This document shows positions 1-64,000 of a DNA stretch of 64,000 nt, one piece after another (within the stretch, counting starts at the first letter, position 1; each line of letters begins with the position of its first letter). The notes under the pieces are model-generated. The model was not told the DNA's origin, did not search any database, and worked only from the letters and a program-made list of their open reading frames with translations. The translations under genes and the position numbers were made by a program. Origin of the DNA: Minisyncoccota bacterium (GTDB taxonomy: Bacteria; Patescibacteriota; Minisyncoccia; Phycocordibacterales; SW-6-46-9); the NCBI GenBank assembly GCA_040905385.1, contig JBBDRP010000002.1, positions 226,292 through 290,291 on the forward strand. The letters are read 5' to 3'.

Positions 1-1351
1 GTTCTGTGACTCCGCTAATGATCCAGATGAGTCGCGACCAAACATGAATGTCTGTCCGGTGTGTATGGGGCACCCGGGCACGCTGCCGGTGATTAATAAA
101 GAAGCTGTTCGACAGGTTCTCCGAGTCGGTACGGCGGTCGGTGGAGAGGTAGCCGACTACACCGAGTTTGATCGTAAGAATTACTACTACCCAGATTTAC
201 CAAAAGGGTACCAGATTAGCCAGTATGAGTATCCGTTGATATCTGGTGGAGATCTGGCCGGTGTAGAACTTACACGCATTCATCTCGAAGAGGATACAGG
301 AACCAATATTCATAAGGATGGTCACAGTGTTGTTAATTATAATCGCGCCGGAATTCCACTGATGGAGCTGGTGACTGAACCGGTAATTCATACGGCTGAG
401 GATGCCAAGCAGTTTGCAAAAGAGCTACAACTGCTGCTGCGTACACTCGGTGCGAGTGAAGCTAATCTAGAGAAAGGGGAGATGCGGATTGAGGCAAATA
501 TATCGGTTGCTCCAGAAGGAGCAGACGAGCTGGGTACGAAGGTAGAGGTCAAGAACCTCAACTCATTCCAGGTGGTGTACGACGCAATTGAGTATGAAAT
601 AAAGCGCCAAAGTGAGGCTTTAGATAGCGATGAGGAGCTGGTACAGGAGACTCGTGGCTGGGACGAGAATACAGGGAAGACGGTATCTCAGCGCGTAAAG
701 GAGAGCTCGGATGACTATCGCTACTTTCCAGATCCAGATCTGCCGAAGCTTGTACTCAGTGATATTCCTGAATTCTCTGAGGAGAAAATTTCTGATTCGC
801 TACCTGAGCTTCCTGATACAATTCGCGCACGTCTAGCCGAAAAAGGAGTTGGAGATGATGATATTGATACGCTGCTCCAACGGTCTGATCTGCGCGAGCT
901 TTTTGATACAACTGTTGACAGGACAGGCGATGACGACGAGAAGATTCGACTGGCCGTCAACTACATCACGTCAGATCTAATCGGTCTGGAGCGAGAGCAT
1001 AACGGACAGCAGGAGATAATGTCAGAGAATTTTGCTCACCTGATTGAGATGATTGCTGATGACGATCTGTCTTCACGTGGAGGAAAGGATACGCTGGCAA
1101 TCATGTTTGCTGATGGCGGTGATCCAGATGAGATTGCCAAGAAGCAAGGGCTCCTGCAAAAAAGCAGTAAGGAGGATTTACAGCCGGTCGTTGATGAGAT
1201 TATCACCGAAAACAAATCAGTGGCGGAAGATTATCGATCAGGAGACGAGTCTGTCATTCAGTTTATGATCGGACAAGGGATGAAGAAGACGGGTGGATCA
1301 GCAAATCCGCAGGTCCTGAAACAGCTGTTGGAAGAGACCTTGAAGCAGTAG
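1..1351 (+). CDS. gatB: Asp-tRNA(Asn)/Glu-tRNA(Gln) amidotransferase subunit B, 5' truncated at the window edge; the frame is open from position 2
   Basis: Translation ...NMNVCPVCMGHPGTLPVINKEAV...YYYPDLPKGYQISQ...ETRGWDE... matches conserved GatB motifs. The reading frame runs to the window start. Confidence 0.9.
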   Translation, partial: FCDSANDPDESRPNMNVCPVCMGHPGTLPVINKEAVRQVLRVGTAVGGEVADYTEFDRKNYYYPDLPKGYQISQYEYPLISGGDLAGVELTRIHLEEDTGTNIHKDGHSVVNYNRAGIPLMELVTEPVIHTAEDAKQFAKELQLLLRTLGASEANLEKGEMRIEANISVAPEGADELGTKVEVKNLNSFQVVYDAIEYEIKRQSEALDSDEELVQETRGWDENTGKTVSQRVKESSDDYRYFPDPDLPKLVLSDIPEFSEEKISDSLPELPDTIRARLAEKGVGDDDIDTLLQRSDLRELFDTTVDRTGDDDEKIRLAVNYITSDLIGLEREHNGQQEIMSENFAHLIEMIADDDLSSRGGKDTLAIMFADGGDPDEIAKKQGLLQKSSKEDLQPVVDEIITENKSVAEDYRSGDESVIQFMIGQGMKKTGGSANPQVLKQLLEETLKQ

Positions 1352-2137
1352 CGGTAGGTAATGCGGTAGCTAATAAAGCCCTTTTAGATAGGCATATTAT
1401 ATGAACTGGTAGCTAAATGACTTCTCGTTAAAGCGGGGGTCATTTTGCTTATTATTACAACCTCTAGGAAGATAAGAATATTCGTAAATTCAGAATGTTC
1501 GATCTTTCAGTTACTCTCTAGAATAAAGGTTAGTAAATCCTACTCATGAATTCTGTATAGCGATTAGATAGTGGAGGATAGTAAAAATTAGTTAAATTTT
1601 GGAAAAATAATAAAATCACTGGAGAATAATCTAAAATTTAATCTGGTATCAGCATTATTCGTATAATAAATGTTTAAAATTGCCAAAAATAAAAAATGAG
1701 TATGAATGTGAAATATCTAAATTATAATTATTTTTCTACGTAATTCTTTAAAATATTTACTGCCATAAAATGGTAAATTAACCTACCAAATACATCATAT
1801 TTACCTACCAATGAGCCTTATCTGGGCCATCGACATCAGCTGTCTGCTTACCGGGATTCAAGTATGAGGTTATTTCCTCTAAATTTCATCACTCGGTAAT
1901 GTCAATCTATTAACCCTTACATTCATAATTGGTAGGTACCTTATTTAAGTTGTTTTCGGATATTTTAATTACGGTAGGTATCTAGCTATCGCCTGAGAAA
2001 CATCTATCCTAGAACACTGTAAAATACCCCTCATATCGGCATGACGTGGTGAGTTTTGATTCAAATAATAGGTCTATTACTAGTCATATCGTGTCTCGTT
2101 TGTCCGAGAATCATGTGGATAAGATCGGGCTCAAATA

Positions 2138-5100
2138 TTGTACTATGAATGGCACATGGACGATCAACTGAATTTTGAAAATCAAACCCTTATCACCACG
2201 AACCTGGCGGCAGAGTTGACCGGGTACTCCTCAGACTACATTGGTCAGCTGGCTCGTGATGGTGGTGTTGCCTCGAAGAAAATTGCTGGTCGACGTTTTG
2301 TTGATCGCGATGAGCTGATTGCATATGCTGATGAGAATAAGAAAAGTTTTTCAATTGCTCAATTGCCTGCAGAGCATCGTCCTATATCTGACGAACCAGA
2401 ACCTGTCGAGTCATCGGCAGAGTCAAGCTCTGCACCGGAGGAAACAATAGCGACTGATGAGCAAGCGGACAACGTTGATCAGTCTGTTCCGGAAACTCCT
2501 GCGCCTGATAGTCTGAAAACGCTAGACGATGAGAATTCTGGACTGACCGTCTCTACCGATGAGATCTCTCAAAATAGAGCGTCATCACGATGGCGACTGA
2601 CGCGTGATAAGCACCGCTCGGGTGGTGGCGAGGTTGCGAAGACCTCGGTTTCTCGTTTGCCAGCGATTGCTATGTCACTGATGCTCGTTGCTTCAATTGG
2701 GATTATGTCCTTTGGCATGATTGGTTCGGGCTCTGCATCTGACGCTGGCCAGCATCGAACCTCGGACGATACTCAGTCGGTTGACCAAATAGCTGCATCA
2801 GTCGAGGCTGGATTGCTCGATACATCGGTTCGTTCAGCTGATGCTAAAGAGAAAAGCATTCTAACCTCATCGGTTGACGCGATGTCCTACTCGGTCAAGC
2901 TAGCAGCTGCCGCAGCCGGCACATCACTGAACACGTACGTTTTCCGTCCAGTCCGTAATCTTCTTTCCGATACAATCTACACCGGACTGGCCGGAATACT
3001 GAGGTTTGGTGAAGTCTTCCTCCCTGACTACTTTGGTGATTACTCAGCCGAGTTTGTGCTGAATGATGACGGTGATATTGAGATTGATCGTCAGCGAGCT
3101 GATGAGCAGATGGTGGCAATTACTCGTATCCAGAATCGAAGTCTCAGTGATCGGGTAATCATTACCGCTCTTACGCAGTTGACTGGAGTGACGGCACAGC
3201 TGGCCGAACGTATCGAGGATCCTGAAGCGACTGGTGGTGTCGCCTCACGTGATTTTGTACGTGACCGTATTGATCAGTTGCGGGACATTATGCATGGCAA
3301 CCTAGACTCCTTAATGGATGCTGTTGAGTACGATCACCCGAATGATATCGAGTTGACGACGGCGGATATTGGTACGACCACTTCCGGGGTTCTTGAGGTT
3401 ACCGGACAGACAACATTATCGCAGACACTCATAAACGGTCCGCTTTCGGTAATTGCACCAAACAGCACAAGTTCTAATACGTTGTTTGTGGATACAGCCA
3501 GTGGTCGTGTCGGTATTAATACTGATACACCGCAGTACACGTTGGATGTGAACGGCACCTTTAGAGCTGATTCATTTATCTCTAACTCCACCACTACGGC
3601 GGTTAACTTTACGGCCTCTTCGACTGACACGAATACTCTAACAGCCGACACTGCTACCATCACTGTTCTAACTGTTGGTGATCTTACCGCCACCAGCTCG
3701 GCTGATCTAGCCACGACAACCATTACAGATTTGTCGGCCTCTTCGACCGACACAGATTCGTTGACTGCTGATGATGTAGTAATTACTAATTCCACGACCA
3801 CTAATTCATACATTCAGCAGCTACTTGCTGATAATTCTACGACTACGAATGCGTACGTGACTTCTTTGGTAGCATCATCATCTAACCTCACCAGTGCCCA
3901 GATCGAGGATCTGATTGCCACCAACTCGACAACGACTAATTCTTACATTCAGAATCTCTTGAACGATAATACCACCACAACCAACGCCTACATCACCAAC
4001 CTGATTGCGGAGGACATCACAGTCACTAATGCAACAACGACTAATTCTTACATCCAGCAATTACTAGCCGATAATTCTACGACTACGAATGCGTACGTTA
4101 CCTCACTAGTGGCATCATCATCTGATCTCACCAGTGCCCAGATTGAGGACTTAATCGCGACGAACTCCACTACAACCAACGCCTACATCCAGAAACTTTT
4201 GGTTGATAACTCAACCACTACGAACGCCTTTATTACCTCTCTGGTAGCGGATAACCTGACGGCAACTAGCGGCACCATCACAAATCTCGTAGCTACAGAT
4301 TCGACCACAACCAATGCCTACATCACGAATCTGCTGGCTGACAATTCGACTTCGTCGAATCTTTATTCATCTTCGCTCATTGCAGGCAGTGGAGACATCA
4401 CTGACTTCACCGCTGAGAACGCAACGATTACAAACGCCACCACCACCAACTTCTTTGCGACCCTGGCCAACTTCACCACCGCCTTCTTTGATAACCTCAC
4501 GGCCACCATCGCCGACATTACTAATCTAGAGGTGGACAATGCAACAACGACGAACTTGGTGGCAGTACAGTCCACCACAACCGACGCGTATATTCAGAAT
4601 CTTCTGGCTGACCAGTCGACAACCACAAACTTGACCGTTACAGGCGACACCATACTCGGCAACACAGCATTGGATACGTTGACGGTTAATGCCACTGTTG
4701 AGACCGACCTGGTGCCAAACTCTAACGCTACACTGAATCTCGGTTCTCCATCCTTCTACTGGAACATTGCGTATCTGGATACGATTAATGCCAACAACAT
4801 ATCTGCGGCCTCGACCTCTATCTCTGGAACGCAGGCAGAAAGCTTTACGCTTAATACTGATAATAGTACGCAGGATGGTGAAGATTCAGAGCTAATTTTC
4901 TACCGCGGTCAGGTAACACCGAATGCGGTGATTCAATGGGATTCGGTAGCAGATCGCTTTGATTTCAATCAGTCTCTATATATAAACAATGAATCAGCGT
5001 CGACAACCAATCCGACCTTGGTGGCTGAAGGGGTGATTGGGCAGACGGCTGATCTTTTCCAGCTGGCTTCATCGTCTGGCGACACACTTTTCTCGGTTGG

Positions 5101-8100
5101 GGCGGATGGGTCTGTTGATCTAATTTCGGCTTCAGCTACTGACTTTACTGCTACCAACGCCACTACGACGAACTTCTTCGCAAGCCTCGCCAACTTCACC
5201 ACTGCCTTCTTTGATAACCTCACGGCCACCATCGCGAGTATTACAAACCTCGAGGTCGACAACGCCACGACTACCAACCTAGTTGCCACAGACGCTACGA
5301 CAACTAACCTAACGGCTAGTGGACAGACCGATCTGGCCACAACAAGTGTGACTGGTAATCTGGATGTGAATTCTGGTAGTTTGAGAATAAGCGATTCAGG
5401 ACGCGCTGGGTTTGAGATAGAAAATACTGGCGCGTCATTTACTAATTCATTTATCACTGGAGGAATCGGTAATCCAAAGTTGTTTGCTAACTGGACGTTG
5501 GATGATGAACCAAGCGATGACACAAAGCCAACCTGGGGAACCAAGCTTGCTATCGATCAAGATAGGTTTGAGATTATTCGACTACCGGCCGGAATTGGTG
5601 GTGATTCTGGAACCGGACAGTTGATGGTTGTTGACGCTGCAGGTCAAGTTGGCATTGGTACCTCAACTCCAATCGTTTCTTTAGATATTAATCACACCGA
5701 TGCAGTGCGGCTGCCGGTGGGTACCTCTGCTCAGCGACCAAGTGGTGAGTCAGGATACATCCGCTATAACAGCGATACTGCTCAGTTTGAAGGTTTTTAT
5801 GCTGGAGCGTGGCAGGGCCTGGGTGGTGTCATTGATGTCGACCAGGACACCTACATCACCGCCGAGGAAAGTACCGACGATGATCACCTGCGCTTCTACA
5901 CGGCTGGATCTGAGCAGATGACCATTACTGCTGCGGGTGATGTTGGAATCGGAACAGATAACCCAGCCGAGCGGCTTGAGGTGGCTGGCAGTGGTGGTAC
6001 TCGATTCCTGGTGTCTGATGACACTGGTTACGCCGCTTTCCGATTGGATGCTGCCAGTGGTGAGACGTCGGCCCTTGACTTTGCTCAGGCCGGAACTAAC
6101 ATCTGGGGCTTGGGTATGAAGCAGCAGTCTGGCAATGATGACTTCTGGATCTGGGATGCTCCGTCCGGAGACACACCACGATTTGTTATCGATGCCGTGA
6201 GTGGTGATGTTGGTATCGGCACCACGTCACCAGCCAACACTCTGGATGTAGACGGTGGTATTGATGCCGACACGCTTAATACTGGGCAGGGAGACAACGA
6301 ACTGTACGCGATGGATCAGGATGTTCAGATGACAGATGACGTTACGTTCGCATCGGTAGATACCGCCACCATTACAACCGACAGTTTCTCAGCTACCTCC
6401 GCAGACTTTGTTGACCTGACGGCTGATAACGCCACTACAACCAACTTCTTTGCCTCACTCGCCAACTTCACAACGGCAATCTTTGATAACCTCACGGCCA
6501 CCATCGCCACGATTACGAACCTAGAGGTGGACAATGCAACGACCACGAACCTGGTAGCAACTGATGCAACAACTACCAACCTGACCGCTACTGGACAGAC
6601 GGACTTGGCAACGACGACCGTTACCGGTGATTTCACGGTTAATACAGATAATCTGTATGTAGATGAATCAACTGGCGTTGTCGGGATAGGTATCAATAGC
6701 CCGTCTAGCTATAGCGATAATGTGCTTGATCTTGGTGGTGGTCTAGCATTTGATGGTCAGACAATGTTTAGAAGGTTGGGAAATGATTTTGAGATTGGTG
6801 ACATGCACTCTGGGGATGGTAATATTCATAATCTTTACTTCTTTACTAACGGTAATAGTAATACCGATTTGTCTATTATTGAAAGCGGTAACATTGGTAT
6901 CGCAACACGTACACCGGCTGTATCGTTGGATATAAATGCCACCGATGCAGTGCGGCTGCCGGTTGGTACCTCAGCAGAGCGCCCAAGCGGTGAGGCTGGA
7001 TTCATTCGCTACAACAGCGAAAACAGTCAATTCGAAGGTTTCTATGCCGGGGCGTGGCAGGGCTTAGGCGGTGTCATTGATGTCGACCAGGACACCTACA
7101 TTACCGCCGAGGAAAGCTCGGATGAAGATTACCTGCGCTTCTATACGGCTGGCTCTGAGCGGATGACGGTGACTAATACGGGTGAAGTAGGTATTGGTAC
7201 TACCAGTCCAGAAAATATTTTATCTATAGATACTTCAAATACGAATGATGACGGAATCAGTTTATATGAAAATGGGAATCCGCTTGCTTTTATTGGAGAT
7301 TCATCAGCTTCATTTTCCACAGGGGTCTTGAGGTTGTATTACGAGAATTCTGAAAGAGTTAGAATCAATTCTTCCGGAGATAGTTACTTTAACGGTGGAG
7401 ATATTGGAATTGGCGTTTCAAGTCCAGATGAGTTATTACACGTAGACGGAGATTCAGCAGAGTCTTACATTAAGGTGAGTACTGCATCAGGAGATAAGGC
7501 TGGTATTAAATTTATTGAAGGTTCATCAGATTTATGGACCCTTTATCACGAAAATACCAGTAACTCCTTTAGTGTAAATGAAGATGGAACAGATTATCTG
7601 AGGATAATAAGTGGCGGTAACGTTGGCATCGGTACCACCTCGCCCGCTACAACCCTTGACGTCGCTGGTACCACCACAGCCCAGGCCTTCTCCGTCGGCG
7701 GTGACACCATCAATGACTTCACCGGCCAAGGCTTGAGTGTGGCCAATAACATTTTGAACCTTGATGATGTAGAGACACTCGGCACCTCACTCACCGCCGG
7801 ATCCGTTGTCTTTAGTGATGGCTCAAGCCTGACCGAAGACAATACCAACTTCTTCTGGGATGATGCAAATGACAGGTTGGGAATTGGGACAAATAGTCCA
7901 ACGAGCCCACTTCATATTATTGATTCTGGATTTACACTTGCTGAATTTACTCGTGATTCTACAGCTGGGGCAGGATTTACTCTTAGTAATAATACTGACA
8001 GTATCAACTTTGGACTTGGAGCTGGCGGAGAATTTTTTGCTGGTATTTCTGGTGGTACTGATAATTTCTTTGCAGCAAGTTCAACTACTTTTCAGGTTGG

Positions 8101-11100
8101 CTCTAATTCACGGATTGGATTTACGAGTGGTACAAGCCCAACAGAAAGTAATGTAGACACCAGTCTTTTCCGTAACGCTGCAAATGTATTACGGACCAAC
8201 GATTCATTTATTGTTGATGGAAGTATCGGTATTGGCACGACATCACCAGCTTCCGAGCTTGATGTTTGGGGTGACTTCCGCGCTGGTACCAGCTCGACGC
8301 CGACGTTATTTTCAGATGCATCGACCGGGCGAGTTGGAATTGGAACGTCGAGTCCGGACCATAAACTCACTATTCGCGAAGATACCCCCAACTCTACTTT
8401 TGGTCTACACCTCGACGGTGCAGGTTCCGCCGAACCCACTATTTCCTTTGAAGAGAATGGTGAGGGTGAGAATTTCTTCCTCCGGTATAGTGGGCCTGAT
8501 AACAAATTTTATCTGGGGCGGGGAGTAATACCTGGTTTCTTCAGTCAAGAAGCTATAAGAATGACTATTGAGCGGAATAGCGGTAGAGTCGGAATCGGGA
8601 CGACGAATCCAGCTAGTACTCTTGACGTGGCCGGTACCACCACCGCGCAGGCTTTCTCGGTCGGTGGTGATATCATTAATGACTTTACTGGCACTGGCCT
8701 GAGTGTGGCCGCTAATGTGCTGAACGTTACGCTGAGTCCGTTTAGTACTGATGACCTCTCTGAAGGATCAAATCTGTACTTCACCGATCAGCGAGCGCGC
8801 GATGTCTTTTCTACCGATGCGACGGGACTTACCTACAGCGCGGCTTCGGGAGTACTGAGTCTCACCACCGGTTACAACATTCCACTGACAGCCAGCACCA
8901 CTGACTGGCAGAGCTTTTACGAGACACCGAGTACCCGCATTACCGCCGGTACTGGTCTGAGCTGGAGTGCCAACACGTTGAATACGAATGATATCGAGAC
9001 GCTGACCACCTCCTTCACCGCCGGATCCATCATCTTTAGCGATGGCACCAACCTCGCCCAGGACAATGCCAACTTCTTCTGGGATGATACGAATAATCGA
9101 CTCGGAATTGGGACTACTACACCATCCGCAATTCTGGAAATAGTGGGGGGTGGATCAACGCCGTACCTGCGTATCGGCTCCGGCGGTGGCGGTGCCTACG
9201 CCTTTGAGGTAGATGAGAATGACAAGGTGAGCGTCGGTACCGGCAATGACGATATCTACTTTAATACCTCGGGTGATACGCAGGTGGGTGTAGGAACCTC
9301 TTCGCCAATCTCTGACTTTACCGTTGTGGGTGATTCATACTTCCAGGGCGATGTCGAGGTTACTGGTACGACCAGCGTCGCTAGGTTCAGCGTCGCCACC
9401 GATACCATCACGGACATTACTGGTGACGGTTTGTCGGTGGTTTCGCAGGGCGGTGGAGGACTTGGGCTGACGGTGGATGATATAGAGACACTTTCAACCG
9501 GGCTTAGTGCCGGCTCTATCGTCTTTAGTGATGGCTTATTTCTAACAGAGGATAGCGACAACTTCTTCTGGGATGATGCTAGTAATCGACTCGGTATTGG
9601 GACTAGCAGTCCAAGCGAAACGCTTCAGGTTGCAGGAACCGCTTGGCTTCGCGGCTCAGGGACAACTAACGGATTACTTGTAAACTCAAGCGGAAACGTC
9701 GGCATCGGCACATTATCACCTACCACTACTTTGGAGGTCGCCGGCACCACGACCGCCCAGGCCTTCTCTGTCGGTGGCGATACCATCAATGATTTCACCG
9801 GCCAGGGGCTTTCGGTAGCTAACAATATTCTAAATCTTGATGATGTCGAGACCTTTAGTACCTCACTCTTGGCGGGCTCTGTCGTCTTCTCTGACGGATC
9901 AACATTGACCGAGGACAACGCCAACTTCTTCTGGGACGATGCGAACAATCGGCTGGGAATTGGTACCACCTCGCCAGCTTCCAAGCTGGATGTGTGGGGT
10001 GACTTCCGAGCTGGTACCAGTACGACACCGACGCTGTTTGCTGATACAGCGGCCAATCGAGTAGGGATTGGAACGGTGAGTCCGAGCCATAAACTCACTA
10101 TTCGCGAGGATGCCTCGAACGCTACTTTCGGTATGCACCTCGAAGGCGCAGGTTCTGCCGAACCTACTATTTCTTTTGAAGAGCAGGATGAGGGTGAGAA
10201 TTTTTTCCTCCGGTATAGTGGGGCTGATAATAACTTTTATCTGGGGCGGGGAGTCATACCTGGTTTTGCTAGTCAAGAAGCTATAAGAATGACTATTGAG
10301 CGGGACAGCGACAGAGTCGGTATAGGGACGACGAATCCAGCTAGTACTCTTGACGTGGCCGGAGATATCACCTCTAGCGGCGTTCTGGACATAAATGGTA
10401 CGGGGACCTCGACCTTTGAAGGTGGTATCGATATCGCTGGTTCGATTCTGCCGCGGTCCGACGCTGCCTACGACCTTGGATCTGCCAGCCTACAATGGCG
10501 CGATGTCTACATCAGTTCTGGATCCCTGTACATCGGTGGTCAGAAGGTGCTGGAAGAGGACGCGGATGGAGACATTAATATAACCGCTGACCCAGACCAG
10601 AATCTTAAGCTAACTGCGACCGGTACTGGTAGCGTACAGCTTGGTGCTACTGGCAGCGGAAGCACAAATGTGATAAGCGGAAACTTTGGTATCGGTATCG
10701 GCACCACATCACCTGCCACCACACTTGAGGTTGGTGGCACCGCAACCGTGAATGCGCTGGCGGTTGGTGGGGATACCATCAGTGACTTCACCGGTACAGG
10801 ACTGTCCGTAGCCAGCAATGTGCTGAACGTCTCTTTGGCGTCATTTAGCACAACAGACCTCGCTGAAGGCACAAATCTCTACTTCACCAATGAAAGAGCC
10901 GAGGATGCGGCCGGCGGCATGTTCTCCGGCAATACCGAGACGCTTATTACTGCCACGTATGAGGATGGAGACGGTACGGTTGATCTGGTAGTGGATAACA
11001 ACCTTGCCAACTACTCGAATGCCACCTCACTCTTCCTTGACGGTGTAACCGCTACTGGACTAGAGAAGTCAGGAACTGATGTGGCGCTTACCACCGGCTA

Positions 11101-13117
11101 CAACATTCCACTGACCGCCTCAACGACCGACTGGCAGAGCTTCTACGAGACCCCATCCAGTCGCGTTACCGCCGGCACCGGTCTCTCTTGGAGCACAAAT
11201 ACACTGAATGTAAATGATGTCGAGACGCTGACCACCAGTCTCACCGCCGGATCAATCATCTTTAGCAATGGCACCAACCTCGCCCAGGACAATGCGAACT
11301 TCTTCTGGGACAGTGCTAACAGTCGGCTGGGGATTGGCACCAACGGGCCATCCGCGTTGCTGGAGGTTGCGGCTACTGGCACTACACCGCGTTTCCGCGT
11401 CGAGTCGGCCACTAGTGGCGTCTACGCGCTGGATATTGATGGAGACGACATGGCCACCCTGGGTACCGGTAATGGCCACATCTTTCTGGATACCTCTGGC
11501 ACCACCAATGTAGGTGTGGGTACCTCGACCCCGGCGGTGGACTTCCAGGTCGAGGGAATTGTCCGCCAATCGAACGCGCTTAACTGTGACCTGGAGGCCA
11601 ATGCTAATGGTGATCTGATCTGTGCCGGTACATCTGACTTTAATCTGAAGACGAATATCTTTACCTACAATAGCACCAGCTCGCTGGCAAAGATTAATCA
11701 GCTGGAGGCGCAGACGTATAACTACACGCCGGAGGCGCAGCTGGGTGAGCGCAAGGAGATTGGATTTATTGCCCAGGATGTAGAGAAGATCTTCCCCGAG
11801 CTGGTGGGTGAAAGCAACGGCTACAAGTACATTCGCTACGACAAGCTGACGGTGATTCTGGCCGAGGCGGTCCAGGAGCTGGATGACAAGGTTATCGCGC
11901 TGCAAGCGCAGCAGGCGTCATCAACTGCATCCGGAGATGTGGCTGGTGATAGCGATGGTGCTACTACGTCGGGTACGGAGCAGGTGAATAATGATGACGC
12001 AGAAGAAACTACAGATGAAGCTGAGTCATCGGGAGATGACGAAGTCCCGTCTGAGGAGCAAAGCGACGAAAGCGGGGAAGAAGCATCCTCCAGTATGCTA
12101 GCAGCCGTTGGATCCTGGCTGACTGAGCGGAGGGTAGAGATTACCGACGGTATTGCCCGATTTGTCCGCGGAATCTTCAACTCGGTACGCACCAACCGAC
12201 TTATCGTCGACAACACTCGTGATGATGAAGAGGATGACGAGGATCTTGACCCAGCAGCTGGTACCGGGTTCATTGCTACTGGCGAGCGTTTGGCTGAGAT
12301 AGAGAATAATCAGGCGGCCACCAGCTCGCAGATTATCGTGACCTTTACCCGCGAGATTAATACCTCGTACTGGGTCGAGAAAGCCGAGGGCGCCTTCAGC
12401 GTTCACACCACCGATGATGTGGTGGCCACCACGACCTTTGACTACTTCATTATCGGGGTAGAGATGACCGAGGAGCAGGTGGCATCATCAAGCGCGGTGC
12501 TGCAATCGATCGAGGAGGATGAAGAAGACTCGGACGATGAGAACGGGGGAATGACGCCGATTGATGATGGTGGTGACGAGGAGAGTGGCGATACAGGCGG
12601 TGACAATACTGCCCAGGATGACAGTCAGACCGACTCGGCCGATGACACTGCCTCAACAACCAACGAAACGAACGCAAGTAGCAGTGACCCGTCGAGTGAC
12701 GAAGTGGGTGAGACTGAGGATGATCTGGATACAAGCACCACCACCGCCAGCAGCACACCAGACACGACCACACCGACCATTTCTGGCACCAGTGATGTGA
12801 TTCTTACTGAAGGTGACAGCTTTGATCTACTCGAAGGTGTAACCGCTGAAGATGATATTGATGGCGATATCACTAATAATATTACTGTTGATGAGGGCGG
12901 CTTTGATGCTAATGCTGTCGGTGAATACTTCATCACCTACACTGTCGCAGACCAAGCCGGCAATGAAGCAACAGCCGAACGCACCGTCGTGGTCGAGAAA
13001 GTAGAGGAGGAAGCCGACCCTGACCCTGTGGAGTCAGAAACCGATTCCACAGGGTCTTCAGAGGAAACGGATGAGACTGAGGAGACGGTTTCAACAGAAC
13101 CGACTGATGATGCGTAA
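2138..13117 (+). CDS. Giant (3659 aa) membrane-anchored surface protein. It has an N-terminal HTH-like segment, one TM helix, NSTTTNxYI and VGIGTxSP tail-fibre-like repeats, a Peptidase S74 (endosialidase chaperone) autoprocessing domain, an acidic linker, and a C-terminal DUF5011/Ig-like domain.
   Basis: Single uninterrupted ORF. TM helix LPAIAMSLMLVASIGIMSFGMIGSG at aa 174-197. Repeated VGIGTTSPASTLDV motifs (phage tail fibre repeat). DFNLKTNIFTYN...IGFIAQDVEKIFPELV...YDKLTVILAEAVQEL matches Peptidase_S74. ISGTSDVILTEGDSFDLLEGVTAEDDIDGDIT...TYTVADQAGNEATAERTVVV matches DUF5011. Confidence 0.85.
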   Translation: MYYEWHMDDQLNFENQTLITTNLAAELTGYSSDYIGQLARDGGVASKKIAGRRFVDRDELIAYADENKKSFSIAQLPAEHRPISDEPEPVESSAESSSAPEETIATDEQADNVDQSVPETPAPDSLKTLDDENSGLTVSTDEISQNRASSRWRLTRDKHRSGGGEVAKTSVSRLPAIAMSLMLVASIGIMSFGMIGSGSASDAGQHRTSDDTQSVDQIAASVEAGLLDTSVRSADAKEKSILTSSVDAMSYSVKLAAAAAGTSLNTYVFRPVRNLLSDTIYTGLAGILRFGEVFLPDYFGDYSAEFVLNDDGDIEIDRQRADEQMVAITRIQNRSLSDRVIITALTQLTGVTAQLAERIEDPEATGGVASRDFVRDRIDQLRDIMHGNLDSLMDAVEYDHPNDIELTTADIGTTTSGVLEVTGQTTLSQTLINGPLSVIAPNSTSSNTLFVDTASGRVGINTDTPQYTLDVNGTFRADSFISNSTTTAVNFTASSTDTNTLTADTATITVLTVGDLTATSSADLATTTITDLSASSTDTDSLTADDVVITNSTTTNSYIQQLLADNSTTTNAYVTSLVASSSNLTSAQIEDLIATNSTTTNSYIQNLLNDNTTTTNAYITNLIAEDITVTNATTTNSYIQQLLADNSTTTNAYVTSLVASSSDLTSAQIEDLIATNSTTTNAYIQKLLVDNSTTTNAFITSLVADNLTATSGTITNLVATDSTTTNAYITNLLADNSTSSNLYSSSLIAGSGDITDFTAENATITNATTTNFFATLANFTTAFFDNLTATIADITNLEVDNATTTNLVAVQSTTTDAYIQNLLADQSTTTNLTVTGDTILGNTALDTLTVNATVETDLVPNSNATLNLGSPSFYWNIAYLDTINANNISAASTSISGTQAESFTLNTDNSTQDGEDSELIFYRGQVTPNAVIQWDSVADRFDFNQSLYINNESASTTNPTLVAEGVIGQTADLFQLASSSGDTLFSVGADGSVDLISASATDFTATNATTTNFFASLANFTTAFFDNLTATIASITNLEVDNATTTNLVATDATTTNLTASGQTDLATTSVTGNLDVNSGSLRISDSGRAGFEIENTGASFTNSFITGGIGNPKLFANWTLDDEPSDDTKPTWGTKLAIDQDRFEIIRLPAGIGGDSGTGQLMVVDAAGQVGIGTSTPIVSLDINHTDAVRLPVGTSAQRPSGESGYIRYNSDTAQFEGFYAGAWQGLGGVIDVDQDTYITAEESTDDDHLRFYTAGSEQMTITAAGDVGIGTDNPAERLEVAGSGGTRFLVSDDTGYAAFRLDAASGETSALDFAQAGTNIWGLGMKQQSGNDDFWIWDAPSGDTPRFVIDAVSGDVGIGTTSPANTLDVDGGIDADTLNTGQGDNELYAMDQDVQMTDDVTFASVDTATITTDSFSATSADFVDLTADNATTTNFFASLANFTTAIFDNLTATIATITNLEVDNATTTNLVATDATTTNLTATGQTDLATTTVTGDFTVNTDNLYVDESTGVVGIGINSPSSYSDNVLDLGGGLAFDGQTMFRRLGNDFEIGDMHSGDGNIHNLYFFTNGNSNTDLSIIESGNIGIATRTPAVSLDINATDAVRLPVGTSAERPSGEAGFIRYNSENSQFEGFYAGAWQGLGGVIDVDQDTYITAEESSDEDYLRFYTAGSERMTVTNTGEVGIGTTSPENILSIDTSNTNDDGISLYENGNPLAFIGDSSASFSTGVLRLYYENSERVRINSSGDSYFNGGDIGIGVSSPDELLHVDGDSAESYIKVSTASGDKAGIKFIEGSSDLWTLYHENTSNSFSVNEDGTDYLRIISGGNVGIGTTSPATTLDVAGTTTAQAFSVGGDTINDFTGQGLSVANNILNLDDVETLGTSLTAGSVVFSDGSSLTEDNTNFFWDDANDRLGIGTNSPTSPLHIIDSGFTLAEFTRDSTAGAGFTLSNNTDSINFGLGAGGEFFAGISGGTDNFFAASSTTFQVGSNSRIGFTSGTSPTESNVDTSLFRNAANVLRTNDSFIVDGSIGIGTTSPASELDVWGDFRAGTSSTPTLFSDASTGRVGIGTSSPDHKLTIREDTPNSTFGLHLDGAGSAEPTISFEENGEGENFFLRYSGPDNKFYLGRGVIPGFFSQEAIRMTIERNSGRVGIGTTNPASTLDVAGTTTAQAFSVGGDIINDFTGTGLSVAANVLNVTLSPFSTDDLSEGSNLYFTDQRARDVFSTDATGLTYSAASGVLSLTTGYNIPLTASTTDWQSFYETPSTRITAGTGLSWSANTLNTNDIETLTTSFTAGSIIFSDGTNLAQDNANFFWDDTNNRLGIGTTTPSAILEIVGGGSTPYLRIGSGGGGAYAFEVDENDKVSVGTGNDDIYFNTSGDTQVGVGTSSPISDFTVVGDSYFQGDVEVTGTTSVARFSVATDTITDITGDGLSVVSQGGGGLGLTVDDIETLSTGLSAGSIVFSDGLFLTEDSDNFFWDDASNRLGIGTSSPSETLQVAGTAWLRGSGTTNGLLVNSSGNVGIGTLSPTTTLEVAGTTTAQAFSVGGDTINDFTGQGLSVANNILNLDDVETFSTSLLAGSVVFSDGSTLTEDNANFFWDDANNRLGIGTTSPASKLDVWGDFRAGTSTTPTLFADTAANRVGIGTVSPSHKLTIREDASNATFGMHLEGAGSAEPTISFEEQDEGENFFLRYSGADNNFYLGRGVIPGFASQEAIRMTIERDSDRVGIGTTNPASTLDVAGDITSSGVLDINGTGTSTFEGGIDIAGSILPRSDAAYDLGSASLQWRDVYISSGSLYIGGQKVLEEDADGDINITADPDQNLKLTATGTGSVQLGATGSGSTNVISGNFGIGIGTTSPATTLEVGGTATVNALAVGGDTISDFTGTGLSVASNVLNVSLASFSTTDLAEGTNLYFTNERAEDAAGGMFSGNTETLITATYEDGDGTVDLVVDNNLANYSNATSLFLDGVTATGLEKSGTDVALTTGYNIPLTASTTDWQSFYETPSSRVTAGTGLSWSTNTLNVNDVETLTTSLTAGSIIFSNGTNLAQDNANFFWDSANSRLGIGTNGPSALLEVAATGTTPRFRVESATSGVYALDIDGDDMATLGTGNGHIFLDTSGTTNVGVGTSTPAVDFQVEGIVRQSNALNCDLEANANGDLICAGTSDFNLKTNIFTYNSTSSLAKINQLEAQTYNYTPEAQLGERKEIGFIAQDVEKIFPELVGESNGYKYIRYDKLTVILAEAVQELDDKVIALQAQQASSTASGDVAGDSDGATTSGTEQVNNDDAEETTDEAESSGDDEVPSEEQSDESGEEASSSMLAAVGSWLTERRVEITDGIARFVRGIFNSVRTNRLIVDNTRDDEEDDEDLDPAAGTGFIATGERLAEIENNQAATSSQIIVTFTREINTSYWVEKAEGAFSVHTTDDVVATTTFDYFIIGVEMTEEQVASSSAVLQSIEEDEEDSDDENGGMTPIDDGGDEESGDTGGDNTAQDDSQTDSADDTASTTNETNASSSDPSSDEVGETEDDLDTSTTTASSTPDTTTPTISGTSDVILTEGDSFDLLEGVTAEDDIDGDITNNITVDEGGFDANAVGEYFITYTVADQAGNEATAERTVVVEKVEEEADPDPVESETDSTGSSEETDETEETVSTEPTDDA
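7615..10345 (+). repeat. Intragenic segmental duplication inside giant gene 1. A ~0.65-1 kb protein-coding module appears twice with near-identical amino-acid sequence.
   Basis: aa stretch VGIGTTSPATTLDVAGTTTAQAFSVGGDTINDFTGQGLSVANNILNLDDVETL...FFWDDANDRLGIGT (nt ~7615-7880) recurs at nt ~9705-9965. The following SPASELDVWGDFRAGTS...GRGVIPGFFSQEAIRMTIER...STLDVAG (nt ~8240-8640) recurs at ~9975-10350. Confidence 0.8.
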
Positions 13118-13126
13118 GACAACATC

Positions 13127-13153
13127 GTCTGTAACAATCGGATTGTTACAGAC
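13127..13153. repeat. Perfect 13-bp-stem palindrome GTCTGTAACAATC-G-GATTGTTACAGAC. It is a REP-like hairpin between giant genes 1 and 2, sharing the outer GTCTGTAA/TTACAGAC stem with the hairpins at 19769-20683.
   Basis: Read directly from the sequence. 30 bp after the stop codon of gene 1, 24 bp before the start of gene 2. Confidence 0.8.
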
Positions 13154-13176
13154 ACCTAGTATTAGGGCTTAAATTT

Positions 13177-16100
13177 ATGAGTACGAATTTTATACAATCG
13201 GTGAAAGGCTTTATTAGCGAGAATACGCGTCTGGCGGCGGTATTGTTGGTGGTCTTTTTGGCGCTGGTAACCTTGCTCGTGTTGGGGGTCAGCAGTATTC
13301 AGGCGACCTGGTACAGCGACACGAGTGGCAGCGGAACCTGGGACTATCGTCAGCGGATCATTATCGATAGCGACCAGGTTGACTCGAATCTGCAAGACTT
13401 TCCTGTTTACGTTGATCTTGTTGATCTCGGCAGCCAATTTTTTAGTAACGTCGCGGCCGACGGTGGTGATATTCGCGTGACCAATGCGGTTGGTGAGGAG
13501 CTGCCGCGAGAGGTTGTTTCCGTCGACACCGCCTCCTCGACGGGAGAGCTGCACTTCAAGGCCGATAATCTCTCCAGCACGGCGGACACGACCTTCTATA
13601 TTTATTATGGTAATGCTGATACAGGTAATTACGCCACCAGCAGCACGTACGGTGCCCAGAATGTTTGGACGAATAATGAGGCAGCAGTATGGCACCTTAA
13701 TGAAGATCCCAGCGGTACGGCACCGCAGATACTTGATAGCACCGTAAATAATATTCATGGAACCACTGGTGGCTCGATGACGAGTGCTGATTCTGTTCTT
13801 GGAAGACTTGGCAGGGCGCTTGATTTCGACGGTACTGATGATGATGTAGAAATTCCGGATAACATTTTAATAAACATAGCTGACTCATATGACCAGAAAA
13901 CTCAAACAGTATGGTTCAAGGCTGATGAGGTAACTAGTCGGCAGGTCATCTGGGAGGAAGGTGGTTTTGCAAACGGTATAAATATATATGTAGATAGTGG
14001 TACATTGTACGGCCGAGCCTGGAGTGATAGCGAAAGCTGGTCAAAGGAGCTACAGGTAACAACCAGTGTGGCGGCAGATACGTGGTATCAGGTTTATCTG
14101 GTTCTTGATGCACCGAATGATTCACTTGAAATGTTTGTTAATGGTAGTTCAGTGGGGACGGATAATAAGACAGACGGTAATTTTCATAGTGGTCACGGTA
14201 ACGATATTGGTATTGGTAAAGTACAGGGAGATACGAGAACCCACGTAGGAGATGAAGTAGGTTTAGAATTTAACGGTGTTATTGATGAAGTTAGGCATAT
14301 CAATGAAGATCTGCGTTCTGCCGACTGGATCGCCGCCGAATACACCAACCAAAACGCACCAAATACCTTCTACACCGCTGGCAGCCAGGAAACGCAAAGC
14401 TCATCCAACGTGCCGTTTGGTGACAACCCGGGTGGTGACTTTGCCGACGGGGACTGGGACTTCCGCGAGAAGATTACCATCCACGCTGATCAGGTTGATG
14501 CGAACCTTTCCGACTTTCCGGTGTATGTCGACCTGGCTGATATGAGTGTCAGCTTTTTCGCCAATACATCCGTTAACTGTGGTGATATACGTATGACCAA
14601 TGCTTCCGGTACCGAGCTGGCGCGCGAGGTGGTGGCGTGTGATACGTCAGCCGAGACCGGTGAGCTGCACTTCAAGGCTGACTCACTTTCCAGTACTACG
14701 GACACCGTTTTTTATATTTATTATGATAATCCAGATGCTCATGACTACGTAGTAGATGCCACGTATGGGGCGCAGAATGTCTGGACGAATAACCACGTTG
14801 GTGTGTGGCATCTGAATGAAAGCTCAGGAAACACTCTTGATTCAACATCAAATAATAATGACGCAACAACTAACGGCCCTATACAGGGAGTAGAGGGACA
14901 AGTTGGAGATGCTTACTCTTTTGATGGGGCGGATGACTACGTAGAAATCGATAATTTAATCGACGAAATCCCAAATACGTTTTCTGTCTGGGTAAAAGTA
15001 GCGACTGATGTTGGTGATGGAAGAATAGGAGTCATTGCAGGTAATTATCCTGGTGATGGTTCCGCTATAAATATTGAAGGATATTTCAATGGTGAGGTAA
15101 GGATGTATTGGAATGGCGGACAGGAAAATATAAGATACGAAACGGATATAAGAACTGGCGAATGGGAGCATTTGGTATTTGTGAGAGATGTAGCAGCTGA
15201 TGAGATCAGATTATACCGTAATGGTATTAATATACCGAAGACAAGTGATGCGGGAGATGACGTAACACTAGCAGACAACAATAATAAGTTCAGAATTGGT
15301 TCCGATCATCCGAGCGATAGAGAGCCTTTCGAAGGTGATATAGATAATCTTCATATCTATAACACTGATCTCTCTGAAGAAGAAATCTCCGCTATATACA
15401 ACAACCAGAACTCACCATCCACCTTCTACACCATCTCTGGCGGTGTTTCTGCAGCGCCGGTGCTGCTGACTCCAGAAGACACGTCCACTGAGGTGGTGCG
15501 CAACCCGACTCTGGACTGGGAGCCGGTACAAAACGCTGGTGAGTATCAGGTGCAGGTGTCGCCGACCTCGACCTTCTCATCCATCGTGGTGGATGCAGAT
15601 GTGAGCACCAGCGAGATAACCCTGGGCACGCCGTACCCATCACTGAATGCCAGCACGACCTATCACTGGCGCGTGCGGACGGTGGATGGGCAGGACTTCG
15701 GTACGTGGTCAACTGATTTCGAATTTACGACAGCGGCTGGTCTGGCCGGCAGCGGTACCGAGGCCGATCCGTACCTTGTCAGCACCCCACAGGATCTGGA
15801 TGATGTTCGCAATGATTTGACTGCTTATTACAGGCAGGAAAATGATATTGATCTTACTTTCGATACGCAGGATCCAGCGGGATTATTTTACAATTCAGGT
15901 CAAGGCTGGATTACGATTGATGATTTCGAGGGTGATTATGATCTCAATGGGTATTCTGTCCTGGGAATGTTTCAAGATAGGTCAGGTTTTTATAATCGAG
16001 GACTGTTTAGATTAATCAATGCAGGAACCTTACATGACGGCCACATTGATGGAGATATTACAGGAATTGATTCTAATACAGAGGGTTCAGGTGTTGCAGT

Positions 16101-19100
16101 AGCAACAATTGGTTCAACAGGAGGTGTTCATCGGGTTAAAACAACAGGAAGTGTAGTAGCACAGAGAACAGATTTCTTCGTAACAAATGCTGCTGGTATT
16201 ACAAGTAATAACAATGGAAGCATATCAGATTCTTATAATGAGGCAGTTATTAAACAGGGTCTTGATGAGGGAGAACCTACTAGATATGGTGGAATAGCTG
16301 GACAAAATACCTCAAATATTAATAGGGTTCTGAATACTGGAAATGTTATTGTAACAACAGCAACAAGTGTCGGAGCAGTTCGGGGTTTGGACTCTGCTGG
16401 AGATATATCTAATTCTTTTTATGATCAAGATGTCGTTGATGTCGATGACCCAGAAGCAACCGGATTAACCACTGCTAATGCACAGTCTTTATCAACGTAT
16501 GAAAATGCTGGTTGGGACATTGTCCCGATCGAGCATCACGACGGGCGGAAGTCGACGGCGACCTGGTACATCGACGACGGCAACGACTACCCGCGCCTGT
16601 GGTTCGAGTACGAGGGAGAGGGTTGGTACGACGACGGCTGGAGCCACCGCGAGAAGGTCACGATCAACGCCAGCGAGGTGGATGCGACGCTGGAAGACTT
16701 TCCGGTCTATGTTGACCTGGCTGATTTCGGCGCCACCTTTTTTGCCAATGTTGATGGCGACGGCGGCGACATCCGCGTCACCAAGGCGGACGGTACTACC
16801 GAGCTCCCGCGTGAAGTGGTATCAGTAGATACCGGCGGATCCTCCGGCGAGCTGCACTTCAAGGCCGACCGTCTCTCCAGCACCACCGACACGACCTTCT
16901 ACGTCTATTATGGCAATCCAGATGCGATAGATTATGTGACAGATTATGCGTATGGTGCTGAGAATGTGTGGACAAATGGAACGCAACTGGTATACCACCT
17001 GCAGGATGATCCATCTGGTACCGGTCCGCAGATAAATGACTCAACCAGCGGTGGGTATGATGGTACTGCAAGCTCCATGCAAAGCAGTGACAGTGTTACC
17101 GGAAAGGTTGGAAAAGCTCTAGCTTTTGATGGCACGAAGTATATCGATACGGGTACTGAGTATGTTGGAGATACCGGTTTATTCGCTGATGGTAATGAGA
17201 ATTTCACTGTCAGTATCTGGTCAAAAATTAATTCGGGTGATGAAGGTACCCTGATTGCTCGCGCTGGTGGCTCTTCAGGAAGTAGGACTTTTCAGCTTGT
17301 TTCGTGGCCATCAGGAAATGAAACGCCAGGATATTACCTACGTGGAGAGTTAACTGCAACTAATTTAGGCTTTGATGACGGAACCTGGCACCAGACGACA
17401 CTCGTTTGGAATGGTTCCCAAATGGATTATTATCTGGATGGTGAGTACATGAGTAGCCCGGCAGTTGGTACTGCCGCTGAAGAAATCGGTGAAGCCATCA
17501 TTCTCGGAGCCAGAACTGGTGGTTCTGGTTTTTTGCTCGAAGGTCTTCTTGACGAGCCACGTATCTGGGATCGTGCATTATCTCAGCATGAAGTATCTGC
17601 CGAATACACTAACCAAAATGATCCATCCACCTTTTACACCGTTGCTGGTACCGAGGACGTCATCACCATGGACGGCACCGGTACGGCGGGTAATCCGTAC
17701 CTCATTGAGACGCCACAGGATCTAGATGATGTTCGCAAAGACCTCAATGCCTACTACCAACTGGCCAATGATATCGACCTGACCTTTGATACGCAGAACG
17801 CGGACGGAGATTTCTATAATGGCGGCAGCGGATGGGATCCAATCGCCACGACGAGCGCTAATTCTTTTACTGGTAGCCTTGATTTCGAGGGATATAAAAT
17901 TAGTGGATTAATGATAAATAAGCCATCAGAAAATAATCAATCATTATTTGGCTTCACTGATGGAGTAGAGTTTAACGATGTTTGGATTGAGGCAGATATT
18001 ACAGGACGTTTCAGAGCAACTATACTGACCTCACTTAATACTGGTGTATCAGTTGTTAATGGCATTAAAGCCGAAGGTGTTATAACAGGAGAAGGCAGTT
18101 CAACTGCTGAAATAGGTATAGTTGTAGGGTATCACGAAGGAACTTTCACCGTAAATGATGCCTCTTTTGATGTTCAGATTAATAATCCAAACAATCTTAA
18201 ACGAGTGGGTGGAGCTGTTGGTCACAACTATTTTGCTGGGGATGAGTTTACTGTTAACAGAGGCTTAACGAGAGGGCTATATAACTTCGATACAACAGTT
18301 GATGATACAGATCCTTTTATTGGTAATAGAGGCGCTACGAGTGTTGTTAATGATAGTTTTATTGATAGTGAGACAAGTGGTTTTCCTGCAGTAGATATTG
18401 ATGATAATACTACCTCTCTTACCACTGCCGAGGCGCAGGATATCGATACGTACCTGGATGCTGGCTGGGACATTATTGATATATCTCAGCATGATGGGGA
18501 GCGTGCGACGGCCATCTGGTTTATAGACGACGGTAATGATTACCCGCGCCTATGGTTCGAGCGTGACGGGGTAGAGAGTACGAACTTTGGCGACAGTGCG
18601 GACGGTGACTTTGTCGACACCGACTGGGGCTATCGCGAAAAGATTACCATTAACGCCAGCGAGGTGGATGCAACGTTGACCGATTTTCCGGTCTATATCG
18701 ACCTGGCCGATCTCGATAGTGAGTTTTTCGACAACGTGAAAAGTGATGGTGGTGATATCCGCGTGACGGCTGCTGACGGTACAACCGAGCTGGCGCGCGA
18801 GGTTGTGTCCATAGATACAGCGGCCCAGACGGGTGAGTTACACTTCAAGGCGCCATCACTTTCGGCCTCGACTAATACCGAGTTCTACATCTATTTTGGT
18901 AACTCTAGCGCGGTGGATTACCAGGCCGGGGATACGTACGGACGCAATGCGATGTGGAGCAATGGCTACAAGTCCGTCTACCACATGCAGGAAGATCCGT
19001 CCAGGACGGCACCACAGATAATCGACTCAACCGGTGGTGACAAGGCGACCAGTAGTGGGGCAATGACTATCGATGACAGTGTTTCTGGCCAGCTGGCTGG

Positions 19101-19737
19101 AAATGCCCTTGATTTTGATGGTAGTGATGATCATGTTCATATGCCGGAGCGACACACAGGTGGTGAAAGTGAGGTGACGCTATCGCTGTGGTTGAACCCA
19201 GTTTCCTGCGGATCGTCACAGGCGATTTACGACGAAGCCTGGGATGACGATCCTGATCAACCACGTTACTGGCAATTTGCCATCGATTGTGGCACTTGGT
19301 ATACCCGTGATACTAGCACTGGAAAGACCGGTAGTCGCAATAATGACCTTTCCTTACCAGCCTTGACTAATGGATCCTGGCAGCATCTGACCTTTGCTTA
19401 CAGCGCAGGTAGTGGTTATAAGCGAATCTATCTGGACGGAGCCCAGTCAGCTGAGACAACCAATAGCGTTGATCAGCTTACAAGTGATGAGGCTGGATTC
19501 GACTTCATTGCTCGACCCAATGATGGTAGCTATTTTGATGGCAATATTGATGAGGTTCGGGTAGCAACTGCACAGCGATCACAAAGCTGGATCGCCGCCG
19601 AATACACCAACCAAAACGCTCCATCCACCTTCTACACCGTTGGTGATGCGCAGACCGTGGATGAGAGTGCTGCAGAAGGAAACTCGGCCACAGAAATCCG
19701 CGGCGGCGAGTTCCGCGGCGGCGTAGAGTTCAGATAA
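13177..19737 (+). CDS. Giant (2186 aa) surface protein with N-terminal signal/TM anchor, four DUF2341-like modules each followed by a LamG/concanavalin-like (Laminin_G_3) domain, and an FN3 domain. C-terminus ends in ...IRGGEFRGGVEFR.
   Basis: Repeated W(D/Q)YR(Q/E)KITI...DFPVYVDL..GGDIRVT..G.EL.REVVS.DT...GELHFKAD...FYIYYGN modules (DUF2341-like). VWHLNE...DS..N.N.GT...LDEVRI.N LamG_3 signatures. PTLDWEPVQNAGEYQVQVSPTSTFSS...YHWRVRTVDGQ FN3. Confidence 0.85.
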   Translation: MSTNFIQSVKGFISENTRLAAVLLVVFLALVTLLVLGVSSIQATWYSDTSGSGTWDYRQRIIIDSDQVDSNLQDFPVYVDLVDLGSQFFSNVAADGGDIRVTNAVGEELPREVVSVDTASSTGELHFKADNLSSTADTTFYIYYGNADTGNYATSSTYGAQNVWTNNEAAVWHLNEDPSGTAPQILDSTVNNIHGTTGGSMTSADSVLGRLGRALDFDGTDDDVEIPDNILINIADSYDQKTQTVWFKADEVTSRQVIWEEGGFANGINIYVDSGTLYGRAWSDSESWSKELQVTTSVAADTWYQVYLVLDAPNDSLEMFVNGSSVGTDNKTDGNFHSGHGNDIGIGKVQGDTRTHVGDEVGLEFNGVIDEVRHINEDLRSADWIAAEYTNQNAPNTFYTAGSQETQSSSNVPFGDNPGGDFADGDWDFREKITIHADQVDANLSDFPVYVDLADMSVSFFANTSVNCGDIRMTNASGTELAREVVACDTSAETGELHFKADSLSSTTDTVFYIYYDNPDAHDYVVDATYGAQNVWTNNHVGVWHLNESSGNTLDSTSNNNDATTNGPIQGVEGQVGDAYSFDGADDYVEIDNLIDEIPNTFSVWVKVATDVGDGRIGVIAGNYPGDGSAINIEGYFNGEVRMYWNGGQENIRYETDIRTGEWEHLVFVRDVAADEIRLYRNGINIPKTSDAGDDVTLADNNNKFRIGSDHPSDREPFEGDIDNLHIYNTDLSEEEISAIYNNQNSPSTFYTISGGVSAAPVLLTPEDTSTEVVRNPTLDWEPVQNAGEYQVQVSPTSTFSSIVVDADVSTSEITLGTPYPSLNASTTYHWRVRTVDGQDFGTWSTDFEFTTAAGLAGSGTEADPYLVSTPQDLDDVRNDLTAYYRQENDIDLTFDTQDPAGLFYNSGQGWITIDDFEGDYDLNGYSVLGMFQDRSGFYNRGLFRLINAGTLHDGHIDGDITGIDSNTEGSGVAVATIGSTGGVHRVKTTGSVVAQRTDFFVTNAAGITSNNNGSISDSYNEAVIKQGLDEGEPTRYGGIAGQNTSNINRVLNTGNVIVTTATSVGAVRGLDSAGDISNSFYDQDVVDVDDPEATGLTTANAQSLSTYENAGWDIVPIEHHDGRKSTATWYIDDGNDYPRLWFEYEGEGWYDDGWSHREKVTINASEVDATLEDFPVYVDLADFGATFFANVDGDGGDIRVTKADGTTELPREVVSVDTGGSSGELHFKADRLSSTTDTTFYVYYGNPDAIDYVTDYAYGAENVWTNGTQLVYHLQDDPSGTGPQINDSTSGGYDGTASSMQSSDSVTGKVGKALAFDGTKYIDTGTEYVGDTGLFADGNENFTVSIWSKINSGDEGTLIARAGGSSGSRTFQLVSWPSGNETPGYYLRGELTATNLGFDDGTWHQTTLVWNGSQMDYYLDGEYMSSPAVGTAAEEIGEAIILGARTGGSGFLLEGLLDEPRIWDRALSQHEVSAEYTNQNDPSTFYTVAGTEDVITMDGTGTAGNPYLIETPQDLDDVRKDLNAYYQLANDIDLTFDTQNADGDFYNGGSGWDPIATTSANSFTGSLDFEGYKISGLMINKPSENNQSLFGFTDGVEFNDVWIEADITGRFRATILTSLNTGVSVVNGIKAEGVITGEGSSTAEIGIVVGYHEGTFTVNDASFDVQINNPNNLKRVGGAVGHNYFAGDEFTVNRGLTRGLYNFDTTVDDTDPFIGNRGATSVVNDSFIDSETSGFPAVDIDDNTTSLTTAEAQDIDTYLDAGWDIIDISQHDGERATAIWFIDDGNDYPRLWFERDGVESTNFGDSADGDFVDTDWGYREKITINASEVDATLTDFPVYIDLADLDSEFFDNVKSDGGDIRVTAADGTTELAREVVSIDTAAQTGELHFKAPSLSASTNTEFYIYFGNSSAVDYQAGDTYGRNAMWSNGYKSVYHMQEDPSRTAPQIIDSTGGDKATSSGAMTIDDSVSGQLAGNALDFDGSDDHVHMPERHTGGESEVTLSLWLNPVSCGSSQAIYDEAWDDDPDQPRYWQFAIDCGTWYTRDTSTGKTGSRNNDLSLPALTNGSWQHLTFAYSAGSGYKRIYLDGAQSAETTNSVDQLTSDEAGFDFIARPNDGSYFDGNIDEVRVATAQRSQSWIAAEYTNQNAPSTFYTVGDAQTVDESAAEGNSATEIRGGEFRGGVEFR

Positions 19738-19768
19738 AACCCTCACCCAACCACCACCTCTACGTCTC

Positions 19769-19791
19769 GTAAGGATAACATCCTTGCAGAC
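19769..19791. repeat. REP-like hairpin copy 1 (GTAAGGATAACATCCTTGCAGAC) upstream of the HUH transposase
   Basis: Core palindrome AAGGAT-AAC-ATCCTT. The same 23-mer recurs at 20658-20680 and, with a perfect 12-bp stem, at 20531-20560. Confidence 0.8.
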
Positions 19792-19822
19792 ACTATAAGA
19801 TAAGCCTTAAATTCAACATTCT

Positions 19823-20503
19823 ATGCTTTTACACATTATAAAACGAGGAGGACGCGGCCTGCCGATTGTTGCGGATGACGATGATCGCTGGCGATATCTG
19901 AAATGTCTGTATTATCTAAATGATAAAAATCATCCGATAGGTTGGGAGCGTGATGTTGAAGCGCTTGGTTCTGGACTGCACTTTCAACGCCCGGAATCGT
20001 GGGGTGGTGAGCGCGATCCGTACGTCGATATCCTGTCGTACTGTCTGATGGATAATCATTACCATCTATTCGTTTCCGAGCGCGATGAGGGCATGATGGC
20101 GGCTTTTACGAGGTCGCTAAATAAAAGCATGTCGCAGGCCTATAATGAAAAGCAAGACACAAGCGGAAGTATCTTTCAAGGCCCGCCCAAGAAAAAGTTT
20201 GTTGAGGATGACGCCTACCTGAAATTCCTGTACGTCTATGTCAACGTCAAGAATCCCTTCGAGCGGTATCAGGGCGGCATTCGGAAGGCGATCGAGAATT
20301 TTGATGACGCCTGGGAGTTTGCGCTCGAATACGATTTCTCTAGCTTACCAGATTGTGCGGGTGACCGGGCGTCACCCATCGTGTCGCTGGATATATTTCG
20401 GGATGCATTTTCAAGCTCCGCCGAGTTCAAAGAGTTCGCCCGCGAGCAGATGCATCGGTACGGGCAGTTTCTGGAAGATGTCGATGCGGATGACTTAGAG
20501 TAG
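19823..20503 (+). CDS. tnpA: IS200/IS605-family / REP-associated (RAYT-like) HUH tyrosine transposase (Y1_Tnp)
   Basis: HuH motif MDNHYHLFV (nt ~20055-20080) and catalytic-Tyr region LYVYVNVKNPFE (compare E. coli RayT YIYINPVKHG). At 226 aa it is slightly longer than typical TnpA. Flanked by directly oriented REP-like hairpins. Confidence 0.7.
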   Translation: MLLHIIKRGGRGLPIVADDDDRWRYLKCLYYLNDKNHPIGWERDVEALGSGLHFQRPESWGGERDPYVDILSYCLMDNHYHLFVSERDEGMMAAFTRSLNKSMSQAYNEKQDTSGSIFQGPPKKKFVEDDAYLKFLYVYVNVKNPFERYQGGIRKAIENFDDAWEFALEYDFSSLPDCAGDRASPIVSLDIFRDAFSSSAEFKEFAREQMHRYGQFLEDVDADDLE

Positions 20504-20530
20504 AGAAAAGGACAGAGAGGGAGTGTCTCG

Positions 20531-20560
20531 GTGTCTGTAAGGATAACATCCTTACAGACT
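20531..20560. repeat. REP-like hairpin copy 2 with a perfect 12-bp stem, GTCTGTAAGGAT-AAC-ATCCTTACAGAC
   Basis: Read directly. 28 bp downstream of the transposase stop codon. Confidence 0.85.
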
Positions 20561-20655
20561 GAGGTTAGTAGAAATTCACAGGAATAGATGTCGAAAGTCG
20601 AGAATGTGGGTTAAAATGAAGGCTAAGTACGCGGTGGTTGCCCGGGGTCTAGGGT

Positions 20656-20683
20656 CTTGTAAGGATAACATCCTTGCAGACGA
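20656..20683. repeat. REP-like hairpin copy 3 (TTGTAAGGATAACATCCTTGCAGACGAG), same orientation as copies 1 and 2
   Basis: Near-identical to copy 1 including 4 flanking bases. 45 bp upstream of giant gene 3. Confidence 0.8.
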
Positions 20684-20727
20684 GGAAAAGGATGATGAGG
20701 GTGGGGAGGTGACGGGAAATTACGCTA

Positions 20728-23700
20728 GTGATGATTTTAGAATTTTATAAAAAAGTTAAGGAGTTTATCGGGCGGCATCCGCGGATGGTGGCGGTGGTGG
20801 GGGTGACGGTCGCGGTGCTCGTGATACTGGGAAGTGTTGGCACGCAGGCGGCGTGGTACTCATCAACCGGCGACGGCCCGACCTGGCAGTACCGCCAGAA
20901 GATTACCATCGATGCCGACCAGGTAGATGCCGAGCTGACCGACTTTCCCGTCTACGTTGATTTATCAGATTTTGGTAGTGATTTTTTTAGTAATGTCGCG
21001 GCAGATGGTGGGGATATTCGCATCACTACCGCCGATGGCACCACCGAGCTGGCGCGTGAGGTCGTCTCGGTAGACACGGCTTCATCAACCGGGGAGCTAC
21101 ACTTCAAGGCTGATAGCCTTAGCGCCTCAAGCGACAGCGAGTTTTTTATATACTACGGCAGTAGCGGCGCAAGTGATTATGCTGTTACGGATACGTACGG
21201 CCGCAATGCGGTGTGGAGTGATTATCGTTTTGTATCACATGACGCTGGTTACACTGACTCTAGTGGCGCTCTTGCTCAAGGAACTTTGTTTAATGGTATA
21301 ACGCCAAATGATTCAGCGGGAATAATTGGAAAAGCAACGCTTTTTGACAAACCTTCACAGCAGTATGTTCAACTTGGTGACACAATCATACCTCCAAGCA
21401 GTGATTTTACGTTTGATGTTTGGGCTGAGCAGTTTGATTTTACAGGAACTACTGTATCAGATGAATCATTAATACTTACTCAAAATGATTCTGGAAGCAC
21501 AAATGCTACTTTTGTGCACGGTTCTAATGCAAGACAAAACCATATTACTGGTCTGTGGGATATTAATAATAGCAGAACTCTAGAAGGTCCTGATATAAGA
21601 GGAAATGGCTGGGTAAAATTACAGATAAGAAGAGATGGTAATGAATTTAATTTATTCCATAACAATGTCCTTCAGGATGCGACCACCACAGCCATCACAA
21701 TTCCTGATGCAGCAAACGCTTATTTGGGTGCGTATGAAAATAATGGACCAGAAAGATTTTTCACAGGTTTAATTTCAGAAGTTAGATCTGCATATACTGC
21801 TCGGTCTGATGATTGGATTGCTACTGAGTACACCAATCAAAATAATACAACTGATTTCTATACCATCGGCGCTCAGGACACCCAGCCGGATTCGAACGTC
21901 GCTTTTGGGGCGAATTCGTACGGCGACTTTGCGGATACTCGCTGGAGCCACCGTGAGAAGATCACGATTGACGCCGCCCAGGTCGATGCGGATCTAGCCG
22001 ACTTTCCGGTCTATGTAGACCTGGCCGACCTATCGACAACATTTTTCCAAAATACCAACGTAACCTGTGGCGACATCCGTGTCACGGCCGGCGACGGCCT
22101 GACCGAGCTGGCTCGCGAGGTGGTGGCGTGTGATACGGCCTCATCCACTGGTGAGCTTCACTTCAAGGCCGACAGCTTATCGGCTTCTTCAGACACCGAG
22201 TTCTACATCTACTACGGCAACAACTCAGCCAATAACTACATCCATGATGAGCAGTTTGGGCGAGATAATGTGTGGTCGGATGGGTATGCTGGTGTATGGC
22301 ATCTAAGCGAAGGTTCAGGTGAGGCCCGTGACTCAACAGCTAACAGCAGTAACGGTACAAATAATGGTGCCACTCAGGGCGTAGTCGGGCAGGTAGGTGG
22401 CGGGTATGATTTCGATGGTACGGATGATTATGTAAAGATTACAGAAAATTTCGTCTCTTCTCCAAGTGAGCTGACTATTTCTGCCTGGTTTAAGAAGGAA
22501 AGTGGCGGTGATGTGTATGAGACTGTTTTACATAAGGGTTCAGCCGATACTGTCGGCAGTAGTGATTACTGGCTAGGAGTAAGTGGTGACGATAACTTAA
22601 CCGCCACTATTGGTGCCAATACTGGCGTTGGATGGGATGCTGGTGAAACTACTACTTCAGTAAATCTCGGACAATGGTATCACATGGCTGCTACCTGGGA
22701 CGGGTCTGTTGTTGAGGTTTATCTAGATGGTCAATTTAATAAGCAGTACAGTCTGAGTTCTTACGGTGATCTGAACACGGACACCAGATTCGGTTCATCT
22801 GCAGACGGTACAAATTATCAGTTTAGAGGTACTGCCAGTGAGATTAGGATTTATAACAAAAGTATTTCCGGTGACGAGATCTCCGCAACTTACCGCAACC
22901 AGAACTCACCAACCACTTTCTACACCGTCGGGGTGAATGAAGCTTCGGCCGGGCTGTTTGGTGATAACCCGTCCGGTGACTTTGCCGACGCCGACTGGGG
23001 GTATCGCGAGAAGATCACGATTGACGCCGATCAGGTCGGTGCAACTCTGACTGACTTTCCGGTCTACGTCGACCTTTCCAACTTGTCCGCAACCTTTTTT
23101 GATAATGTCACCGCCAGTGGTGGCGACATCCGTGTGACCGCCGGCGACGGCACTACCCAGCTGGCGCGGGAAGTTGTCTCGGTCAATACAGCCTCCTCGA
23201 CCGGTGAGCTGCATTTTAAGGCTGACTCAATATCGAGCACGACCGACACCAGCTTCTACATCTACTACGGTAATCCGAATGCTGATGATTATGCGGTAGG
23301 TGATACCTACGGCGCCGAGAATGTGTGGTCGAATGAGACACTAGCAGCATTCCACCTTGAGGAAAATGCTGTGAATAGTTCCGATGATAATTTCAATGGA
23401 ACAATAAACGGAAGTCCTGCCTGGGTGACTGGTGTTATTTACAGTGCTTTGGACTTCTTGGGTACTAATGGTAATAATGTCGAAATATCGAGTGCATTGC
23501 AATCAGACATTACAAATAATTCTTACACGGTTAAAGCATGGATAAATCCAAGATTAACTGGTTCTAGTAATCAAGCAATTATAGATACAGGTAGTGAAGG
23601 AGATGGTCAGATGCGCTTCTTTATGAATGACACAGATGGGTCGTTCAAGATACAAAACACAGCCAGTTTTACTGGCACAGGAGTAAGGTCTTCAGCTGGG

Positions 23701-26700
23701 ATCTTAACCGCGGATATATGGAATCAGGTTGTAGCGGTTGTAAATGGTACTAGCGCAATTTTGTATCATAACGGTCAGGAGATAACTTCAGGAACAATCG
23801 ATGCATATACAGGTAATGGCAATAATATTGCTTTTGGTGATAAACCACTAAGTTCAGGGTCTAGCATGAATGCTCTTAATGGGTCTCTGGATGAAGTTTA
23901 TATTTACAATAGTTTATTGTCTACTGACTGGATTGCCGCCGAGTACACTAACCAGTCTACCACTACTGACTTCTACACCGTCGGTAGCCTGGAAGAGCCG
24001 AGCACCGTCTTTGGCGACGATACCGATGGTGACTTTGCTGACACCGACTGGACGTATCGCGAGAAGATCACCATCAACGCCGACCAGGTGGAGGAGACGC
24101 TGACCGACTTCCCGGTCTATGTTGATCTGTCTGATTTCGGATCACAGTTTTTCAACAATGTCCGCAGTGATGGTGGTGATATTCGCATCACCGCCAGCGA
24201 CGGCACGACCGAGCTGGCGAGGGAAGTCGTCTCTGTGGACACTGCCTCATCGACCGGGGAAATCCATTTCAAGGCCGACGAGATCGACGCCGAGGCCGAT
24301 ACCGACTTTTACATTTACTATGGCAATACCGCCGCGGTCGACTACGTCGTTACGGATACGTACGGCCGTAACGCGGTGTGGAGTAACGGCTATGCTGGAG
24401 TTTGGCACACAGGCGAAGACTCTGCTACACAAACGTTTGATTCTACTGGTAACAATAATACGGGAAACTTTCAGGATAACTTACCAACCACGCAGTCTGG
24501 AAAGATTGGAGATACGCAAGATTTTGATGGCACTAGTGATTATATTGATGCGGGTACTGACTCTAGCCTAGACATCACAACTGAAATCACGGTCGGTGTC
24601 TGGGTGAATCCTGATAATACTGGTGGTGACTATACAGGAATAGTAAATAAAAGCAGAGCAGATACGGCTGGTTTCTGGATGGGGTATTCAGCGAACGGTG
24701 ATATAGTTAGATGGGAGACTAATGATGCAGGAGGAAGTTGGCATGAAGTTGATATGCCTTTAATAGATGCCGAAGTAGGAGAATGGAATCACTTCGTAGG
24801 TGTTTATGATGGTAGTGAGCTTATAGGTTATAAAAATGGTTCTCAATCAGGAACTCCTGATAGTTTTACTGGAGAATTTGAAACTACAACTAATTCCCTA
24901 AAGTTTGGAGATTTTGAGGTTGCGGATAGATGGTTTGATGGCATGCTTGATGAGATTCGTATCTCCAGTGCTGCGCGCTCTGCCGACTGGATCGCCACCG
25001 AATACAACAACCAAAATGCTCCTAGTAGCTTCTACACCATCTCTGGCAGCCCTTCCGAAGCGCCGGTGCTGCTGACTCCGGAAGATACGGCCACCGAGGT
25101 GAGCCGGGCGCCGACGCTGGACTGGCAACCGGTCCAATCAGCTACCGAGTACCAGGTGCAGGTGTCGCCAACCTCGACCTTCTCATCTATCACGGTGGAT
25201 GCGAACGCAACCGACAGCGAGATAGCTCTGGGCACGCCGTATCCGTCATTGGATGCCAGCACAACCTATCACTGGCGCGTACGCACGGTGGATGGGCAGA
25301 GCTTCGGCGCCTGGTCCACCGACTTTTCCTTTACGACAGCTGCTGGTCTGGCCGGCAGCGGTACCGAGGCCGATCCGTACCTCATCAGTACTCCACAAGA
25401 CCTGGATGACATTCGCAATGACCTGGATGCCTACTACCGACTTACGCAGGATATTGATCTGACCTTTGATACACGGGATCCAAATGGAGATTTTTATAAT
25501 GCTGGTGATGGTTGGCAGGAAATAGATAACTTTGATGGTGAATTCGATATGGGTGGATATAGTATTATCGGAGCCCGAATTTTTAATGGATTTTTTGATA
25601 ACATTGGATCAAATGGGCTTATACATTCAGGAAAATTTGCCGATTGCGAAGTTCATGGAGGATATGATCAAGGAGTTATTAACGAAACAGGAGGGGCAGG
25701 ATTAATTAAAGAAGTTGTAGTAGATAATTGTTCTGTGGCGTCGGGCAATACTACAAGCCGTAGAATTGGTGGATTTAGCGGTAGAGGAATCTCTTCTCAG
25801 GATGTTATTTCACGTAATCTTGTGCTCGGTGGAGAAGGTGATAAGGGTGCAAACACTGGACGAGTTTTTGATACCAAGGTGTACACACGAAACCTCATTC
25901 ACAATGTGAGTTGGGAGGGTGTAAGTGGTCAAACTGAAAATCCTCTTTTTGGGTGGATTCAATCTGGTGGAAATCCGACGGTAAATGATGTGTTTTTTGA
26001 TGATGATACGCTTGATTATGCCGGAACTCGAACTGACCAAGGTACCGGGCTAACTACCACCGAGGCGCAGGATATTACTACGTATGAAAATGCTGGGTGG
26101 GACATCGTTCCGATTGCTCAGCACGACGGGCAGCGGTCAACAGCAATTTGGTACATCGATGATGGCAATGATTATCCACGTCTGTGGTTCGAGTACGAGG
26201 GTGAGGGCTGGAAAGATGGCTGGAGCCACCGTGAGAAGGTCACGATCAAGTCATCGGCGGTGGATGCGACGCTGGAAGACTTTCCGGTCTATGTCGACCT
26301 AGCTGATTTCGGCGCCACGTTCTTTAATAACGTCCGTACTGATGGTGGCGATATTCGTGTCACCAAGGCGGACGGTACTACCGAGCTGGCCCGGGAGGTT
26401 GTCTCGGTAGATACCGCCTCCTCGACCGGTGAGTTACACTTCAAGGCCGACCGCCTCGCCAGCACCACCGACACAACCTTCTACGTTTATTATGGTAATC
26501 CAGATGCGTCCGAGTACGCGACTGATTATGCGTATGGTCGCAATGTTGTCTGGAGCGATTATGAAAACGTCTACCACCTCGACGAGCAAGGAGACGGTAC
26601 CACCGGAGAGCATATCGACTCAGCCGGTAACCACGACCTGACGGCTGGATACTTTTCTGCTGGTATTCCGAATCGAGTTGATGGAAACCTCGGGTACGCG

Positions 26701-29700
26701 CAGCAGTTTAACGGAACTGATACATCAATTGGTGGTGTATTTAATCTGAGTGCTAAGGATGAAATGGTCGTGTCGGTATGGGCGCAACCAACGGCCAGCG
26801 GGCAGTCCAGCCGGTCGGGAATATTTGGATACAGTGAATATAACGTTAGTTCAGCCTATCGATTGGGTGGATTTAGATTTACAAGCAGTGATTTAGGTGG
26901 GCTTGATATCTATCTAGATGATGGAAGTGCCGAGTGGTTTAACTCCACACTGACACTGAATCTCAACCAATGGAATTACATGGTGGGTAGATTTGAATCA
27001 GGGGTTACAAAAGATATTCTTATCAATGACCAGTGGGATGAACGTACTGCACCGACAGGCAGTTTGGCAGCGGGGACCTCAAGCATAGCACTTGGTGAAG
27101 TGCAGGAAGATCCTGTGAACCGCCGATTTCAGGGGCTCATTTCCGAGGCTCGCTACAGCACCGTAAAGAGGAGCCAGGAATTTTATGCCGCTGAGTATAC
27201 GAACCAATCGACCACCACCGATTTCTATACGGTCGATACGACACCAATCCAGATTGACAGCATCGAGGATTTGGATGATGTACGCAACGACCTATCAGCC
27301 AGTTATGAGTTGACGCGCAACCTGGATTTCGACGACTGCGCCTCTTATGACACCTGTGCCAATATGGACACCTACACAACCGGCAGTGGGTGGGACCCAA
27401 TTGGCACGAGTGGCGACCCTTTTACAGGTCAATTTGATTTCAAAGGACACTCAATTACCGGATTAATGATAAATAGATCTAGCACCGACTATCAAGGACT
27501 TTTCGGGGCCTTGGGACTTGATGGTTATATTCATAGCGGTTCAATTATTAATGCAGATGTTATCGGTGAGAAACGTACTGCAGTACTTGTTGGTTTCATG
27601 GATGGAAATGCACTTGTCGAACATATTTCTATTAGGAATAGTACTGTTGGAGGGTCGTACAGTGGTAACAAGGGACTGTTAGTTGGATGGTTAAATAGCA
27701 CTACTTCTCTGATAAGAGATTCTTATGCTCAAGGGCAAGCAATTGTAGGTAATTATAGTGCTGCAGCTGGAGAAATACATCCTGTTGATGCTCAGTTTCC
27801 TTCTGAAAATCTTTACTTTGTCGGAACTCTTGATTATGGTGCCAGTAGCCCTGTTGGAGGTATTGATGCGGCAGATAATGCTTTAAATAGTTTTTATGAT
27901 CAGGATGTTGCAGGAGAAATTTTTGGAGCAGATCCAGGAAATGCAACAACAACGGTCATAATGCAGGACATTGATACGTATATTAATGCTGGCTGGGACA
28001 TCGTCCCGATCGAAGAGCATGACGGGCAGGAGTCGACGGCGACCTGGTTTATTGATGATGGTAATGACTATCCGAAGCTGTGGTTTGAACGCGAGGGGGC
28101 CCAAAGCACAGCGTTTGGCGACGACCCCGACGGCGACTTTGCCGACACCGACTGGAGCCACCGCGAGAAGATCACCATCAACCCCGACAAGGTGCCGACG
28201 GTTACAAGTAGCGTTAATTCGCGCGTCACGCAATCCAGTGATGATGCTGAGGAAAAGCTTTCCGATAATAGTATGCTTATCTCAAGTTCTGATCTTGAAC
28301 TTATCGCTGATGGCACGTCGCCTGGCGGCGATCAAGAGATCGGACTGCGTTTCCAGAACATTACTATTCCCCAGGGTGCCGTGATCACCAACGCCTACAT
28401 CGAGTTCCAGACCGACGAGACCAACAGCACTACCACCAACCTAACCTTCCGCGCGGAGGATAATAACGATACGACGACCTTTACTACCGGTAGTGGTGAC
28501 ATTACCAACCGATCCAAGACAGCCGCCTCGGTTGATTGGAACAACGTGCCGGCCTGGAATACGATTAGCGAAAAGCATCAGACCCCGGATCTGTCGGCGG
28601 TGGTGCAGGAGGTGGTTGATCGCGCCGGCTGGCAGAGTGGTAACGCGATGGCGATGTTTGTCACTGGTGACGGAACCCGGATTGCCGAGGCATATGATGG
28701 CGAGGCGGCCAATGCACCGCTGCTGCATATCGAGTACGAATCTCCAGCGGCAACCTTGACGGATTTTCCAGTTTATGTTGATCTGGCCGATCTGTCGGAT
28801 ACGTTTTTCGTCTACGTAGCAAATGACGGGGCGGACATCCGCGTGACGGCCGGTGACGGGCTGACCGAGCTTCCGCGGGAAGTCGTGTCTGTGGATAGCG
28901 TCGGGAAGACGGGTGAGCTGCACTTCAAGGCCGATGCAGTATACGGGTCGGTCGGGACTGAGTTCTACATCTACTACGGTAATCCGTTTGCTGTGAATTA
29001 TTCAGCCACGGATACGTATGGTGCTCAGAATGTGTGGAATAGTAATTATGTGTTGGTTAGCCATGATGGAGGTGCCACAGATTCAACAAGCAATGGAAAT
29101 AATGGAACTGCTAATGGTGATGCTACTGCAGGGATAGCTACTGGTAAAGTTGGTACTGCTGCAGAATTTGATGGAGTTAGTGATTCATTCCAGATAGCAG
29201 ACGACGCTTCGCTTGATACACCCTCCGCAATCACTATTACAGCTTGGGTAAATGCGAACTCATTCAAGTCTGACTTCAGCGAAATTGTTAGTAAGAAGTT
29301 TGATACTGGTTATGATTTCTTGGTCGACAATGATGCTGGCACAAACGATTTGGAATTCATAAGTTTTGATGCAGATATTCTTCAGTATTCCAACGATAAC
29401 GTGGTTGCCACTAGTACTTGGTCTCATGTGGCTGTTACATATGATAAATCAAATGTAAATTTTTATGCGGATGGCTCGTATGAAGGAGGCGGTGCAGAGA
29501 CGGCAGATATTGGTACGAATAATGAGGATCTGTATATCGGTAGCGATGCAGGTAATAGCTGGGAGTGGAATGGACTTATTGATGAAGTCAGGATACTCTC
29601 TAGTTCTCAATCTGCTGACTGGATTACAGTCGAGTATAATAACCAGTCGTCTCCATCCACCTTCTACTCTGTAGGTACGCAGGAGATTAGCGGCGAAGAC

Positions 29701-30423
29701 ACGATACCGCCGTATCCAGATCCGAGCGAGTTTGCCGTGGCACCAGATGGGGCCAGCACGTCGTCGATCACGATGACGGCTGCCACCTCTACGGACGGCG
29801 AGGGATCAACCCCGGTCGAGTACTACTTCAACTACCAGGCGTGTGCTGCCGATGCCGGCACCGGCTGGAGTCACTCTGGTTGGTTGGTGGAGACGTCGTA
29901 TACCGACGAGAATCTCCAGGTTAACCAGTGCTACAGCTACCGCGTAAAGACCCGGGATAGCCTGGGTAACGAGACGGCGTACTCGGCAACATCCAGTGCC
30001 TACACCGCCGCCGCAATTCCGGACGCGCCGTCACTTTCCAACCCGACGGAGACGACGCTGGACTTGGTGAACAATGAAGGTGCCAACCCAACCGCTAATC
30101 CCGACACCACCTTTGCGGTACAAGTCAGCGATACCTCACCAGGAGACCAGACCTGGACAAACCAGTACGTCAACGCCAGTGGTGAGCCGTCAGCCACCGC
30201 CGTCTGGCTGACAGACAGCCAGCTGAGCGGCTTGACGGTTACCATGCTGGAGCCGAACATCACCTACACCTTCCGCACCAAGGCTCGCAATGAAGACGGT
30301 GACGAGACCGGCTGGTCGGCGACAACCGTGGCCTCGACCTCGTCTGACTACCCAGATGAGACGGACACCTCAACCCGTCTGCGCGGCGGCTCGACCATCC
30401 GCGGTGGCAGCACAGCGCAGTAA
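20728..30423 (+). CDS. Giant (3231 aa) surface protein, paralogous to gene 2. Has an N-terminal TM anchor, at least seven DUF2341-like modules interleaved with LamG_3 domains, two FN3 domains and a distinct insert domain (nt ~28225-28745). C-terminus ends in ...LRGGSTIRGGSTAQ.
   Basis: Same module signatures as 13177-19737. Long near-identical stretches shared with gene 2 (e.g. AAGLAGSGTEADPYL.STPQDLDD.RNDL; TTAEAQDI.TY.NAGWDIVPI..HDG..STA.WYIDDGNDYP.LWFE). Terminal FN3: YYFNYQACAADAGTGWSHSGWL...YSYRVKTRDSLGNET. Confidence 0.85.
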   Translation: MMILEFYKKVKEFIGRHPRMVAVVGVTVAVLVILGSVGTQAAWYSSTGDGPTWQYRQKITIDADQVDAELTDFPVYVDLSDFGSDFFSNVAADGGDIRITTADGTTELAREVVSVDTASSTGELHFKADSLSASSDSEFFIYYGSSGASDYAVTDTYGRNAVWSDYRFVSHDAGYTDSSGALAQGTLFNGITPNDSAGIIGKATLFDKPSQQYVQLGDTIIPPSSDFTFDVWAEQFDFTGTTVSDESLILTQNDSGSTNATFVHGSNARQNHITGLWDINNSRTLEGPDIRGNGWVKLQIRRDGNEFNLFHNNVLQDATTTAITIPDAANAYLGAYENNGPERFFTGLISEVRSAYTARSDDWIATEYTNQNNTTDFYTIGAQDTQPDSNVAFGANSYGDFADTRWSHREKITIDAAQVDADLADFPVYVDLADLSTTFFQNTNVTCGDIRVTAGDGLTELAREVVACDTASSTGELHFKADSLSASSDTEFYIYYGNNSANNYIHDEQFGRDNVWSDGYAGVWHLSEGSGEARDSTANSSNGTNNGATQGVVGQVGGGYDFDGTDDYVKITENFVSSPSELTISAWFKKESGGDVYETVLHKGSADTVGSSDYWLGVSGDDNLTATIGANTGVGWDAGETTTSVNLGQWYHMAATWDGSVVEVYLDGQFNKQYSLSSYGDLNTDTRFGSSADGTNYQFRGTASEIRIYNKSISGDEISATYRNQNSPTTFYTVGVNEASAGLFGDNPSGDFADADWGYREKITIDADQVGATLTDFPVYVDLSNLSATFFDNVTASGGDIRVTAGDGTTQLAREVVSVNTASSTGELHFKADSISSTTDTSFYIYYGNPNADDYAVGDTYGAENVWSNETLAAFHLEENAVNSSDDNFNGTINGSPAWVTGVIYSALDFLGTNGNNVEISSALQSDITNNSYTVKAWINPRLTGSSNQAIIDTGSEGDGQMRFFMNDTDGSFKIQNTASFTGTGVRSSAGILTADIWNQVVAVVNGTSAILYHNGQEITSGTIDAYTGNGNNIAFGDKPLSSGSSMNALNGSLDEVYIYNSLLSTDWIAAEYTNQSTTTDFYTVGSLEEPSTVFGDDTDGDFADTDWTYREKITINADQVEETLTDFPVYVDLSDFGSQFFNNVRSDGGDIRITASDGTTELAREVVSVDTASSTGEIHFKADEIDAEADTDFYIYYGNTAAVDYVVTDTYGRNAVWSNGYAGVWHTGEDSATQTFDSTGNNNTGNFQDNLPTTQSGKIGDTQDFDGTSDYIDAGTDSSLDITTEITVGVWVNPDNTGGDYTGIVNKSRADTAGFWMGYSANGDIVRWETNDAGGSWHEVDMPLIDAEVGEWNHFVGVYDGSELIGYKNGSQSGTPDSFTGEFETTTNSLKFGDFEVADRWFDGMLDEIRISSAARSADWIATEYNNQNAPSSFYTISGSPSEAPVLLTPEDTATEVSRAPTLDWQPVQSATEYQVQVSPTSTFSSITVDANATDSEIALGTPYPSLDASTTYHWRVRTVDGQSFGAWSTDFSFTTAAGLAGSGTEADPYLISTPQDLDDIRNDLDAYYRLTQDIDLTFDTRDPNGDFYNAGDGWQEIDNFDGEFDMGGYSIIGARIFNGFFDNIGSNGLIHSGKFADCEVHGGYDQGVINETGGAGLIKEVVVDNCSVASGNTTSRRIGGFSGRGISSQDVISRNLVLGGEGDKGANTGRVFDTKVYTRNLIHNVSWEGVSGQTENPLFGWIQSGGNPTVNDVFFDDDTLDYAGTRTDQGTGLTTTEAQDITTYENAGWDIVPIAQHDGQRSTAIWYIDDGNDYPRLWFEYEGEGWKDGWSHREKVTIKSSAVDATLEDFPVYVDLADFGATFFNNVRTDGGDIRVTKADGTTELAREVVSVDTASSTGELHFKADRLASTTDTTFYVYYGNPDASEYATDYAYGRNVVWSDYENVYHLDEQGDGTTGEHIDSAGNHDLTAGYFSAGIPNRVDGNLGYAQQFNGTDTSIGGVFNLSAKDEMVVSVWAQPTASGQSSRSGIFGYSEYNVSSAYRLGGFRFTSSDLGGLDIYLDDGSAEWFNSTLTLNLNQWNYMVGRFESGVTKDILINDQWDERTAPTGSLAAGTSSIALGEVQEDPVNRRFQGLISEARYSTVKRSQEFYAAEYTNQSTTTDFYTVDTTPIQIDSIEDLDDVRNDLSASYELTRNLDFDDCASYDTCANMDTYTTGSGWDPIGTSGDPFTGQFDFKGHSITGLMINRSSTDYQGLFGALGLDGYIHSGSIINADVIGEKRTAVLVGFMDGNALVEHISIRNSTVGGSYSGNKGLLVGWLNSTTSLIRDSYAQGQAIVGNYSAAAGEIHPVDAQFPSENLYFVGTLDYGASSPVGGIDAADNALNSFYDQDVAGEIFGADPGNATTTVIMQDIDTYINAGWDIVPIEEHDGQESTATWFIDDGNDYPKLWFEREGAQSTAFGDDPDGDFADTDWSHREKITINPDKVPTVTSSVNSRVTQSSDDAEEKLSDNSMLISSSDLELIADGTSPGGDQEIGLRFQNITIPQGAVITNAYIEFQTDETNSTTTNLTFRAEDNNDTTTFTTGSGDITNRSKTAASVDWNNVPAWNTISEKHQTPDLSAVVQEVVDRAGWQSGNAMAMFVTGDGTRIAEAYDGEAANAPLLHIEYESPAATLTDFPVYVDLADLSDTFFVYVANDGADIRVTAGDGLTELPREVVSVDSVGKTGELHFKADAVYGSVGTEFYIYYGNPFAVNYSATDTYGAQNVWNSNYVLVSHDGGATDSTSNGNNGTANGDATAGIATGKVGTAAEFDGVSDSFQIADDASLDTPSAITITAWVNANSFKSDFSEIVSKKFDTGYDFLVDNDAGTNDLEFISFDADILQYSNDNVVATSTWSHVAVTYDKSNVNFYADGSYEGGGAETADIGTNNEDLYIGSDAGNSWEWNGLIDEVRILSSSQSADWITVEYNNQSSPSTFYSVGTQEISGEDTIPPYPDPSEFAVAPDGASTSSITMTAATSTDGEGSTPVEYYFNYQACAADAGTGWSHSGWLVETSYTDENLQVNQCYSYRVKTRDSLGNETAYSATSSAYTAAAIPDAPSLSNPTETTLDLVNNEGANPTANPDTTFAVQVSDTSPGDQTWTNQYVNASGEPSATAVWLTDSQLSGLTVTMLEPNITYTFRTKARNEDGDETGWSATTVASTSSDYPDETDTSTRLRGGSTIRGGSTAQ

Positions 30424-30426
30424 ATC

Positions 30427-30452
30427 AAAAAAGCGTTATGCGCTTTTTTGAT
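30427..30452 (+). terminator. Rho-independent terminator after giant gene 3
   Basis: AAAAAAGCG-TTAT-GCGCTTTTTTGA hairpin followed by a T-run, immediately after the stop codon. Confidence 0.75.
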
Positions 30453-30481
30453 TTAGAGGTAAGAGCTAAGAGACATGATAT

Positions 30482-30886
30482 ATGAGCAAAGAACCCAAAA
30501 AGGAGAACAAAATTACATCATTCACTGATCTGACAACGTGGCAAAAAGGCCATGAACTAGTAGTGGAGATTTATGAGACAACCGAGGAGTTTCCTAAGCG
30601 AGAGGTGTATGCGCTTACCGACCAAATTCATCGATCGGCTGTATCAGTTACTTCCAACATTGCTGAAGGGTTTGGTCGTTTTAGCTACGCCGATAGACTA
30701 CATTTTTACCGCATGGCTCGTGGATCACTGACAGAATTACAGAATCAACTCTTGATTGCTCGTGATGTTGGGTATCTCGGCACGGACAAATTTAAAGCCT
30801 TGGCAAGTAAAACCACTACGGTAGAGAAATTACTACAAGGCTTGATTCGAGCCACGAGTGATAGGAAAGATTCACATACCTCTTAG
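30482..30886 (+). CDS. Four-helix-bundle protein (23S rRNA intervening-sequence protein family, TIGR02436-like)
   Basis: ...TDLTTWQKGHELVVEIYETTEEFPKREVYALTDQIHRSAVSVTSNIAEGFGRFSYADRLHFYRMARGSLTELQNQLLIARDVGYL... matches the family pattern (W..A..L...IY.....FP..E...L..Q..R...SI..NIAEG). Confidence 0.75.
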   Translation: MSKEPKKENKITSFTDLTTWQKGHELVVEIYETTEEFPKREVYALTDQIHRSAVSVTSNIAEGFGRFSYADRLHFYRMARGSLTELQNQLLIARDVGYLGTDKFKALASKTTTVEKLLQGLIRATSDRKDSHTS

Positions 30887-31033
30887 CTCTTGTCTCTTGG
30901 ATGTGAAATGCTCTGATATATGTGATTTTGCTACAATGCATAGGAATCGCAGGTGTGGATAGTAAAACCTGTACCTCTGTTATACTAAAGGAGTAGCTTT
31001 TTTTAACTAACTCTTTATATGATGTAAGCCTAT

Positions 31034-32254
31034 ATGTCGCATAAGATCCTCATGTTTGGTTGGGAATTTCCGCCGCATAACAGTGGGGGTCTTGGCGTTG
31101 CCTGTGAGGGAATTGCCCGCGCCTTGGTGCGGGCGGGGCATAATCTGCACTTTGTGCTGCCACGTTCTTACGATCTACTCGATAAAAACATCTCCTTTGT
31201 ATTTGCTGATACCGAGCGCGAGACGCTCAAGGTGACGCCGATCGCCTCGACGCTGTACTCGCCGTATGCCACCAGTACCAGCTACCAAGAGGCAGTGAAA
31301 AAGGGGCTGATAGCACCCGGTCCGTACGGAAACTCACTAATGGCCGAGGTGATGCGGTACAGCTATCAGGCTGGTGCTATTGCGGAGGAGACTGATCCAG
31401 ATATCATCCACGCTCATGACTGGCTGTCCTTTCCGGCGGCGATGGCGGCGAAGCGGGCGACTGGTAAGCCCTTCGTGGCGCATGTGCACGCCACCGAGTA
31501 TGACCGGACCGGTGGTAACGGGCTCAACCAAGAGGTTTATGATATCGAGCGGGCCGGGGTGCAGGCGGCCGATAAGGTGCTCGCTGTTAGCGCCTTTACC
31601 CGCCAGACGCTAATTGACCATTACGGGCTAGATCCAAAAAAGGCTGGTGTCGCCCACAACGGTATCGAGAGCGAGCAGAAGCCGAAGCTACAGCCGGTAC
31701 TAAAGAATATAAAGAATCGTGGCGGTAAGATTGTGCTTTTTCTCGGTCGGATCACGATCCAGAAGGGGCCGGATTACCTGATGGAGGCGGCGCGTCGGCT
31801 TTTGGAAATCCGCGACGACACCTACTTTGTAGTGGCCGGATCCGGGGATATGCATGACCAAATGGTCGAGCGAGCTGCCGAGTTAGGTCTGGCCGACCGG
31901 GTATTTTTTCCGGGATTTGTGCGTGGCTGGAAGATTGATCAGCTGTATCAATCAGCCGATCTTTTTGTGATGCCGTCGGTGTCCGAGCCGTTTGGTATTA
32001 CGCCGCTGGAGGCGCTGATGAACAAGACGCCGGTTTTGATTTCCAAGCAGTCCGGAGTTTCGGAGGTGCTGGATCACGCGCTGACCGTCGACTTTTGGGA
32101 TACCGAGAAGATGGCCGACCAGATGAATGCGGTACTGGAGCACCCGGCGCTGTATGCCGAGCTGTCACGAAACGGGAATAATGAGGTGCATAAGATTAGC
32201 TGGGATGATACTGCTCGGTCTATTACTGCTGCGTACGATTTGGTTGCTGGGTAA
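31034..32254 (+). CDS. GT4-family glycosyltransferase, archaeal-type glycogen(starch) synthase-like
   Basis: N-terminal ILMFGWEFPPHNSGGLGVACEGIARALVRAGH (E..PP..GGLG motif). C-terminal GT-B fold with EPFGITPLEA (glycosyl transferase group 1). Confidence 0.8.
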   Translation: MSHKILMFGWEFPPHNSGGLGVACEGIARALVRAGHNLHFVLPRSYDLLDKNISFVFADTERETLKVTPIASTLYSPYATSTSYQEAVKKGLIAPGPYGNSLMAEVMRYSYQAGAIAEETDPDIIHAHDWLSFPAAMAAKRATGKPFVAHVHATEYDRTGGNGLNQEVYDIERAGVQAADKVLAVSAFTRQTLIDHYGLDPKKAGVAHNGIESEQKPKLQPVLKNIKNRGGKIVLFLGRITIQKGPDYLMEAARRLLEIRDDTYFVVAGSGDMHDQMVERAAELGLADRVFFPGFVRGWKIDQLYQSADLFVMPSVSEPFGITPLEALMNKTPVLISKQSGVSEVLDHALTVDFWDTEKMADQMNAVLEHPALYAELSRNGNNEVHKISWDDTARSITAAYDLVAG

Positions 32255-32287
32255 AGATTCGTAATTTTTAGCTCTTAGCTCATACCT

Positions 32288-32310
32288 TTCAGAACATGGA
32301 ATGTTCTGAA
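32288..32310. repeat. Palindromic hairpin TTCAGAACAT-GGA-ATGTTCTGAA between the GT4 and GH57 genes. Same core as 35761-35779.
   Basis: 10-bp stem read directly, followed by AAAAA. The second copy CAGAACAT-GAA-ATGTTCTG lies between the GH15 and MFS genes. Confidence 0.7.
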
Positions 32311-32336
32311 AAACCCGTGATATAATAAATACACAT

Positions 32337-33605
32337 ATGGCCACTGTTTGTTTTTATTTTCAAGTACACCAGCCGTACCGCCTGCGGAACTTTTCTATTT
32401 TTGAGACCACGGAGGCAGCTGACGGCACGCCTCGAGACTATTTTTCTGATGTGTCCGAGACGTCGAGAAATAATAGGAGGGTGATGCAGAAGGTGGCACG
32501 TAAGTCCTACTTGCCAACCAATCAGACCTTATTGAAGCTACTGCGCGATCATCCCGAATTTCGCGTCTCTTTTTCCTTTTCTGGACTTGCGCTGGAGCAG
32601 TTTGCCGAGTTTGCTCCGGAGGTCTTGGAGTCATTTAAGGCACTGGTTGGTACTGGCCAAGTCGAAGTGCTTTCCGAGACGTATCATCACTCGCTGGCCT
32701 TCTTTTATGACAGGGATGAGTTCACCAACCAGGTTGCCGAGCATGGCGAGCTAATTTACGACCTGTTTGGCGTCACCCCACGCGTATTTCGGAATACGGA
32801 GCTCGCCTACAATAATGATCTGGGCCAGTGGGCAGACGAGCACGGCTACGACGGAGTACTGGCAGAGGGCTGGGATCCGGTGCTGGAGTGGCGTTCGCCA
32901 AACTTTGTGTACCAGCCGCCTGGTGCCGAAAAGACCCGACTTCTGCTGAAAAATTACAAGCTTAGCGATGATATTGCCTTCCGATTTTCAGATAGAGACT
33001 GGAAGGGTTGGCCACTAACGGCCGAGAAGTTTGCCGGCTGGGTGAGCGACCATAACGCCGCCCGAGATACCAGCGGCGAGCTGATAAATCTGTTTATTGA
33101 TTACGAGACCTTTGGCGAGCACCAGTGGGAGGATACGGGTATTTTTGACTTCTTGAGGAAGTTGCCGGCTGCACTTCTGGAGCATCCGGACAACGCCTTC
33201 ATGACACCGTCAGAGGTGATTGCTAATCATGAAGTTCGCGACGAGATGGACATTCCGCACACGGTGACCTGGGCAGATACCGAGCGCGACCTATCGGCCT
33301 GGCTCGGCAACGAGATGCAGCAGTCGGCGGTCAAGGCGCTGTATGATCTGAAACCGCTCGTGGTGGCCACGGACGACCCGGACATTCTTCGTGACTGGCA
33401 GCGCCTGCAGACGTCAGACCACCTGTACTACATGTGCACGAAGTGGTCTGCCGATGGTGATGTGCATGCGTATTTCAATCCGTATGATTCACCATACGAG
33501 GCGTTTGTGACCTACATGAATGTACTTACTGATCTACGTGAGCGCTGCGCGCCGCAGAACGAGTCTCCCACAGCCATGGCTCCCGCGGCAGTTGAAGTTG
33601 GGTAA
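32337..33605 (+). CDS. Glycoside hydrolase family 57 (alpha-amylase / alpha-glucan branching or 4-alpha-glucanotransferase-like)
   Basis: N-terminal FYFQVHQPYRL GH57 signature. Length 422 aa fits the GH57 catalytic (beta/alpha)7 region. Confidence 0.7.
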   Translation: MATVCFYFQVHQPYRLRNFSIFETTEAADGTPRDYFSDVSETSRNNRRVMQKVARKSYLPTNQTLLKLLRDHPEFRVSFSFSGLALEQFAEFAPEVLESFKALVGTGQVEVLSETYHHSLAFFYDRDEFTNQVAEHGELIYDLFGVTPRVFRNTELAYNNDLGQWADEHGYDGVLAEGWDPVLEWRSPNFVYQPPGAEKTRLLLKNYKLSDDIAFRFSDRDWKGWPLTAEKFAGWVSDHNAARDTSGELINLFIDYETFGEHQWEDTGIFDFLRKLPAALLEHPDNAFMTPSEVIANHEVRDEMDIPHTVTWADTERDLSAWLGNEMQQSAVKALYDLKPLVVATDDPDILRDWQRLQTSDHLYYMCTKWSADGDVHAYFNPYDSPYEAFVTYMNVLTDLRERCAPQNESPTAMAPAAVEVG

Positions 33606-33631
33606 TTTTCTACGGTATAATAGAAGCAGCG

Positions 33632-33769
33632 AGTAGAAAGCCGAAAGTTCAAAGTCTGTAAAGTCATAAAGGATCTTTACAAAATATAGCCGTGACGGCA
33701 TACTCACTCTCTCGATTTATAAGGAAAATCTAATTGCAACTTTTAACTTTTTACTTTTGACTAATTTTT
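33632..33769. repeat. ~135-bp intergenic element, copy 1. Has inverted AAAGTC/ACTTT-rich arms (GTAGAAAGCCGAAAGTTCAAAGTCTGTAAAGTC ... AACTTTTAACTTTTTACTTTTGAC) and a conserved core GGAAAATCTAATTGCAAC.
   Basis: Homologous to 37010-37129 (core GAAAAATCTAATTGTAAC, arms GTCGAAAGTCTAAAGTCAAAAGTCGTAAAGTT / AACTTTCGACATTTGACTTTTAGC). Immediately upstream of the GH15 start. Confidence 0.7.
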
Positions 33770-33772
33770 AAT

Positions 33773-35758
33773 ATGCCACGATCATTTACAGCCGGAAATG
33801 GAGAGATGCTTGTCGGAGTCGATGAGTATGGTTTCATGCAGGATCTCTACTATCCACACATCGGATTAGAGAACCATGTTGGTGATGCACACCAACACCG
33901 CATCGGTATTTTTGTTGATGGTGGAATTCACTGGCTGTCGGACAAGGATTTTGAGGTTTTGGCCACAACAAATCCGGAGACGATGATGTCCGATATCGTG
34001 GCCCGTAACACTAAGATCGGTGTAACAGTGACCATGCAGGACGTTGTTTATAATGAGAAGCCAATTTTAGTACGTGAGGTAACGGTGAAAAATACCTGGG
34101 ATGTGGTCCGAGATATAACATTGTATTTTGGTCAGGAGTTCGAGATTAGTCAGTCACGGCAGGCGAGTACTGCATACTTTGACCCAGCCAATGAATGCAT
34201 CATCCATTACCGCGGTCGCCGCGCCTTTTTGATGAACGCGGTTGATGATGACGGTTCTTTTACACAGTATACGACTGGTGTTTCCGGGATTGAGAACAAA
34301 GAGGGATCCTGGCGTGATGCCGAGGATGGTCAGCTGCAGGGTAATCCAATAGAGCACGGACCGGCTGATTCTGTTTTTGGACTGGAGCGTTCGTACGAAG
34401 GCAAGTCTGAGCGCACCACCTACTTCTGGCTGGTGGCAGGAAAGTCTATTAATGAGGTAATCAGGCTTAACAAGTATGTTCACGACCGTACACCGGAGCA
34501 CCTGCTTAAAACAACGAGTAACTACTGGCGTGCCTGGCTGGATCGCTGTCCGGATCATTTTCATGACCTTTCCGAGCCGGCGCAGGATCTCTTTAGTCGG
34601 TCGTTGTTAATTATTCGAGCGCATGCCGACAAGGATGGCGGTATTCTGGCTTCGAGTGATTCGGATATGCTGCAGCGGGGTAAGGACTCGTACGAGTATG
34701 TTTGGCCGCGGGATGGTTCCTACATCACCCGAGCGCTGGATCAGGTGGGCGCCTGGAAGGTCAGTGAACGGTTCTTTTACTTCATGAATTACGTTATGGA
34801 CGGTGACGGCTACCTAATGCATAAGTATGGTCCGGACGGGTCGCTGGGATCATCCTGGCATCCGTGGTTTTATCAGGATATGTACCAGTTGCCGATTCAG
34901 GAGGATGAGACGGCAACGGTTCTGCATACGCTGTGGCAGCATTACCAGCAGTCGCAGGACCTAGAGTTCATTGAGAGTATTTACAACTCCTTTATAGAAC
35001 GAGCGGCGAACTTTTTGATAACCTATCGACACCACGAAACCAAGCTTCCAAAACGCAGTTATGATCTCTGGGAGGAGCGGATTGGTGTGCATACCTACAC
35101 GGCCGCGTCGGTGTATGGTGGCCTGCAGGCAGCTAGCAATTTTGCGGGACTTTTGGGTAAGGATGTCGAGGAGAAGCATTACAAAGCCAAGGCAAATGAG
35201 ATCAAGGATGCAATTTTGAAGTATTTATATAACGAGGACGAGGGCTGCTTTGTACGGAGTGGTGAGACCGAGGATGGTGCCTTTGTTCAGGACACCACCA
35301 TTGATTTTTCATCTACGTTTGGTGTCTGGTACTTTGGCGTACTGCCGGGTCGAGACGATCGACTAGTTAACTCGATGGCGATGACGCAGGAAGCACTAGG
35401 TGTACCTGGTGTTGGTGGCTTTGCTCGTTACGAAGGTGATACCTACTATCGCAACAAAAATCATGAAGGTGTGACTGCACCCGGTAATCCGTGGTTTGTG
35501 ACAACATTATGGTACGCCCAGTACGTGACCGAGCTAGCTGACAATGAAGAGGAGATCAAGCAGGTGGCGCATATTCTGGAGTGGGTGACAGACCACACTA
35601 CGACGGCTGGGCTGCTTTCCGAGCAGCTAGATCTTAAGACTAGCGAGCCGCTGTCGGCAACACCATTGGTCTGGAGCCACGGGGAGTACGTTATTACCGT
35701 GGTGAAGTATCTCGAGAAGCTTGAGGAGCTTGGGCTCTGCCGCAATTGTAAGAAGTAG
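33773..35758 (+). CDS. GH15-family glucoamylase / glucodextranase-like (bacterial-archaeal type, N-terminal beta domain + (alpha/alpha)6 barrel)
   Basis: YEYVWPRDGSYITRAL (GH15 W.RD motif), ...SSWHPWFYQ..., 661 aa. Confidence 0.8.
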   Translation: MPRSFTAGNGEMLVGVDEYGFMQDLYYPHIGLENHVGDAHQHRIGIFVDGGIHWLSDKDFEVLATTNPETMMSDIVARNTKIGVTVTMQDVVYNEKPILVREVTVKNTWDVVRDITLYFGQEFEISQSRQASTAYFDPANECIIHYRGRRAFLMNAVDDDGSFTQYTTGVSGIENKEGSWRDAEDGQLQGNPIEHGPADSVFGLERSYEGKSERTTYFWLVAGKSINEVIRLNKYVHDRTPEHLLKTTSNYWRAWLDRCPDHFHDLSEPAQDLFSRSLLIIRAHADKDGGILASSDSDMLQRGKDSYEYVWPRDGSYITRALDQVGAWKVSERFFYFMNYVMDGDGYLMHKYGPDGSLGSSWHPWFYQDMYQLPIQEDETATVLHTLWQHYQQSQDLEFIESIYNSFIERAANFLITYRHHETKLPKRSYDLWEERIGVHTYTAASVYGGLQAASNFAGLLGKDVEEKHYKAKANEIKDAILKYLYNEDEGCFVRSGETEDGAFVQDTTIDFSSTFGVWYFGVLPGRDDRLVNSMAMTQEALGVPGVGGFARYEGDTYYRNKNHEGVTAPGNPWFVTTLWYAQYVTELADNEEEIKQVAHILEWVTDHTTTAGLLSEQLDLKTSEPLSATPLVWSHGEYVITVVKYLEKLEELGLCRNCKK

Positions 35759-35760
35759 CT

Positions 35761-35779
35761 CAGAACATGAAATGTTCTG
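35761..35779. terminator. Shared hairpin between the convergent GH15 (+) and MFS (-) genes (CAGAACAT-GAA-ATGTTCTG)
   Basis: 8-bp stem in the 21-bp gap between two converging stop codons. No strong T-run; function as a terminator is inferred. Confidence 0.5.
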
Positions 35780-37000
35780 CTACAGCGTATCGACAATTGG
35801 AAGGGCAAGTAACCCACCAACTAAGAGCAGGCCGGCGACACCAACAAAGATAAACTCAAACGGTGCAAAGAGAAGTACTGCACTTGCCAGTACCGGAGCA
35901 ACAATATATGCAAGTGGTCTGATCATTCTCAGGACAGACAACTCATCGGTGTCATAACTTTCGACATGCTTAAAGAAGTAGCCGTCGGACATGACTTCGA
36001 TCATAGTGGCGCCGATACGAGTTCCAAATAGCAGAGCTGCCCATACCCAGATCTCGGTGCTCTCTACAAAGCCCAGTAGAGCGGTAAAGAAGGCAGCAAT
36101 GATAAATCCACCGATTAGGAGTTCCTTTTCACCAAGATAGTGGTCAGCGATCTCTCCGAGAGGACGACCCAGTAAGACAAAGGGAATTAGCATAATAGAA
36201 AAGATAATTCCAATAGCACTAAAGGAGAGACCGATGAATTGGTAGAGGTAGATTGGGGTGTATACGACCATCATGGCGTAAAACATATTCAGTACGAGCA
36301 TAGTTCCAAGTGTAAAACGGACGTTTACATCGCGCCAGACTCTTTTGAGACTTTTCCAGAGCGTTGTGCGGGCATAATCAGCGTCGGGGAAGTTACTGAA
36401 CTTCTTTAGAAGAATCGTTAGCAGCGGCAGAATAACAACAGCTGAAATTAGATAAATCTGCCAGAAGGTATCCTCACCGACGGCGAATCCGGCAATCAGC
36501 GGTCCTAGAATGAAGGCGATGTAGGTAAGAGTAATCAAGGTTCCGCGAATCTCGCCTGTCTTGGAATCATCAGAAAATTTCTCTAAAAATATATCTAGGT
36601 TAAAGCGAATCACGGCGGTAAGCATCCAGTGTGCCATGAAGGCAGTGATAAGCAGCCAGATAGGAGCGCTTTGGATAGCCAAAATACTCACGGCGATTAG
36701 TTCTGCAATTACCAGAGCAAGCGTAGTAGCATAGTTACCAAACTTCGGTAGCGCTCGGGTAACAGCAGACATGGTCATGATTGCCAGCACAGCCGCGGCG
36801 CTAAAGGCGATACTGGTTGATGTCTCGGAAAGTATGGTGTTCAAAAAGTTGGAGTTAATGTACAGCGGAAAGACGTAATGCAGCGTAAAGAAGAAGTACA
36901 TGATGTACACCACAACTCGCAGCTCCTCAGGGGAATCTGGCTTATCCTCGGTATCCTCAGTCCTTGTGCGTTTGAGATGGAATGGTACGTGAATTTGCAT
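35780..37000 (-). CDS. Polytopic membrane transporter, probably MFS family
   Basis: 406 aa with ~11-12 hydrophobic helices. No specific family motif recognised. Confidence 0.6.
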   Translation of the reverse strand: MQIHVPFHLKRTRTEDTEDKPDSPEELRVVVYIMYFFFTLHYVFPLYINSNFLNTILSETSTSIAFSAAAVLAIMTMSAVTRALPKFGNYATTLALVIAELIAVSILAIQSAPIWLLITAFMAHWMLTAVIRFNLDIFLEKFSDDSKTGEIRGTLITLTYIAFILGPLIAGFAVGEDTFWQIYLISAVVILPLLTILLKKFSNFPDADYARTTLWKSLKRVWRDVNVRFTLGTMLVLNMFYAMMVVYTPIYLYQFIGLSFSAIGIIFSIMLIPFVLLGRPLGEIADHYLGEKELLIGGFIIAAFFTALLGFVESTEIWVWAALLFGTRIGATMIEVMSDGYFFKHVESYDTDELSVLRMIRPLAYIVAPVLASAVLLFAPFEFIFVGVAGLLLVGGLLALPIVDTL

Positions 37001-37009
37001 ATTTAAAAG

Positions 37010-37129
37010 AGTCGAAAGTCTAAAGTCAAAAGTCGTAAAGTTTAACGTTCATAATATCACGCCTCCAGTTTGGATTTATTAGAAAAATCTAATTGTAACT
37101 TTCGACATTTGACTTTTAGCTTTTAACTT
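37010..37129. repeat. ~135-bp intergenic element, copy 2 (see 33632-33769)
   Basis: Same arm and core sequences as copy 1. Lies immediately upstream (on the minus strand) of the MFS start. Confidence 0.7.
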
Positions 37130-37158
37130 AACTTGTTCTTACCTAGTATAACAAAAAA

Positions 37159-37187
37159 CCTGGGAACATAATGTTCCCAGGTTTTTT
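37159..37187. terminator. Bidirectional rho-independent terminator
   Basis: AAAAAA-CCTGGGAACAT-AA-TGTTCCCAGG-TTTTTT: a 10-bp GC-containing stem flanked by an A-run and a T-run. Confidence 0.8.
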
Positions 37188-37199
37188 AAATAACTCACC

Positions 37200-37830
37200 G
37201 GGTTGAGTTATTTAGCCAGCGTGAAGGATGGCCAGTATTTATCTATTACAAAAGCCGCCATCTTCTCGATAGCGGCTTTCTCGAACGACTTGAATGAGCA
37301 CCCGATATCTCTTGCTGCTAAGCAGGAAGAGAACGGTTGTGCGAATTTACCCGCACACTCGAAGCTTCGAGTGTTAGCTGGCAAAGCCAGCGCGGGTTTA
37401 TGTCCGGAAATTATATGTAATTTCCCTGGACCAAGTCGGCGGGTAAAGCGAGCGCTTCGACTTGCGGAGTGCTCGCGGCTTCCGAAGTCAAGACTTCTTA
37501 TCTTGTTATTTGATTAGCGAAGTCGAGCGACTCAAGTCGGCGGAATAAGCTTGGTGCCGTGGAGTACACGGTGCCAAGCGGCTTAGGGAGTTTAAGTAGC
37601 AATCTGGCGAACTGTTAATTACTCGAAGGACTCAAGTCCGCACGAGTGCTCGCAAATCACAAAACTTTGTAGATAGCGTAGACATGAAGCGAGCTGAAAA
37701 TCTTCGACACAGTAGTGCGAAGATTTCAGTGAGCCAACACTAAGGATGGAATGGATCATATCGAACTATTGATTAATCCAACGCCTCAAGGCGGTAAAAA
37801 TTGTCGGAAATTACATTCTGTTGTAGACTG
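37200..37830. ncRNA. Candidate large structured non-coding RNA region (~630 bp, ORF-free, dense hairpins). Strand and identity unknown.
   Basis: Only a spurious 104-aa ORF. Contains a perfect 20-nt palindrome ACACTCGAAGCTTCGAGTGT (37355-37374); a 12-bp stem CTTGGTGCCGTG-GAGUA-CACGGTGCCAAG with two G-U wobbles (37550-37578); GTCCGGAAATTA-TATG-TAATTTCCCTGGAC; CTGAAAATCTTCG...CGAAGATTTCAG; and repeated words AAGTCGGCGG, CTCAAGTC, GAGTGCTCGC. Confidence 0.3.
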
Positions 37831-37831
37831 C

Positions 37832-39589
37832 CTATACTCCGATAACCACCGGAATCACAAGCGGTTCCTTGCCCGTCTCCTGTCGGAGGTAGCTGCGGGT
37901 TCGTTCGGTTAGCTTGCTCTTTACGTAGTCAAAGTTAACTGACTTACGGCCTTTAGCAGCCTCCTCGACAACATTGCGAACGAGGTCACGTGTGTCGGAA
38001 AGAAGTTTCTTGCTTTCTCGGAGATAGACAAATCCGCGGCTGATAAGATCCGGAGACTTACGCAGCTTCCCGTTCTTTGGGTTAATGGCCACGATTATTA
38101 CGAAGATACCTTCAGTCTGTAGTATTTCGCGATCACGGATGACAACATCCTGAATGTTACCAATACTGAGTCCATCAACGGTAAGTGTCTCTCCAGCGGC
38201 CTTTTGCGGCAGCTTTTCGAACTTTGTACCGTTCTCTTTAATTTCCACAATGGATCCATTCTCGGGAACAATTACGTGATTATCTGGCATACCAAGATCC
38301 TTGGTAGCTAGCTTCTTGTGCAGCTCGAGCATATAACGGTTTCCGTGCTGTGGCATGAAGAATTTTGGCTTCAGCATTTCGTGCAGCCAACGAATTTCAC
38401 CACGGTTTCCGTGTCCGGAAGCATGAACGTGTAGGTCAGTGGTTTTTGAGGTAATGATATCGGCACCCGAGGCCGCAATGTTGTCCTTTAGTGATGCCAC
38501 TGCTTTTTCGTTTCCAGGTACAACCGACGCAGATAGTACGACAGTGTCCTGCCCGTTAAAGGCTAGATGATGGTGGGTCTGGTTTGCCATACGGTTGAGG
38601 GCGGCAAATTCCTCTCCCTGTGATCCGGTAGCAAGAATCAAAATCTCGTTTGGTTGGTAGTTATCGACATCCTTGCCTTGAATAAATATGCCATCTGGTG
38701 CCTTGATGAGCCCGGCTTCCTGCGCAACAGCAACGTTCGTACGCATGGATCGACCTTCAAGTACGACTTTGCGGTTGTACTGACCAGCCAAATCAATAAT
38801 TCGTGCCATACGTTCGATTAGCGAGGCGAAGGAGGCAATGATCAGTCGTCCGTGCGTCTGCTGGAAGATTTTTTCTAGGTCGCGGTGTACCTTCCATTCC
38901 GGTACTCCGAATCCAGGATTCTCAATGTTAGTGGAGTCCATCATCAGCATCAGAACATCCTTCTCGGCGACTTTTTTGTATACTTGCTGCTCTTTCTCGG
39001 AAACAGTTCCATCCACGTGGTCCAGCTCGAAGTCGGCCTGGTTGATAATCTGTCCGTATGGTGTGTCGATGATGACACCCATAGAGTCAGGAATTGTGTG
39101 TGCCATCTCATAGAATCGTACTGGTGTGCTACCGAGCGTGATTTCATCCTCACCCGTAACGACATGAATATCAAGTGGTTCGTTGTCAGGAAATTCTTCC
39201 TGACGCTTTAAAATCATCAGTTTAGAAAAACTGCGACAGTAAATTGGAGGATTGCCGATACGATCCATAATATAGGGAATACCACCGATGTGGTCGAGGT
39301 GACCGTGAGTGATGACGAGACCGCGAATTTTATCTTTGTGCTCCTCGAGGTAACGAGTATTTGGAAGCACATAATCAATTCCAGGTAGATCTTCACTTTC
39401 AAAGCTGTATCCGCAGTCGATGATAATGATGTCATTGGCTGTCTCTATCATGGCCATGTTGCGTCCGACCTCCTCGACTCCGGACAGCGGAATGATGCGA
39501 ATGTCTCCTTCGGCGACTTCAGGAATTGGATCGCCTTTGCGTTCATCTAATTCTCTGTGTTGTAGATTGGTAGTTGTGTATCGTCCCAT
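37832..39589 (-). CDS. rnj: Ribonuclease J (metallo-beta-lactamase / beta-CASP RNase)
   Basis: ...IIPLSGVEEVGRNMAMIETANDIIIIDCG...LVITHGHLDHIGGIPY... HxHxDH motif and beta-CASP layout, 585 aa. Confidence 0.9.
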   Translation of the reverse strand: MGRYTTTNLQHRELDERKGDPIPEVAEGDIRIIPLSGVEEVGRNMAMIETANDIIIIDCGYSFESEDLPGIDYVLPNTRYLEEHKDKIRGLVITHGHLDHIGGIPYIMDRIGNPPIYCRSFSKLMILKRQEEFPDNEPLDIHVVTGEDEITLGSTPVRFYEMAHTIPDSMGVIIDTPYGQIINQADFELDHVDGTVSEKEQQVYKKVAEKDVLMLMMDSTNIENPGFGVPEWKVHRDLEKIFQQTHGRLIIASFASLIERMARIIDLAGQYNRKVVLEGRSMRTNVAVAQEAGLIKAPDGIFIQGKDVDNYQPNEILILATGSQGEEFAALNRMANQTHHHLAFNGQDTVVLSASVVPGNEKAVASLKDNIAASGADIITSKTTDLHVHASGHGNRGEIRWLHEMLKPKFFMPQHGNRYMLELHKKLATKDLGMPDNHVIVPENGSIVEIKENGTKFEKLPQKAAGETLTVDGLSIGNIQDVVIRDREILQTEGIFVIIVAINPKNGKLRKSPDLISRGFVYLRESKKLLSDTRDLVRNVVEEAAKGRKSVNFDYVKSKLTERTRSYLRQETGKEPLVIPVVIGV

Positions 39590-39768
39590 AATTTATTAGC
39601 TTCGAGCTCTTAGCTTTTAGCTTATAAGTTAGATCTAGACTGTTTTGGTTATCAGCTAGATTTTGAATAATAATGCGAATTGAACAAACTCGCGGGATAC
39701 AGGAACAATGTTTTGATCCCGTATCGGCGGGCTCATTTTTTGGTTTGTACGTTCGTTGACCCCTTTGT

Positions 39769-41481
39769 CTATCGGCTGGCTTTTTCGGCATTGGTCTGGT
39801 CGTCATCCAGAAATATATTCCAGAGTTTTGTGGTACTGGTATGCCAGTCAGTAATGCGGGCAAAGCGGTCGGATGGTGTGGTGATTGGTGGAATGGCGGC
39901 ATTTCTTATGTTGTCGGGAAGTATGTAGATGAAGCTAGGGCTGTAGACAAAGCTGGCGGGTTGGTCGTCTGTGATTGTTTCGGTAATCTCACTCTGCAGG
40001 TTATCGCGAACCACAGTGGAGGTGGCAACGCGCCACTGGGAAAGCGCATCATCAATGCTGGAGTTGGTGTATATTGCAAGATTTAGCCCGGGATCATCCT
40101 GACCACTGGAGTGCCAGAATGGGTAGAGGTCGCCGCTCTGGTTGATAACCTGACCGAAAAGCAGCGCTTCGTAATCTCGTGGACGAATAATACTCTGTGT
40201 TAATTCATTTACTGGCAGCGTAGTGACCGTAACCGAGACACCGATATCCTCCCAGCTTTCAGCGATGCGGTTAGCGGTCTCCTGAAGCGCTGGAATTGCT
40301 GCTGTGGTCAGCTCGATCGATAGCGTTTCGCCATCTTCATTGACCCGTGTATCGCCAGATTCTTCCCACCCAGCCGTTGTTAATGTTTCCCTAGCTGCTC
40401 TGATGGTTGAGGAACTTACTTCCTCAGCTGGACGAATACTTGGTAGCGGTCCGTCAAGTGGTTTACCGTATCCGTACAGAGCCTCCTGGATAATTTCTCT
40501 GCGTGGAATCACGGAATCCAGCGCTCGGCGCAGATCTGCCTCAACCAGCACCTCATTGTTGTTCTGGTTGTAGTAAATGGCGAATACTCGGTTCAGCGAT
40601 TTGCTGACTATCTGTGTGTTATTAGTATTCAGCTCATCTACAGCGTGTGGGTCAGCACCATAAAAGCCATCAATATCTTCAGAACGGAAGGCGTCAGTAA
40701 CTGCGTTGGCATCAGTGAAAAAGGAAAGCGAGACACGTTTTATATACGGGGTACTGTGGTACGTCTCGGCAGCAGTTAGATCGTAACGGTTCGGAATTCC
40801 TTCTTCGTTGCGAATAATGTCAGCTACCTGGTACGGTCCGGCACCAACCGGTCGGACATTAAGGCTCGAGAAAGAGATTGAACTGATGGTTTCATTCTCC
40901 CAAAGATGGGCGGGTAGAATACCGATACGAGCTGTATACGGAAAGCTTGTAAATGGCTGCGAAAGATTGAAGGCGACAGTCTTATCGTCAATTACCTCGA
41001 CACTGATACTGTTCCAGTCGGACTGTTGTGGGCTATTGACCACCGGGTCTTGAATCAGGGAGATGGTGAAGGCAATATCCTCGGCCGTCACCGGCTGCCC
41101 ATCATGAAAGACAGCATCATCACGGATAGTAAAGGTGTAGGTCTCGCCGTTCTCTGAGACCTCCATAGCTTCTGCTAGGTCAAGCGTAATGTCACCGCTG
41201 GTGGTGAGTTTCGTAAGTCCGGCGTGTACTAGTGCTGACAGGTCGCGGTCGGCGTCACTGCGGGCCAGAACTGGATTAATATACTGTGGGAAGCCGACAA
41301 TGCCTTCATGATAGTGACCACCCCGAGTTGGGATAACGGTAGAGGCATTATCTTGTAACTGGTTTAGTAGCCCCATACCACCAAGCGTGACCAGTACAAC
41401 CAGCACTGAAAACACTACCAGCTCGAGTGGAGAGAGATTGTGGTAAGCATGACGAAGTTGGCTGTAAAGGGGTATTTCCAT
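39769..41481 (-). CDS. Membrane-anchored extracellular solute-binding protein, family 5 (peptide/oligosaccharide ABC-type SBP), no adjacent permease genes
   Basis: N-terminal TM helix, then a typical SBP_bac_5 layout (…YINPVLARSDADRDLSALVHAGL…, 570 aa). Confidence 0.75.
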   Translation of the reverse strand: MEIPLYSQLRHAYHNLSPLELVVFSVLVVLVTLGGMGLLNQLQDNASTVIPTRGGHYHEGIVGFPQYINPVLARSDADRDLSALVHAGLTKLTTSGDITLDLAEAMEVSENGETYTFTIRDDAVFHDGQPVTAEDIAFTISLIQDPVVNSPQQSDWNSISVEVIDDKTVAFNLSQPFTSFPYTARIGILPAHLWENETISSISFSSLNVRPVGAGPYQVADIIRNEEGIPNRYDLTAAETYHSTPYIKRVSLSFFTDANAVTDAFRSEDIDGFYGADPHAVDELNTNNTQIVSKSLNRVFAIYYNQNNNEVLVEADLRRALDSVIPRREIIQEALYGYGKPLDGPLPSIRPAEEVSSSTIRAARETLTTAGWEESGDTRVNEDGETLSIELTTAAIPALQETANRIAESWEDIGVSVTVTTLPVNELTQSIIRPRDYEALLFGQVINQSGDLYPFWHSSGQDDPGLNLAIYTNSSIDDALSQWRVATSTVVRDNLQSEITETITDDQPASFVYSPSFIYILPDNIRNAAIPPITTPSDRFARITDWHTSTTKLWNIFLDDDQTNAEKASR

Positions 41482-41520
41482 GTGTATATAAGGAGAGTGG
41501 TTTTCTATGCAGTTTGACTG

Positions 41521-41751
41521 CTAGATAAGAAAGCTAATGAAGGATGCTAAGGCAAAAAGAATCGCGATAACAATCGTGGCTTTGAATAGGGTTTTATCGA
41601 AGCCGCGTCGTGTACGACCACCTCCACCGGAATCTCCACCACCAAATACGGCACCCAGACTAGCGTCTGTTTGTTGCATTAGTATGGCTGTCACAAGAAT
41701 GACAGACAGGAATATTTGGATGTAGGGAAGAATGGAGCTCATAGCGTTCAC
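41521..41751 (-). CDS. secG: Preprotein translocase subunit SecG
   Basis: 76 aa, two TM helices, LMQQ...GLGAVFGGG motif. Confidence 0.75.
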   Translation of the reverse strand: MNAMSSILPYIQIFLSVILVTAILMQQTDASLGAVFGGGDSGGGGRTRRGFDKTLFKATIVIAILFALASFISFLI

Positions 41752-42018
41752 GTAGGTAGTATTGTAGCAGATGTGAATTTATTTACAACAGCGGTCGTTC
41801 GCACTCCTCCTTTGTGTGCGCACGAATAAACCACGCATTACGCGTGGTTTTTCTCTGCTCGTCCCGCTTTAGCGGGACTGTGCAAGGCTTCACAAAGGAG
41901 AGTACTCACTTAGTAGTACATTTCCAATCTTTTGTAATATAAATAGATTCAGGAAGGAGGTGCGCATATTACGTATTTATAAGCCTGCAATTTTAATTGC
42001 AGGCGCTCTTAAAGCGAA

Positions 42019-42147
42019 CCCACTCCTTCTCAGCTACCTCTCGGAGGCTGATTTGCTCGGTTTCTTCTTTTTGAAGAAAAATCAGCCGAGAGTGAGCGCA
42101 ATTTCTCGCTGGAGAAATTGACGCGTGTATGCTGAGAAGGTAGTGGG
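42019..42147. repeat. ~130-nt compound hairpin structure. Outer inverted repeat CCCACTCCTTCTCAGC / GCTGAGAAGGTAGTGGG encloses two stable inner hairpins (CTCTCGGAGGCTGATTT...AAAATCAGCCGAGAG and GCGCAATTTCTC-GCTG-GAGAAATTGACGCG).
   Basis: Read directly. Lies between secG (-) and the groES promoter. No ORF. Confidence 0.6.
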
Positions 42148-42158
42148 TGAGCGCCCAC

Positions 42159-42187
42159 TTGAAACGGAAGAGCGTGGCGCGTATAAT
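42159..42187 (+). promoter_or_regulatory. Sigma70-type promoter TTGAAA-N17-TATAAT for groES-groEL. An inverted repeat CTGCACT-N19-AGTGCAG (42192-42224) in the 5' UTR is a candidate operator.
   Basis: Consensus hexamers at optimal spacing ~100 bp upstream of the groES ATG. The IR is not a canonical CIRCE. Confidence 0.5.
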
Positions 42188-42290
42188 GTGCCTGCACTAA
42201 TGAATTCTGTAGTTGACAGTGCAGCCACTATATCGACCGCGTGTGGTCGGTAATTTATGATTATTAAAGACGTTAAAAATACAAAAAACT

Positions 42291-42617
42291 ATGGCAAAGA
42301 AAAAGAATCCTGTTGGAATTAAACCGCTTGCCGACCGAGTCTTGATACGAGAAGAGACGGCAGACGAAGGAGAGAAAAAGACGGAGTCAGGAATCATCAT
42401 TCCAGATACGGTTGGCGATGACAACGCTCGTGGTGCTAATCGCGGTGAAGTTGTGGCAGTTGGTGACGGAAAGGTTGATGACGATGGAAAGAAGCTCGAG
42501 ATTCCCGTAAAGGCTGGCGACATTGTTATCTTTAGCTGGGGTGAGCAGCTAACGATTGATGAGATTGATTACCACCTTGTTGATCAGAGCAATATTCTTG
42601 CAGTAGTTGAGGGGTAG
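42291..42617 (+). CDS. groES: Co-chaperonin GroES
   Basis: IKPLADRVLIR...ESGIIIPDT...GEVVAVGDGK... Confidence 0.95.
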   Translation: MAKKKNPVGIKPLADRVLIREETADEGEKKTESGIIIPDTVGDDNARGANRGEVVAVGDGKVDDDGKKLEIPVKAGDIVIFSWGEQLTIDEIDYHLVDQSNILAVVEG

Positions 42618-42651
42618 AGGTTTATTATTTCTAATCTAAATCATATTTACT

Positions 42652-44304
42652 ATGTCTAAAAACGTTATCTTTCATGAGGAGGCACGTCAGAAGCTGATGG
42701 CTGGAATCGACAAGGTTGCGAATGCGGTAAAGGTGACGATTGGTCCGCGTGGACGCAATGTTGTACTGGATAAGGGCTACGGAGCGCCGACCATTACTAA
42801 TGATGGAGTTTCCATTGCTAAGGAAATTTCGCTCAAGAACAAGTTCGAAAACATGGGGGCCGAGATTATCAAGGAGGTAGCCGAGAAGACCAACACGGCA
42901 GCTGGTGACGGAACCTCGACAGCCACGATTCTGGCTCACGCCATTATGACCGAGGGGCTGAAGCGAACAACGCTCGGTGCCAATGCAATGGTGATTCGTG
43001 AGGGTATCGAGGAGGCCGCTCGTGACGCGGTAGAGGAGCTAATGAAGACGGCGACCAATGTACGCGGTGACGACATTCAGCGTGTGGCAGCTATCGCTGC
43101 CGAGAGCGAGAAGCTTGGTGAAATCATTGCCGACACGATGGAGAAGGTCGGCAAGGACGGTGTGGTGACGGTAGAGGAGTCACGTACCACCGGACTGTCT
43201 TCGGAGGTGGTTGAGGGACTAGAGTTTGATAAAGGATTTGTGTCACCGTACATGGTGACCGATTCAGAACGTATGGAGGCGGTGTATGAAGACACGGCGG
43301 TGCTGGTAACCGACCAGAAGATCTCAAGTGCTAAGGATATTCTACCACTGCTGGAGAGTCTGGCACAGGGAGGCCAAAAGGAGCTGGTGATTATCGCTGA
43401 TGATATTGAGGGCGAGGCACTAGCGACGTTTGTGGTTAACAAGCTTCGCGGTGGATTTAACGTGCTGGCTATCGAAGCACCTGGGTTTGGTGACGCCAAG
43501 AAGGATCGACTCGAGGATATTGCGACGGTCGTTGGTGCGCAGGTTATCTCAGAAGATCGTGGACACTCGCTGGACAAGGCAACCGAGTCAATGCTCGGAA
43601 AGGCCGGAAAGATTATTGCCTCAGAAGACAAGACAACCATCGTAGGAGGCGCAGGAACCAAGAAGGATATCGAGGCCCGTGCCGAGAAACTTCGCACGCA
43701 GGCCGAGCATGCTGATGCATCTTATGCTCGTGAGAAGCTCGAAAAGCGTGCCGCTGCATTGACCGGTGGAGTGGCGGTAATCCGGGTTGGTGCTGCTACC
43801 GAGACCGAGATGAAGTATCTCAAGCTGAAGATCGAGGATGCGGTGAATGCTACCAAGGCCGCTATTGAAGAAGGGGTCGTTGATGGTGGTGGAGCCGCGT
43901 TGGTAAAGATTGGCAAGAAGCTTCGCGACAAGCTCGAGAAGATGGATGCCAATGATGATCACAAGGTTGGGTACATGATTCTTACCCGCGCGCTGGACGC
44001 ACCGTTCAAGCAGATTGTTCAGAACGCCGGAAATGAAGAGGCGTCGGCCGTGCTGCATGACGTTCGTATCGGCAAAAAAGGATACGATGCCAAGAACAAC
44101 GTGATTGTAGACAACATCTCCTCAGCTGGAATTATTGATCCGGCTAAGGTGGTGCGAACGGGAATCGAGAACGCTGCCTCTGCAGCCGCAATTCTCCTGA
44201 CTACGGAGGCGGCAGTTGCTGAAGACCCAGACGATGATGATGATCAGCAGGGTGGCGGTGGCATGCCGGGTGGAATGGGTGGCGGTATGCCGGGTATGAT
44301 GTAG
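42652..44304 (+). CDS. groEL: Chaperonin GroEL (C-terminal GGM repeat)
   Basis: ...[17 protein letters not shown]...[13 protein letters not shown]... and C-terminal [16 protein letters not shown]. Confidence 0.97.
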
Positions 44305-44366
44305 TAAAAATCTATGGCGGACAGTGATCCGCAGACACTCTTGCGCGCTTGAGCGCTTCGAGAAAG

Positions 44367-44398
44367 CCACCGTCTCTGCGACGGCGGCTTTTGTTATT
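44367..44398 (+). terminator. Probable groEL terminator hairpin
   Basis: AAAGCCACCGTC-TCTGC-GACGGCGGCTTTTGTT. Confidence 0.55.
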
Positions 44399-44399
44399 A

Positions 44400-44680
44400 A
44401 ACTATCTACAACAGATAGTGATGGGAGAACGTAGTTGACGGCTTGAGCCGTTGGATTGATTGGTAGTCGAGCCAGGAAAGCCGCCAGCACTCCGCCAGTC
44501 GGAGCACTGGCTTATAACCGAATGGTTTGGGAAAATAGCCGTCTCCTGGACGGTCATTTTTGTTATCGGATAACCAGTAAGGTTTTACACTGGAAACCAC
44601 AAAATCTGCGGAAGGTCTTACAGAAAGCAGGTACTCGTTCGTATTGCGAAAAGACCGCCGGTTGACGGTCTTTTTTTAAT
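44400..44680 (+). ncRNA. Candidate ORF-free transcript (~270 nt) ending in a strong terminator; possible small RNA or leader
   Basis: No ORF of 60 aa or more on the + strand. Internal hairpin GCCAGCACTCCG-CCAGT-CGGAGCACTGGC with a symmetric 2x2 internal loop. Terminator AGACCG-CCGGTTGA-CGGTCT-TTTTTTT at 44650-44678. Confidence 0.35.
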
Positions 44681-44766
44681 GGAGGGTATTAATTGACATA
44701 AGATATATATAAATGTAAAGTAAAAATAGAAACTAAAATGTTAATTCTTTAGAAACGGAGGCCATC

Positions 44767-45357
44767 ATGGCCAATATCCTAATAGTAGAAGGCGACAGCC
44801 GTCAAGTGAAGTCGGCGATTGATCATCTAGGTGAAAAGAATGAACTTGTCATATTAAACTGTGACTATACTGGTTTTGTTAGTCTTGAACTGTTTGATTT
44901 CATTCTTATTGACTTACTAAAAACCAGACTTCCTGATCCGGATTATTACAGGTTTGGAAGAGAGAGGATGATTTTCAAGGAAGCTTTTAATCTTCTCGAT
45001 AGATTAGTCATACGAGGAATTGCTTTTGTTGGTAATCCTTGTAATCCAGAAGAAAAGTTTAATAAAGATGTTCTTTCACTTTTTGCTAGATCGTACAAGT
45101 TTTGCTTTCCTAATCCTCCTAGATATGAACACTTCCGTGCAATATCTTCTAGGGGAGAAAAGTCTGAGCTGAGAAATTCTCTAGTTATGTTTAATCACAT
45201 GATTGATGAATATAAATACCTATTGACTCCGGAGGGTAATAGACTAAGAACAGCTTCATTATCTTTAGATCAAATAAGTGATCTTTGTTACAACAAAGAT
45301 CATGTTCCAGAAATACCTTGGAAGGAGGTTGTCCACGCTCTTGAACTTCCAAAATAA
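44767..45357 (+). CDS. Hypothetical protein. The N-terminal ~110 aa resemble a degenerate CheY-like receiver fold (MANILIVEGD...FDFILIDLL); the C-terminal domain is unknown.
   Basis: Receiver-like beta1/beta3 motifs by eye only. No output domain recognised. Confidence 0.5.
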   Translation: MANILIVEGDSRQVKSAIDHLGEKNELVILNCDYTGFVSLELFDFILIDLLKTRLPDPDYYRFGRERMIFKEAFNLLDRLVIRGIAFVGNPCNPEEKFNKDVLSLFARSYKFCFPNPPRYEHFRAISSRGEKSELRNSLVMFNHMIDEYKYLLTPEGNRLRTASLSLDQISDLCYNKDHVPEIPWKEVVHALELPK

Positions 45358-45422
45358 TCACAAAATTAAAATTAAAAGCCAACCGAGCTTCTTGGTTGGC
45401 TTTTTAATATGCTACTCTTGAG

Positions 45423-45962
45423 ATGTATAAAGATTATCCGCTTAAGATTAAAAAGCATATGCGTCGATTATCGAACAAAGCCATTATCACCACGTCGTTT
45501 GGCCGTATTTTTTCTTCAATTTTTGTCGTTCCTGGGTTACGCATGCTTCTTGCAAATATTCAAGAAACAACCTCGGAAGAAATACTCTCTTCTGGATTGA
45601 CTCTTGCGATTACCATAGCCTTGTTTCTACTCGTGATTGTTTACTCGGTTTTGTGGGTCAGGTGGTATTACTACGAGGTCGCTCCAGATGAATTCAAGAA
45701 GGAGTATGGTGTTATTTCTAAAAGCTACACTTCAATTCCCTACAGCCGTATTCAGAATGTGAACATCGAACGAAGTCTACTGGAACGAATGCTGGGAATC
45801 TCAACACTGCAGATCCAGACAGCTGGAACTGGAATGATTCAAGCTGAGGGAAGAGTTCCTGGAATTGAAAAGGATACTGCCGAAGAAGTTCGTGAGGCAA
45901 TTCTTAGCAAATCACGCAGCGGTCGACAAGCTGGGCAGGGAGTCCCTGAACCGGGAGTTTAA
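45423..45962 (+). CDS. Membrane protein with a bacterial PH domain (YdbS/YdbT-like, bPH_2/DUF304)
   Basis: Two TM helices, then ...YGVISKSYTSIPYSRIQNVNIERSLLERMLGISTLQIQTAG.... Confidence 0.7.
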   Translation: MYKDYPLKIKKHMRRLSNKAIITTSFGRIFSSIFVVPGLRMLLANIQETTSEEILSSGLTLAITIALFLLVIVYSVLWVRWYYYEVAPDEFKKEYGVISKSYTSIPYSRIQNVNIERSLLERMLGISTLQIQTAGTGMIQAEGRVPGIEKDTAEEVREAILSKSRSGRQAGQGVPEPGV

Positions 45963-45990
45963 ACAGTCATGATACAAGTCACGCATGTAA

Positions 45991-46015
45991 AAGACCGCCA
46001 CTCAGCGGTCTTTTG
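45991..46015 (+). terminator. Rho-independent terminator
   Basis: AGACCGC-CACTCA-GCGGTCT-TTTG. Confidence 0.65.
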
Positions 46016-46071
46016 TTATTCAATTCAGACATACTCCGGATACTTATTGTGAGGATGGTGGAGGTATCCAA

Positions 46072-46347
46072 TTAGGAGCAGCAAAATGACTGTACGAAAA
46101 AAAGATCGTACAAGCCACCAACAAGAGCAATTATAAAAAGGCCAATCAATCCCCATTTGGCGTACTTGCCGTATCTGCTTTTATCCTTGTCAGTAAAAAT
46201 TTTTGTATAGAGGTATGAACCGAAGCCAAACAGTGTCATGCAGATTCCCACAAATGCGAGCAGCGGTTGTAGCTGATAAACGCTTGATATCAGGACAATA
46301 ATCGCAAAAGAGATAATCCCTAATACTGTACGAGTGGTTTGTGTCAT
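46072..46347 (-). CDS. Small hypothetical membrane protein (91 aa, 3 predicted TM helices)
   Basis: ORF with hydrophobic segments only. Confidence 0.45.
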   Translation of the reverse strand: MTQTTRTVLGIISFAIIVLISSVYQLQPLLAFVGICMTLFGFGSYLYTKIFTDKDKSRYGKYAKWGLIGLFIIALVGGLYDLFFVQSFCCS

Positions 46348-46452
46348 GTATATATACTACTATCCACCAAGGTCAGAAATCACTACATAGGTCTAACCTC
46401 TGTAAATTTCCCAGAGTCTTTCATGTGGGCGTGATATACTATATTCATACTA

Positions 46453-48074
46453 TGCCTTCTGGATTAAATTCTAACGCTGGCTTCGCTGCTCTTTCAATTG
46501 TGCTGTTTATTGGTGGTATCATCGCCGCTAGTACGGTTGGTTACGTTGGCTACCAGGTCCTACAGGAGGATCAGCCGACTGAGAGTATGGCGACGACCAG
46601 TGATTTTTATACTGAAGACAGGGCAGCGACATCCAGCTCATCCGTTCTGGATTTCTGGAAGACATACCGCAACGATGAGCATGGTTTTTCGTTGCGGTAC
46701 CCAGAGATATACGGTGATTTTAAAGATGTCGATGGATGGGCACATGATTCGGAACTAGAATCGTTTCAAACCCAGGCTTCTGGTTACCCAAATTTTTCCG
46801 TTAAAATTCATGACATAGATACGTTTGCAGCCGGAGCGGATGTTGGCGGCACGTGGCCGCATTACTATATTTCCGAGGAAGATCGTTGGATTGCCCGATC
46901 TAGCAACGCCACATCATCACCGTCCACTGGAGACAGTGTTGGGTATACCGCATCTGGTCACAAAGTATACTTTTTTGAGACAGCCAATATACCGAGTCGA
47001 AAAGAAACCTACGCCATTCCTGTACCGGATCAAAATCTGATGGTCGAATTGAGTTTTCTATACAACACTGTTCAAGAAAGTTCTTCATATACGACAGAAG
47101 ATGTTGATAGAGAAAAAATATTCTCATCCTTTGATTTTTACGCCGATATTTCCGCTACATCTGAATCTGATTCATGGCAGACGTACCGGAATGGAGAGTA
47201 CGGTTTTTCTTTCCAGTATCCAGAAGACTGGCGGGTGAGCACCGGCGAATCAGAAGGAAAAGATGAAGTGGTGGTACGAGTTGTGAATCCTGAATATGCC
47301 GGTGCTTCGGATACTGATATCCCGGCTGAGCAGTTTCTTGTGCGTAAAAAAAGCCCACAAGACTGCCAATTCGGGGAGTTAACAAAGATCAAAGGCAGGA
47401 ATGCCTTTGATACCGGTTGGGCCGAAAGTAGATTTACCGGACTTCCGCAGCGTGATATATGCTTTGATGTTGCAGATACTGGAACGTCAGAAAGAGATGC
47501 AGAGATAAAGATATCACTGAGTGGACGGAATGAGGCTTCAGTAAATACAATGAATAGAATTCTGAATTCTTTCGACTTTACTGCTATACCAGATATTCCG
47601 TTAACACTCCATGATATTGATGTGCAGTACACAGATAAATTACTGAATAATTCGGAATTTACGAAAGAAATTAATGTTAATACAAACACTACCAATATTA
47701 GTGTTCGAAAACCAATCAAGTTTGCTGTGTGGAATAGGGTTGGAACAGATGATGAACCATTGGCAGTAATTAATTTATTGTATGAGGTTAAAGACAGTAC
47801 TCCTACTGGATATGAGATAATTCTATTTGATATTGATGCCGGTAATAATATTTCTAATCCGACAAAGATTGATTCTGGTTATACAGCAGGTAGTTACAGC
47901 CAGAACTCTGAATCTTTTTCGCTTAATGCTATTGATACACAGGGACATTTTTCAATTAATCTCGAAGTTCGTATACCTGAGATCGTTGCTGGTAGTGATC
48001 AGGTTAGATATATCGAAAAAGAGTTTAGTTACATGAATGAAGATGTTGTTACTGTCAGTAGTAATGAGGATTAA
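46453..48074 (+). CDS. Secreted or membrane-anchored hypothetical protein with two PsbP/Mog1-like (DUF1795-like) domains. The start is probably the internal ATG at 46453 (MPSGLNS...), not 46341.
   Basis: TM helix FAALSIVLFIGGIIAASTVGYVGY. Twice-repeated W.TYRN.E.GFS..YPE(DW) domain-start motif (aa ~70 and ~270 of the long ORF). Taking 46341 as start would overlap the upstream minus-strand gene. Confidence 0.55.
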
Positions 48075-48176
48075 TAGTAGTTATACGTATATAGACAGAA
48101 GCTTGTTATGGATAGATAACGATAACTAATATAAAGGTGCTATAATAGAGGTGTATTACCAACTAACGTATTTACT

Positions 48177-48737
48177 ATGTCAACAGCTTTAATTATTATC
48201 ATCGTTCTGTTAGCGGTCCCAGTTCTGTACGGAATCGTCCGTTACAACAGCTTCATCGCCCAAGTTGCTCGTGTTGACGAGGCCTGGGCCGACATCGACG
48301 TGCAGCTCAAGCGTCGCTACGACCTGATTCCGAACCTGATGGACACGGTAAAGGGCTATATGCAGCATGAGCAGGAGACCTTCCAGAAGGTGACCGAAGC
48401 CCGCACGATGGCGATGCAGGCCGGTACGGTTAAAGAGCACGAGGGTGCCGAGAATATGCTTAGCGGCGCCTTGAAGTCACTGTTTGCTGTCTCGGAAAGC
48501 TACCCGGAGCTACGTGCTACCGAGAACTTTCAGAAGTTTCAGGATGAGCTAGCCGACACAGAGAACAAGATTCAGGCAGCTCGACGCTTCTACAACGCCA
48601 ACGTTCGTGACTACAACACTGATGTTGATCAGTTTCCGGCTAACGTAATTGCAAACATGGCTAGTTTCGATAAGCGTGACTTCTTCGAGCTAGAAGAAGA
48701 ATCAGTTGAGCGGGAAAACATAGACGTCGAGTTCTAA
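48177..48737 (+). CDS. lemA: LemA family protein
   Basis: TM helix, then RYNSFIAQVARVDEAWADIDVQLKRRYDLIPNLMDTVKGY (LemA signature). Confidence 0.85.
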   Translation: MSTALIIIIVLLAVPVLYGIVRYNSFIAQVARVDEAWADIDVQLKRRYDLIPNLMDTVKGYMQHEQETFQKVTEARTMAMQAGTVKEHEGAENMLSGALKSLFAVSESYPELRATENFQKFQDELADTENKIQAARRFYNANVRDYNTDVDQFPANVIANMASFDKRDFFELEEESVERENIDVEF

Positions 48738-48823
48738 TCCAGTTTCCTAACTGTAGTTGATTAAACATCAACTCTACGTACGTGATTTAACTATTTATGC
48801 ATATACACGGACGGATAATTTCA

Positions 48824-48853
48824 GCAAGCCTCATTCTTGGGCTTGCTTTGTTC
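48824..48853 (+). terminator. Rho-independent terminator
   Basis: CAGCAAGCC-TCATTCTTG-GGCTTGCTTTGTT. Confidence 0.6.
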
Positions 48854-48986
48854 GTGGGCTATCTGGCAGCTGCCGAGGTTGCTGCTGAGAGGACGTCGAT
48901 TTCCTGCTTCATACCTAATACCTCTTTTTTCTAATTCTCTATAATGGACTTTTTGCCTTACAGTCTTTATACTTTAGACTAATACC

Positions 48987-49886
48987 ATGGCAACACTATA
49001 TGGTGACCAATCGGCGAATAGAAAGAAAACCTGGGCCCTGATGGCCGGTTTCTTGATCGTGATTATTCTGCTTGGTTGGGCGGCTAGCTGGTACTTTAAC
49101 TCGCAGATTATTCTCTTTGTGGCGGTGGGGTTTTCACTGGTCATGAACGGCATCAGCTTCTGGTTTTCACACAAGATTGCGCTCAAGAGTGCCGGTGCGG
49201 AGGAGGCTGACCCGAAGCAGTATCAGGAGCTGCACAATCTTGTCGAGAACCTCTGCATCACCGCTGGTATTCAGAAGCCAGGTGTATACATCATCGAGGA
49301 TCCGTCTCCAAATGCCTTTGCTACCGGGCGTAATGAAGAGACAGCCGCCGTGGCGGTTACAACGGGGCTGCTACAGCTACTGGATCGGTCCGAGCTAGAG
49401 GGAGTGATTGCCCACGAGATTGCCCACATCACCAATCGAGATATCCTGCTGTCCTCGATGGTCGTGGTATTGGTTGGGTTTGTGACGCTGCTTTCTGACT
49501 TTTTTCTGCGCTGGTCGCTTTTCGGTGGCGGTGGTAGTGACAATCGGGCAGGACTTCTCTTCGCTATTGTTGGAATCGCACTGGCAATTCTGTCGCCGAT
49601 TATTGCTATGATTATTCAGCTGGCCATCTCTCGCAAGCGTGAGTTTCTCGCCGATGCTAGTGGGGCACTTTTGACTCGGTATCCGGAGGGGTTAGCAAAT
49701 GCACTACGAAAGATTGATTCATCGGTAAGCGATCGACCACTCAGCCGGGCTAACCACGCGACGGCACATCTGTACTTTGAGAATCCGTACGGGGGAGACG
49801 ACTCAAAAAAAGGATTTCTAACCAAGGCGTTTATGACCCACCCACCGACCAGTGAGCGGATTAATGCTCTGATGAGTCAACAGTAG
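48987..49886 (+). CDS. htpX: Zn-metalloprotease HtpX (peptidase M48)
   Basis: HEIAHI (HExxH) motif, 4 TM helices, typical HtpX length. Confidence 0.9.
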   Translation: MATLYGDQSANRKKTWALMAGFLIVIILLGWAASWYFNSQIILFVAVGFSLVMNGISFWFSHKIALKSAGAEEADPKQYQELHNLVENLCITAGIQKPGVYIIEDPSPNAFATGRNEETAAVAVTTGLLQLLDRSELEGVIAHEIAHITNRDILLSSMVVVLVGFVTLLSDFFLRWSLFGGGGSDNRAGLLFAIVGIALAILSPIIAMIIQLAISRKREFLADASGALLTRYPEGLANALRKIDSSVSDRPLSRANHATAHLYFENPYGGDDSKKGFLTKAFMTHPPTSERINALMSQQ

Positions 49887-50210
49887 TGCCGAACATTTGC
49901 CAGAAGAGAAGTAGCGGCTGCCAGTTTTAGTACATGATTATGCAAAAGTTTATTATTCGAGCACGTAAAGGCCTTATTTTTAGCTACAATAAATAGCACA
50001 CAAAACTGTGGATAAGTCTACTTGACTCTGTATACCGTTTTGCTAATATATGTGTACGGGCAAAGACAGAGACATTAAAAATCAAAGTTGAGTCGGTACT
50101 TACGACAACCGCATCACTACGATGCATACACCATACACACCCACTCAACACACACATTTTTAACTCACTCTCAATCTTTCCCACACAACACATATTCATT
50201 TCATTTATAA

Positions 50211-50234
50211 TTCTGCATTTGCAGAATTTTTTTA
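50211..50234 (+). terminator. AT-rich hairpin + T8 (TTCTGCATTTGCAGAATTTTTTTA) ending a G-depleted CA-rich tract
   Basis: Read directly. The stem is weak (6 bp). Confidence 0.4.
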
Positions 50235-50349
50235 TTACATACAGCTATTGACCGCAAGAGCTAATTAGAATAATATGTGGCTGCTGAGACATAATCCCCT
50301 TTGTTTCAGCAGGTTACCAATACAGGTAATTCCATCCCACACTCCTACG

Positions 50350-50380
50350 GGCCCGAGCCAGCTAAGCTCGGGCCTTTTTT
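50350..50380 (+). terminator. Strong rho-independent terminator
   Basis: GGCCCGAGC-CAGCTAA-GCTCGGGCC-TTTTTT, with no ORF upstream. Confidence 0.75.
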
Positions 50381-50471
50381 ATTTAATAAAATGAAAACTT
50401 TAGGTATACTGACAGCATACGTAGCATTCATAGAGGGGTGACAGAGTGGATGAAAAAAATATTATTACAGC

Positions 50472-50557
50472 GGAGGGATGACAGAGCGGTCGATTGTGCA
50501 CGCTTGGAAAGCGTGTGTGCGTTCTTCGCACCGCGGGTTCGAATCCCGCTCCCTCCG
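50472..50557 (+). tRNA. tRNA-Ser (anticodon GGA), class II with long variable arm
   Basis: Acceptor GGAGGGA/TCCCTCC + G, 3-bp D-stem, anticodon loop TTGGAAA, variable hairpin GTGCG-TTCT-CGCAC, T-arm GCGGG-TTCGAAT-CCCGC. Confidence 0.9.
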
Positions 50558-50577
50558 CTGTGGTTGTATTTTTTCGC
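50541..50577 (+). repeat. Direct repeat copy 1: last 17 nt of tRNA-Ser + 20 nt trailer (GAATCCCGCTCCCTCCGCTGTGGTTGTATTTTTTCGC)
   Basis: Identical sequence (with one extra T) at 50691-50728. Confidence 0.85.
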
Positions 50578-50690
50578 GCTCTCTGCAGAATTTGAACGAG
50601 TTGGATTTTTAAGGAGAAAAGAAAGCGCATTTCTGCGCTTTCGTGAGGCGTGGTGACGGAAATTTTGAGTCAGCAAAATTATCTGTGACC

Positions 50691-50728
50691 GAATCCCGCT
50701 CCCTCCGCTGTGGTTGTATTTTTTTCGC
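50691..50728 (+). repeat. Direct repeat copy 2 of the tRNA-Ser 3' end + trailer (att-like scar)
   Basis: See 50541-50577. 113 bp separate the copies. Confidence 0.85.
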
Positions 50729-50799
50729 CCCCCTCAGTATTGAATAACCAACAAGTACTTCGTGTGTTTGTTGGTGGTTAAATAGGTATAATTATAAAT

Positions 50800-51123
50800 A
50801 TGACAAATACAAAGTTAGTAAAATTTAAGTTTAAATTGGGTACTAAACAAATTTGGCTAGATTGGTCAAAGGAGTTAAAGCGAAGGGAAGATGAAGTAAT
50901 TGAGACACTTAAAAATGAAGGTGTTGTTTCTGAATCTTGTTATATGTCAGATGATGGCGAGCATGTTTATTATTTTATGGAAGCAGAAGATTTTGAGAAA
51001 GTAAAAAGGGCTGTTAGTGAAAATCCTCATCCTATTGACAGTGATCATAAAAAGGCCAGAGAAAGTAGTCTAGATTTTGTTTCAAAATTAGAATGTCTTT
51101 TTCATTTTAGTAACAGAAATTAA
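50800..51123 (+). CDS. Hypothetical protein (107 aa), markedly more AT-rich than neighbours; extended -10 TGGTTAAATAGGTATAAT 8 bp upstream
   Basis: ORF only. Compositional contrast visible by eye. Confidence 0.5.
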   Translation: MTNTKLVKFKFKLGTKQIWLDWSKELKRREDEVIETLKNEGVVSESCYMSDDGEHVYYFMEAEDFEKVKRAVSENPHPIDSDHKKARESSLDFVSKLECLFHFSNRN

Positions 51124-51190
51124 CGTTATTAGAACCTTAAAACGTTATACTAAAAAGTATTAAAAACATAGTGGTATACTGGAGTCAGTT

Positions 51191-51715
51191 ATGAAGCGCC
51201 ACCACATTATCCTTACAACGGTTTTCCTAACCCTGGCTGTCATTTTTGTGGCTGGATGGTATCTACTGCCGATTGAGTTGTTTCCGGATCGCGATACAAC
51301 CAACAACAGCGATATAACCCAGTACGCTGTTTGGGAGCACGAAGATCGTTGTTTCTATTTAGATGTGGCAGATACCTCTACGCTCCGGCGTCAAGGTCTC
51401 TCTGGACGCGAGTCTCTCGGATCCAACGAGGGCATGCTTTTTCTGTATCGTTTGTCGGGTGAGTACGGCTTCTGGATGCGGGACATGAACTTTCCAATTG
51501 ACATCATCTGGTTGGATCGAAACGACGAGATTGTCACTATTGTATCGTCCGCATTACCGGATTCGTATCCGGAAATTTATTATCCTGACAATTCTGCCAG
51601 AAAGATCATCGAAGTCTCGGCCGGTGTAGCTGAGAAGCTCGATTTGAATATTGGCGATCGGCTAGATGTGTCCCCGGCAACCTCGACTCCGTCGGTTGAT
51701 TGCGCGATGCTTTGA
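51191..51715 (+). CDS. DUF192 (COG1430) domain protein with N-terminal TM anchor
   Basis: ...YLDVADTSTLRRQGLSGRESLGSNEGMLFLY...FWMRDMNFPIDIIWLDRNDEIVTI.... Confidence 0.75.
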   Translation: MKRHHIILTTVFLTLAVIFVAGWYLLPIELFPDRDTTNNSDITQYAVWEHEDRCFYLDVADTSTLRRQGLSGRESLGSNEGMLFLYRLSGEYGFWMRDMNFPIDIIWLDRNDEIVTIVSSALPDSYPEIYYPDNSARKIIEVSAGVAEKLDLNIGDRLDVSPATSTPSVDCAML

Positions 51716-51862
51716 CGATGTATTTTACAAGCATGCAAGAGAGTTTTCTTGTCGTTTAAAACCGTAAATGAAATGATCTCACCCCATTTTCTGTACTATA
51801 ATTAGATACACAACTCAATACGATTACTGTACTTTACTAATTCTTAACGCCACACATTTTAA

Positions 51863-53197
51863 ATGTCAAAAACTACATCCCAAGATTCTGATACAGCAGG
51901 ATTTTCAGTCACGGAGGCTGAAAAAATTGTCGGTAATGTCCTAAAACGCGACGGTAGCAAGGTTGCGTTTGATATTGATAAAATTGTCGCTGCTATTATG
52001 GGCGCTATGAGCGAAGCTGAAGAGGGAACCGAAGACGATGCCCGACAAGTAGCTGAAAATGTCCTGATGGAGCTGGCTCGTATAAAGGATCGCTACGCGA
52101 CGTTTCTGCCGTCGGTAGAAGGGATTCAGGACCATGTCGAGAAGGAGCTCATTAAGGCCAACTATGCCGCTACGGCCAAGGCCTATATTTTGTATCGGCA
52201 TCGACAGGCTGAGCTACGTGAGCGTAACCTGTTTCGTCCACGTCAGAATCTCAAGCCGTACGAGTATCCCGAGCTGGCCGAGTACGTCGATGCTATCCGG
52301 CACTCCTACTGGATTCATACCGAGTTTAACTACACCTCGGATATCAATGACTACAAAGCCAACATTACGGATGTGGAGCAGAGCGCCATCAAGAACTCCA
52401 TGCTGGCGATTGCGCAGATCGAGGTGGCGGTAAAGACTTTCTGGGGTGATTTGTATAAGAAGATGCCGAAGCCAGAGATCGGGGCAGTCGGTTATACGTT
52501 TGCTGAAAGTGAGGTTCGTCACATGCAGGCGTACTCACATCTGCTGGAAATTCTTGGCCTGAATGGTGAGTTTAAACACCTTACCGAGGTGCCAGTAATC
52601 AAGGAAAGAATTGATTACCTGAATCGGGCGGCAGCACCATCGCATAATGACAACGATCGCGAGTATACGCGCTCCATATTTCTGTTCTCCTTGTTTGTAG
52701 AGCATGTATCACTGTTCAGTCAGTTCCTGATCATTATGGCCTTTCAGAAGCACAAGAACCTCTTTAAGGGCATCTCTAACGTCGTCGAGGCTACCTCAAA
52801 GGAAGAGCAGATTCACGGTCTGTTTGGAATTGACCTCGTAAATCAGATTAAAAAAGAAGAGCCACGTTGGTTTGATGACGAGTACGAGCAATCGGTGCGC
52901 AACATGTGCCGGGAGGCGATGGCGACCGAGGAAAAGCTGGTCGACTGGATCTTCGAGGCTGGCGAGCTTGATTTTCTTCCTAAGCAGGTGGTGCATGAGT
53001 TCCTCAAGCACCGTATGAACAACTCCTTGAAATCAATTGGCTATGCGCCAGAGTTTGATACTGATAAAGATCTTGTGGCCGAAACAGCCTGGTTTAACGA
53101 AGAGGTGATTGCCACCAAGCATGTCGACTTCTTCCAGAAGCGCTCCATCAATTACTCCAAAAAGACGCAGAGTGTCACCTCTGATGACCTCTTCTAA
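51863..53197 (+). CDS. nrdB: Ribonucleotide reductase small subunit (NrdB, ferritin-like di-metal R2) with an N-terminal ATP-cone
   Basis: N-term VLKRDGSKVAFDIDKIVAAI (ATP-cone). R2 core ...EVRHMQAYSHLLE..., ...SLFSQFLIIMAFQ... Precedent: ATP-cone-containing NrdB proteins are described in the literature. Confidence 0.8.
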   Translation: MSKTTSQDSDTAGFSVTEAEKIVGNVLKRDGSKVAFDIDKIVAAIMGAMSEAEEGTEDDARQVAENVLMELARIKDRYATFLPSVEGIQDHVEKELIKANYAATAKAYILYRHRQAELRERNLFRPRQNLKPYEYPELAEYVDAIRHSYWIHTEFNYTSDINDYKANITDVEQSAIKNSMLAIAQIEVAVKTFWGDLYKKMPKPEIGAVGYTFAESEVRHMQAYSHLLEILGLNGEFKHLTEVPVIKERIDYLNRAAAPSHNDNDREYTRSIFLFSLFVEHVSLFSQFLIIMAFQKHKNLFKGISNVVEATSKEEQIHGLFGIDLVNQIKKEEPRWFDDEYEQSVRNMCREAMATEEKLVDWIFEAGELDFLPKQVVHEFLKHRMNNSLKSIGYAPEFDTDKDLVAETAWFNEEVIATKHVDFFQKRSINYSKKTQSVTSDDLF

Positions 53198-53244
53198 CGA
53201 TGACCGGGGAGTGCTTATTTACCACCTAACACACAGTCACTGAT

Positions 53245-54921
53245 ATGTCATACGAATGGTTAAACGAACAGTCACAAACATTTCTCGAGCGTGGGTACCT
53301 GGTTGGCGACCAGACGCCGAAGGGGAGAATTCGCGAGATTGCTGAAACCGCCGAAGAATACCTCCAGAAGGACGGCTTCGCCGATAAGTTCGAGGACTAC
53401 ATGTCCAAGGGCTACATCTCATTGGCTAGTCCAGTTTGGAGTAACTTTGGGCTGGATCGGGGGTTACCAATCAGCTGCTTTGGATCTGACATTGCCGATA
53501 ATATGAGCAGTATTTTATATACACAGGCGGAGGTTGGCATTATGAGTAAGTACGGTGGGGGAACCTCAGCTCACTTTGGTAATCTGCGCGAGCGTGGTGC
53601 CTCGATTTCTAACAATGGTCAGTCCAACGGTCCGGTCCACTTTATGCAGCTTTTTGACAAGATGGTTGATGTAGTTAGCCAGGGAAATGTGCGCCGCGGA
53701 AATATGGCGACGTATCTTCCGGTTGAACATCCAGACATCATGGAGTTTCTAGATATTGGTACTGAAGGAAACGAGATTCAGGGGCTGACTCACGCCGTAA
53801 CAGTTGGGGATGATTGGATGCAGGAAATGGTGGACGGCGATGACGAGAAGCGCGCCATCTGGGCCAAGGTTATCCAGCGTCGTGGAGAGATCGGCTATCC
53901 GTACATTATGTTTTCTGATAATGCCAACAACAACCGACCACAGGTTTACAAGGATAAGGACATGCGTATCAAGGCCACGAACCTGTGTTCGGAAATCATG
54001 CTGCCATCAGACGAGGATCTTTCCTTTGTCTGCTGCCTGTCTTCAGTGAATCTCCTCCACTACAACGAATGGAAGGACACCGACCTGATTGAGACCGTGA
54101 CGTACTTTCTGGATGCCGTTATGGAGGACTTCATCGTCTCGCTGGAACGGCTGCGTGACTCTGACGAAGAGGAGGATCAGCAGTCATTTGAGTTCATGAA
54201 ACGAGCGCATAAGTTTGCCAAGGAGCACCGTGCTGTTGGGGTCGGTGTGTTGGGTTGGCACTCATTCCTGCAGTCCCGTAGCATTCCGATGGAAAGCCAG
54301 GAGGCTGATCAGCTGAACGTAGAAATATTTAAAAATCTTAAAGAAAAAACGTATGCTGCCTCCGAGGAAATGGCGCAGGTGTACGGTGAGCCGGAGGTCC
54401 TGAAAGGCTACGGTCGGCGTAATACGACGACGATGGCGATTGCACCAACTACCTCATCATCCTTTATTTTGGGGCAGGTTTCGCAAAGCATCGAGCCGCT
54501 GATGAGTAACTGTTACGTAAAGGATCTGGCCAAGATAAAGACCACCATTCGCAATCCATACCTGAAAGAAATTCTCAAGGAGAAGGGGAAGGATACGGTG
54601 GAAACCTGGGACAGCATTCGCGACAATGATGGGTCCGTCCAGCACCTGGATTATCTTTCCGAGCATGAGAAGGAGGTGTTTCGCACCTACGCAGAGATGG
54701 ATCAGGCCAAGATTATTGAGCAGGCAGCGGTACGTCAGCAGTACATTGACCAGGGACAGTCTCTGAACGTACTGGTTGGTCCGGAGGCTTCGGCTAAGGA
54801 TATCAATGAGCTGTATCTGAAGGCGTGGCGAAACGGGGTCAAGGCACTGTACTATCAGCACAGCATGAACGCTGCCCAGCAGCTGAGTCGGAAGAAGATT
54901 TGTGCGGCTTGTGAAGCGTAA
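53245..54921 (+). CDS. nrdA: Class I ribonucleotide reductase large subunit (NrdA/NrdE-like), short form without ATP-cone
   Basis: Catalytic NLCSEIMLP motif and C-terminal redox pair KICAACEA. 558 aa. Confidence 0.75.
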   Translation: MSYEWLNEQSQTFLERGYLVGDQTPKGRIREIAETAEEYLQKDGFADKFEDYMSKGYISLASPVWSNFGLDRGLPISCFGSDIADNMSSILYTQAEVGIMSKYGGGTSAHFGNLRERGASISNNGQSNGPVHFMQLFDKMVDVVSQGNVRRGNMATYLPVEHPDIMEFLDIGTEGNEIQGLTHAVTVGDDWMQEMVDGDDEKRAIWAKVIQRRGEIGYPYIMFSDNANNNRPQVYKDKDMRIKATNLCSEIMLPSDEDLSFVCCLSSVNLLHYNEWKDTDLIETVTYFLDAVMEDFIVSLERLRDSDEEEDQQSFEFMKRAHKFAKEHRAVGVGVLGWHSFLQSRSIPMESQEADQLNVEIFKNLKEKTYAASEEMAQVYGEPEVLKGYGRRNTTTMAIAPTTSSSFILGQVSQSIEPLMSNCYVKDLAKIKTTIRNPYLKEILKEKGKDTVETWDSIRDNDGSVQHLDYLSEHEKEVFRTYAEMDQAKIIEQAAVRQQYIDQGQSLNVLVGPEASAKDINELYLKAWRNGVKALYYQHSMNAAQQLSRKKICAACEA

Positions 54922-54949
54922 CGTAAATACCAATCTTTTGCGTGCGCAC

Positions 54950-54975
54950 AAATAAATCCCTGCGAGGATTTTTAT
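54950..54975 (+). terminator. Weak hairpin + T-run after nrdA (AAATCCCTGCGAGGATTTTTA)
   Basis: 5-6 bp stem. Confidence 0.35.
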
Positions 54976-55062
54976 CCGCTCAGGCGCTCAGTTTGATAGA
55001 AATCGGACATCATACTGAGCGCCTTGCGCAAGGCTCCGAAAAAGAGGTATTTACTCAGTTCA

Positions 55063-55093
55063 TCGATTTTATTTTCTTTGAAAATAAAATCGG
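55063..55093. repeat. 13-bp-stem hairpin TCGATTTTATTTTC-TTT-GAAAATAAAATCGG immediately preceding motif-family copy A
   Basis: Read directly. Confidence 0.7.
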
Positions 55094-55396
55094 AAAGGAA
55101 GTCCGAACAAAACAAGGTGCTCGCATTGAAGTTTCTTGCCTAATCTATAGTTATGTTACTCGGCTTCGTCTCTTTAAGTAAAGCTAAGAAGTATCCCTGT
55201 GCTGAAGCTAGAACAGTACATAGATAAGAGGTAATTTTTGCCCAAAAAACGACCCAGAACGGCTATTTATTTTGGTTGAAAAAAGTCGATATTGAATTAT
55301 TCCATCTTATTTTTAGAGATGTTTTTTATAGCCAGCTACTGCGCACTAGTTAAACGATATCTTTTACAAATATGCAATTAAGGTTTTTGTTTAGCA

Positions 55397-55426
55397 TCTA
55401 TCAGTAAAAATAATTTTACTGATAGA
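55397..55426. promoter_or_regulatory. Perfect inverted repeat TCTATCAGTAAAA-ATAA-TTTTACTGATAGA ~65 bp upstream of the class-II-like RNR gene; candidate operator
   Basis: 13-bp arms read directly. Not a canonical NrdR box. Confidence 0.4.
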
Positions 55427-55491
55427 AACATAATATAATACATAAACAATTAAATAATGTTTCGGTTTTAAAATCTAATTATTTATTCTTT

Positions 55492-57819
55492 ATGTCTCAA
55501 TCAGCATCTCAATTAGGGGAGGGTAAAAGAAATGTATCAGTGGATGAAGCTGAAAAAATTATTGGTAAAGTCATGAAGCGTGATGGTGCTATTGTTGATT
55601 TTAATATTGATAATATTGCGAACGCTATTTTCTCTGCAATGAAAGAGACGGAAGAGGGATCTAAATCAGCAGCAGAAAAAGTTGCCAAGCGTGTTTTAAC
55701 AGAGCTCGTTCGTATCAAGGAGCGATACGCTACCTTCGTCCCTTCTGTTGAAGGAATTCAGGACCATGTAGAGAAGGCACTTATGCGAGCTGACTTTCCG
55801 CAGACGGCCAAGGCTTATATTTTATATCGAGAGAAGCGATCGCAAGAGAGAGAGCAAAAAACCTATGTAGTTCCCGAGGAGGTTAAGCAGGCGGTGGCTG
55901 AGTCAAGTCAGTATTTCGGCAGTTCTTATCAGGAGTTTATTTTTTACCGCACCTACTCTCGTTGGCGAGATGATCTCGGTCGGCGGGAAACTTGGACGGA
56001 GGCCATCGATCGGTATATGGATTTCATGCGTGAGAATGTTGGCAACAAAATAACTGAATCTGAGTATAAGGAAGTTCGTCAGGCTATGCTGGATATGGAA
56101 ATTATGCCTTCGATGCGACTACTTTGGTCGTCCGGTAAGGCGGCTCGGGAGTCAAATGTTTGGGCGTACAACTGTTCTTATTTAGCACCAACTCGGTTGC
56201 GAGATTTTCCCGAAATGATGTATATCCTTATGTGTGGAGCTGGTTTAGGCTACTCGGTTGAGACTGAGAATATTGGGCAGTTACCGCAGATAATTAAGCA
56301 AACAGGAGAGCAGCTAGAGACACATGTGGTGGCTGATAATAAAGAGGGTTGGGCTGATGCTTTTCTTCATGGTCTTGAGACGTGGTATGCCGGTAAGGAT
56401 ATTGAGTTTGATTACTCGAAGGTGCGTCCGAAAGGGGCTCGCTTGAAGACGGCTGGTGGTACAGCCAGCGGTCCGCAGCCGCTGAAGAACTTAATGGCTT
56501 TTTCTCGTGAGAAAATTCTTGCTCGACAAGGTAAGCGACTATCAACCATTGATGTGCATGACATAATTTGTAAAATCGGAGAGATTGTAGTATCTGGTGG
56601 AGTGCGACGATCGGCCTTGATTTCGTTGTCAGATCTTGGTGACGAGGATATGCGTGATGCTAAAAAAGGGCGCTTCTTTGACACGGAACCGCAGCGAGCC
56701 ATGGCCAACAACTCAGCAGTTTATGAAGAAAAACCATCACCAGGAACCTTTCTGTCTGAGTGGACAGCGTTGGTGAAAAGTAATTCTGGAGAACGCGGTA
56801 TCTTTAATCGCGGTGGCCTGGAGGAGCAGCTACCCGAGCGCCGTGCAAAAATATTTCGCGAGAAAGAGGAGAATGGAGATATGAGTTTCCGGCCAGGAGT
56901 TAATCCGTGTGGTGAAATTATTCTGCAGAGCCGACAGTTTTGCAATCTTACCAATGTGGTAATACGGAAAGGGGATACCGTGAAAGAGCTGAAGCGGCGT
57001 ATGCGGCTGGCGAGTCTGCTTGGTACGTACCAAGCAACCTTGACAAAGTTCAAGTATCTGTCTGAGGAATGGAAGCAGAACTGTGACCAAGAGCGCTTAC
57101 TTGGCGTTGCCTTTACTGGCTATTATGACAACGAGGCGGTACGCGATGATAAGGTGATGGAGGAGCTTAAAAACGAAGCCGTAGCCGCCAATGATAAGTA
57201 TGCGGAACGTCTTGGTATTAGTAAATCAACCTGTGTGACTACGGTGAAGCCAAGTGGAAACTCATCCCAGCTAACTGACACAGCTTCGGGAATGCATCCA
57301 CGCTACGCTCCGTACTACATTAGACGCGTACGAATCAGCGATACTGATCCTTTGTTTAAATTAATGAAGGAAGAAGGGGTGTCGTACCAGCCTGAGGTTG
57401 GTCAGACTGAGGATACAGCCAATACGTTTGTGCTAGAGTTTCCGCTGAAAGCACCGGAAGGAGCCATCACAACTAAGGATGTTAGTGCCTTAGATCTACT
57501 TAAGGAGTGGCGCCGCGTCAAGGAGCATTACACAGAACATAATCCTTCAATCACGATTTCGGTTGGTGATGATGAGTGGATTGAAGTGGCTAACTTTCTG
57601 TATAAAAATTGGGAGACGGTTGGTGGACTGTCATTTCTGCCACGAACTGACCACGTTTACGACTTAGCTCCGTATGAGCCAATCTCGAAGGAGGAGTACG
57701 AAGAGATGGTTTCCCAGGTGCCGGATGTTGACTTTGCTAAGCTGTCCGCTATCGAGGCGACAGATAATACCGAGGGATCAAAGGAGTTTGCCTGCGTGTC
57801 TGGAGAGTGTCCAATTTAG
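55492..57819 (+). CDS. Ribonucleotide reductase, class II (adenosylcobalamin-dependent, NrdJ-like) with N-terminal ATP-cone
   Basis: N-term VMKRDGAIVDFNIDNIANAIFSA (ATP-cone). NPCGEIILQSRQFCNLTNV active-site motif typical of class II. 775 aa. Confidence 0.65.
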   Translation: MSQSASQLGEGKRNVSVDEAEKIIGKVMKRDGAIVDFNIDNIANAIFSAMKETEEGSKSAAEKVAKRVLTELVRIKERYATFVPSVEGIQDHVEKALMRADFPQTAKAYILYREKRSQEREQKTYVVPEEVKQAVAESSQYFGSSYQEFIFYRTYSRWRDDLGRRETWTEAIDRYMDFMRENVGNKITESEYKEVRQAMLDMEIMPSMRLLWSSGKAARESNVWAYNCSYLAPTRLRDFPEMMYILMCGAGLGYSVETENIGQLPQIIKQTGEQLETHVVADNKEGWADAFLHGLETWYAGKDIEFDYSKVRPKGARLKTAGGTASGPQPLKNLMAFSREKILARQGKRLSTIDVHDIICKIGEIVVSGGVRRSALISLSDLGDEDMRDAKKGRFFDTEPQRAMANNSAVYEEKPSPGTFLSEWTALVKSNSGERGIFNRGGLEEQLPERRAKIFREKEENGDMSFRPGVNPCGEIILQSRQFCNLTNVVIRKGDTVKELKRRMRLASLLGTYQATLTKFKYLSEEWKQNCDQERLLGVAFTGYYDNEAVRDDKVMEELKNEAVAANDKYAERLGISKSTCVTTVKPSGNSSQLTDTASGMHPRYAPYYIRRVRISDTDPLFKLMKEEGVSYQPEVGQTEDTANTFVLEFPLKAPEGAITTKDVSALDLLKEWRRVKEHYTEHNPSITISVGDDEWIEVANFLYKNWETVGGLSFLPRTDHVYDLAPYEPISKEEYEEMVSQVPDVDFAKLSAIEATDNTEGSKEFACVSGECPI

Positions 57820-57834
57820 AATAAAAAGGTTGGT

Positions 57835-58161
57835 TTGATTTATACACAATCAAATGTTATAATTATCATTGGTGATTGCGTAGTCGCCCCCCACCACTTT
57901 GTGCATTACGTTTACGTTTTAAAAAGTCAGAAGGATAAAAAGCTCTACATTGGAGTGACGGAAGATCTTAAACGACGTTTTGCTGAGCATCAAAATGGAG
58001 AAAATCGCTCAACGAAACATCGTCGTCCGTTTACACTTGTTTACTACGAAGCATTTAGAGCCAAAGTAGATGCTCATGAAAGAGAGCGGAAGCTAAAACA
58101 GTTTAAGAATTCGTATAAACATCTAAAGGATCGTATTGGTAAATGTATTGATAGTGCATAA
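57835..58161 (+). CDS. GIY-YIG nuclease superfamily protein (YhbQ/UPF0213-like); alternative GTG start near 57900
   Basis: VHYVYVLKSQKDKKLYIGVTEDLKRRFAEHQNG...RRPFTLVYYEAF GIY-YIG core. Confidence 0.75.
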   Translation: MIYTQSNVIIIIGDCVVAPHHFVHYVYVLKSQKDKKLYIGVTEDLKRRFAEHQNGENRSTKHRRPFTLVYYEAFRAKVDAHERERKLKQFKNSYKHLKDRIGKCIDSA

Positions 58162-58495
58162 AGTGGTGGGGGGAGGAAAGTCCGAACACACCCTGATTTT
58201 TTAATCTGGAGCACGTAGCGGGTAACTCCCGTCAGTCGTAAGACTGTGGTGCGAACAGTGACGCTGAAATTTGAAAGGGTTTCAGCATCCCCCACTTTTA
58301 AAGGTAGCGGATGAACTTGGTGGCAACACTAAGGTGAAACGGCTAAATCTGTACGTGTGTGCAAGGCCGTATTCCAGCCTCCGGGCTGGTCTGAGCCGCT
58401 TGAGTACAGTGGTAACACTGTACCTAGACAAATGACTACAACGGAACTTATGTAACGTAGGTTTCTAAACAGAATTCGGCTTACGGATCACCAAA
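58162..58495 (+). ncRNA. rnpB: RNase P RNA (bacterial type). The 5' boundary is uncertain and may overlap the end of the GIY-YIG ORF.
   Basis: P4 5' strand GGAGGAAAGUCCGAAC (58172-58187) and 3' strand ACAGAAUUCGGCUUACGG (58469-58486), with a compensatory CCGAA/UUCGG change relative to the E. coli CCGGG/CCCGG. Spacing ~290 nt as in E. coli. Short P1 UGGUG/CACCA. Confidence 0.6.
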
Positions 58496-58503
58496 ATATA
58501 CGA

Positions 58504-58532
58504 AAAAGCCACCCTGACGGTGGCTTTTTCTT
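58504..58532 (+). terminator. Rho-independent terminator after rnpB
   Basis: AAGCCACC-CTGA-CGGTGGCTT-TTTC. Confidence 0.7.
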
Positions 58533-58595
58533 TTAGCTTGACGCTGAGGTTATTCGTATATTTTTTCTTTCAGCACGCTATAATAGGAAGGCATT

Positions 58596-60278
58596 ATGTT
58601 TAAGCGCATTCTCTTTTTTCTGAGTAAAAAAATCACTGGTTTACACCAGGCTGCGTATATTATTGGGTTCTTTACGCTGCTTAGCCAGGTCTTGGGCTTG
58701 GTGCGTGATCGTCTGCTTGCTTATAACTTCGGCGCCGATACAACGGTGGATATCTACTACGCGGCTTTCCGTATTCCGGACATTATTCTGGTTGTGGCAG
58801 GATCCGTTGTTTCCATATCAGTCTTGGTTCCATTTCTTACCAAGAAGATATCTCAGAGCAAAGAGGTTGCAGAAGAGTTCATTGATACAGTCTTCACGAT
58901 ATTCTTTATTGGAGTTATTACGATCTGTATCCCGCTTTACTTCCTGATGCCGAACCTGATTCCGGTTGTCTTTCCCGGAATTACGGACGCAGTAGCCCAG
59001 GCTAATCTGATCTTTTTGGCTCGGCTATTCCTCCTATCGCCAATCCTGCTGGGGCTGTCTAACATCTTTGCGTCCATTATTCAGGTACACCGGCGATTTC
59101 TTATCTACGCGATTTCACCGCTTCTCTATAATTTAGGTATTATTATTGGTATTGTGGCGCTCTACCCGTATTTCGGGATTACAGGGCTTGGACTTGGAGT
59201 TGTTCTCGGAGTGCTGATGCATGTTGGAATTCAGCTGCCGTTTATTATCAAGAAGGGGTTCGTTCCACGCTGGTTTTTTCCTGCTGACCGTAGCGAGATC
59301 TGGAAGGTGGTGCGCAACTCTTTGCCGCGAACCTTCACGCTTTCGATTGATAAACTGGCCCTACTATTTCTCGTTAGCTTGGCATCGCTTATTGGTTCGG
59401 GTTCAATTGCGATCTTTAACTATGCCTGGAACCTACAGTCGGTGCCAATGGCGCTGGTTGGGGCCAGCTATTCATTGGCGGCTTTTCCGGTGTTGTCGCA
59501 GTTGTTTGCTGATGGTGATATGAAGGGATTTATGCGCCAGGTGCAGACAGCCATCCGGCATGTTGTCTTCTGGTCGCTACCGATCCTGTCACTTTTTATT
59601 GTTCTGCGGGCGCAGATAGTTCGTACCATTCTTGGGGCTGGAGAGTTCGGCTGGCTGGCGACACGATTGACAGCGGCATCGCTGTCGCTTTTCGTGATTT
59701 CGGTAGTGGCACAAAGCCTGGTGCTGGTACTGGTTCGAGCCTACTATGCAGCTGATGATACAATGACGCCGCTGATAACCAGTGTGATTGGCGGTACGAC
59801 GATTCTGGGTGGTGCCTACGGTCTAATGGCGGCCTTTCAGAATATTCCGGTATTTCGATTCTTTCTCGAGAATTTGCTGCGCGTACGCGGGATAGAAGGT
59901 ACTGGTGTATTGGTGCTGCCGCTGGCGTACTCACTGGGAATGGTAGTAATGGTAGCCATCCTGTGGTACTTTTTTCAGGACAAGTTTGGTCTCTTTCCAG
60001 CTGATATGTATCGCTCGCTCTGGCAGTCAGCTGGTTCAGCCATAGTTGGTGGCTTCGTTGCCTACGGTGGTCTGCTGCTGTTTGGAAATTGGCTTGCGCT
60101 TACAACCGGGCTCGGTATCTTCCTACAGGGATTTTTGGCTGGTATTACCGGCATCGCAGCGATGATTTTGACTTTGTGGCTGATGGATAATCAAGAACTT
60201 GAGGAGATGTGGCAGGCTGTGCGTGAACGTTACTGGCATGTATCCGTAGAAGCCATCGGTCCAGCCGAACAACAATAA
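58596..60278 (+). CDS. murJ: Lipid II flippase MurJ (MviN)
   Basis: ...LSQVLGLVRDRLLAYNFGADTTVDIYYAAFRIPDI..., 12-14 TM helices, 560 aa. Confidence 0.85.
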   Translation: MFKRILFFLSKKITGLHQAAYIIGFFTLLSQVLGLVRDRLLAYNFGADTTVDIYYAAFRIPDIILVVAGSVVSISVLVPFLTKKISQSKEVAEEFIDTVFTIFFIGVITICIPLYFLMPNLIPVVFPGITDAVAQANLIFLARLFLLSPILLGLSNIFASIIQVHRRFLIYAISPLLYNLGIIIGIVALYPYFGITGLGLGVVLGVLMHVGIQLPFIIKKGFVPRWFFPADRSEIWKVVRNSLPRTFTLSIDKLALLFLVSLASLIGSGSIAIFNYAWNLQSVPMALVGASYSLAAFPVLSQLFADGDMKGFMRQVQTAIRHVVFWSLPILSLFIVLRAQIVRTILGAGEFGWLATRLTAASLSLFVISVVAQSLVLVLVRAYYAADDTMTPLITSVIGGTTILGGAYGLMAAFQNIPVFRFFLENLLRVRGIEGTGVLVLPLAYSLGMVVMVAILWYFFQDKFGLFPADMYRSLWQSAGSAIVGGFVAYGGLLLFGNWLALTTGLGIFLQGFLAGITGIAAMILTLWLMDNQELEEMWQAVRERYWHVSVEAIGPAEQQ

Positions 60279-60366
60279 ATTATGAATAATATCCGAAATT
60301 TCATCATAATAGCCTGTCCCACTTCGCGCAGAGCGCTTCGCGGGGCAGGTATAGACCATTTTTATC

Positions 60367-62151
60367 ATGGATAATATTAGAAATTTCAGCATAATTGCAC
60401 ATATCGACCACGGTAAGAGCACCCTGGCGGATCGGATGCTGGAGGTGACTGGAACGATTTCTGATCGTGATATGCAGGAGCAGGTGCTGGACCAGATGGA
60501 TCTCGAGCGAGAGCGTGGTATTACCATCAAGATGACACCGGTGACAATGAAGTATGAAGCCAATGGCGCGGCGTATGAGCTGAATCTTATCGATACCCCT
60601 GGTCACGTTGATTTTTCCTACGAAGTCTCACGAGCCATGCGAGCAGTTGAAGGTGCCGTTCTGTTGGTGGATTCGACGCAGGGTATCGAGGCGCAGACAT
60701 TGGCCGTGTTGTCGATTGCTCAGGAGCAGCAGTTGACGATTGTACCAGCGGTAACCAAGATTGATGCCAAGAATGCTCGACCGGAAGAGGTGGCGCTAGA
60801 GCTGGCGGAGCTGCTTTCGGTAGAAATGGATGATATTGCTCGTGTTTCTGGCAAGACCGGTGAGGGAGTCGATGATCTACTGCGCCGTGTGATCCGGAAC
60901 GTGCCGGCTCCGACCCAGCGAGATACAAAAACTTCACAAGGATTAGTTTTTGATTTTGATTACTCATCGCACCGCGGCATTGTGGCGTATACACGTATTT
61001 TCTCTGGTGAGTTCTCTAAAAATAACAAGTTGAAGCTAGTGGCGGCAGACCGTACCTTTATCCCGGCAGAGGTTGGTGTCTTCTCACCGACAGCGGTGCC
61101 CCAGAGGGAGCTCAATGCGGGATCGGTCGGGTACGTGGTAACAGGTATCAAGGAGCCCGGAGTCGTATCTATTGGTGACACAATCACAACGGCTGATGCC
61201 AGTATCGAGCCGTTGGCTGGGTATGATCCGCCACAGCCGGTGGTGTGGGCCAGCGTTTTTCCGGAAAATCAGGATCAGTTCACCTCACTCGAGCAGGCAC
61301 TGGAGCGCCTGCTTTTGACTGATTCATCCCTACAGTACGAACGCGAAAAAAGTGCCGGTCTGGGTCAGGGATTTCGCTGTGGTTTTTTAGGGCGATTGCA
61401 TATGGAGGTTGCTATTGAGCGACTTCGCCGTGACTATAATCTGGATCTTATTACGACTAGCCCGTCGGTAGCCTTTCGGGTGACCACGAATAATGGGGAG
61501 ACCGAGACAATCCGTACGCCGTCACGCTTTCCGCATTATGGCGAGATAAAGGAGATTCAGGAGCCCTGGGTATCGGTTACCATTCGTACGCCCAACGACT
61601 ACATGAGCGACATTATGAGCATTGTGTACGAGCATGAAGGAGAGGTGGTTGATACGCAGTCGGGGCAGTCGGATCGTTTGACGGTGGTGGCCGAGATGCC
61701 GCTACGTGAGCTAATGCGTGGATTTTTTACGGCGCTGAAGCAGTCATCATCGGGATTTGCTTCGCTTTCTTACGAGGTCGTGGCGTACCAGCCAGCCGAG
61801 GTGACGCGTCTGGAGGTCCTGGTGGCCGGCGAGCGGGTACCAGCACTGGCCACTATTGTTTCCAAGCAGCGGGTGGATCGTCAGGCCCGGGAAATCGTTG
61901 AGAAGCTCAAAGACTTACTACCACAGCAGGTAGTATCAGTCCGAATCCAGGCTGAGTCTCAGGGGCGCATAATTGCCTCCGAGACGTTACGAGCGAGTCG
62001 TAAGGATGTAACGGCCGGATTGTACGGTGGTGACTTCTCGCGCAAGAAAAAGAAGCTGAAGGCGCAGCGAGAAGGCAAGAAGAAACTTCAGGATCGCGTT
62101 AGCGTCCGAATTCCGTCCGAGGTGTATATAAAGATGATGCGGGATGACTAG
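60367..62151 (+). CDS. lepA: Translation elongation factor 4 (LepA)
   Basis: IRNFSIIAHIDHGKSTLADRML...DTPGHVDF..., C-terminal LepA-specific domain. Confidence 0.95.
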   Translation: MDNIRNFSIIAHIDHGKSTLADRMLEVTGTISDRDMQEQVLDQMDLERERGITIKMTPVTMKYEANGAAYELNLIDTPGHVDFSYEVSRAMRAVEGAVLLVDSTQGIEAQTLAVLSIAQEQQLTIVPAVTKIDAKNARPEEVALELAELLSVEMDDIARVSGKTGEGVDDLLRRVIRNVPAPTQRDTKTSQGLVFDFDYSSHRGIVAYTRIFSGEFSKNNKLKLVAADRTFIPAEVGVFSPTAVPQRELNAGSVGYVVTGIKEPGVVSIGDTITTADASIEPLAGYDPPQPVVWASVFPENQDQFTSLEQALERLLLTDSSLQYEREKSAGLGQGFRCGFLGRLHMEVAIERLRRDYNLDLITTSPSVAFRVTTNNGETETIRTPSRFPHYGEIKEIQEPWVSVTIRTPNDYMSDIMSIVYEHEGEVVDTQSGQSDRLTVVAEMPLRELMRGFFTALKQSSSGFASLSYEVVAYQPAEVTRLEVLVAGERVPALATIVSKQRVDRQAREIVEKLKDLLPQQVVSVRIQAESQGRIIASETLRASRKDVTAGLYGGDFSRKKKKLKAQREGKKKLQDRVSVRIPSEVYIKMMRDD

Positions 62152-62301
62152 CTCGTTACGCCGGCGATGGGGGTATATAGCAAGATCATTCCCAGAATTA
62201 GTACCACTGTCACTACGATGGTAATAATTCTCAGCATTTTTCTGTTTTCCTTTCCAAACATATATAATGTATAAAGCTAATAAATTCGTAACTTCAGTAT
62301 A

Positions 62302-62679
62302 ATGCCTCGACGCACTACAAACAAATTACAACGGGTGATTTATTCGATTCCTTTTTTGATTTTTCTAACGGTAATGGTGGTTTTGGTAGTTATGGCGGCC
62401 TGGAATATGTATCAGACCAGCTACGGAACCGAGCAACGTCTAGAGCGTCTGCGAGCCGAACACCAGGAACTTCAGCAGCGAGAGGAGATTGTCTCTAATG
62501 ATGCGTTGAACGTATCCACCGAGCGTGGATTGGAGGCTGAGATTCGCGAGAAGTTTTCAGTAGCTGCGGAGGGGGAGCGGGTGATTGTACTGGTTGATGA
62601 TAAGGATCAGCCGGCGACCACGACCGAACCAGAAGCTTCATGGTGGCAGAGGACACTTTCCTCTATCTGGCCATTTTAG
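62302..62679 (+). CDS. Septum formation initiator family protein (FtsB/DivIC-like)
   Basis: N-terminal TM helix followed by coiled coil LERLRAEHQELQQREEIV. Confidence 0.55.
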   Translation: MPRRTTNKLQRVIYSIPFLIFLTVMVVLVVMAAWNMYQTSYGTEQRLERLRAEHQELQQREEIVSNDALNVSTERGLEAEIREKFSVAAEGERVIVLVDDKDQPATTTEPEASWWQRTLSSIWPF

Positions 62680-62769
62680 AGACGGTCTAAATATGCTATA
62701 ATCCTGTTAATTATTCATCATTAACCGCGGAGTGGAGAAATACCCGGACACACTTCGTTTAATATTTAT

Positions 62770-63015
62770 ATGAAAAAAGTTACCATTTACTCTACACCGA
62801 CATGCCAGTACTGCGAGGCGGCAAAAGAATACATGAAGGAGCACGAGATTGATTACAAAGATTACGATGTATCTTCCGACACCGACCGACGCAAGGAGAT
62901 GATTGAGAAGTCAGGACAGATGGGCGTTCCGGTTATCGTCATTGGTGAGGAGATGATGGTTGGATTTGAGCAGGACAAGTTTGAGGAGTTACTGGCGTCA
63001 CAAAGCGAAGAATAA
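62770..63015 (+). CDS. Glutaredoxin-like protein (NrdH/YruB-like thioredoxin fold)
   Basis: VTIYSTPTCQYCEAAKEYM...GVPVIVIG CxxC motif. Confidence 0.8.
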   Translation: MKKVTIYSTPTCQYCEAAKEYMKEHEIDYKDYDVSSDTDRRKEMIEKSGQMGVPVIVIGEEMMVGFEQDKFEELLASQSEE

Positions 63016-63043
63016 CTCGTACCCCTGTTTTGCTTCGGCACGA

Positions 63044-63070
63044 AAAGACGCCCAGCGGGCGTCTTTTCTC
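63044..63070 (+). terminator. Rho-independent terminator
   Basis: AAGACGCC-CAGC-GGGCGTCTT-TTCT. Confidence 0.7.
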
Positions 63071-63217
63071 ATATCTCAGCCTCGCTCCTCCGACACATGT
63101 CGGAGACCATGCTCGCTTGGCTTACGAAGTCCGAACAAAACAGAGTACTCGCTTTATAGTTTCCTACACAAACTACGAATGCGTATAGACTTTTGAAGGG
63201 ACGTGCTGTATTTATTG

Positions 63218-63290
63218 TCTCTCTGCCAGGAGTCGAACCTGAATTTGGTCCTTAGGAGGGACCCGTTCTATCCAGTTGAACTACAGAGAG
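63218..63290 (-). tRNA. tRNA-Arg (anticodon CCT)
   Basis: Reverse complement folds as CTCTCTG-TA-GTTC-AACTGGATA-GAAC-G-GGTCC-CTCCTAA-GGACC-AAAT-TCAGG-TTCGACT-CCTGG-CAGAGAG-A. Confidence 0.85.
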
Positions 63291-63328
63291 ATATCGGCAT
63301 AATAGCATTTTAGCCACAAGATGTACGA

Positions 63329-63622
63329 ATGGTCTATTTTTGCTATACTAGGTCTATGGAAAATAAGGACTTTAAAAATATGGAGCAGAATATGGAACGC
63401 AAGCTTCGCGAGACCAGAGAGCTGGCTGAACGCAACAACGAAATACTGCAAAAGCTGTACCGTTCGATGATGTGGAGCAGAGTTATGTGGGTTCTGTACT
63501 TAGTGATTATTATCGGTATAGCAATCGGAGCCTTTTACTTTCTGGAGCCGTACTGGGACACGGTTATGGAGGCGTATGACAGTGTCCGTGGTCAGATTCA
63601 GTTCTCAACTCCACAGGGATAG
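63329..63622 (+). CDS. Small hypothetical membrane protein; likely start at the internal ATG 63356 (MENKDFK...)
   Basis: Coiled N-terminus plus one TM helix. No homology recognised. Confidence 0.4.
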   Translation: MVYFCYTRSMENKDFKNMEQNMERKLRETRELAERNNEILQKLYRSMMWSRVMWVLYLVIIIGIAIGAFYFLEPYWDTVMEAYDSVRGQIQFSTPQG

Positions 63623-63740
63623 TCTATAATTGTTTTTGTGCTTTTCTTCAATACGTTAAGCACTGCTTGGCGTATTGACTGAGATTACATTGAAAAAATA
63701 ATCTCAGATGGGTATATTAAAGTAGATCCGTAACAATACG

Positions 63741-63850
63741 CTGGAGTAGCTCAGGGGATAAAACAGCATCTGCTTGCTGTTTTATCCGATCTACCTGCAG
63801 GGTAGAATCGCGTATGTTCCGCCTTTGCGGAACCAGCGATAGGAGGAAGA
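63741..63850 (+). other. tRNA-like element. The first 20 nt are identical to the 5' end of tRNA-Phe (ACGCTGGAGTAGCTCAGGGG), fused to a perfect 13-bp-stem hairpin (GGATAAAACAGCA-TCTGCT-TGCTGTTTTATCC), two further stem-loops and a CCAGCG segment complementary to the 5' end.
   Basis: Read directly. Does not fold as a canonical tRNA (no D-stem partner). Confidence 0.35.
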
Positions 63851-63920
63851 GCTTGCTCTAGCCCTGTGGAATAAAAAGAATTAGTTTCGTTTCATTGTTT
63901 TGTGGGTTATATTAGTACAT

Positions 63921-63992
63921 ACGCTGGAGTAGCTCAGGGGTAGAGCACCTGTTTGAAGCACAGGGTGTCGTCGGTTCGATTCCGGCCTCCAG
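63921..63992 (+). tRNA. tRNA-Phe (anticodon GAA)
   Basis: GCTGGAG-TA-GCTC-AGGGGTA-GAGC-A-CCTGT-TTGAAGC-ACAGG-GTGTC-GTCGG-TTCGATT-CCGGC-CTCCAGC-A. Confidence 0.9.
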
Positions 63993-64000
63993 CACAAACG

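Follow-up and report, generated by a model that had tools for sequence, protein, structure and literature searches.

The window analysed here, a stretch of DNA of 64,000 nucleotides, carries two giant genes, designated gene 2 and gene 3, which are paralogues in an ultrasmall Candidatus Paceibacterota (Patescibacteria/CPR) bacterium. In GenBank, both are already annotated as "DUF2341 domain-containing protein." Gene 2 opens with an ATG; gene 3 is read here from a GTG, and its start in the public record is the ATG at 20731, one codon downstream, giving 3230 aa. Both products are very acidic, with 15-16% acidic versus ∼5% basic residues. The gene 2 protein consists of a signal peptide, two cassettes that each join a DUF2341 to a LamG domain, an FN3 domain, a GLUG-type module, a third cassette, a second GLUG-type module, a fourth cassette, an acidic linker, and a tail with a twin RGG motif. 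The gene 3 protein begins with a signal peptide followed by four cassettes, an FN3 domain, a GLUG-type module, a fifth cassette, and a second GLUG-type module; its C-terminal part is made up of a sixth cassette with a nested CBM-like insert, two FN3 domains, a linker, and the RGG tail. The features are listed below in window coordinates. Unless another basis is given, cassettes were placed by a motif map and a hidden Markov model (HMM) built from the window's own copies, and GLUG-type modules by such an HMM.

13177..19737, + strand: gene 2, 2186 aa, ATG start (GenBank MEX2514737.1)
13177..13305, + strand: gene 2 Sec-type signal, with a basic n-region, a 20-residue hydrophobic stretch, and IQA↓T just before "WY"
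13339..14379, + strand: gene 2 cassette 1 (DUF2341 + LamG)
14455..15435, + strand: gene 2 cassette 2 (DUF2341 + LamG)
15436..15732, + strand: gene 2 FN3-like domain (fn3 below cut-off; in an alignment of the two genes, colinear with the FN3 of gene 3)
15724..16650, + strand: gene 2 GLUG-type module 1 (∼300 aa; this copy has no Pfam match)
16639..17643, + strand: gene 2 cassette 3 (DUF2341 + LamG)
17650..18603, + strand: gene 2 GLUG-type module 2
18625..19641, + strand: gene 2 cassette 4 (DUF2341 + LamG; AlphaFold2 model, pLDDT 87.6)
19690..19734, + strand: gene 2 tail, TEIRGGEFRGGVEFR, low pLDDT, after an acidic linker at 19642-19689
19823..20503, + strand: 226-aa ORF between the giant genes, with a weak IS200-type Y1 transposase-like match
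20728..30423, + strand: gene 3, 3231 aa from GTG (GenBank MEX2514740.1)
20884..25041, + strand: gene 3 cassettes 1-4 (20884-21867, 21943-22929, 22996-23982, 24049-25041)
25042..25338, + strand: gene 3 FN3 domain (Pfam)
25330..26232, + strand: gene 3 GLUG-type module 1
26221..27234, + strand: gene 3 cassette 5 (DUF2341 + LamG)
27235..28131, + strand: gene 3 GLUG-type module 2
28153..29673, + strand: gene 3 cassette 6 (DUF2341 + LamG), its DUF2341 interrupted by the insert
28213..28755, + strand: nested insert, DNRLRE/CBM96-like beta-jelly-roll, 181 aa (aa 2496-2676)
29674..30342, + strand: two FN3-like domains of gene 3 (Pfam)
30373..30420, + strand: gene 3 tail, TRLRGGSTIRGGSTAQ, after an acidic linker at 30343-30372
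30421..30455, + strand: perfect inverted repeat of 15 nt with a T run after it, terminator-like, overlapping the gene 3 stop codon

A preliminary description of this DNA had proposed that both proteins repeat a ∼350-aa cassette of DUF2341 (PF10102) and Laminin_G_3 (PF13385) domains, and Pfam bears this out with scores far above the cut-offs. For DUF2341 (gathering cut-off 23.4 bits, whole-protein score), gene 2 reaches 83.9 bits (E 1e-23) in four stretches and gene 3 reaches 126.3 bits (E 7e-37) in five, one fewer than its six cassettes because the insert divides the sixth copy. For Laminin_G_3 (cut-off 27.6 bits), the values are 232 bits (E 3e-69) in four stretches and 318 bits (E 1e-95) in six. 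Every motif quoted for the cassettes was found in the proteins. In the motif map, the four cassettes of gene 2 start at aa 55, 427, 1155, and 1817 and the six of gene 3 at aa 53, 406, 757, 1108, 1832, and 2476, with adjacent cassettes 351-372 aa apart. A six-frame search of the window with HMMs from its own copies returned exactly 10 DUF2341, 4 GLUG-type, and 1 insert module, all inside genes 2 and 3. The longest exact DNA repeat common to the two genes is only 41 nt, which indicates an old, diverged cassette array and rules out recent duplication or amplification, as well as an assembly artefact.

The LamG half of gene 2 cassette 4 was modelled as a jelly-roll that resembles AbnA domain 4, a trans-sialidase lectin domain, the Hc-N domain of clostridial neurotoxin, and a cyanophage tailspike; superposed on AbnA domain 4 (PDB 5hon), the model gives a TM score of 0.77, normalised to the target. 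The window LamG domains thus share with Laminin_G_3/concanavalin-A-like lectin modules both the Pfam match and the fold, although identity is just 10-18%, a likeness at the fold level. Unlike other such modules, they are always fused behind a DUF2341 domain. A scan of genome contigs returned relatives with the cassette alignment but none when gene 2 was used alone. The DUF2341-LamG family is centred in Patescibacteria, and its members often reach giant size (as many as 7 cassettes and >6900 aa). A PHROGs search with the cassette gave no match.

Between the cassettes lie the spacers. The FN3 domains named in the preliminary description are present: fn3 (PF00041; cut-off 25 bits) scores 31.7 bits in gene 3, with 26.8 bits for its C-terminal piece, and 17.6 bits at the colinear, sub-threshold copy in gene 2. 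That account lacked the four ∼300-aa GLUG-type modules, two per protein, which come to ∼1200 aa in all. The window copies match nothing in Pfam at E <= 1, including the Glug model (PF07581). When the four are combined in a profile, however, the search yields 29,877 cluster representatives, and sampled matches carry Glug and Peptidase_M26_N (PF05342), a Pfam family whose name refers to the N-terminal part of IgA1-specific metallopeptidases. Through these matches, the modules can provisionally be placed in the wider GLUG-motif family of large surface proteins, with the window copies falling short of the short Pfam Glug model. A PDB sequence search with the profile gave nothing meaningful and no solved relative.

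Gene 3 also carries the nested insert, which had been placed at nt ∼28225-28745, close to the measured 28213-28755. It interrupts the DUF2341 domain of cassette 6 in a loop, after the first strand (REKITIN) and before the second (LTDFPVYVDL), and it is missing in the orthologues. It had been called unique, which is true within the window, where it occurs once, but not beyond it: the insert belongs to a widespread family, of which 105 of the retrieved proteins contain 285 copies, usually 2-4 in tandem. The window copy itself does not match the DNRLRE (NCBIfam NF033679) or CBM96 (Pfam PF24517) models; among 45 aligned relatives, 11 match DNRLRE (best E 3e-7). Sequence searches of PDB and PHROGs with the insert gave nothing meaningful and no match, respectively. 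Its fold is common to solved members of DNRLRE/CBM96 and resembles two glycan-binding CBMs, one binding chondroitin sulfate (PDB 8wab) and one binding alginate (PDB 7vbo), at 12-17% identity. Unlike known DNRLRE/CBM96 modules, it lies nested within a different domain and is not an appendage of an enzyme.

The two halves of the cassette have diverged very differently, a contrast absent from the preliminary description. Mean identity within the window is 66% between DUF2341 halves versus 28% between LamG halves. In the comparison with the syntenic orthologue, identity is 67-80% for the DUF2341, FN3, and first GLUG segments versus 24-29% for five of the six LamG domains. Two LamG types turn up elsewhere relative to the syntenic orthologue, at a different position or in the other paralogue, at 76% and 69% identity. 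As judged from these alignments, the scaffold (DUF2341, FN3, and first GLUG) is constant between related genomes, and five of six LamG domains have been replaced or moved.

Both proteins end, exactly as first quoted, in the twin-RGG tail, which directly precedes the stop codon as TEIRGGEFRGGVEFR (gene 2) or TRLRGGSTIRGGSTAQ (gene 3). Absence of the tail from all homologues had been named as the outcome that would speak against it; instead, it recurs unchanged in syntenic orthologues and is a real shared feature. The last 22 residues of gene 2 are identical in the syntenic orthologue versus 27% for the adjacent LamG domain, and 24/25 last residues are identical in orthologues, with 14 of those codons differing synonymously. 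By this codon comparison, purifying selection has conserved the tail as a peptide. A permissive tail pattern, run over the window and 73 loci with 6130 stop-terminated ORFs in total, picked out only genes 2 and 3, two DUF2341 proteins (orthologous or related), and 3 shadow-frame ORFs. Another 9 DUF2341-LamG proteins end in related (phi-R-x-G-G)n tails, which follow LamG, FN3-like, or beta-helix-like domains; the tail-bearing sample was gathered through DUF2341 similarity, so any apparent specificity to this family applies to that sample. Most Patescibacteria homologues lack the tail, and the twin-RGG form was found in 0/47 C-terminally complete DUF2341 ORFs of GTDB genomes. AlphaFold predicts it to be disordered (low pLDDT).

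It is tempting to attribute a sorting or processing function to such a tail, as had been suggested. A true C-terminal sorting, anchoring, or processing signal would be read by a dedicated machine, and cleavage at or after RGG could free whatever follows. The tail always lies at or near the C terminus, behind a flexible linker and whatever domain precedes it; orthologues keep it in full although synonymous change is saturated, and it forms a basic patch in otherwise acidic proteins. A processing site would also fit a polymorphism for presence of a terminal Ig-like domain, which breaks exactly after the second RGG. Like known C-terminal signals (LPXTG/sortase, PEP-, PGF-, and GlyGly-CTERM, and the T9SS C-terminal domain), the tail is a short conserved C-terminal element of secreted surface proteins. 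In contrast to them, it has no hydrophobic helix, basic stop-transfer tail, or ∼80-aa sorting domain: the last 30 residues are polar or Gly-rich in both proteins, and neither shows the motif followed by a transmembrane helix and basic tail that marks sortase/CTERM-type signals. In addition, the motif is internal in 5/11 near-identical orthologues, with an extra Ig-like domain after it, and the window and syntenic loci hold no candidate processing enzyme linked to the tail. Taken with its absence from most homologues and its disorder, this leaves a strict C-terminal sorting signal unproven, and we regard such a signal as unlikely. Most likely, the (phi-R-x-G-G)2-3 element is a short strand-turn unit that would dock on a partner for surface retention or assembly, or else a module-boundary or processing mark. 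A bolder version, in which it is a previously undescribed terminal docking or processing peptide that tethers or assembles DUF2341-LamG lectins on the Patescibacteria surface and, with LamG swapping, gives phage-like exchangeable host recognition, seems to us unlikely as a whole.

Patescibacteria live attached to other microbes. Epibiotic growth cannot proceed without glycan-binding surface proteins (PMC10633639), and Saccharibacteria binding is mediated by lectin-like pilus proteins and host cell-wall glycans (PMC11623550). For the giant DUF2341 proteins of Patescibacteria, a role in adhesion or host interaction has been suggested (PMC11809585). The proteins described around Patescibacterium danicum resemble the window proteins in phylum-level group, multiple DUF2341 copies, lengths of thousands of residues, and proposed role; unlike them, the window proteins have no FhaB-type regions. 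That study counts domains only and does not include the regularity of the DUF2341-LamG cassette, the GLUG-type modules, the nested CBM-like insert, or the RGG tail. This kind of protein is already known, and the locus mostly confirms and refines existing domain annotation; the modestly new points are just two, namely the conserved end motif RGG-RGG and the exchange of lectin modules between strains.

In this context, the products of genes 2 and 3 are probably Sec-secreted, multivalent glycan-binding adhesins with exchangeable lectin modules on a conserved scaffold, as fold and family resemblance suggests. The scaffold consists of an Ig-like DUF2341 domain heading each cassette, FN3 spacers, and two GLUG-type modules, and it displays highly divergent, lectin-type LamG jelly-rolls in a row (gene 2 has four, gene 3 six), to which gene 3 adds one putative carbohydrate-binding module of DNRLRE/CBM96 type in a DUF2341 loop. 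Once the signal peptide is cut, the elongated protein may project from the cell and bind polysaccharides on the surface of a host or partner cell, using several different sites of low affinity, with strength coming from avidity. Specificity could be re-tuned over evolutionary time as whole LamG modules are replaced or moved on the constant scaffold, and the C-terminal (phi-R-x-G-G)2-3 element is carried on a flexible acidic linker. The same cassette is present in 23 viral contigs and in structural modules of phage genomes, and its place in the latter fits a receptor-recognition role. The carbohydrate binding suggested at the outset is plausible at the fold level, both for the LamG model and for the insert; that it is multivalent is something we infer. 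LamG and CBM-like folds also serve in protein-protein binding or purely structural roles. If the proteins are indeed lectin arrays, a constant scaffold with variable LamG domains offers a handle on host range, by comparing LamG type with host, and the conserved tail becomes a candidate for how such proteins are held on the surface or processed.

Export itself appears to follow the Sec route. Homologues either have an A-x-A signal that ends directly before WY or start at MAWY, and "WY" opens the mature homologues, from which we infer cleavage just before the first "WY." A class III prepilin signal, with Gly at -1 and then a hydrophobic helix with Glu at +5, is ruled out by both N-terminal sequences: the gene 2 site (KG↓FISENTR) is polar with Glu at +4, and the gene 3 site (KE↓FIGRHPR) lacks the Gly. 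No cell-surface anchor was identified in either protein, so the proteins could simply be released.

The N termini also bear on whether a filament resembling a type IV pilus includes the proteins as accessory or tip components, with the tail as a strand docking them to pilins. The COG label of MJ1470/DUF2341 predicts a component of a system resembling type IV pili, archaeal type IV pilus loci contain DUF2341 proteins that have been compared with PilY1 (PMC4858521), and one homologue is annotated at its source as MshQ. There is also a weak NCBIfam match to TafC (NF052521), whose proposed place is the tip of an adhesive filament, the haloarchaeal Tat-fimbriae (PMC11821415, PMC12337348). TafC is likewise a secreted protein of a halophile with a LamG-like domain, but the match reaches 82.4 bits against a curated cut-off of 410 bits, which excludes family membership, and covers only the LamG part (profile positions 187-362). 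Further, the window proteins have Sec rather than Tat signals, no taf genes lie nearby, and neither the 64-kb window nor the syntenic loci contain pilus genes. With N termini that are not prepilin-like, a pilus role is decidedly unlikely.

Still less probable is that these are mainly polysaccharide- or cell-wall-degrading enzymes, with GLUG-type modules as catalytic beta-helices and LamG/CBM modules for targeting, which we consider very unlikely. LamG_3 and CBM-type modules do usually go with glycan-active enzymes, relatives of the insert occur in metallophosphoesterase, deacetylase, and PKD proteins, and GLUG-type homologues match Peptidase_M26_N. However, Pfam and NCBIfam find no catalytic family in either protein, the GLUG-type module has neither a solved relative by sequence nor a known activity, and lectin-type modules outnumber any other. 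That the region is phage-derived, its genes being prophage tail fibres rather than cellular adhesins, is highly implausible: the cassette's presence in phages and the tail-fibre-type Peptidase_S74 chaperone domain of giant gene 1 upstream would fit, but genes 2 and 3 have Sec signal peptides where phage versions begin directly at MAWY, the flanks are housekeeping genes in a gene order common to two related genomes, and the window holds no capsid, terminase, or integrase genes.

Genes 2 and 3 are separated by the 226-aa ORF, which matches the IS200/IS605 Y1 transposase family (PF01797) only partially and below its 23-bit cut-off (20.6 bits, E 5e-4) and has no match in NCBIfam or PHROG. REP-like hairpins, possible substrates of a Y1-like protein, do not mark LamG boundaries, since none of the four short inverted repeats in 17.6 kb falls at a module boundary. 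The ORF is kept at the same position in a related genome, with 84% identity.

The window reads as a segment of a Patescibacteria chromosome, with genes for GatB, GroEL, LepA, RNase J, MurJ, ribonucleotide reductase and glycogen metabolism, and the proteins it encodes are markedly acidic. The two neighboring giant genes considered here, genes 2 and 3, lie among the following features.

Features of the locus (window positions unless stated)
2138-13117, plus strand: giant gene 1, 3659 aa
13177-19737, plus strand: giant gene 2, 2186 aa
19823-20503, plus strand (L097, 3086-3766): 226-aa ORF between the giant genes, weak IS200-type Y1 transposase-like match
20728-30423, plus strand: giant gene 3, 3231 aa from GTG
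28213-28755, plus strand: insert, aa 2496-2676, splitting the sixth DUF2341 of gene 3
30482-30886, plus strand: 134-aa ORF directly 3' of gene 3, four-helix bundle of the 23S rRNA intervening-sequence type, as read from sequence
31034-35758, plus strand: GT4/GT5 glycosyltransferase, GH57 enzyme and GH15 glucoamylase-like gene, glycogen-type metabolism
L097, ~13100-13525: C-terminal Ig-like domain region, present or absent among gene 3 orthologues at least 90% identical

By exact look-up, the gene 2 and gene 3 proteins are GenBank MEX2514737.1 and MEX2514740.1, both on a 784-kb contig and both named [quoted passage not shown] The public annotation starts gene 3 at an alternative ATG (20731, giving 3230 aa) instead of GTG 20728. 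Each protein contains 15-16% Asp+Glu and ~5% Lys+Arg.

The iterated DUF2341-LamG cassettes of the preliminary description are borne out by Pfam, with matches to DUF2341 (E 1e-23 in gene 2, 7e-37 in gene 3) and Laminin_G_3 (E 3e-69 and 1e-95). A motif map and an HMM made from the window's own domains, run over six frames, gave four ~350-aa cassettes in gene 2 and six in gene 3, with neighbors 351-372 aa apart, and no further cassettes elsewhere in the window. FN3 domains, also proposed earlier, score above the Pfam fn3 threshold in gene 3 but not in gene 2. The cassettes are old, with an overall pairwise identity of 33-45% and a longest exact DNA match between the two genes of 41 nt. Gene 2 is ordered as signal peptide, two cassettes, FN3, GLUG, cassette, GLUG, cassette, linker and tail; gene 3 has the gene 2 core and in addition two N-terminal cassettes, the insert, and a further pair of FN3 domains ahead of its tail. 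The N-terminal Sec-type signals end in IQA (followed by T) and TQA (followed by A), right before the "WY" with which the first DUF2341 starts. Among homologues, secreted proteins have an A-x-A signal ending and then WY, and phage-encoded versions begin MAWY. Cleavage just before WY is predicted.

The GLUG units are two ~300-aa modules per protein that the first reading overlooked. They begin ...G(S/T)GT..PYLI.TPQDLDD(V/I)R.DL and finish DDGNDYP(R/K)LWFE, and by sequence they have neither a Pfam match nor a solved relative. A profile of the four window copies retrieved 29,877 cluster representatives (E <= 1e-3), with usually several copies within one large protein. We call the four modules GLUG-type because sampled profile matches bear the Pfam GLUG motif and Peptidase_M26_N, a name that refers to the N-terminal region of IgA1-specific metallopeptidases.

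The two halves of the cassette differ in conservation: across nine aligned cassettes, the DUF2341 half has a mean identity of 66% (58-84%) and the LamG half 28% (20-35%), with framework residues alone kept. For gene 2 cassette 4 together with its tail, AlphaFold2 gave a model of pLDDT 87.6 and pTM 0.88 from an 85-sequence alignment. Foldseek against the PDB matched this model to lectin or carbohydrate-binding domains of the LamG type, namely AbnA domain 4 (TM 0.77 on the target), the trans-sialidase lectin domain, tetanus/botulinum Hc-N and a cyanophage tailspike.

Two related loci are syntenic with the window. In L073, a gene 3 orthologue has the GT, GH57, GH15, MFS, RNase J and SBP genes behind it, as in the window; L097 has, in order, a partial orthologue of gene 2, the 226-aa ORF and an orthologue of gene 3, again with these downstream genes. 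We computed identity segment by segment between gene 3 and its orthologue P0401.

Identity of gene 3 to P0401, by segment
DUF2341 domains: 67-80%
First FN3: 68%
GLUG1: 70%
Terminal FN3 pair: 79%
LamG 2: 77%
LamG 1, 3, 4, 5 and 6: 24-29%
GLUG2: 31%

The fifth LamG of P0401 resembles the sixth of window gene 3 (76%), and its sixth resembles the fourth LamG of window gene 2 (69%). Such matches at shifted positions and in the other paralogue indicate that the scaffold is conserved while entire LamG modules are replaced on it or change position and paralogue, as one would expect if receptor-binding modules were under diversifying pressure.

The insert lies between the first (REKITIN) and second (LTDFPVYVDL) strands of its host DUF2341. 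It was earlier called unique; it has no copy in the syntenic orthologues, which makes it a lineage-specific domain insertion, but it is no orphan, as an iterative search found 285 copies in 105 of the retrieved proteins, typically two to four each. The copies are usually in tandem, with conserved ends ...SSDDAEE... and ...AESY.G....APLLHIEY (alignment A3). When the C-terminal third of gene 3 was searched, the best database matches covered the insert stretch alone (44-57% identity, ~24% coverage), in proteins that also have metallophosphoesterase, PKD, deacetylase and other domains. The AlphaFold2 model of the insert is very confident (pLDDT 95.7), and its top Foldseek matches are a chondroitin-sulfate-binding CBM (8wab; E 3e-6, TM 0.64) and an alginate-binding CBM (7vbo; E 5e-5, TM 0.56), the next best having E 1.7e-3. 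The family has no Pfam model and is partly covered by NCBIfam DNRLRE, which matches 11 of 45 aligned members; the window insert itself matches neither DNRLRE nor Pfam CBM96. On its modeled fold, the insert is thus a DNRLRE/CBM96-like module outside current sequence models.

Both RGG tails are exactly as first quoted. Nine other DUF2341-LamG proteins, a biased sample since they were gathered through DUF2341 similarity, have related tails of two or three tandem units of 5-6 residues, each combining one hydrophobic and one basic residue with a Gly-rich turn.

C-terminal sequences of proteins with related tails
P0141: ...EIRGGEIRGGVEFR
P0067: ...TRIRGGSTIQGGSTIR
P0217: LRIGGGTRLTGGVRLF
P0157: LRLKGGIRLKGHVRLF
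P0229: LRLHGHIRLLGNVRLQ
P0197: IRLQGVRLRGVRLR
P0198: VRINNGSLRINNGTVRIK (in P0208, two of these residues differ)
P0010: IRLQGGTKLNSGVILQ

The domain before the tail is LamG, FN3-like, or beta-helix-like ending in AWDIGADEY. The syntenic orthologues keep the same tail. That of gene 3 is identical in L073: of the last 25 residues 24 agree, and 14 of their codons differ synonymously (e.g., CTG/TTA, CGC/AGA). In L097, the 22 residues of the gene 2 tail and linker are unchanged, although the adjoining LamG is just 27% identical. Selection at the protein level is thus purifying, and the element is conserved and apparently functional. The proposal of a shared sorting or processing signal stands as far as sharing and conservation go, but four results oppose a signal that is strictly C-terminal. 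In the cassette 4 model, the tail lacks secondary structure, with pLDDT 56-68; none of 47 DUF2341 ORFs with a complete C-terminus, from 70 GTDB loci, has it, and there are other recurrent endings (e.g., ...IQVRVYHQATGGGGGGGGAI); no hydrophobic anchor follows it; and within the 90%-identity cluster of the gene 3 orthologue, six members (P0249, P0397, P0392, P0394, P0399, P0400) end ...RGGSTAQ, while five (P0401, P0398, P0396, P0391, P0395) run on ...RGGS-GISGSIPE... into a ~125-residue Ig-like domain. The DNA diverges immediately after the second RGG. The tail may serve as a peptide for docking, as a point of processing, or as an element at a module boundary.

On the best-supported reading, genes 2 and 3 encode two predicted adhesins of an episymbiotic bacterium, secreted through Sec and binding glycans multivalently, in which LamG domains would serve as exchangeable specificity modules. 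This fits the literature: giant Patescibacteria DUF2341 proteins have been noted before, with a proposed part in adhesion or in interaction with the host (PMC11809585), a Saccharibacterium needs glycan-binding surface proteins for its epibiotic growth (PMC10633639), and TM7x binding is governed by lectin-like pilus proteins and host wall glycans (PMC11623550). A pilus-associated component, as the COG label has it, is less supported, with no pilus genes nearby, no prepilin signal, and a TafC match of 82 bits against a 410-bit cut-off. An enzyme or a prophage remnant is likewise less supported than the adhesin reading. The original observation is real and largely correctly described, and the proteins belong to an already recognized kind; modestly new are the conserved element of form (phi-R-x-G-G)n at the terminus, the DNRLRE/CBM96-like module nested in a DUF2341, and the apparent swapping of LamG modules.

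Searching GTDB species genomes with the cassette alignment gave 70 loci, the overwhelming majority from Patescibacteria (Saccharibacteria, Paceibacteria, Kaiser-, Nomura-, Gracili-, Dojka- and Moranii-bacteria), MAGs from hypersaline sites and soda lakes among them; the encoded proteins reach >6900 aa, and have at most seven DUF2341 domains. Another 23 contigs are viral (L074-L096, IMG/VR) and carry single-cassette versions without a signal peptide. In one, the cassette gene has the major head gene on one side and the head-tail adaptor and minor tail genes on the other; in another, it adjoins tail-fiber-like genes. The stand-alone DUF2341-LamG proteins of phage genomes, which include many of ~360 aa on 41-45-kb contigs, start MAWY... 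without a signal peptide and are encoded within structural modules. They end in short hydrophobic strands (...PAIFFGMNF, ...TFTPRTVMVL) or 10-11-residue tandem repeats (...SIKTINGLAKASVKTVNGLA...), and are probably virion receptor-binding or decoration proteins.

Gene 1 has a weak, sub-threshold N-terminal HTH_17 match, long fiber-like repeats (...FFWDD.N.RLGIGT...), a Peptidase_S74 chaperone domain of phage tail-fiber type (aa 3166-3223) and a terminal Ig-like domain, and no RGG tail. On L071 (GCA_964539575.1), an ORF with the FFWDD..N.RLGIGT motif (2-2029) lies upstream of the RGG-tailed P0067, which suggests that the pairing is conserved. The Y1 transposase score of the 226-aa ORF (20.6 bits) is under the Pfam cut-off, and no REP-like hairpins were found within the giant genes; as L097 has it in the same position at 84% identity, the ORF seems to be fixed in the locus and not recently inserted. 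The glycosyltransferase, GH57 and GH15 genes lie downstream in all three related genomes, with no functional link to the giant proteins evident. A gene with a 23S_rRNA_IVP Pfam match follows GH15 in L073 (9706-9993) and L097 (18414-18758); relative to the 134-aa ORF of the window, this would be a small local rearrangement.

Follow-up and report, generated by a model that had tools for sequence, protein, structure and literature searches.

In a tiny bacterium of the Paceibacteria (CPR), a Y1 HUH gene lies between two giant surface-protein genes. It is best explained, with a probability of about 0.72, as the enzyme gene of a compact REPtron-like unit: a class-2-like (RAYT/TIRYT-type) gene, present as a single copy and inherited vertically, with hairpins of its own on either side that are specific to the lineage. 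The unit behaves like a long-resident, domesticated system of the REP/RAYT type and not like a jumping insertion sequence, and as a RAYT-like gene between giant genes it is a real feature and a fairly ordinary one. The window, that is the whole 64-kb stretch of DNA that was analysed, makes up about 8% of a 784-kb contig, and the source MAG carries the locus tag WD335_01240. The features discussed below are:

13117: stop of giant gene 1
13127-13153 (no strand): solo related hairpin GTCTGTAACAATC-G-GATTGTTACAGAC, with a 13-bp stem, between giant genes 1 and 2
13177-19737: giant gene 2, 5' of the Y1 gene, 2186 aa, with DUF2341 and Laminin_G_3
19764-19791 (+ strand): hp1, the upstream hairpin GTCTCGTAAGGAT-AAC-ATCCTTGCAGAC, with one bulge (C) and one T.G pair
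19823-20503 (+ strand): Y1 HUH gene for a putative single-strand DNA nuclease/transposase-like enzyme, 226 aa
20533-20559 (+ strand): hp2, the downstream hairpin GTCTGTAAGGAT-AAC-ATCCTTACAGAC, with a perfect 12-bp stem and the loop AAC
20603-20629 (+ strand): 27-nt block AATGTGGGTTAAAATGAAGGCTAAGTA, between hp2 and hp3
20654-20681 (+ strand): hp3, the second downstream hairpin GTCTTGTAAGGAT-AAC-ATCCTTGCAGAC, with a bulged T
20728-30423: giant gene 3, 3' of the Y1 gene, 3231 aa

Hairpins in the window

The initial annotation had described a 23-mer that occurs once upstream and twice downstream of the gene in the same orientation, and this was borne out. All exact matches of GTAAGGATAACATCCTT(G/A)CAGAC are on the + strand, at 19769-19791, 20537-20559 and 20659-20681, against a mean count of 0 in 100 dinucleotide shuffles. 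The upstream hairpin is placed 27 nt past the stop of giant gene 2 and 31 nt ahead of the Y1 start, and the -10-like TATAAG of the Y1 gene directly adjoins it, a geometry that is repeated in homologues. hp2 lies 29 nt 3' of the Y1 stop codon and hp3, which has the 3' arm TTGCAGAC in common with hp1, lies 46 nt ahead of the start of giant gene 3. When folded as single-stranded DNA, hp1, hp2 and hp3 gave -6.5, -11.3 and -6.6 kcal/mol (z -4.0, -7.1 and -3.8), and hp1 folded better on the + strand than on the - strand (-6.5 vs -5.1 kcal/mol) because of its bulged C and T.G pair.

The palindrome at 13127-13153 (-10.7 kcal/mol, z -6.2) had been proposed to be related to these hairpins, and it was found to have in common with them the outer GTCTGTAA...TTACAGAC, the 8-bp foot and the 27-nt length; the apical 11 nt differ, and the AACAAT at the apex is similar to the cognate hairpin of L037, a lineage with a 79%-identical orthologue locus. 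A relaxed foot pattern gave four sites only in the 64 kb, namely hp1, hp2, hp3 and the 13127 hairpin, and none of the ~30 other intergenic regions of the window has such a hairpin. The expectation of further copies was disappointed, as none other than this one diverged relative was seen in the 64 kb, and an exact scan for the 23-mer in two public contig collections (genome_contigs and metagenome_contigs), among which the source genome is apparently absent, gave 0 matches. It had also been claimed that every junction of the giant-gene array carries a member of the family; this holds for both internal junctions and not for the outer ends, where no such hairpin was found in 1352-2137 and the element at 30421-30455 is an ordinary T-tailed terminator.

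Hairpins in relatives and co-variation with the enzyme

Palindromes were found on both sides of the Y1 gene in all of the ~15 lineages read (L001, L004/L023, L005, L006, L007, L017, L020, L022, L025-L029, L037 and L041), and an equivalent of the upstream hairpin was present in all homologue loci; the second downstream copy is present in L001 and absent from L037 and L041. As the gene has hairpins at its sides in all lineages read, and as these accompany it into quite different operons and co-vary in sequence with the protein, their assignment to the Y1 gene was upheld. In an alignment of 14 hairpins, which we centred on the symmetry axis, 94% of cells were paired and double-sided changes were seen at all 13 pairs, a level reached by 0/500 shuffles. 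Such covariation is compatible with a hairpin in single-stranded DNA or RNA, or with a symmetric double-stranded binding site, and cannot tell these apart.

The foot GTCT(T)G(Y)AA..TT(R)CAGAC is common to the window, L001 and L037. The apical segment differs, by 7 nt between the window and L001 and by up to about 11 nt against L037, and in each of these genomes the apical change is present in all hairpin copies; within one genome the three copies change in concert. Other lineages have other feet (TCTGG, TTGTGC, ATCTAC etc.), with no conserved GT[AG]G. The hairpins are in direct orientation in the window and 8 other lineages, and inverted in 5 of about 15, namely L001, which is the closest relative, L005, L007, L017 and L028.

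Relatives have extra local copies, at distances from the gene of up to about 1.5 kb. Hairpin doublets lie in frame inside the Y1 gene of L020 and inside the gene of a 1407-aa surface protein, and three more intergenic contexts have the same hairpin; L006 and the related lineage L020/L033 both show in-frame insertions. For the P0029 lineage, four additional hairpin contexts were found, on metagenome contigs with a GC of 0.43-0.53 for which origin from the same genome is not proven.

The Y1 protein

The two motifs from which the gene had been recognised as a Y1 HUH enzyme, NHYHLFV and YVYVNVKNP, were located at residues 78-84 and 137-145, and H79, H81, Y139, K143, N144 and E147, the catalytic residues included, were invariant in 35 homologues. 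NHYH, with H79 and H81, is coded at 20054-20065 and Y139-x3-K143-N144 at 20237-20254; Y139, the presumed catalytic residue, falls in a predicted helix (130-146). The protein also has F118-Q119 and the tail motif F172-S-S174.

A check against the Y1 profile had been proposed. Pfam Y1_Tnp (PF01797) was matched by 32/35 family members (best 6e-11), whereas the window protein scored 20.6 bits against a gathering threshold of 23 (E 5e-4). The NCBIfam model REP_Tyr_transpos was matched by 27/35 members at E <= 0.01 (best 2.8e-9), none of them reported at the cutoff, and the window protein reached 14.9 bits, under the equivalog cutoff of 80; transpos_IS200 was matched by 1/35 (E 0.0036). At E <= 1 the only other Pfam match of the window protein was a weak one to FhaA_N, and no C-terminal HTH/DnaA_C-like domain was detected by Pfam. 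Single-sequence searches against PDB sequences found nothing and the family profile found only ISDra2 TnpA (E about 0.05), but by fold, which was of the TnpA type, the closest structure was TnpA-REP. In IMG an 84%-identical orthologue is named 'REP element-mobilizing transposase RayT'. The family comprises 259 clusters at 50% identity (E <= 1e-30), and among 157 full-length representatives NH[FY]H was present in 131, FQ in 75 and [WFY]SS in 128; the Tyr motif is Y-x3-K-N(P) in the window protein and 67/157 relatives, and Y-x3-N-P in 64/157. Judged by its sequence, the window protein is thus supported as a Y1 HUH enzyme of the class-2/RAYT-like kind.

Residency of the gene

The gene has kept a single conserved place on the chromosome and evolves under purifying selection. 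In L041, with 40% identity, the order giant gene-Y1-GT4-GH57-GH15-MFS is as in the window, and in L004 the order is Y1-MFS-RNase J, with identities to the window of 62% for Y1, 52% for MFS and 64% for RNase J, so that the divergence of Y1 is comparable to that of its neighbours. dN/dS was 0.08-0.13, and dS exceeded 1 for the window-L001 and window-L037 pairs. According to Bertels 2017, RAYTs are single-copy, vertically inherited genes with housekeeping-like evolution, and the same was found here, with synteny down to 40% identity and the dN/dS given above. Elsewhere in the family, of the 10 places shown for P0026, from 22 contigs read, all except one have the context MurJ-Y1-LepA. One Y1 copy was detected for the source MAG. 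Empty-site alleles, which had been suggested as something to look for in relatives, did not turn up; orthologous sites were occupied in all relatives found, and no occupied/empty polymorphism was seen. A phage or plasmid origin was rejected, since phage contigs gave no relatives and plasmids a single remote one, a 31%-identical partial match.

Laminin_G_3 or giant surface genes adjoin Y1 in the window, L001, L037, L041, L006, L017 and L020. A general link between Y1 and such genes was rejected: true for the clade of the window and some others, it fails in at least 8 other lineages, which have housekeeping or other non-surface neighbours (L005 has Laminin_G_3 genes ~3 kb upstream). A second gene in the unit was likewise rejected: a PsbP-like gene precedes Y1 in L004, L005 and L006, but nothing corresponding to it lies beside the window Y1.

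Comparison with known systems

The class 2 motifs given by Quentin 2018 (Table 1, PMC6006769) are [ND]HxH, [WF][QE], an SS tail and Y-x3-N-P. The window protein has the first three as NHYH, F118-Q119 and F172-S-S174, but Y-x3-K-N(P) in place of the last. As with RAYTs, cognate palindromes (three copies in the window) flank the gene within about 1 kb. The foot GTCT(N)GTAA is not the canonical 5' GT[AG]G of REPs, and a dispersal of REPs over the genome was not seen within the 64 kb window (~8% of the contig) and the two contig collections. With E. coli TnpA-REP (RAYT, YafM; the REP/BIME REPtron; PDB 4ER8; subclass 2.2 of Quentin 2018) the window protein has ~10% sequence identity, and it differs in NHYH against DHLH, in FQ against WE, in its Tyr motif Y-x3-KN(P) and in hairpins without the GT[AG]G foot; a dispersed REP family of high copy number, as in the E. 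coli REPtron, was not seen here.

Like TIRYT/TIRtron (Quentin subclass 2.1, Bertels group 1), the protein has NH[YF]H, FQ, an SS-containing C-terminal tail and ~230 aa. As in subclass 2.1/REPtron-like units of species without REP families (Di Nocera 2013, PMC3733652), the repeats at the flanks are low to moderate in number and in part self-complementary. The TIRtron has long TIRs with GGGGWSAS, whereas the window flanks are 27-nt near-perfect hairpins, and the window protein departs from TIRYT also in having no HTH/DnaA_C-like C-terminal domain by Pfam and in belonging to Patescibacteria. The in-frame copies of L020/L033 and L006 recall subclass 2.4 RAYTs (Cyanobacteria/Bacteroidetes), in which REPs lie in frame within tnpA-REP and other genes; those RAYTs differ in NH[IFV]H, WQ, YIxNNP, GT[AG]G-footed REPs and far higher copy numbers.

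With this unit, the REP/RAYT-type arrangement of a domesticated transposase with cognate hairpins is extended to Patescibacteria (CPR), whose genomes are reduced, and it is pared down there to one gene, two to five hairpins and almost no dispersed copies. Since the system is so small, it could serve as a clean model for RAYT function and for enzyme-hairpin co-evolution. The questions are what benefit a RAYT-like enzyme brings to a host that has no large REP population to maintain, and how enzyme and hairpin co-evolve, given a conserved foot and a concertedly changing apical segment. For annotation, such genes should not be called active IS200 transposases.

Possible mode of action

A dimer of the protein would bind the hairpins once these have formed in single-stranded DNA. 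The G-richness of the + strand points to the leading-strand sequence, and hence to a role as the lagging-strand template. With H79 and H81 holding a metal ion, the enzyme would nick near the hairpin foot through Tyr139, leaving a 5'-phosphotyrosine link, and rejoining of the DNA would occasionally copy or replace hairpins, mostly nearby. Such rejoining with copying would account for doublets and local clusters, for hairpins inserted in frame and for apical segments that change in concert. Rarely, a whole hairpin-gene-hairpin cassette may be duplicated.

Alternative explanations

Such a duplication also bears on the best of the alternatives, in which the cassette is an autonomous IS200-like element (left hairpin-tnpA-right hairpin, ~0.8 kb) that moves as a whole by way of single-stranded DNA and is very inactive here. 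One Kaiserbacteria genome has two paralogues, 81% identical, whose homology runs precisely from one hairpin foot to the other, and that of L004 and L023 stops precisely at the upstream hairpin's 5' foot. The window cassette shares with IS200/IS608 (TnpA subclass 1.1) the Y1 HUH fold, the size of ~0.7-0.8 kb and subterminal hairpins at both ends, here in the same orientation, and distant members sit at unrelated housekeeping intergenic sites (GrpE/DnaK, LigA/GatA, MurJ/LepA, and an AspRS-type/TyrRS-type synthetase pair). Nevertheless we regard this reading as unlikely. The Kaiserbacteria duplication, in the sole two-copy genome, is not recent because the paralogues are 19% diverged, and the protein is not of subclass 1.1, being ~75 aa longer than the TnpA of about 150 aa, with a C-terminal tail, without Y-x3-Q and in a family with a single transpos_IS200 match. 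The single copy without tnpB, the same locus down to 40% identity with dS > 1 and dN/dS about 0.1, the near-absence from plasmids and absence from phages, and a hairpin orientation that is not fixed and is inverted even in the closest relative all argue against it. Of the two arrangements first proposed, REP-RAYT fits (REP_Tyr_transpos in 27/35, TnpA-REP as the closest structure) and IS200/IS608 is not supported.

It is decidedly improbable that the hairpins serve chiefly in host gene expression, as signals within the giant-gene operon (mRNA 3'-end stabilisers, attenuators or an operator palindrome), with the link to Y1 secondary. All four lie on the coding strand, the 13127 hairpin, hp1 and hp2 9-29 nt past a stop codon, imperfect copies in the window and L037 use T.G pairs that favour the transcribed strand, hp1 abuts TATAAG, and the stabilisation of upstream mRNA by REPs (PMC3733652) is a precedent. 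The hairpins stay with the Y1 gene in different operons, however, they are missing from the other intergenic regions of the window, and no Rfam match was obtained at E <= 1 over 12900-21000. They also have no T-tails, whereas classical T-tailed terminators are present in the same genome at 30421-30455 and 37153-37187, and a role as intrinsic terminators or sigma-70 promoters was rejected, as a consensus scan at the hairpins gave no + strand terminator and no promoter excess. The earlier suggestion that they may punctuate transcription was not sustained as regards termination. Within the preferred REPtron-like unit, autoregulation or mRNA 3'-end protection is plausible as a secondary role from the positions of the hairpins, since hp1 abuts a -10-like element and the others lie just 3' of same-strand genes.

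We consider it very doubtful that the Patescibacteria clade is a distinct, undescribed Y1 subclass whose hairpins are local recombination sites by the giant surface genes, driving gene gain and loss at the border (giant gene 3 and the IVP gene) and in-frame surface-protein insertions, with the apical segment as a co-evolving specificity code. Least probable is a host-beneficial diversification device, in which the Y1 enzyme adds, removes or remodels giant surface-protein genes through hairpin recombination sites: surface genes do adjoin Y1 in the seven lineages named above, giant gene 3 and the IVP gene directly follow the cassette in the window and are absent in L041, and one in-frame doublet lies in a surface-protein gene, but the adjacency fails in at least 8 lineages, differences in gene content are expected anyway at 40-60% protein identity, and the giant genes have no hairpins at module borders and no recently exchanged segments. 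With internal repeats just 60-84% identical, recent recombination among the giant genes was rejected, and the shuffling of giant genes by hairpins that the initial annotation had envisaged gained no support.

The 27-nt block at 20603-20629 is uncertain as a part of the REPtron-like unit, and one possibility is that it carries a promoter element of giant gene 3, the -10-like TTAAAAT. In L001, whose orthologous locus has 84% identity, the block is identical in alignment and was kept despite the diverged spacer around it.

A putative REPtron-like unit

The locus is probably (at about 0.7) a compact REPtron-like unit, that is, a class-2-like Y1 HUH gene of the RAYT/TIRYT type that has long stayed at this site together with its two to four cognate hairpins. 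As far as can be judged from sequence and structure, it would work like a REP/RAYT system, yet several features by which such systems are strictly recognized are missing: the foot is not GT[AG]G, the tyrosine motif is not Y-x3-NP, the score stays below the equivalog cutoff, and no high-copy REP family dispersed over the genome was seen in the 64 kb and two contig collections scanned. It is thus regarded as a variant of the REP/RAYT kind and not as an IS200/IS608 element; the initial annotation had offered both, and only the REP-RAYT side, with a resident class 2 gene, has held, as the protein does not fit subclass 1.1. Species that lack REP families were described earlier as carrying REPtron- and TIRtron-like units (PMC3733652), and our literature search found no paper describing this Patescibacteria clade of Y1 proteins.

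The Y1 protein

The Y1 ORF (19823-20503, + strand) encodes 226 amino acids and is flanked by ORFs of 2186 and 3231 amino acids, the former of which was confirmed as DUF2341 and Laminin_G_3 modules. The source is a Candidatus Paceibacterota MAG, in which the identical sequence is listed, on a 784-kb contig, under the name "hypothetical protein WD335_01240". The HuH (NHYHLFV) and tyrosine (YVYVNVKNP) motifs claimed for this ORF were both found, and H79, H81 and Y139, as well as K143, N144 and E147, are invariant across 35 close homologues; the 84% orthologue was named RayT by IMG. The single protein lies just under curated cut-offs (Pfam Y1_Tnp, 20.6 bits against 23; NCBIfam REP_Tyr_transpos, 14.9 against a threshold of 80). 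Of the 35 family members, 32 match Y1_Tnp, 27 match REP_Tyr_transpos and one matches transpos_IS200. With a confident AlphaFold model (pLDDT 94.2), membership in the Y1 family is clear from family-level and structural evidence.

A profile search of 1.84 billion representatives retrieved 259 clusters with E <= 1e-30, rising to 7541 with E <= 1e-10. NH[FY]H, FQ and [WFY]SS predominate in the 157 representatives of full length, and the tyrosine motif reads Y-x3-KN in 67, including the window protein, versus the canonical class-2 Y-x3-NP in 64. Set against the classification of Quentin et al. 2018 (PMC6006769, Table 1), the protein falls in class 2; its motifs and length bring it nearest to subclass 2.1, and it is not of the IS200 subclass 1.1.

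Hairpins in the window

The 23-mer GTAAGGATAACATCCTT(G/A)CAGAC had been claimed to occur once upstream and twice downstream of the Y1 gene in one orientation, and three exact + strand matches were indeed found (starts 19769, 20537 and 20659), where shuffles expect none. With their flanks the copies form hairpins of 27-28 nt:

19764-19791, + strand: hp1, stem of 12 bp, one bulge, one T.G pair
20533-20559, + strand: hp2, perfect 12-bp stem, loop AAC
20654-20681, + strand: hp3, built like hp1
13127-13153: solo palindrome, 13-bp stem, -10.7 kcal/mol

The single-stranded DNA folding energies (-6.5, -11.3 and -6.6 kcal/mol for hp1, hp2 and hp3) are well beyond shuffled controls, and the imperfect copies hp1 and hp3 were computed to be more stable on the + strand. 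The palindrome at 13127, previously proposed as a relative, is real and shares with the Y1 hairpins its 27-nt length and outer 8 bp (GTCTGTAA...TTACAGAC), the apical 11 nt being different. A relaxed foot pattern returned only these four sites in the 64 kb (about 8% of the 784-kb contig), and scans of two contig collections, apparently without the source genome, gave no match to the 23-mer. The suggestion that every junction of the giant-gene array carries a hairpin is borne out at 13127 and at the Y1 sites, but not at the outer borders, where the family is absent. The locus has no Rfam match, and the hairpins lack a T-tail; T-tailed terminators are used elsewhere in the genome.

Hairpins across relatives

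Flanks were read in about 15 lineages (L001, L004/L023, L005, L006, L007, L017, L020/L021, L022, L025-L029, L037 and L041, all homologous loci). Each of them carries, some 10-45 nt 5' of the start codon, a near-perfect palindrome 20-37 nt long that mostly adjoins a -10-like element, and another that overlaps the stop codon or ends within about 75 nt past it; the latter repeats the upstream sequence or its reverse complement in all but L006, which has a different palindrome. Hairpin sequences vary among lineages while pairing is maintained. In 14 axis-centred hairpins 94% of cells are paired, with two-sided changes at 13/13 pairs (equalled by 0/500 shuffles; slid controls 32-38%), an alignment which, being fitted to symmetry, shows conserved palindromy and not which molecule folds. 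To judge by loop or bulge, the window and eight other lineages have their hairpins in direct orientation and five have them inverted, including the closest relative, L001. These comparisons indicate that the hairpins belong to the Y1 gene. In L022 the downstream hairpin (10671-10699) has the TGA stop within its loop, and in L029 a hairpin-Y1-hairpin cassette (5859-6766) lies between grpE and dnaK.

The window is syntenic with L001 (84%) and L037 (79%), and all three keep the sequence directly 3' of hp1 as well as the foot, GTCT(T)G(Y)AA...TT(R)CAGAC. What differs is the apical segment (GGATAACATCC for the window, GGGTTTGAACC for L001, CAATGTTAAAG for L037), and uniformly so, all copies within each genome carrying their own version. 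The solo hairpin at 13127 (..AACAATCGGATTGTT..) looks like the L037 version, as would fit an older or alternative member of the family.

Residency and movement

L041, whose Y1 protein is only 40% identical, shares the window's order giant gene-Y1-GT4-GH57-GH15-MFS(-) but lacks giant gene 3 and the 23S-rRNA-IVP gene. In the window these two genes take up about 10.4 kb after the Y1 cassette and before the GT4-GH57-GH15-MFS block (window 20560-31033, L041 6290-6407). L004 has Y1-MFS(-)-RNase J(-), and with identities to the window copies of 62% for Y1, 52% for MFS and 64% for RNase J, Y1 has diverged like its housekeeping neighbours. Y1 shows a dN/dS of 0.08-0.13, and dS exceeds 1 when the window is compared with L001 and with L037. 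For P0026, a homologous protein of another lineage (22 contigs read, 10 places shown), the MurJ-Y1-LepA context is common to all but one place. No Y1 relatives were found on viral contigs, and plasmids gave a remote partial match only. Such housekeeping-like traits serve to separate RAYTs from IS200 elements in Bertels et al. 2017 (PMC5581495). The unit appears to be a long-time resident and not a recent insertion.

Extra hairpin copies lie within about 1.5 kb of the Y1 gene in L006, L026 and L027, one of them (L006, 9450-9472) in frame in the linker of a neighbouring PsbP-like gene. In L020 (10177-10220; L021, 7478-7519) an inverted doublet is in frame within the Y1 gene itself, the insertion seen in protein P0029, which agrees with the published description of Quentin subclass 2.4. 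The same doublet is found, again in frame, in the gene for an Ig-like/Peptidase_S74 surface protein of 1407 aa (L033, 6828-6872; L030, 1690-1734; peptide IYSSPTAVNDGSRTAV), and in both genes it encodes one peptide, IYSSPTAV..GSRTAV. A metagenome scan with the L020/L021 hairpin as query found four more contexts besides the Y1 locus, this surface-protein gene and three intergenic sites, on contigs that likely stem from the same genome.

One Kaiserbacteria genome has two paralogues (proteins 81% identical) whose homology covers both hairpins and has its limits exactly at their outer feet, 5' for the upstream and 3' for the downstream hairpin. L004 (~966) and L023 (~340) are 93% identical in DNA rightwards from the upstream hairpin, and all similarity ends precisely at the 5' foot of that hairpin. 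Either the DNA was rearranged there, or the assembly joined two sequences at a repeat, L023 being a 1.4-kb scaffold. More distant members lie at unrelated housekeeping sites, for instance between GrpE and DnaK or between LigA and GatA. Together these observations indicate that the hairpins move and, on rare occasions, the cassette too; the latter has relocated on long timescales, and not recently in the window's clade.

Strand and neighbourhood

Y1 enzymes of the IS608 type act on the lagging-strand template. Each 4-kb bin of the window (1-64000) has a positive GC skew, including 36-42 kb where genes lie on the - strand, so the + strand probably has the leading-strand sequence throughout, which would make it the template of the lagging strand.

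A 27-nt block between hp2 and hp3 (20603-20629, AATGTGGGTTAAAATGAAGGCTAAGTA) is identical in L001, the remaining spacer having diverged. With its -10-like TTAAAAT the block may serve giant gene 3 as promoter, in which case hp3 would fall within the 5' leader of that gene.

Giant-gene modules are only 60-84% identical to each other and show no sign of recent exchange. A double RGG motif is conserved at the C-terminus of the DUF2341/LamG giant proteins (EIRGGEFRGGVEFR*, RLRGGSTIRGGSTAQ*; L041, QLRGGSTIRGGTNLR*) and may be a sorting or anchoring signal:

window 19696-19737 and 30376-30423: double RGG C-termini
L001 4410-4452: double RGG C-terminus
L041 ~5410-5457: double RGG C-terminus

Giant gene 1 ends otherwise, in an acidic T/E/D-rich tail. 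Its 5' side (1352-2137) is an AT-rich non-coding stretch of about 790 bp without a member of the hairpin family, the listed start being TTG at 2138; probably this is an extended promoter or regulatory region, unless the true start lies elsewhere. Directly 3' of giant gene 3 is a classical T-tailed terminator (30421-30455), past which lies the gene for a 23S rRNA intervening-sequence protein (30482-30886, PF05635), a family also present in L022. The window has no PsbP-like counterpart adjoining Y1. A membrane-anchored PsbP-like protein of about 215 aa is encoded directly 5' of Y1 in L004 (268-939), L005 (4300-4956) and L006 (9289-9933), the three being 36-51% identical with a C-terminal TWxF, and in L028 a PsbP_2-like gene lies 3' of Y1.

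Follow-up and report, generated by a model that had tools for sequence, protein, structure and literature searches.

In the 64-kb stretch of Minisyncoccota DNA analysed here (64,000 nucleotides, the window), a gene for a GH15 glycoside hydrolase and a gene for an MFS transporter converge, and each is preceded by a copy of a short AT-rich element with inverted arms and a conserved core. Do these copies control the two genes, did they carry them to this site, or are they something else? A sequence-only reading had offered the first two answers, an operator/promoter module shared for the co-regulation of sugar genes or a MITE-like repeat that mobilised the pair. We conclude that the copies, called A and B below, are most probably remnants of a small IVS-type cassette, present as two diverged units that have lost their ORF by internal deletion.

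Two related elements precede the GH15 and MFS genes

The features of the locus are as follows.

33592-33621, + strand: GH15 promoter, sigma-70-type TTGAAG-18-TATAAT, upstream of A (10/12 matches in the promoter scan)
33634-33762, + strand: element A, ORF-less and IVS-like, in the predicted GH15 leader, sense relative to GH15
33636-33672, + strand: A left arm, about five degenerate heptads, GAAAGCC GAAAGTT CAAAGTC tgTAAAGTC atAAAGG (lag-7 score 16/28)
33704-33733, + strand: A remnant, 3' end of a PF05635 gene (..SLSRFIRKI*), which includes the conserved core
33738-33762, + strand: A right arm, complementary heptads AACTTTT AACTTTTT ACTTTTG ACT (lag-7 score 21/28)
33773-35758, + strand: GH15 glycoside hydrolase, 661 aa (PF00723)
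35780-37000, − strand: MFS transporter, 406 aa (PF07690), N-terminus conserved in L002 and L005
37005-37132, + strand: element B, ORF-less and IVS-like, in the predicted MFS leader, antisense relative to MFS
37005-37042, + strand: B left arm, heptads AAAAGAGTC GAAAGTC TAAAGTC AAAAGTC GTAAAGTT
37057-37092, + strand: B remnant, last 12 codons and stop of a PF05635 gene (SRLQFGFIRKI*)
37097-37132, + strand: B right arm, complementary heptads AACTTTC GACATTT GACTTTT AGCTTTT AACTTAAC
37145-37152, − strand: probable MFS −10 box, tGtTATACT, upstream of B along transcription (read by eye, not scored by the scan)
37153-37190, strand not assigned: bidirectional terminator-like hairpin, AAAAAACCTGGGAAC...GTTCCCAGGTTTTTT, bounding the MFS promoter region

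The sequence-only reading had placed both elements to within a few bases and had named the flanked genes correctly. It had also described the elements as equally oriented copies with inverted arms rich in AAAGTC/GACTTT repeats, and this is borne out: the two are homologous, and their arms are made up of AAAGTCN heptads. Local alignment of A with B scored 58 in the +/+ orientation and 31 in the +/− orientation, compared with 18.7 ± 2.9 (maximum 32) for 1,000 dinucleotide shuffles, so the two align far better than random AT-rich sequence. They share a 30-nt stretch at 27/30 identity, and their identical runs reach at most 19 nt. The 16-mer AAAATCTAATTGYAAC occurs exactly twice in the window, and clusters of AAAGTCNAAAGTC-like heptads, sought on both strands, fall at A and B only (16 heptad matches where 6.4 ± 2.7 were expected). 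Searching the 64 kb with an nhmmer profile of the two elements gave no third copy. Both elements are present in an independent assembly of the same strain (L001, Logan SRR27977661), in which A aligns identically and both copies equal those of the window in profile score. The core 19-mer AAAATCTAATTGYAACTTT gave 35 and 77 hits in collections of genome and metagenome contigs, both of which lack the source genome; these are the counts expected by chance, and all were chance matches with no heptad arms.

The arms of each element pair with one another. For B the arm duplex is −29.7 kcal/mol against −10.2 ± 3.3 for shuffled arms, and the whole element folds with z values of −3.4 and −2.9. Pairing in A is weaker, with an arm duplex of −18.6 against −9.0 ± 2.6 kcal/mol and a whole-element z of −1.3, which is not significant by itself. 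Lag-7 scores for the A and B arms lie at 16-21/28, compared with 11.9 ± 3.4 in control flanks. Just 10 nt separate the end of the right arm of A from the GH15 ATG, and the left arm of B starts 4 nt away from the MFS start codon. No target-site duplication is definable for either element: the junctions of A and of B can all be drawn at TA dinucleotides, L005 shows none, and the nearest empty sites are too diverged to fix the junctions. The scanned parts of the window contained no detectable transposase, integrase or reverse transcriptase, and no rRNA was found in the window. The arms also contain promoter-like matches, TTGACT-17-GATCAT in A and TTGACT-17-TTAAAT in B; transcripts from these would begin inside or at coding sequence, and the matches are probably incidental.

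Relatives keep both genes and lack both elements

The nearest relatives compared were L002, L005 and L006, whose GH15 proteins are 77-84% identical to that of the window. Element A is missing from the corresponding site in all three, and element B is missing in these as well as in L007 and L008; the GH15 leaders of L007 and L008 carry unrelated inserts, or none. From TATAAT to the GH15 ATG there are 21-27 nt in L002, L005 and L006 and 151 nt in the window. The window's MFS leader, at 144 nt (37001-37144), is likewise longer than the roughly 45-47 nt of L002 and L005. The ATG at 33773 is supported as the GH15 start by the conservation of the N-terminal codons at the DNA level in the relatives. 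An exact look-up of the 661-aa protein returned no record, and a 650-aa version led to L001; the score against TIGR01577 ('oligosaccharide amylase') was below the cutoff.

The gene order GT-GH57-GH15-MFS-RNase J-SBP5 is kept in relatives irrespective of the elements, which makes the GH15-MFS pair ancestral at this site. The −10 boxes are also the same in relatives without A and B. L002, L005, L006, L007 and L008 all retain the TATAAT box that immediately follows the GH57 stop codon, the putative MFS −10 box sits where L002 and L005 have a conserved 'tacggTATAAT', and both of these relatives have equivalents of the hairpin at 37153-37190. Because order and −10 boxes persist in the nearest relatives, where both genes are present and both elements absent, the pair was not mobilised, contrary to the proposal made earlier, and A and B are insertions specific to this lineage, each lying between a promoter and its start codon.

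The conserved core is the 3' end of a PF05635 gene

In L005 the same arms flank an intact 114-aa PF05635/TIGR02436 gene, annotated "23S rRNA IVS protein" and predicted to encode an Avd-like four-helix bundle. The A+B profile matches L005 at 6374-6463 (E 3e-16) and weakly at 6044-6072, and these pieces flank the PF05635 gene at 6081-6425. The gene itself matches TIGR02436 with E 7e-36 and has relatives in PDB entries 2GSC and 2RLD; no transposase domain was found in this 2GSC-like protein. The left arm of B is identical to the L005 left arm at 23/26 positions, and a second block of 76 nt (L005 6387-6462, 63/76 identical) spans the last 12 codons, the stop codon and the right arm. Translation of the remnants gives SRLQFGFIRKI* for B and ..SRFIRKI* for A, compared with SRLLSGFIRKI* for the L005 gene.

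What had been described as a conserved core is thus the tail of a PF05635 gene, comprising its final 10-12 codons with the stop, and this identifies A and B as ORF-deleted derivatives of an IVS-type cassette. As nothing else is left of the ORF in either copy, they are derivatives and not intact members of the type. The term MITE-like therefore holds in part: the elements are non-autonomous, internally deleted, bounded by inverted arms and homologous to a larger ORF-bearing element, but the parent ORF encodes no transposase. A palindrome-associated element (PATE) of the IS200/IS605 type was also considered and was rejected, since A and B have no separate subterminal hairpins. A gap-tolerant alignment was also tried as a guide to the internal deletion history of A; its scattered blocks of 5-7 nt are not reliable.

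PF05635 genes elsewhere are bracketed by heptad arrays

The window holds one intact element of another subtype.

30456-30901, + strand: intact element, a 134-aa PF05635 gene (30482-30886) between inverted arms GAGGTAAGAGCTAAGAGAC and ACCTCTTAGCTCTTGTCTCTTGG

Its heptad unit is TAAGAGN, and its arm duplex is −31.7 kcal/mol against −14.8 ± 3.4 for shuffled arms. The match of its product to PF22296 (Avd) was below the cutoff. A reading of the gene as part of a diversity-generating retroelement was rejected, since neither a reverse transcriptase nor a template repeat was found.

Elements of the same family as A and B turn up at several other sites. In L005 and L231-240 the element separates the GH15 and MFS stop codons, in L241-245 it separates a holin gene from MYG1, and its neighbour is PCMT in L246 and PmbA in Marinimicrobia. 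All of these elements have AAAGT(C/A)N arms. The arms in Marinimicrobia show a 14-nt (two-heptad) length polymorphism. Across A, B and related elements the arm duplexes range from −19 to −32 kcal/mol, compared with −8 to −16 for shuffled arms.

We examined 12 distinct PF05635 loci from five phyla (CPR, Marinimicrobia, cyanobacteria, Azospirillum and Riemerella), and short tandem repeats bracket the gene in every one. The repeat period is mostly 7 nt (the best period in 9/12 upstream flanks), and in 11 of the 12 loci one array is complementary to the other, the exception being Pseudanabaena L263, where the arrays are direct and not inverted. The repeat unit varies between elements; members of one IVP clade (at least 64% identity) have the same unit even when they come from different phyla, and more distant IVPs have other units. 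When duplexes were computed from 110-nt flanks, IVP genes gave −36 to −97 kcal/mol and controls −29 ± 7 (minimum −44). Since the AT-rich CPR cases overlap the control tail in this test, arm-only duplexes and lag-7 scores were used. No IVP relatives were found in viral contigs; a viral scan for AAAGTC heptad triplets gave 110 loci, mostly coding or unrelated tandem repeats, with an inverted partner array nearby in only 7. A search of open-access papers and preprints found no description of a general repeat-bracketed PF05635 architecture.

Alternative explanations

Of the other readings, the one that fares best, unlikely as we judge it, is that the orphan heptad arrays have been exapted as a regulatory module. 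A protein, either an AAAGTC-type IVP encoded elsewhere or an omega-like heptad repressor, would bind them as DNA or RNA and place GH15 and MFS under common control. Such a role would suit the position of both copies, the only ones in 64 kb, directly upstream of the start codons of neighbouring and possibly functionally linked genes. Clade-specific repeat units would fit a protein-repeat specificity, and the omega protein of pSM19035 is a repressor that reads heptad operators. However, the orthologous leaders of the nearest relatives manage without either element, the core is decayed coding sequence, and the copies are oppositely directed relative to their genes; the same three points tell against the shared operator/promoter first proposed for sugar co-regulation. 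No candidate regulator was found beside the cassette, and the window's own IVP uses a different heptad unit. Nor does an association with sugar genes hold across the family, as intact relatives occupy loci unrelated to sugar use (SecA-holin-MYG1, HicAB-PCMT, PmbA-GT and cas operons); the sequence-only reading had itself named the lack of such an association as counting against its proposal.

If a riboswitch, an attenuator or some other dedicated cis-regulatory leader RNA had evolved in place for GH15 and MFS, the location in leaders, the long stem and the U-rich run after the 3' arm would be accounted for. This is nevertheless very improbable: no Rfam family matched at its gathering threshold, relaxing the limit to E 10 brought up only chance hits to hairpins, the A and B RNAs would be reverse complements of one another in their centres, and the elements are absent from relatives and homologous to a protein-coding cassette.

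Slightly less credible still is a composite mobile unit, in which the directly oriented copies on both sides of the pair are the ends that brought it in or could loop it out. The relatives without the elements have the same order and neighbours, and L005, too, keeps them, with its element at yet another site between the two genes. Across the pair, neither GC content nor GC skew is remarkable. Recombination between the copies is conceivable, with 27/30 identity over a mere 30 nt to work with; the shared identical stretches are 19 nt or shorter, and no deletion variant was seen. A chance resemblance of two AT-rich, low-complexity intergenic regions can be dismissed, given an alignment 13 sd above dinucleotide shuffles, the 27/30 block and a third homologue at E 3e-16.

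Proposed origin and fate of the elements

We therefore return to the IVS-type cassette as the source of A and B. Its intact form is about 420 bp long and consists of a left AAAGTCN array, the 114-aa PF05635/TIGR02436 gene (S23p) and a right complementary array starting at the stop codon. In the lineage of the window, two such units would have inserted between promoter and start codon, one at GH15 and one at MFS, and both would then have lost nearly all of the ORF, leaving the arms and the last 10-12 codons. From the positions of the promoters, A and B would be transcribed as part of the GH15 and MFS leaders, where each is predicted to fold into an imperfect stem of about 30 bp. The stem would form in either orientation, because the arms are inverted repeats. 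By analogy with rRNA IVSs, this stem is nearly as likely to be cut by RNase III as to escape it; cleavage would trim the leader to about its short ancestral length, and the insertion could be tolerated for that reason. The insertions are probably neutral for the host or mildly modulatory, at most altering mRNA stability or translation.

The closest known counterparts are IVSs of 23S rRNA genes. In the Coxiella 23S IVS an S23p ORF is combined with a terminal stem of 28 bp and with three to four tandem heptamers, whose number varies by strain, and RNase III excises the element (PMC4990558). The two-heptad length polymorphism of the Marinimicrobia arms is comparable to this variation. In CPR bacteria 23S_rRNA_IVP ORFs have been reported inside rRNA insertions (PMC11270868). 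Like the cassette family described here, ORF-bearing 23S rRNA IVSs combine a PF05635/S23p four-helix-bundle ORF with inverted repeats (a stem of about 28 bp) and heptamers adjoining the ORF; their ORF is prone to decay, as in A and B, and they are regarded as selfish. They differ in their site, which is helix 45 (or 25) of the 23S rRNA gene, whereas A and B lie in the predicted mRNA leaders of protein-coding genes and have lost the ORF, and in the heptad, GACAGAT in place of AAAGTCN. Excision by RNase III is demonstrated for Coxiella and may occur in A and B. Small ORF-less IVSs of 83-112 nt are known from the 23S rRNA genes of Salmonella and Photorhabdus (PMC2672173). These resemble A and B as short hairpin-forming inserts without an ORF, tolerated through removal of the stem from the transcript; they sit in rRNA, have no shown homology to A and B and no established link to ORF-bearing IVSs, whereas A and B keep a visible ORF remnant. 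PF05635 proteins are homologous to Avd of diversity-generating retroelements (PMC10053308). Unlike Avd systems, neither the window's IVP gene nor A and B have a detectable reverse transcriptase or template/variable repeat pair nearby.

Correia elements of Neisseria, ERIC and RUP are likewise about 100-150 bp long, have inverted ends, insert in either orientation in intergenic regions or leaders, and are transcribed into stems; those of Correia elements are reported to be RNase III substrates. Copies of these families number in the tens to hundreds and show defined target duplications, and the families derive from or depend on transposase-bearing insertion sequences. The parent of A and B differs in encoding a four-helix-bundle protein, and no target duplication can be defined.

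For the window itself the outcome is deflationary: it holds neither a new sugar regulon signal nor a mobile glucoamylase cassette, and in all likelihood two decayed remnants of selfish elements in gene leaders. To our knowledge, neither what IVS elements and S23p/PF05635 proteins do nor how they spread has been established in the 30 years or so that they have been known. The repeat-bracketed pattern connects rRNA IVSs with cassettes outside rRNA, a much larger population; it is accompanied by insertion polymorphism in related genomes and by ORF-less derivatives, and it makes both the binding target of the protein and the movement of the element directly testable. Tentatively, PF05635 genes between complementary heptad arrays might form one cross-phylum class of selfish cassettes, found in rRNA genes, mRNA leaders, operon junctions (including cas operons) and phage genomes and tolerated through a stem that RNase III could cleave, with an Avd-like protein that would recognise its own heptads and aid mobility, possibly via an RNA intermediate. 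If so, A and B would represent the first 'mRNA-leader IVSs' to be recognised, with the small ORF-less rRNA IVSs as decay products of the same sort.

Two copies within 64 kb, both in the leaders of adjacent genes, are more clustered than random insertion predicts, and this would be compatible with local hopping or with a function acquired secondarily.

Two homologous elements flank the GH15 and MFS genes

Two similar elements, A and B, lie upstream of the GH15 and MFS genes, and both are present where a sequence-only reading had placed a pair of internally palindromic repeats. Our own bounds for them are listed below together with the surrounding genes.

Elements A and B and the local gene order (window coordinates)
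Upstream of the PF05635 gene: giant repeat protein gene, first in the local order
30482-30886: PF05635 gene
31034-32254: GT4/GT5 gene
32337-33605: GH57 gene
33634-33762, + strand: element A, sense to GH15
33773-35758: GH15 gene
35780-37000, - strand: MFS gene
37005-37132, + strand: element B, antisense to MFS
Between MFS and RNase J: non-coding stretch of ~830 nt
Beyond the non-coding stretch, both - strand: RNase J gene, then SBP5 gene

Named homologues of the window's GH15 protein point to a genome of CPR/Patescibacteria type. A and B share a layout of left arm, centre and right arm, in which the left arm is a run of 4-5 AAAGTCN heptads, the centre spans ~55-65 nt and the right arm is built of complementary heptads, NGACTTT. 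Local alignment of A with B in the +/+ orientation gave a score of 58, compared with 18.7 ± 2.9 for dinucleotide shuffles and 31 in the +/- orientation. The two are therefore homologous and directly oriented, which bears out the similarity and shared orientation noted earlier and excludes chance as the source of their likeness. Within the 64-kb window the 16-mer core occurs exactly twice, heptad clusters are confined to A and B, and a search with an A+B profile found no third copy. L001 (Logan SRR27977661), assembled independently from the same strain, also has both elements, and its element A aligns identically. For B, folding on both strands is significantly more stable than in shuffled controls (z -3.4 and -2.9), and for A it is not (z -1.3). 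Duplexes of the arms alone reach -29.7 kcal/mol in B and -18.6 in A, with shuffled arms at about -10.

A and B are likely remnants of a PF05635 cassette

The A+B profile (nhmmer) matched L005, a relative's contig carrying the GH15 locus, at two places, 6374-6463 with E 3e-16 and 6044-6072 with a weak score. These two matches enclose a 114-aa gene (6081-6425), the product of which matches PF05635 ('23S rRNA intervening sequence protein') and TIGR02436 ('four helix bundle protein') and has solved relatives in PDB 2GSC and 2RLD. The L005 cassette is ~420 bp long and is placed between the GH15 and MFS stop codons. Its left arm, AAAGTCA TAAAGTCG AAAGTCT AATGTCC AAAGTAA AAAGTG, reaches the start codon of the 114-aa gene, and its right arm starts immediately after the stop codon. 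B matches the left arm at 23/26 positions, and matches at 63 of 76 positions a block that spans the final 12 codons with their stop codon and continues through the right arm. B may additionally keep the first three codons of the PF05635 gene (AT-AATATC), a tentative assignment from a short match.

Translation of the remnants gives SRLQFGFIRKI* for B and ..SRFIRKI* for A, like the C-terminus of the L005 protein, SRLLSGFIRKI*. The conserved core (G/A)GAAAATCTAATTG(C/T)AAC is therefore the 3' end of a decayed gene; it is indeed common to both copies, as had been proposed, and its reading as an operator is disfavoured. It is likely that A and B are ORF-less derivatives of a cassette of the intervening sequence (IVS) type. 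As decayed remnants of a selfish element they represent an ordinary outcome.

The elements lie between probable ancestral promoters and start codons

The gene order of the window is kept in five relatives' contigs (L002, L005, L006, L007 and L008), whose GH15 proteins are 75-84% identical to that of the window. In L002, L005 and L006 a conserved ..TATAAT directly follows the GH57 stop codon, and the GH15 ATG lies 21-27 nt further on. The window keeps this promoter (TTGAAG-18-TATAAT, 33592-33621; -10 box 33616-33621) with 151 nt from the TATAAT box to the GH15 ATG, the excess over the relatives being A. Ahead of MFS, the order in L002 and L005 is terminator hairpin, tacggTATAAT, ~45-47 nt and ATG, and in the window it is hairpin, tGtTATACT (37145-37152, - strand; -10 box 37145-37150), B and ATG. 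Since the -10 boxes of the relatives are retained upstream of A and B, both elements are probably situated between promoter and start codon. Within the GH15/MFS neighbourhood, two sister lineages carry the AAAGTC-type family at three positions and other relatives have none, so the family behaves as mobile, or at least as often gained and lost; its clustering around GH15/MFS hints at local movement.

Unrelated inserts are found in the GH15 leaders of L008 (3622-3722; ~100 nt, GGAATC/GATTC-type repeats, fold z 0.4) and L007 (4797-4967; ~170 nt that include a strong hairpin, fold z -2.2). The GH15 leader between -10 box and ATG appears to be a recurrent point of insertion or expansion. In the automatic gene calls of L001, the GH15 start is 11 codons (33806 vs 33773) and the MFS start 29 codons (36913 vs 37000) downstream of the start conserved in relatives. 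Both genes lack a Shine-Dalgarno motif, and these late calls may have arisen because A and B leave no recognisable ribosome-binding context.

Relatives of the L005 cassette occupy unrelated loci

Proteins identical to that of L005 occur in a GH15-IVP-MFS context in every case (IVP, IVS protein). Those with 79-81% identity are encoded downstream of SecA, with a holin-like gene on one side and MYG1 on the other; a 71-74% relative adjoins PCMT and a 64% relative in Marinimicrobia adjoins PmbA. Each of these 64-81% relatives has a left flank of AAAGT(C/A)N arrays and a right flank that carries their complements. The Marinimicrobia right arm (L248-L257, 1843-1880) differs between samples by exactly 14 nt, i.e. 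two heptads, and three Marinimicrobia assemblies have N-gaps at this arm, where some assemblies break. Such repeat-number polymorphism resembles the variation reported for the 23S IVS of Coxiella burnetii. The latter, described as a selfish element, has terminal inverted repeats that form a 28-bp stem, 3 or 4 tandem heptamers (GACAGAT, in strain-variable number) upstream of an S23p ORF that is in reductive evolution, and is excised by RNase III (PMC4990558).

Hairpins of this type were also seen in viral contigs. The phage contig L153 (IMG/VR), which encodes a Clp protease and a gp3 terminase, has an ORF-less hairpin at 2255-2412, (AAAGTCA)x12 ... (TTTTGAC)x3, that directly adjoins the start codon of a gene on the minus strand, in an arrangement close to that of B. 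Contig L160 carries an arms-only hairpin at 441-483, (AAAGTCC)x3 followed by (GACTTTC)x3, and a nearby inverted partner array was found at 7 of the 110 viral loci with AAAGTC triplets.

These data bear on what else A and B could be. The sequence-only reading had offered a shared operator or promoter for GH15 and MFS as one option; an ancestral operator is argued against by the position of the elements and by their absence in relatives. An operator recruited later to both genes would fit two copies on adjacent leaders and a heptad unit common to one protein clade, but the core is a coding remnant, family members sit at unrelated loci, relatives lack A and B, and the two are oppositely oriented relative to their genes; we disfavour it. 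The further proposal that the elements brought in the GH15-MFS pair is ruled out, as relatives without them keep the gene order and A and B sit between promoter and start codon; the same synteny contradicts a composite transposon with A and B as its ends. Two findings contradict a dedicated riboswitch-like leader: neither A nor B has an Rfam match, and both originate from a protein-coding cassette. The earlier observation is thus confirmed, and its interpretation only partly supported.

Complementary arms are a recurrent feature of PF05635 loci

The window also holds an intact PF05635 element (30456-30901), in which a 134-aa gene (30482-30886) directly follows a 3231-aa repeat protein. Its product is 37% identical to that of L005. 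The design is like that of the parent of A and B but the repeat unit is different: inverted TAAGAGN / CTCTTAN arms, with a 12-nt perfect complement, the right arm overlapping the stop codon. A diversity-generating retroelement was considered for this locus and rejected, there being no reverse transcriptase nearby; the parts of the window that were scanned yielded no transposase, integrase or reverse transcriptase. The preceding region (3700-30423) contains very large repetitive ORFs, among them that of the 3231-aa protein (20728-30423). The ORFs have internal repeats (~1-2 kb, 60-84% identity) and dominate the repeat content of the window.

Six plasmid PF05635 genes from cultured bacteria were analysed (L258-L263: Nostoc, Anabaena sp. 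90, Azospirillum lipoferum 4B, Riemerella, Picosynechococcus PCC 7003 and Pseudanabaena). All six have short tandem repeats on both sides, built from a unit particular to the element, and at 5/6 loci the units of the two arms are reverse complements of each other; the exception, Pseudanabaena, has direct arrays, (AAAAGCT)x14 and (AAAAGCC)x9. Two of the genes are internal to cas operons, flanked by cas10 and cmr3 in one case and by cas6 and cas4 in the other; another is located immediately upstream of cas4. Across the 12 distinct PF05635 loci on which the generality of the heptad-armed design is based, period 7 was the best lag in 9 upstream and 8 downstream flanks. Lag-7 scores were 17-28 of 28 in these flanks, lower (9-15) in flanks with another best period, and 11.9 ± 3.4 in control gene flanks. 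The repeat unit varies by element while arm complementarity persists, which argues that arm pairing itself is what is maintained.

CPR bacteria are known to have 23S_rRNA_IVP ORFs within rRNA insertions (PMC11270868), PF05635 is known as Avd-like (PMC10053308), and small ORF-less IVSs are known from enterobacterial rRNA (PMC2672173). We found no description in open-access papers or preprints of the heptad-armed design as a general PF05635 trait outside rRNA, or of ORF-less IVS derivatives in mRNA leaders. The cassette design to which A and B belong is poorly characterised but apparently widespread, and the two elements help to expose it.

A possible fate of the leader stems

A and B are homologous to a cassette whose ORF they have lost, are inserted between conserved -10 box and start codon, and have complementary arms. 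They would be transcribed within the GH15 and MFS leaders, and both mRNAs would carry a 5' arm (AAAGUCN)n and a 3' arm (GACUUUN)n ending ~4-10 nt before the AUG, giving a predicted stem of ~30 bp with small bulges in both leaders. By analogy with rRNA IVSs, RNase III might cut this stem to leave a short leader near the ancestral one; we regard such processing as a real possibility, though not quite an expectation. Because the cut would restore a short leader, it could explain why insertions are tolerated in leaders and operon junctions. An uncut stem could reduce initiation on these two leaders, which have no Shine-Dalgarno motif.

Other small repeats near the locus

The ~630 nt between B and RNase J (37200-37830) show little conservation and no Pfam-supported ORF. 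They include a hairpin (37245-37285) resembling the terminators found at RNase J in L006 and L007, a perfect 20-nt palindrome (37355-37374) and a GC-rich hairpin module of 46 nt (37437-37481) that is 93% identical to L008 7478-7523. An inverted copy of this module lies at 44478-44513, after a 550-aa ORF (42652-44304) that is probably GroEL. No Rfam match was found for the repeat modules of 37200-37830 and 44357-44513, and the hairpin modules of these two regions may represent a second small repeat family.

Follow-up and report, generated by a model that had tools for sequence, protein, structure and literature searches.

The rnj 3' flank

Within the 64-kb window, by which we mean the whole stretch of DNA analysed, the gene for RNase J (rnj) occupies 37832–39589 on the minus strand (Pfam RNase_J_b_CASP, 2.8e-43; RNase_J_C, 1e-23; Lactamase_B). 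Its product is identical to P0001, a 'ribonuclease J' encoded on a 784-kb contig of an NCBI MAG labelled Candidatus Paceibacterota, and a MAG with the label Candidatus Saccharibacteria encodes a counterpart that shares 75% identity with it. The rnj stop codon, TAG, lies at 37834–37832 on the minus strand, and the hairpin element that we describe below starts 4 nt further 3'. The next gene on the same strand encodes an MFS transporter (35780–37000, minus strand, Pfam). Between the two genes lies the spacer that holds our target region (37200–37830), bounded by the rnj stop at one end and by a strong hairpin terminator (37153–37187) at the other. An earlier note on this DNA had called the latter bidirectional, and it is indeed a perfect inverted repeat of 17+17 nt, bordered on each side by runs of A and T (I2).

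The same note had described the stretch after rnj as free of ORFs, and Pfam and protein searches found no credible ORF in 37188–37831. The longest ORF in the target (37203–37517, plus strand, 104 aa, TTG start) has no Pfam match and no relative among 5.8 billion proteins, and two shorter ORFs (58 and 46 aa) have no Pfam match either. A decayed gene or a small protein could be read from the 104-aa frame and from a 150-aa ORF called automatically on the homologous stretch of the relative L011. However, these two ORFs have in common only the stretch of 93% DNA identity, and they are unusual in composition. Conservation is also lacking in the other short ORFs that were scanned, and no ribosome-binding site could be seen by eye for the ORF of 46 aa. 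We therefore give the coding explanation almost no credence.

The target also resembles no catalogued RNA. ARAGORN found no tRNA or tmRNA in it. When the whole window was searched with Rfam 15 (4227 models in addition to OLE, GOLLD, ROOL, HEARO, and raiA), three tRNAs were the only matches at the gathering score, and no family reached that score inside 37200–37830. At E<=10, the weak matches obtained for 36950–37950 clustered on the terminator hairpin at 37150–37190, and nothing credible fell inside 37200–37830 (for example, PK-repBA scored 17.6 bits against a gathering score of 45). Rfam searches of the groEL flank, which is introduced below, and of four relatives gave no matches, and our literature searches on Saccharibacteria and Patescibacteria brought up no element of this kind.

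Folding of the target is strong on both strands. It folds far better than its shuffles: over 686 nt, the minus-strand RNA reached -251.9 kcal/mol (z = -14.6) and the plus-strand RNA -275.6 kcal/mol (z = -11.0). Halves of the target, 300 nt each, gave z values of -3.4 to -6.6, with about -6 on the rnj-sense strand; for 300-nt coding windows of the same contig, most z values fell between about -1 and +1, and the extremes were -2.9 and +1.7.

A recurring unit of ~95 nt

When the spacers of relatives were read side by side, a plain unit of ~95 nt became apparent, most clearly in L016 and L018. Behind the stop codon and a further 4–6 nt come a AUCUACAA box, a spacer of fixed length (~35 nt), and a 4-bp hairpin with a YUGA loop, whose context in DNA is CUUGAG. 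This small hairpin is followed by a linker, UUCGRGAAA, and then by a GC-rich terminator hairpin and the tail UUUUGU, which is also common to unrelated terminators of the same genomes. The 35 nt between box and small hairpin are gapless in nine of ten copies, the remaining copy having a single-base insertion (alignment A9), and show no consensus structure. In longer units the small hairpin is separated from the terminator by a UUGGAUUAAUC-type linker and by an interrupted hairpin whose arms both carry a conserved GCAC (the GCAC hairpin).

Two covariance models were built from this unit: R1 describes the core (small hairpin, linker, and terminator) and R2 the 5' part (box, spacer, and small hairpin). 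Copies were recovered at 57–83 bits with R1 (41.5 bits for one longer groEL unit, see below) and at 64–78 bits with R2, and some of them lie outside the training sets. In the target the matches are at 37306–37241, 37833–37771, and 37679–37617, and in the window a second locus, the groEL flank, is matched at 44305–44570. In the relatives, matches occur only directly after rnj or groEL stop codons (L011, L016, L018, L019, L107, and L112). No other match was found in the 240 kb that comprise the whole 64-kb window and the relatives. The evidence base for the family is ~10 independent copies from a narrow clade. A scan of metagenomes with the pattern CTTGAGNNNTTSGRGAAAN{20,32}TTTTGT returned 87 matches and no further members; since all of the 87 score at most 29.6 bits with R1, we take them for chance. 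The same pattern had one chance match in viral contigs (20.4 bits), and blastn against phage and plasmid collections gave no match.

Duplicated modules make up the spacer

Read in the direction of rnj transcription, that is, on the minus strand, the spacer opens with a first 5' part, copy A (37771–37833; R2 65.6 bits; one of the ten copies in alignment A9). This copy consists of the box GUCUACAA (37828–37821), the ~35-nt spacer, the small hairpin hp1-A (CGCC-UUGA-GGCG, 37793–37782), and UUGGAUUAAUC. The remainder of unit A (37674–37770), delimited by local MFE domains, contains a hairpin at 37780–37752 and a long 12-bp hairpin within 37742–37674, and blastn found no homolog of it in the relatives. 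A second 5' part, copy B (37617–37679; R2 75.2 bits; alignments A5 and A6), follows with the box AUCUACAA (37674–37667), a spacer, and hp1-B (GGAC-UUGA-GUCC, 37639–37628). Copy B is orthologous to the unit that stands right after the rnj stop of L011, being 81% identical to L011 1905–1963.

The middle of the array is composed of hairpins of the same kinds. The interrupted GCAC hairpin of copy B (37549–37579; alignment A8) reads CUUGG-CA-CCGUG-UACUC-CACGG-CA-CCAAG, and MAFFT groups it with those of L011, the groEL unit, and L018. This is the 12-bp stem with compensatory G-U pairs that the earlier note had placed at 37550–37578. The stem is real; its two G-U pairs belong to a plus-strand view only, and on the rnj-sense strand they become a conserved 2x2 C-A/A-C internal loop within a recurring hairpin module. 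A third YUGA hairpin, hp1-C (CGAC-UUGA-GUCG, 37528–37539; repeat family D1, alignment A7), is followed by a GCAC hairpin, copy C, which with its flanks (37437–37481) is 93% identical to L011 1997–2042. The hairpin itself, at 37476–37448, reads GCGAG-CA-CUCCG-CAAGU-CGAAG-CG-CUCGC; a 24-mer of copy C is 92% identical to 44478–44501 in the window and differs from it by a compensatory change of G-C to C-G.

Module D (37298–37436) was delimited by local folds and by alignment with L019 3028–3130 (alignment A4). It comprises a hairpin at 37431–37402 and a closed domain at 37342–37298, and in the window it is broken by a unique three-way hairpin of 49 nt (37397–37349), which is flanked by TAAA...TAAA and is absent from L019. 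This insertion holds the perfect 20-nt palindrome at 37355–37374 that had been noted earlier (inverted repeat I10). The short words said to repeat within the region are likewise present: GAGTGCTCGC twice (D9), CAAGTCGGCGG twice (D2), and a TCGAnnGACTCAAGTC family four times (D1).

The array closes with the core (37241–37306; R1 67.1 bits, E 4e-16; alignment A3), in which a degenerate small hairpin (UCAUUCAAGUCG) and the linker UUCGAGAAA precede the terminator hairpin at 37279–37251 and the U-tract UUUUGU. Beyond it lies a distal tail (37152–37240) of small hairpins at 37234–37213 and 37212–37189 and the older bidirectional terminator (37187–37153). Both 37279–37251 with UUUUGU and 37187–37153 with UUUUUUGU have the features of intrinsic terminators on the rnj strand. 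These calls are based on our reading of the sequence and on R1, since a simple consensus terminator scan listed no site; it probably missed 37153–37187 because, as we read it, the T-run there lies inside the extended stem.

Over ~590 nt, the array combines two copies of the 5' part with three YUGA hairpins, two GCAC hairpins, module D and its unique insertion, and a single terminator core. We estimate that at least 70% of the target region can be assigned to modules of the family. The length of 630 nt is the product of duplicated modules of the ~95-nt unit.

Several known elements were compared with these modules and rejected. The GCAC hairpins have the form AGCACTC-N9-GAGCACT, whose best copy differs from the HrcA operator CIRCE (TTAGCACTC-N9-GAGTGCTAA) at six positions by manual count, and no site in the window matches CIRCE with three or fewer mismatches. 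The word CUGUUGUAGA on the plus strand is shared with Cas12a repeats, whose 5' hairpin arm is missing here by eye. Also by eye, the R''/R' boxes of an integron attC site do not fit, and the stem that should flank a T-loop or tRNA-like fold is missing. A template repeat of a DGR requires similarity to coding DNA of the window, and none was found. Finally, a panhandle between the AUCUACAA box and a UUGUAGAU-like tail looked plausible by eye, but most of the 11 units examined paired there no better than their shuffles.

Pairing is preserved, and the copies share one orientation

In the core (alignment A3), 94.8% of the cells are paired, 9 of 16 pairs show changes on both sides, none of 500 shuffles was as good, and no slid register comes close. 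The YUGA hairpin hp1 (alignment A7, 14 copies) has 92.9% of its cells paired and covariation in three of its four pairs, and its loop and 3' flank stay constant while the stem varies. In the GCAC hairpin (alignment A8), 97.5% of the cells are paired and both sides change in 7 of 10 pairs around an invariant 2x2 C-A/A-C loop. Compensatory stem changes also separate module D from its counterpart in L019 (alignment A4). The comparison with relatives that the earlier note had proposed gave a divided answer: compensatory changes preserve several hairpins, both in relatives and among paralogous copies, but the architecture as a whole is not conserved. The structured modules appear to be under selection for pairing, a conclusion drawn from few sequences and from some alignments fitted to the structure, and one that pairing in single-stranded DNA would satisfy equally well.

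The folds alone do not identify the strand on which this pairing would matter. The sense strand has 643 pairs, 69 of them G-U, and the antisense strand has 625, of which 53 are G-U. Taken by itself, the target folds slightly better as antisense; neither the comparison of G-U with A-C counts nor the folding energy discriminated between the strands. The conserved C-A/A-C internal loops would read as G-U pairs on the antisense strand. Every copy, however, is oriented in the sense of its upstream gene and has its U-tract on that strand, and for this reason we read the element as belonging to the transcripts of rnj and groEL. Given that energies and G-U counts are undecided and that the internal loops would form antisense G-U pairs, we infer the rnj/groEL sense as the strand of the element from the orientation of its copies.

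The element is gained and lost among relatives

The spacer between rnj and the MFS gene differs widely in the lineage. In L003–L010 (RNase J 90% identical) it measures ~120 bp and holds an unrelated plain terminator, in L013–L015 (86%) it contains a 23S_rRNA_IVP/bAvd-like gene, and in L001 (75%) a terminator directly follows the stop codon. Pieces common to the target are found in L011, L016, L018, and L019 (86–88%), whose spacers range from 153 to 646 bp; their versions of the element span 100–500 nt and have only some modules in common with the target. The 630-nt architecture is therefore not conserved, which argues against a single large ncRNA. Together with the empty Rfam 15 search and the duplicated modules, this leads us to abandon the earlier proposal of a large, ornate RNA of the OLE/GOLLD/ROOL kind.

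The second locus in the window is the 3' flank of groEL, whose stop codon lies at 44302–44304 on the plus strand. Here a plain unit of ~95 nt (44305–44401, plus strand; R2 68.9 bits, R1 78.3 bits) is followed by a unit with a GCAC hairpin at 44483–44511 (44399–44570, plus strand; R2 69.0 bits, R1 41.5 bits) and by an older groEL terminator at ~44650–44680. A unit is also found 3' of groEL in the relatives L018, L107, and L112. The earlier note had offered an autoregulatory structure in the rnj 3' UTR as an alternative. Its placement of a structured element at the position of a 3' UTR stands, whereas its specificity for rnj is weakened, because the ~95-nt unit also follows groEL.

Strains with identical GroEL differ at this site: L107, L108, and L111 have the unit, and L109 and L110 have a different flank. 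At both rnj and groEL, older terminators are still present behind the units. In L016 and L019 the unit has a distal terminator behind it that is comparable to that of the target, and in L001 a terminator is present by itself. In the more distant L116, whose GroEL is 79% identical, the 3' spacers of rnj and groEL are both long and have a different repeat in common, and neither spacer is matched by R1 or R2.

A second 3'-flank element, unrelated to the first, was observed after the glutaredoxin-like ORF at 63013–63165 in the window and after groEL in L109. Partial copies of it lie at 55098–55135 and 44629–44674 in the window, and L013 has a further copy. Its presence at different genes in different strains shows that 3'-flank elements are exchanged in the lineage. 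Taken with the presence or absence of the unit in close strains and the persistence of old terminators, it means that such elements are gained, lost, and swapped. Gene conversion between the rnj and groEL copies is plausible in our view, because the two are mutually inverted and only 7 kb apart.

The same turnover could be expected of selfish or neutral DNA, and the chief competitor of the interpretation that we favor below is a repeat that is purely selfish. According to this explanation, a non-autonomous repeat of the MITE, REP, or PATE type inserts behind stop codons and nests within itself, and the RNA structure is a by-product of its palindromes. The differences in presence and absence between close strains fit this explanation, as do the position of the units between stop codon and older terminator, the TAAA-flanked 49-nt hairpin that L019 lacks, and the use of different genes by the second flank element in different strains. 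So do the palindromes, which are near-perfect, have few G-U pairs, and fold about equally on both strands. Yet the units occupy two loci only, the same two in all relatives that carry them, with no other copy in 240 kb, and the copies are not near-identical but differ by compensatory changes. In the units, neither terminal inverted repeats nor 5'-3' closure reached significance, a clear target-site duplication was not seen, and no pair of empty and filled sites could be aligned precisely. The phage and plasmid collections and the metagenome and viral pattern scans provided no match.

A possible source of mobility is a weak RAYT-like gene in the window (19823–20503), which scores 20.6 bits with Y1_Tnp (cut-off 23) and 14.9 bits with REP_Tyr_transpos (cut-off 80). 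It is flanked by GTAAGGATAACATCCTTRCAGAC, a palindrome found only there, which differs from the modules and is absent from the target. With so weak an ORF, a different flanking palindrome, and target modules at two loci only, a REP/RAYT system was rejected. Overall, we regard the selfish explanation as unlikely.

Discussion

The region downstream of rnj can be understood as a flank built from duplicated and rearranged modules of a lineage-specific hairpin element associated with terminators, most likely serving as a 3' UTR. We hold this interpretation with moderate confidence. The best-supported description is a rapidly evolving mosaic of terminator-region repeats whose build is comparable to that of BOX, BIME, and ERIC elements. 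The hairpin family is new to Rfam; its kind is familiar.

If the element is transcribed as its orientation suggests, RNA polymerase would continue past rnj and across the entire array until it reached the terminators at 37279–37250 and 37187–37153. The stacked, stable hairpins would then both terminate transcription and bar the way to 3'-to-5' exonucleases, in the manner of REP/BIME and BOX-type elements. We infer a role in termination and 3'-end protection from the position, orientation, and stability of the hairpins and from the REP/BIME precedent, and the array may accordingly serve both ends. The conserved loop and linker sequences might be recognized by a protein or an RNase. Local duplication, and recombination between the inverted rnj and groEL copies, could make the array grow and shrink.

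Comparison with known systems places the element among familiar repeats. BOX elements of Streptococcus pneumoniae have the arrangement boxA-boxB(n)-boxC and occur in more than 100 dispersed copies. The rnj/groEL element similarly combines a 5' module, a variable count of internal hairpin modules, and a 3' module. It also shares with BOX strong folding, an intergenic position next to genes, a size that varies between strains, and, as we would predict for our element, co-transcription. It differs in having been seen at two loci only in the sequence searched, which for this genome is 64 kb of the 784-kb contig, in having an intrinsic terminator as its 3' module, and in starting at a fixed distance after the stop codon; there is no sequence relationship between the two.

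REP/BIME hairpins stall 3'-to-5' exonucleases and stabilise the upstream mRNA. REPs occur in high copy number, have a GTAG/CTAC tetranucleotide beside the stem, and are linked with a RAYT transposase. Like the REP, BIME, and ERIC elements of enterobacteria, the rnj/groEL element is a mosaic of short hairpins that are rich in GC and lie in what are, in our case, probable 3' untranslated regions. In contrast to REPs, it was seen in low copy number, the CTAC of its 5' box lies ~30 nt from the nearest stem, and a different palindrome flanks the RAYT-like gene in the window. Compared with a plain Rho-independent terminator, the 3' module has the same GC-rich hairpin and UUUUGU in the sense of the upstream gene, but such a terminator needs no box, fixed spacer, YUGA hairpin, or UUCGRGAAA linker and no second terminator behind it.

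The resemblance to OLE, GOLLD, ROOL, HEARO, and raiA lies in the size of ~600 nt, the density of stems, and the lack of ORFs. Those RNAs, however, keep a fixed multi-stem architecture over many taxa, whereas the modules here are repeated and vary between strains. This bears on the wider proposal that the region encodes one or more independent structured RNAs that act in trans, for example through protein-binding YUGA hairpins; these could be one large ncRNA or sRNAs released from the 3' UTR by processing. Very strong folding and covariation speak for such RNAs. So does the conservation in sequence of the YUGA loop, the UUCGRG/UUGGAU linker, the GCAC loop, and the 5' box while the stems vary, a pattern typical of recognition sites; the 5' part, moreover, keeps its length in 10 copies, apart from the single-base insertion in one. 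Against this, even close relatives do not conserve the whole architecture, several strains dispense with the element, and Rfam offers no match. A scan for a promoter of the target's own stayed at background level; one formed by the stop codon and AT-rich bases was possible in some copies and inconsistent across copies. We consider independent RNAs improbable.

A role as stabiliser or terminator leaves the AUCUACAA box, the fixed unstructured spacer, and the YUGA loop unexplained. Termination accounts for neither the loop and linker nor the internal loop and 5' box, and these parts may serve in recognition. In its strongest form, this would make the units an undescribed class of RNA signals near stop codons in Patescibacteria (CPR), read by an RNase or an RNA-binding protein; we put this forward as a speculative and rather doubtful proposal. 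Such a signal would be composed of the AUCUACAA box, the spacer of fixed length, the YUGA hairpin together with the UUCGRG linker, and the GCAC hairpin, including its C-A/A-C loop. The protein that reads them would set the processing or lifetime of a few mRNAs, rnj and groEL among them, and the presence of rnj among the targets would create an autoregulatory loop. The 590-nt rnj array would in that case be a multivalent binding platform rather than junk.

For the interpretation that we favor, a 3' flank of duplicated terminator-associated modules, the consequences are more immediate. A false lead has been removed: a stretch of a reduced CPR genome that looked like a member of the OLE/GOLLD class consists of small modules amplified in a strain-specific manner. 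In its place we document a family that is absent from Rfam, has two working covariance models and clear covariation, and marks the 3' ends of the housekeeping genes rnj and groEL. Considered together with the second exchanged element, it suggests that ultrasmall genomes keep and shuffle structured elements in their terminator regions. To our knowledge, almost nothing is known about post-transcriptional regulation in these organisms, and if the conserved loops are recognition sites, they would provide a handle on the control of mRNA decay.

Structured elements at groEL and other loci

Directly 3' of the groEL stop codon lie two tandem units of the rnj/groEL terminator-associated hairpin family and, behind them, a conserved terminator of older origin (AAAGACCGCC...GACGGTCTTTTT), the whole spanning 44305-44680 (+). 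Among strains sharing an identical GroEL protein, the unit at groEL can be present or absent. A second structured 3'-flank element, unrelated to this rnj/groEL family, follows a glutaredoxin-like ORF at 63013-63165 (+) and, across 141 nt, matches the sequence 3' of groEL in another strain (locus L109, 4169-4307) with 78% identity. Further sites lie at 55098-55135 and 44629-44674 in the window and in one more related strain (locus L013, 514-390). Copies of this second element have the word GAAGTCCGAACAAAACAGAGTACTCG in common, and no Rfam match was obtained at the gathering score.

The secG/groES divergent region is likewise strongly structured, with a fold z of -6.7 for 42001-42300. This region and the flank of a ribonucleotide reductase gene have in common TTTG(T/C)GTGCGCAC(G/A)AATAAA together with hairpins (41790-41945 (+), 42001-42300, and 54925-55060 (+)). 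No canonical CIRCE operator was found within the 64-kb window. Directly 3' of a ribonucleotide reductase gene is a GIY-YIG endonuclease-like ORF (57835-58161).

Upstream sequences and mobile-element-like loci

Two sites with 90% identity to each other carry a 30-nt sequence, GATTTATWAGRAAAATCTAATTGYAACTTT, at 37073-37102 and 33714-33743, one upstream of the MFS transporter gene and the other upstream of a GH15 glucoamylase-like gene. This sequence may be a shared operator of a sugar regulon. The leader sequences immediately 5' of the rnj, MFS, and GH15 start codons (39590-39640, 37001-37050, and 33745-33772, respectively) contain A-rich repeats of the AAGCTAA or AAAGTC type with a 6-7-nt period.

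The intergenic location of 23S_rRNA_IVP/bAvd-like genes differs from strain to strain. Their flanks carry low-complexity repeats, periodic and inverted, of the AAAGTC, AAGAGC, or CCTAAC type. The window holds an intact cassette at 30482-30886 (region 30457-30902) and, upstream of the MFS gene at 37010-37128, a gene-less miniature of the cassette flanks seen in the related locus L003 (6153-6228 and 6543-6566); in L013 the cassette site is 4759-5261.

Three giant ORFs are present, at 2138-13117, 13177-19737, and 20728-30423 (3659, 2186, and 3231 aa). Within region 19764-20682, a 226-aa ORF (19823-20503) weakly resembles transposases of the IS200-like Y1 and REP-associated tyrosine (RAYT) types, both scores falling below the cut-off. 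The palindrome GTAAGGATAACATCCTT(G/A)CAGAC flanks it in three copies (at 19769, 20537, and 20659), and no other copy occurs in the window or the relatives' loci. In its layout, this ORF with its flanking palindromes looks like a REP-RAYT arrangement.

Possible recurrence in a more distant relative

In L116, a locus from a more distant relative whose GroEL is 79% identical to that of the window, rnj and groEL are likewise followed by long 3' spacers, of 237 nt (5124-5360 (-)) and 296 nt (11675-11970 (+)), which have in common a different repeat, GAAGTACTC...GAGTG. Since these spacers are long and share a repeat of their own, a family-specific 3' flank common to rnj and groEL may be a recurring feature.
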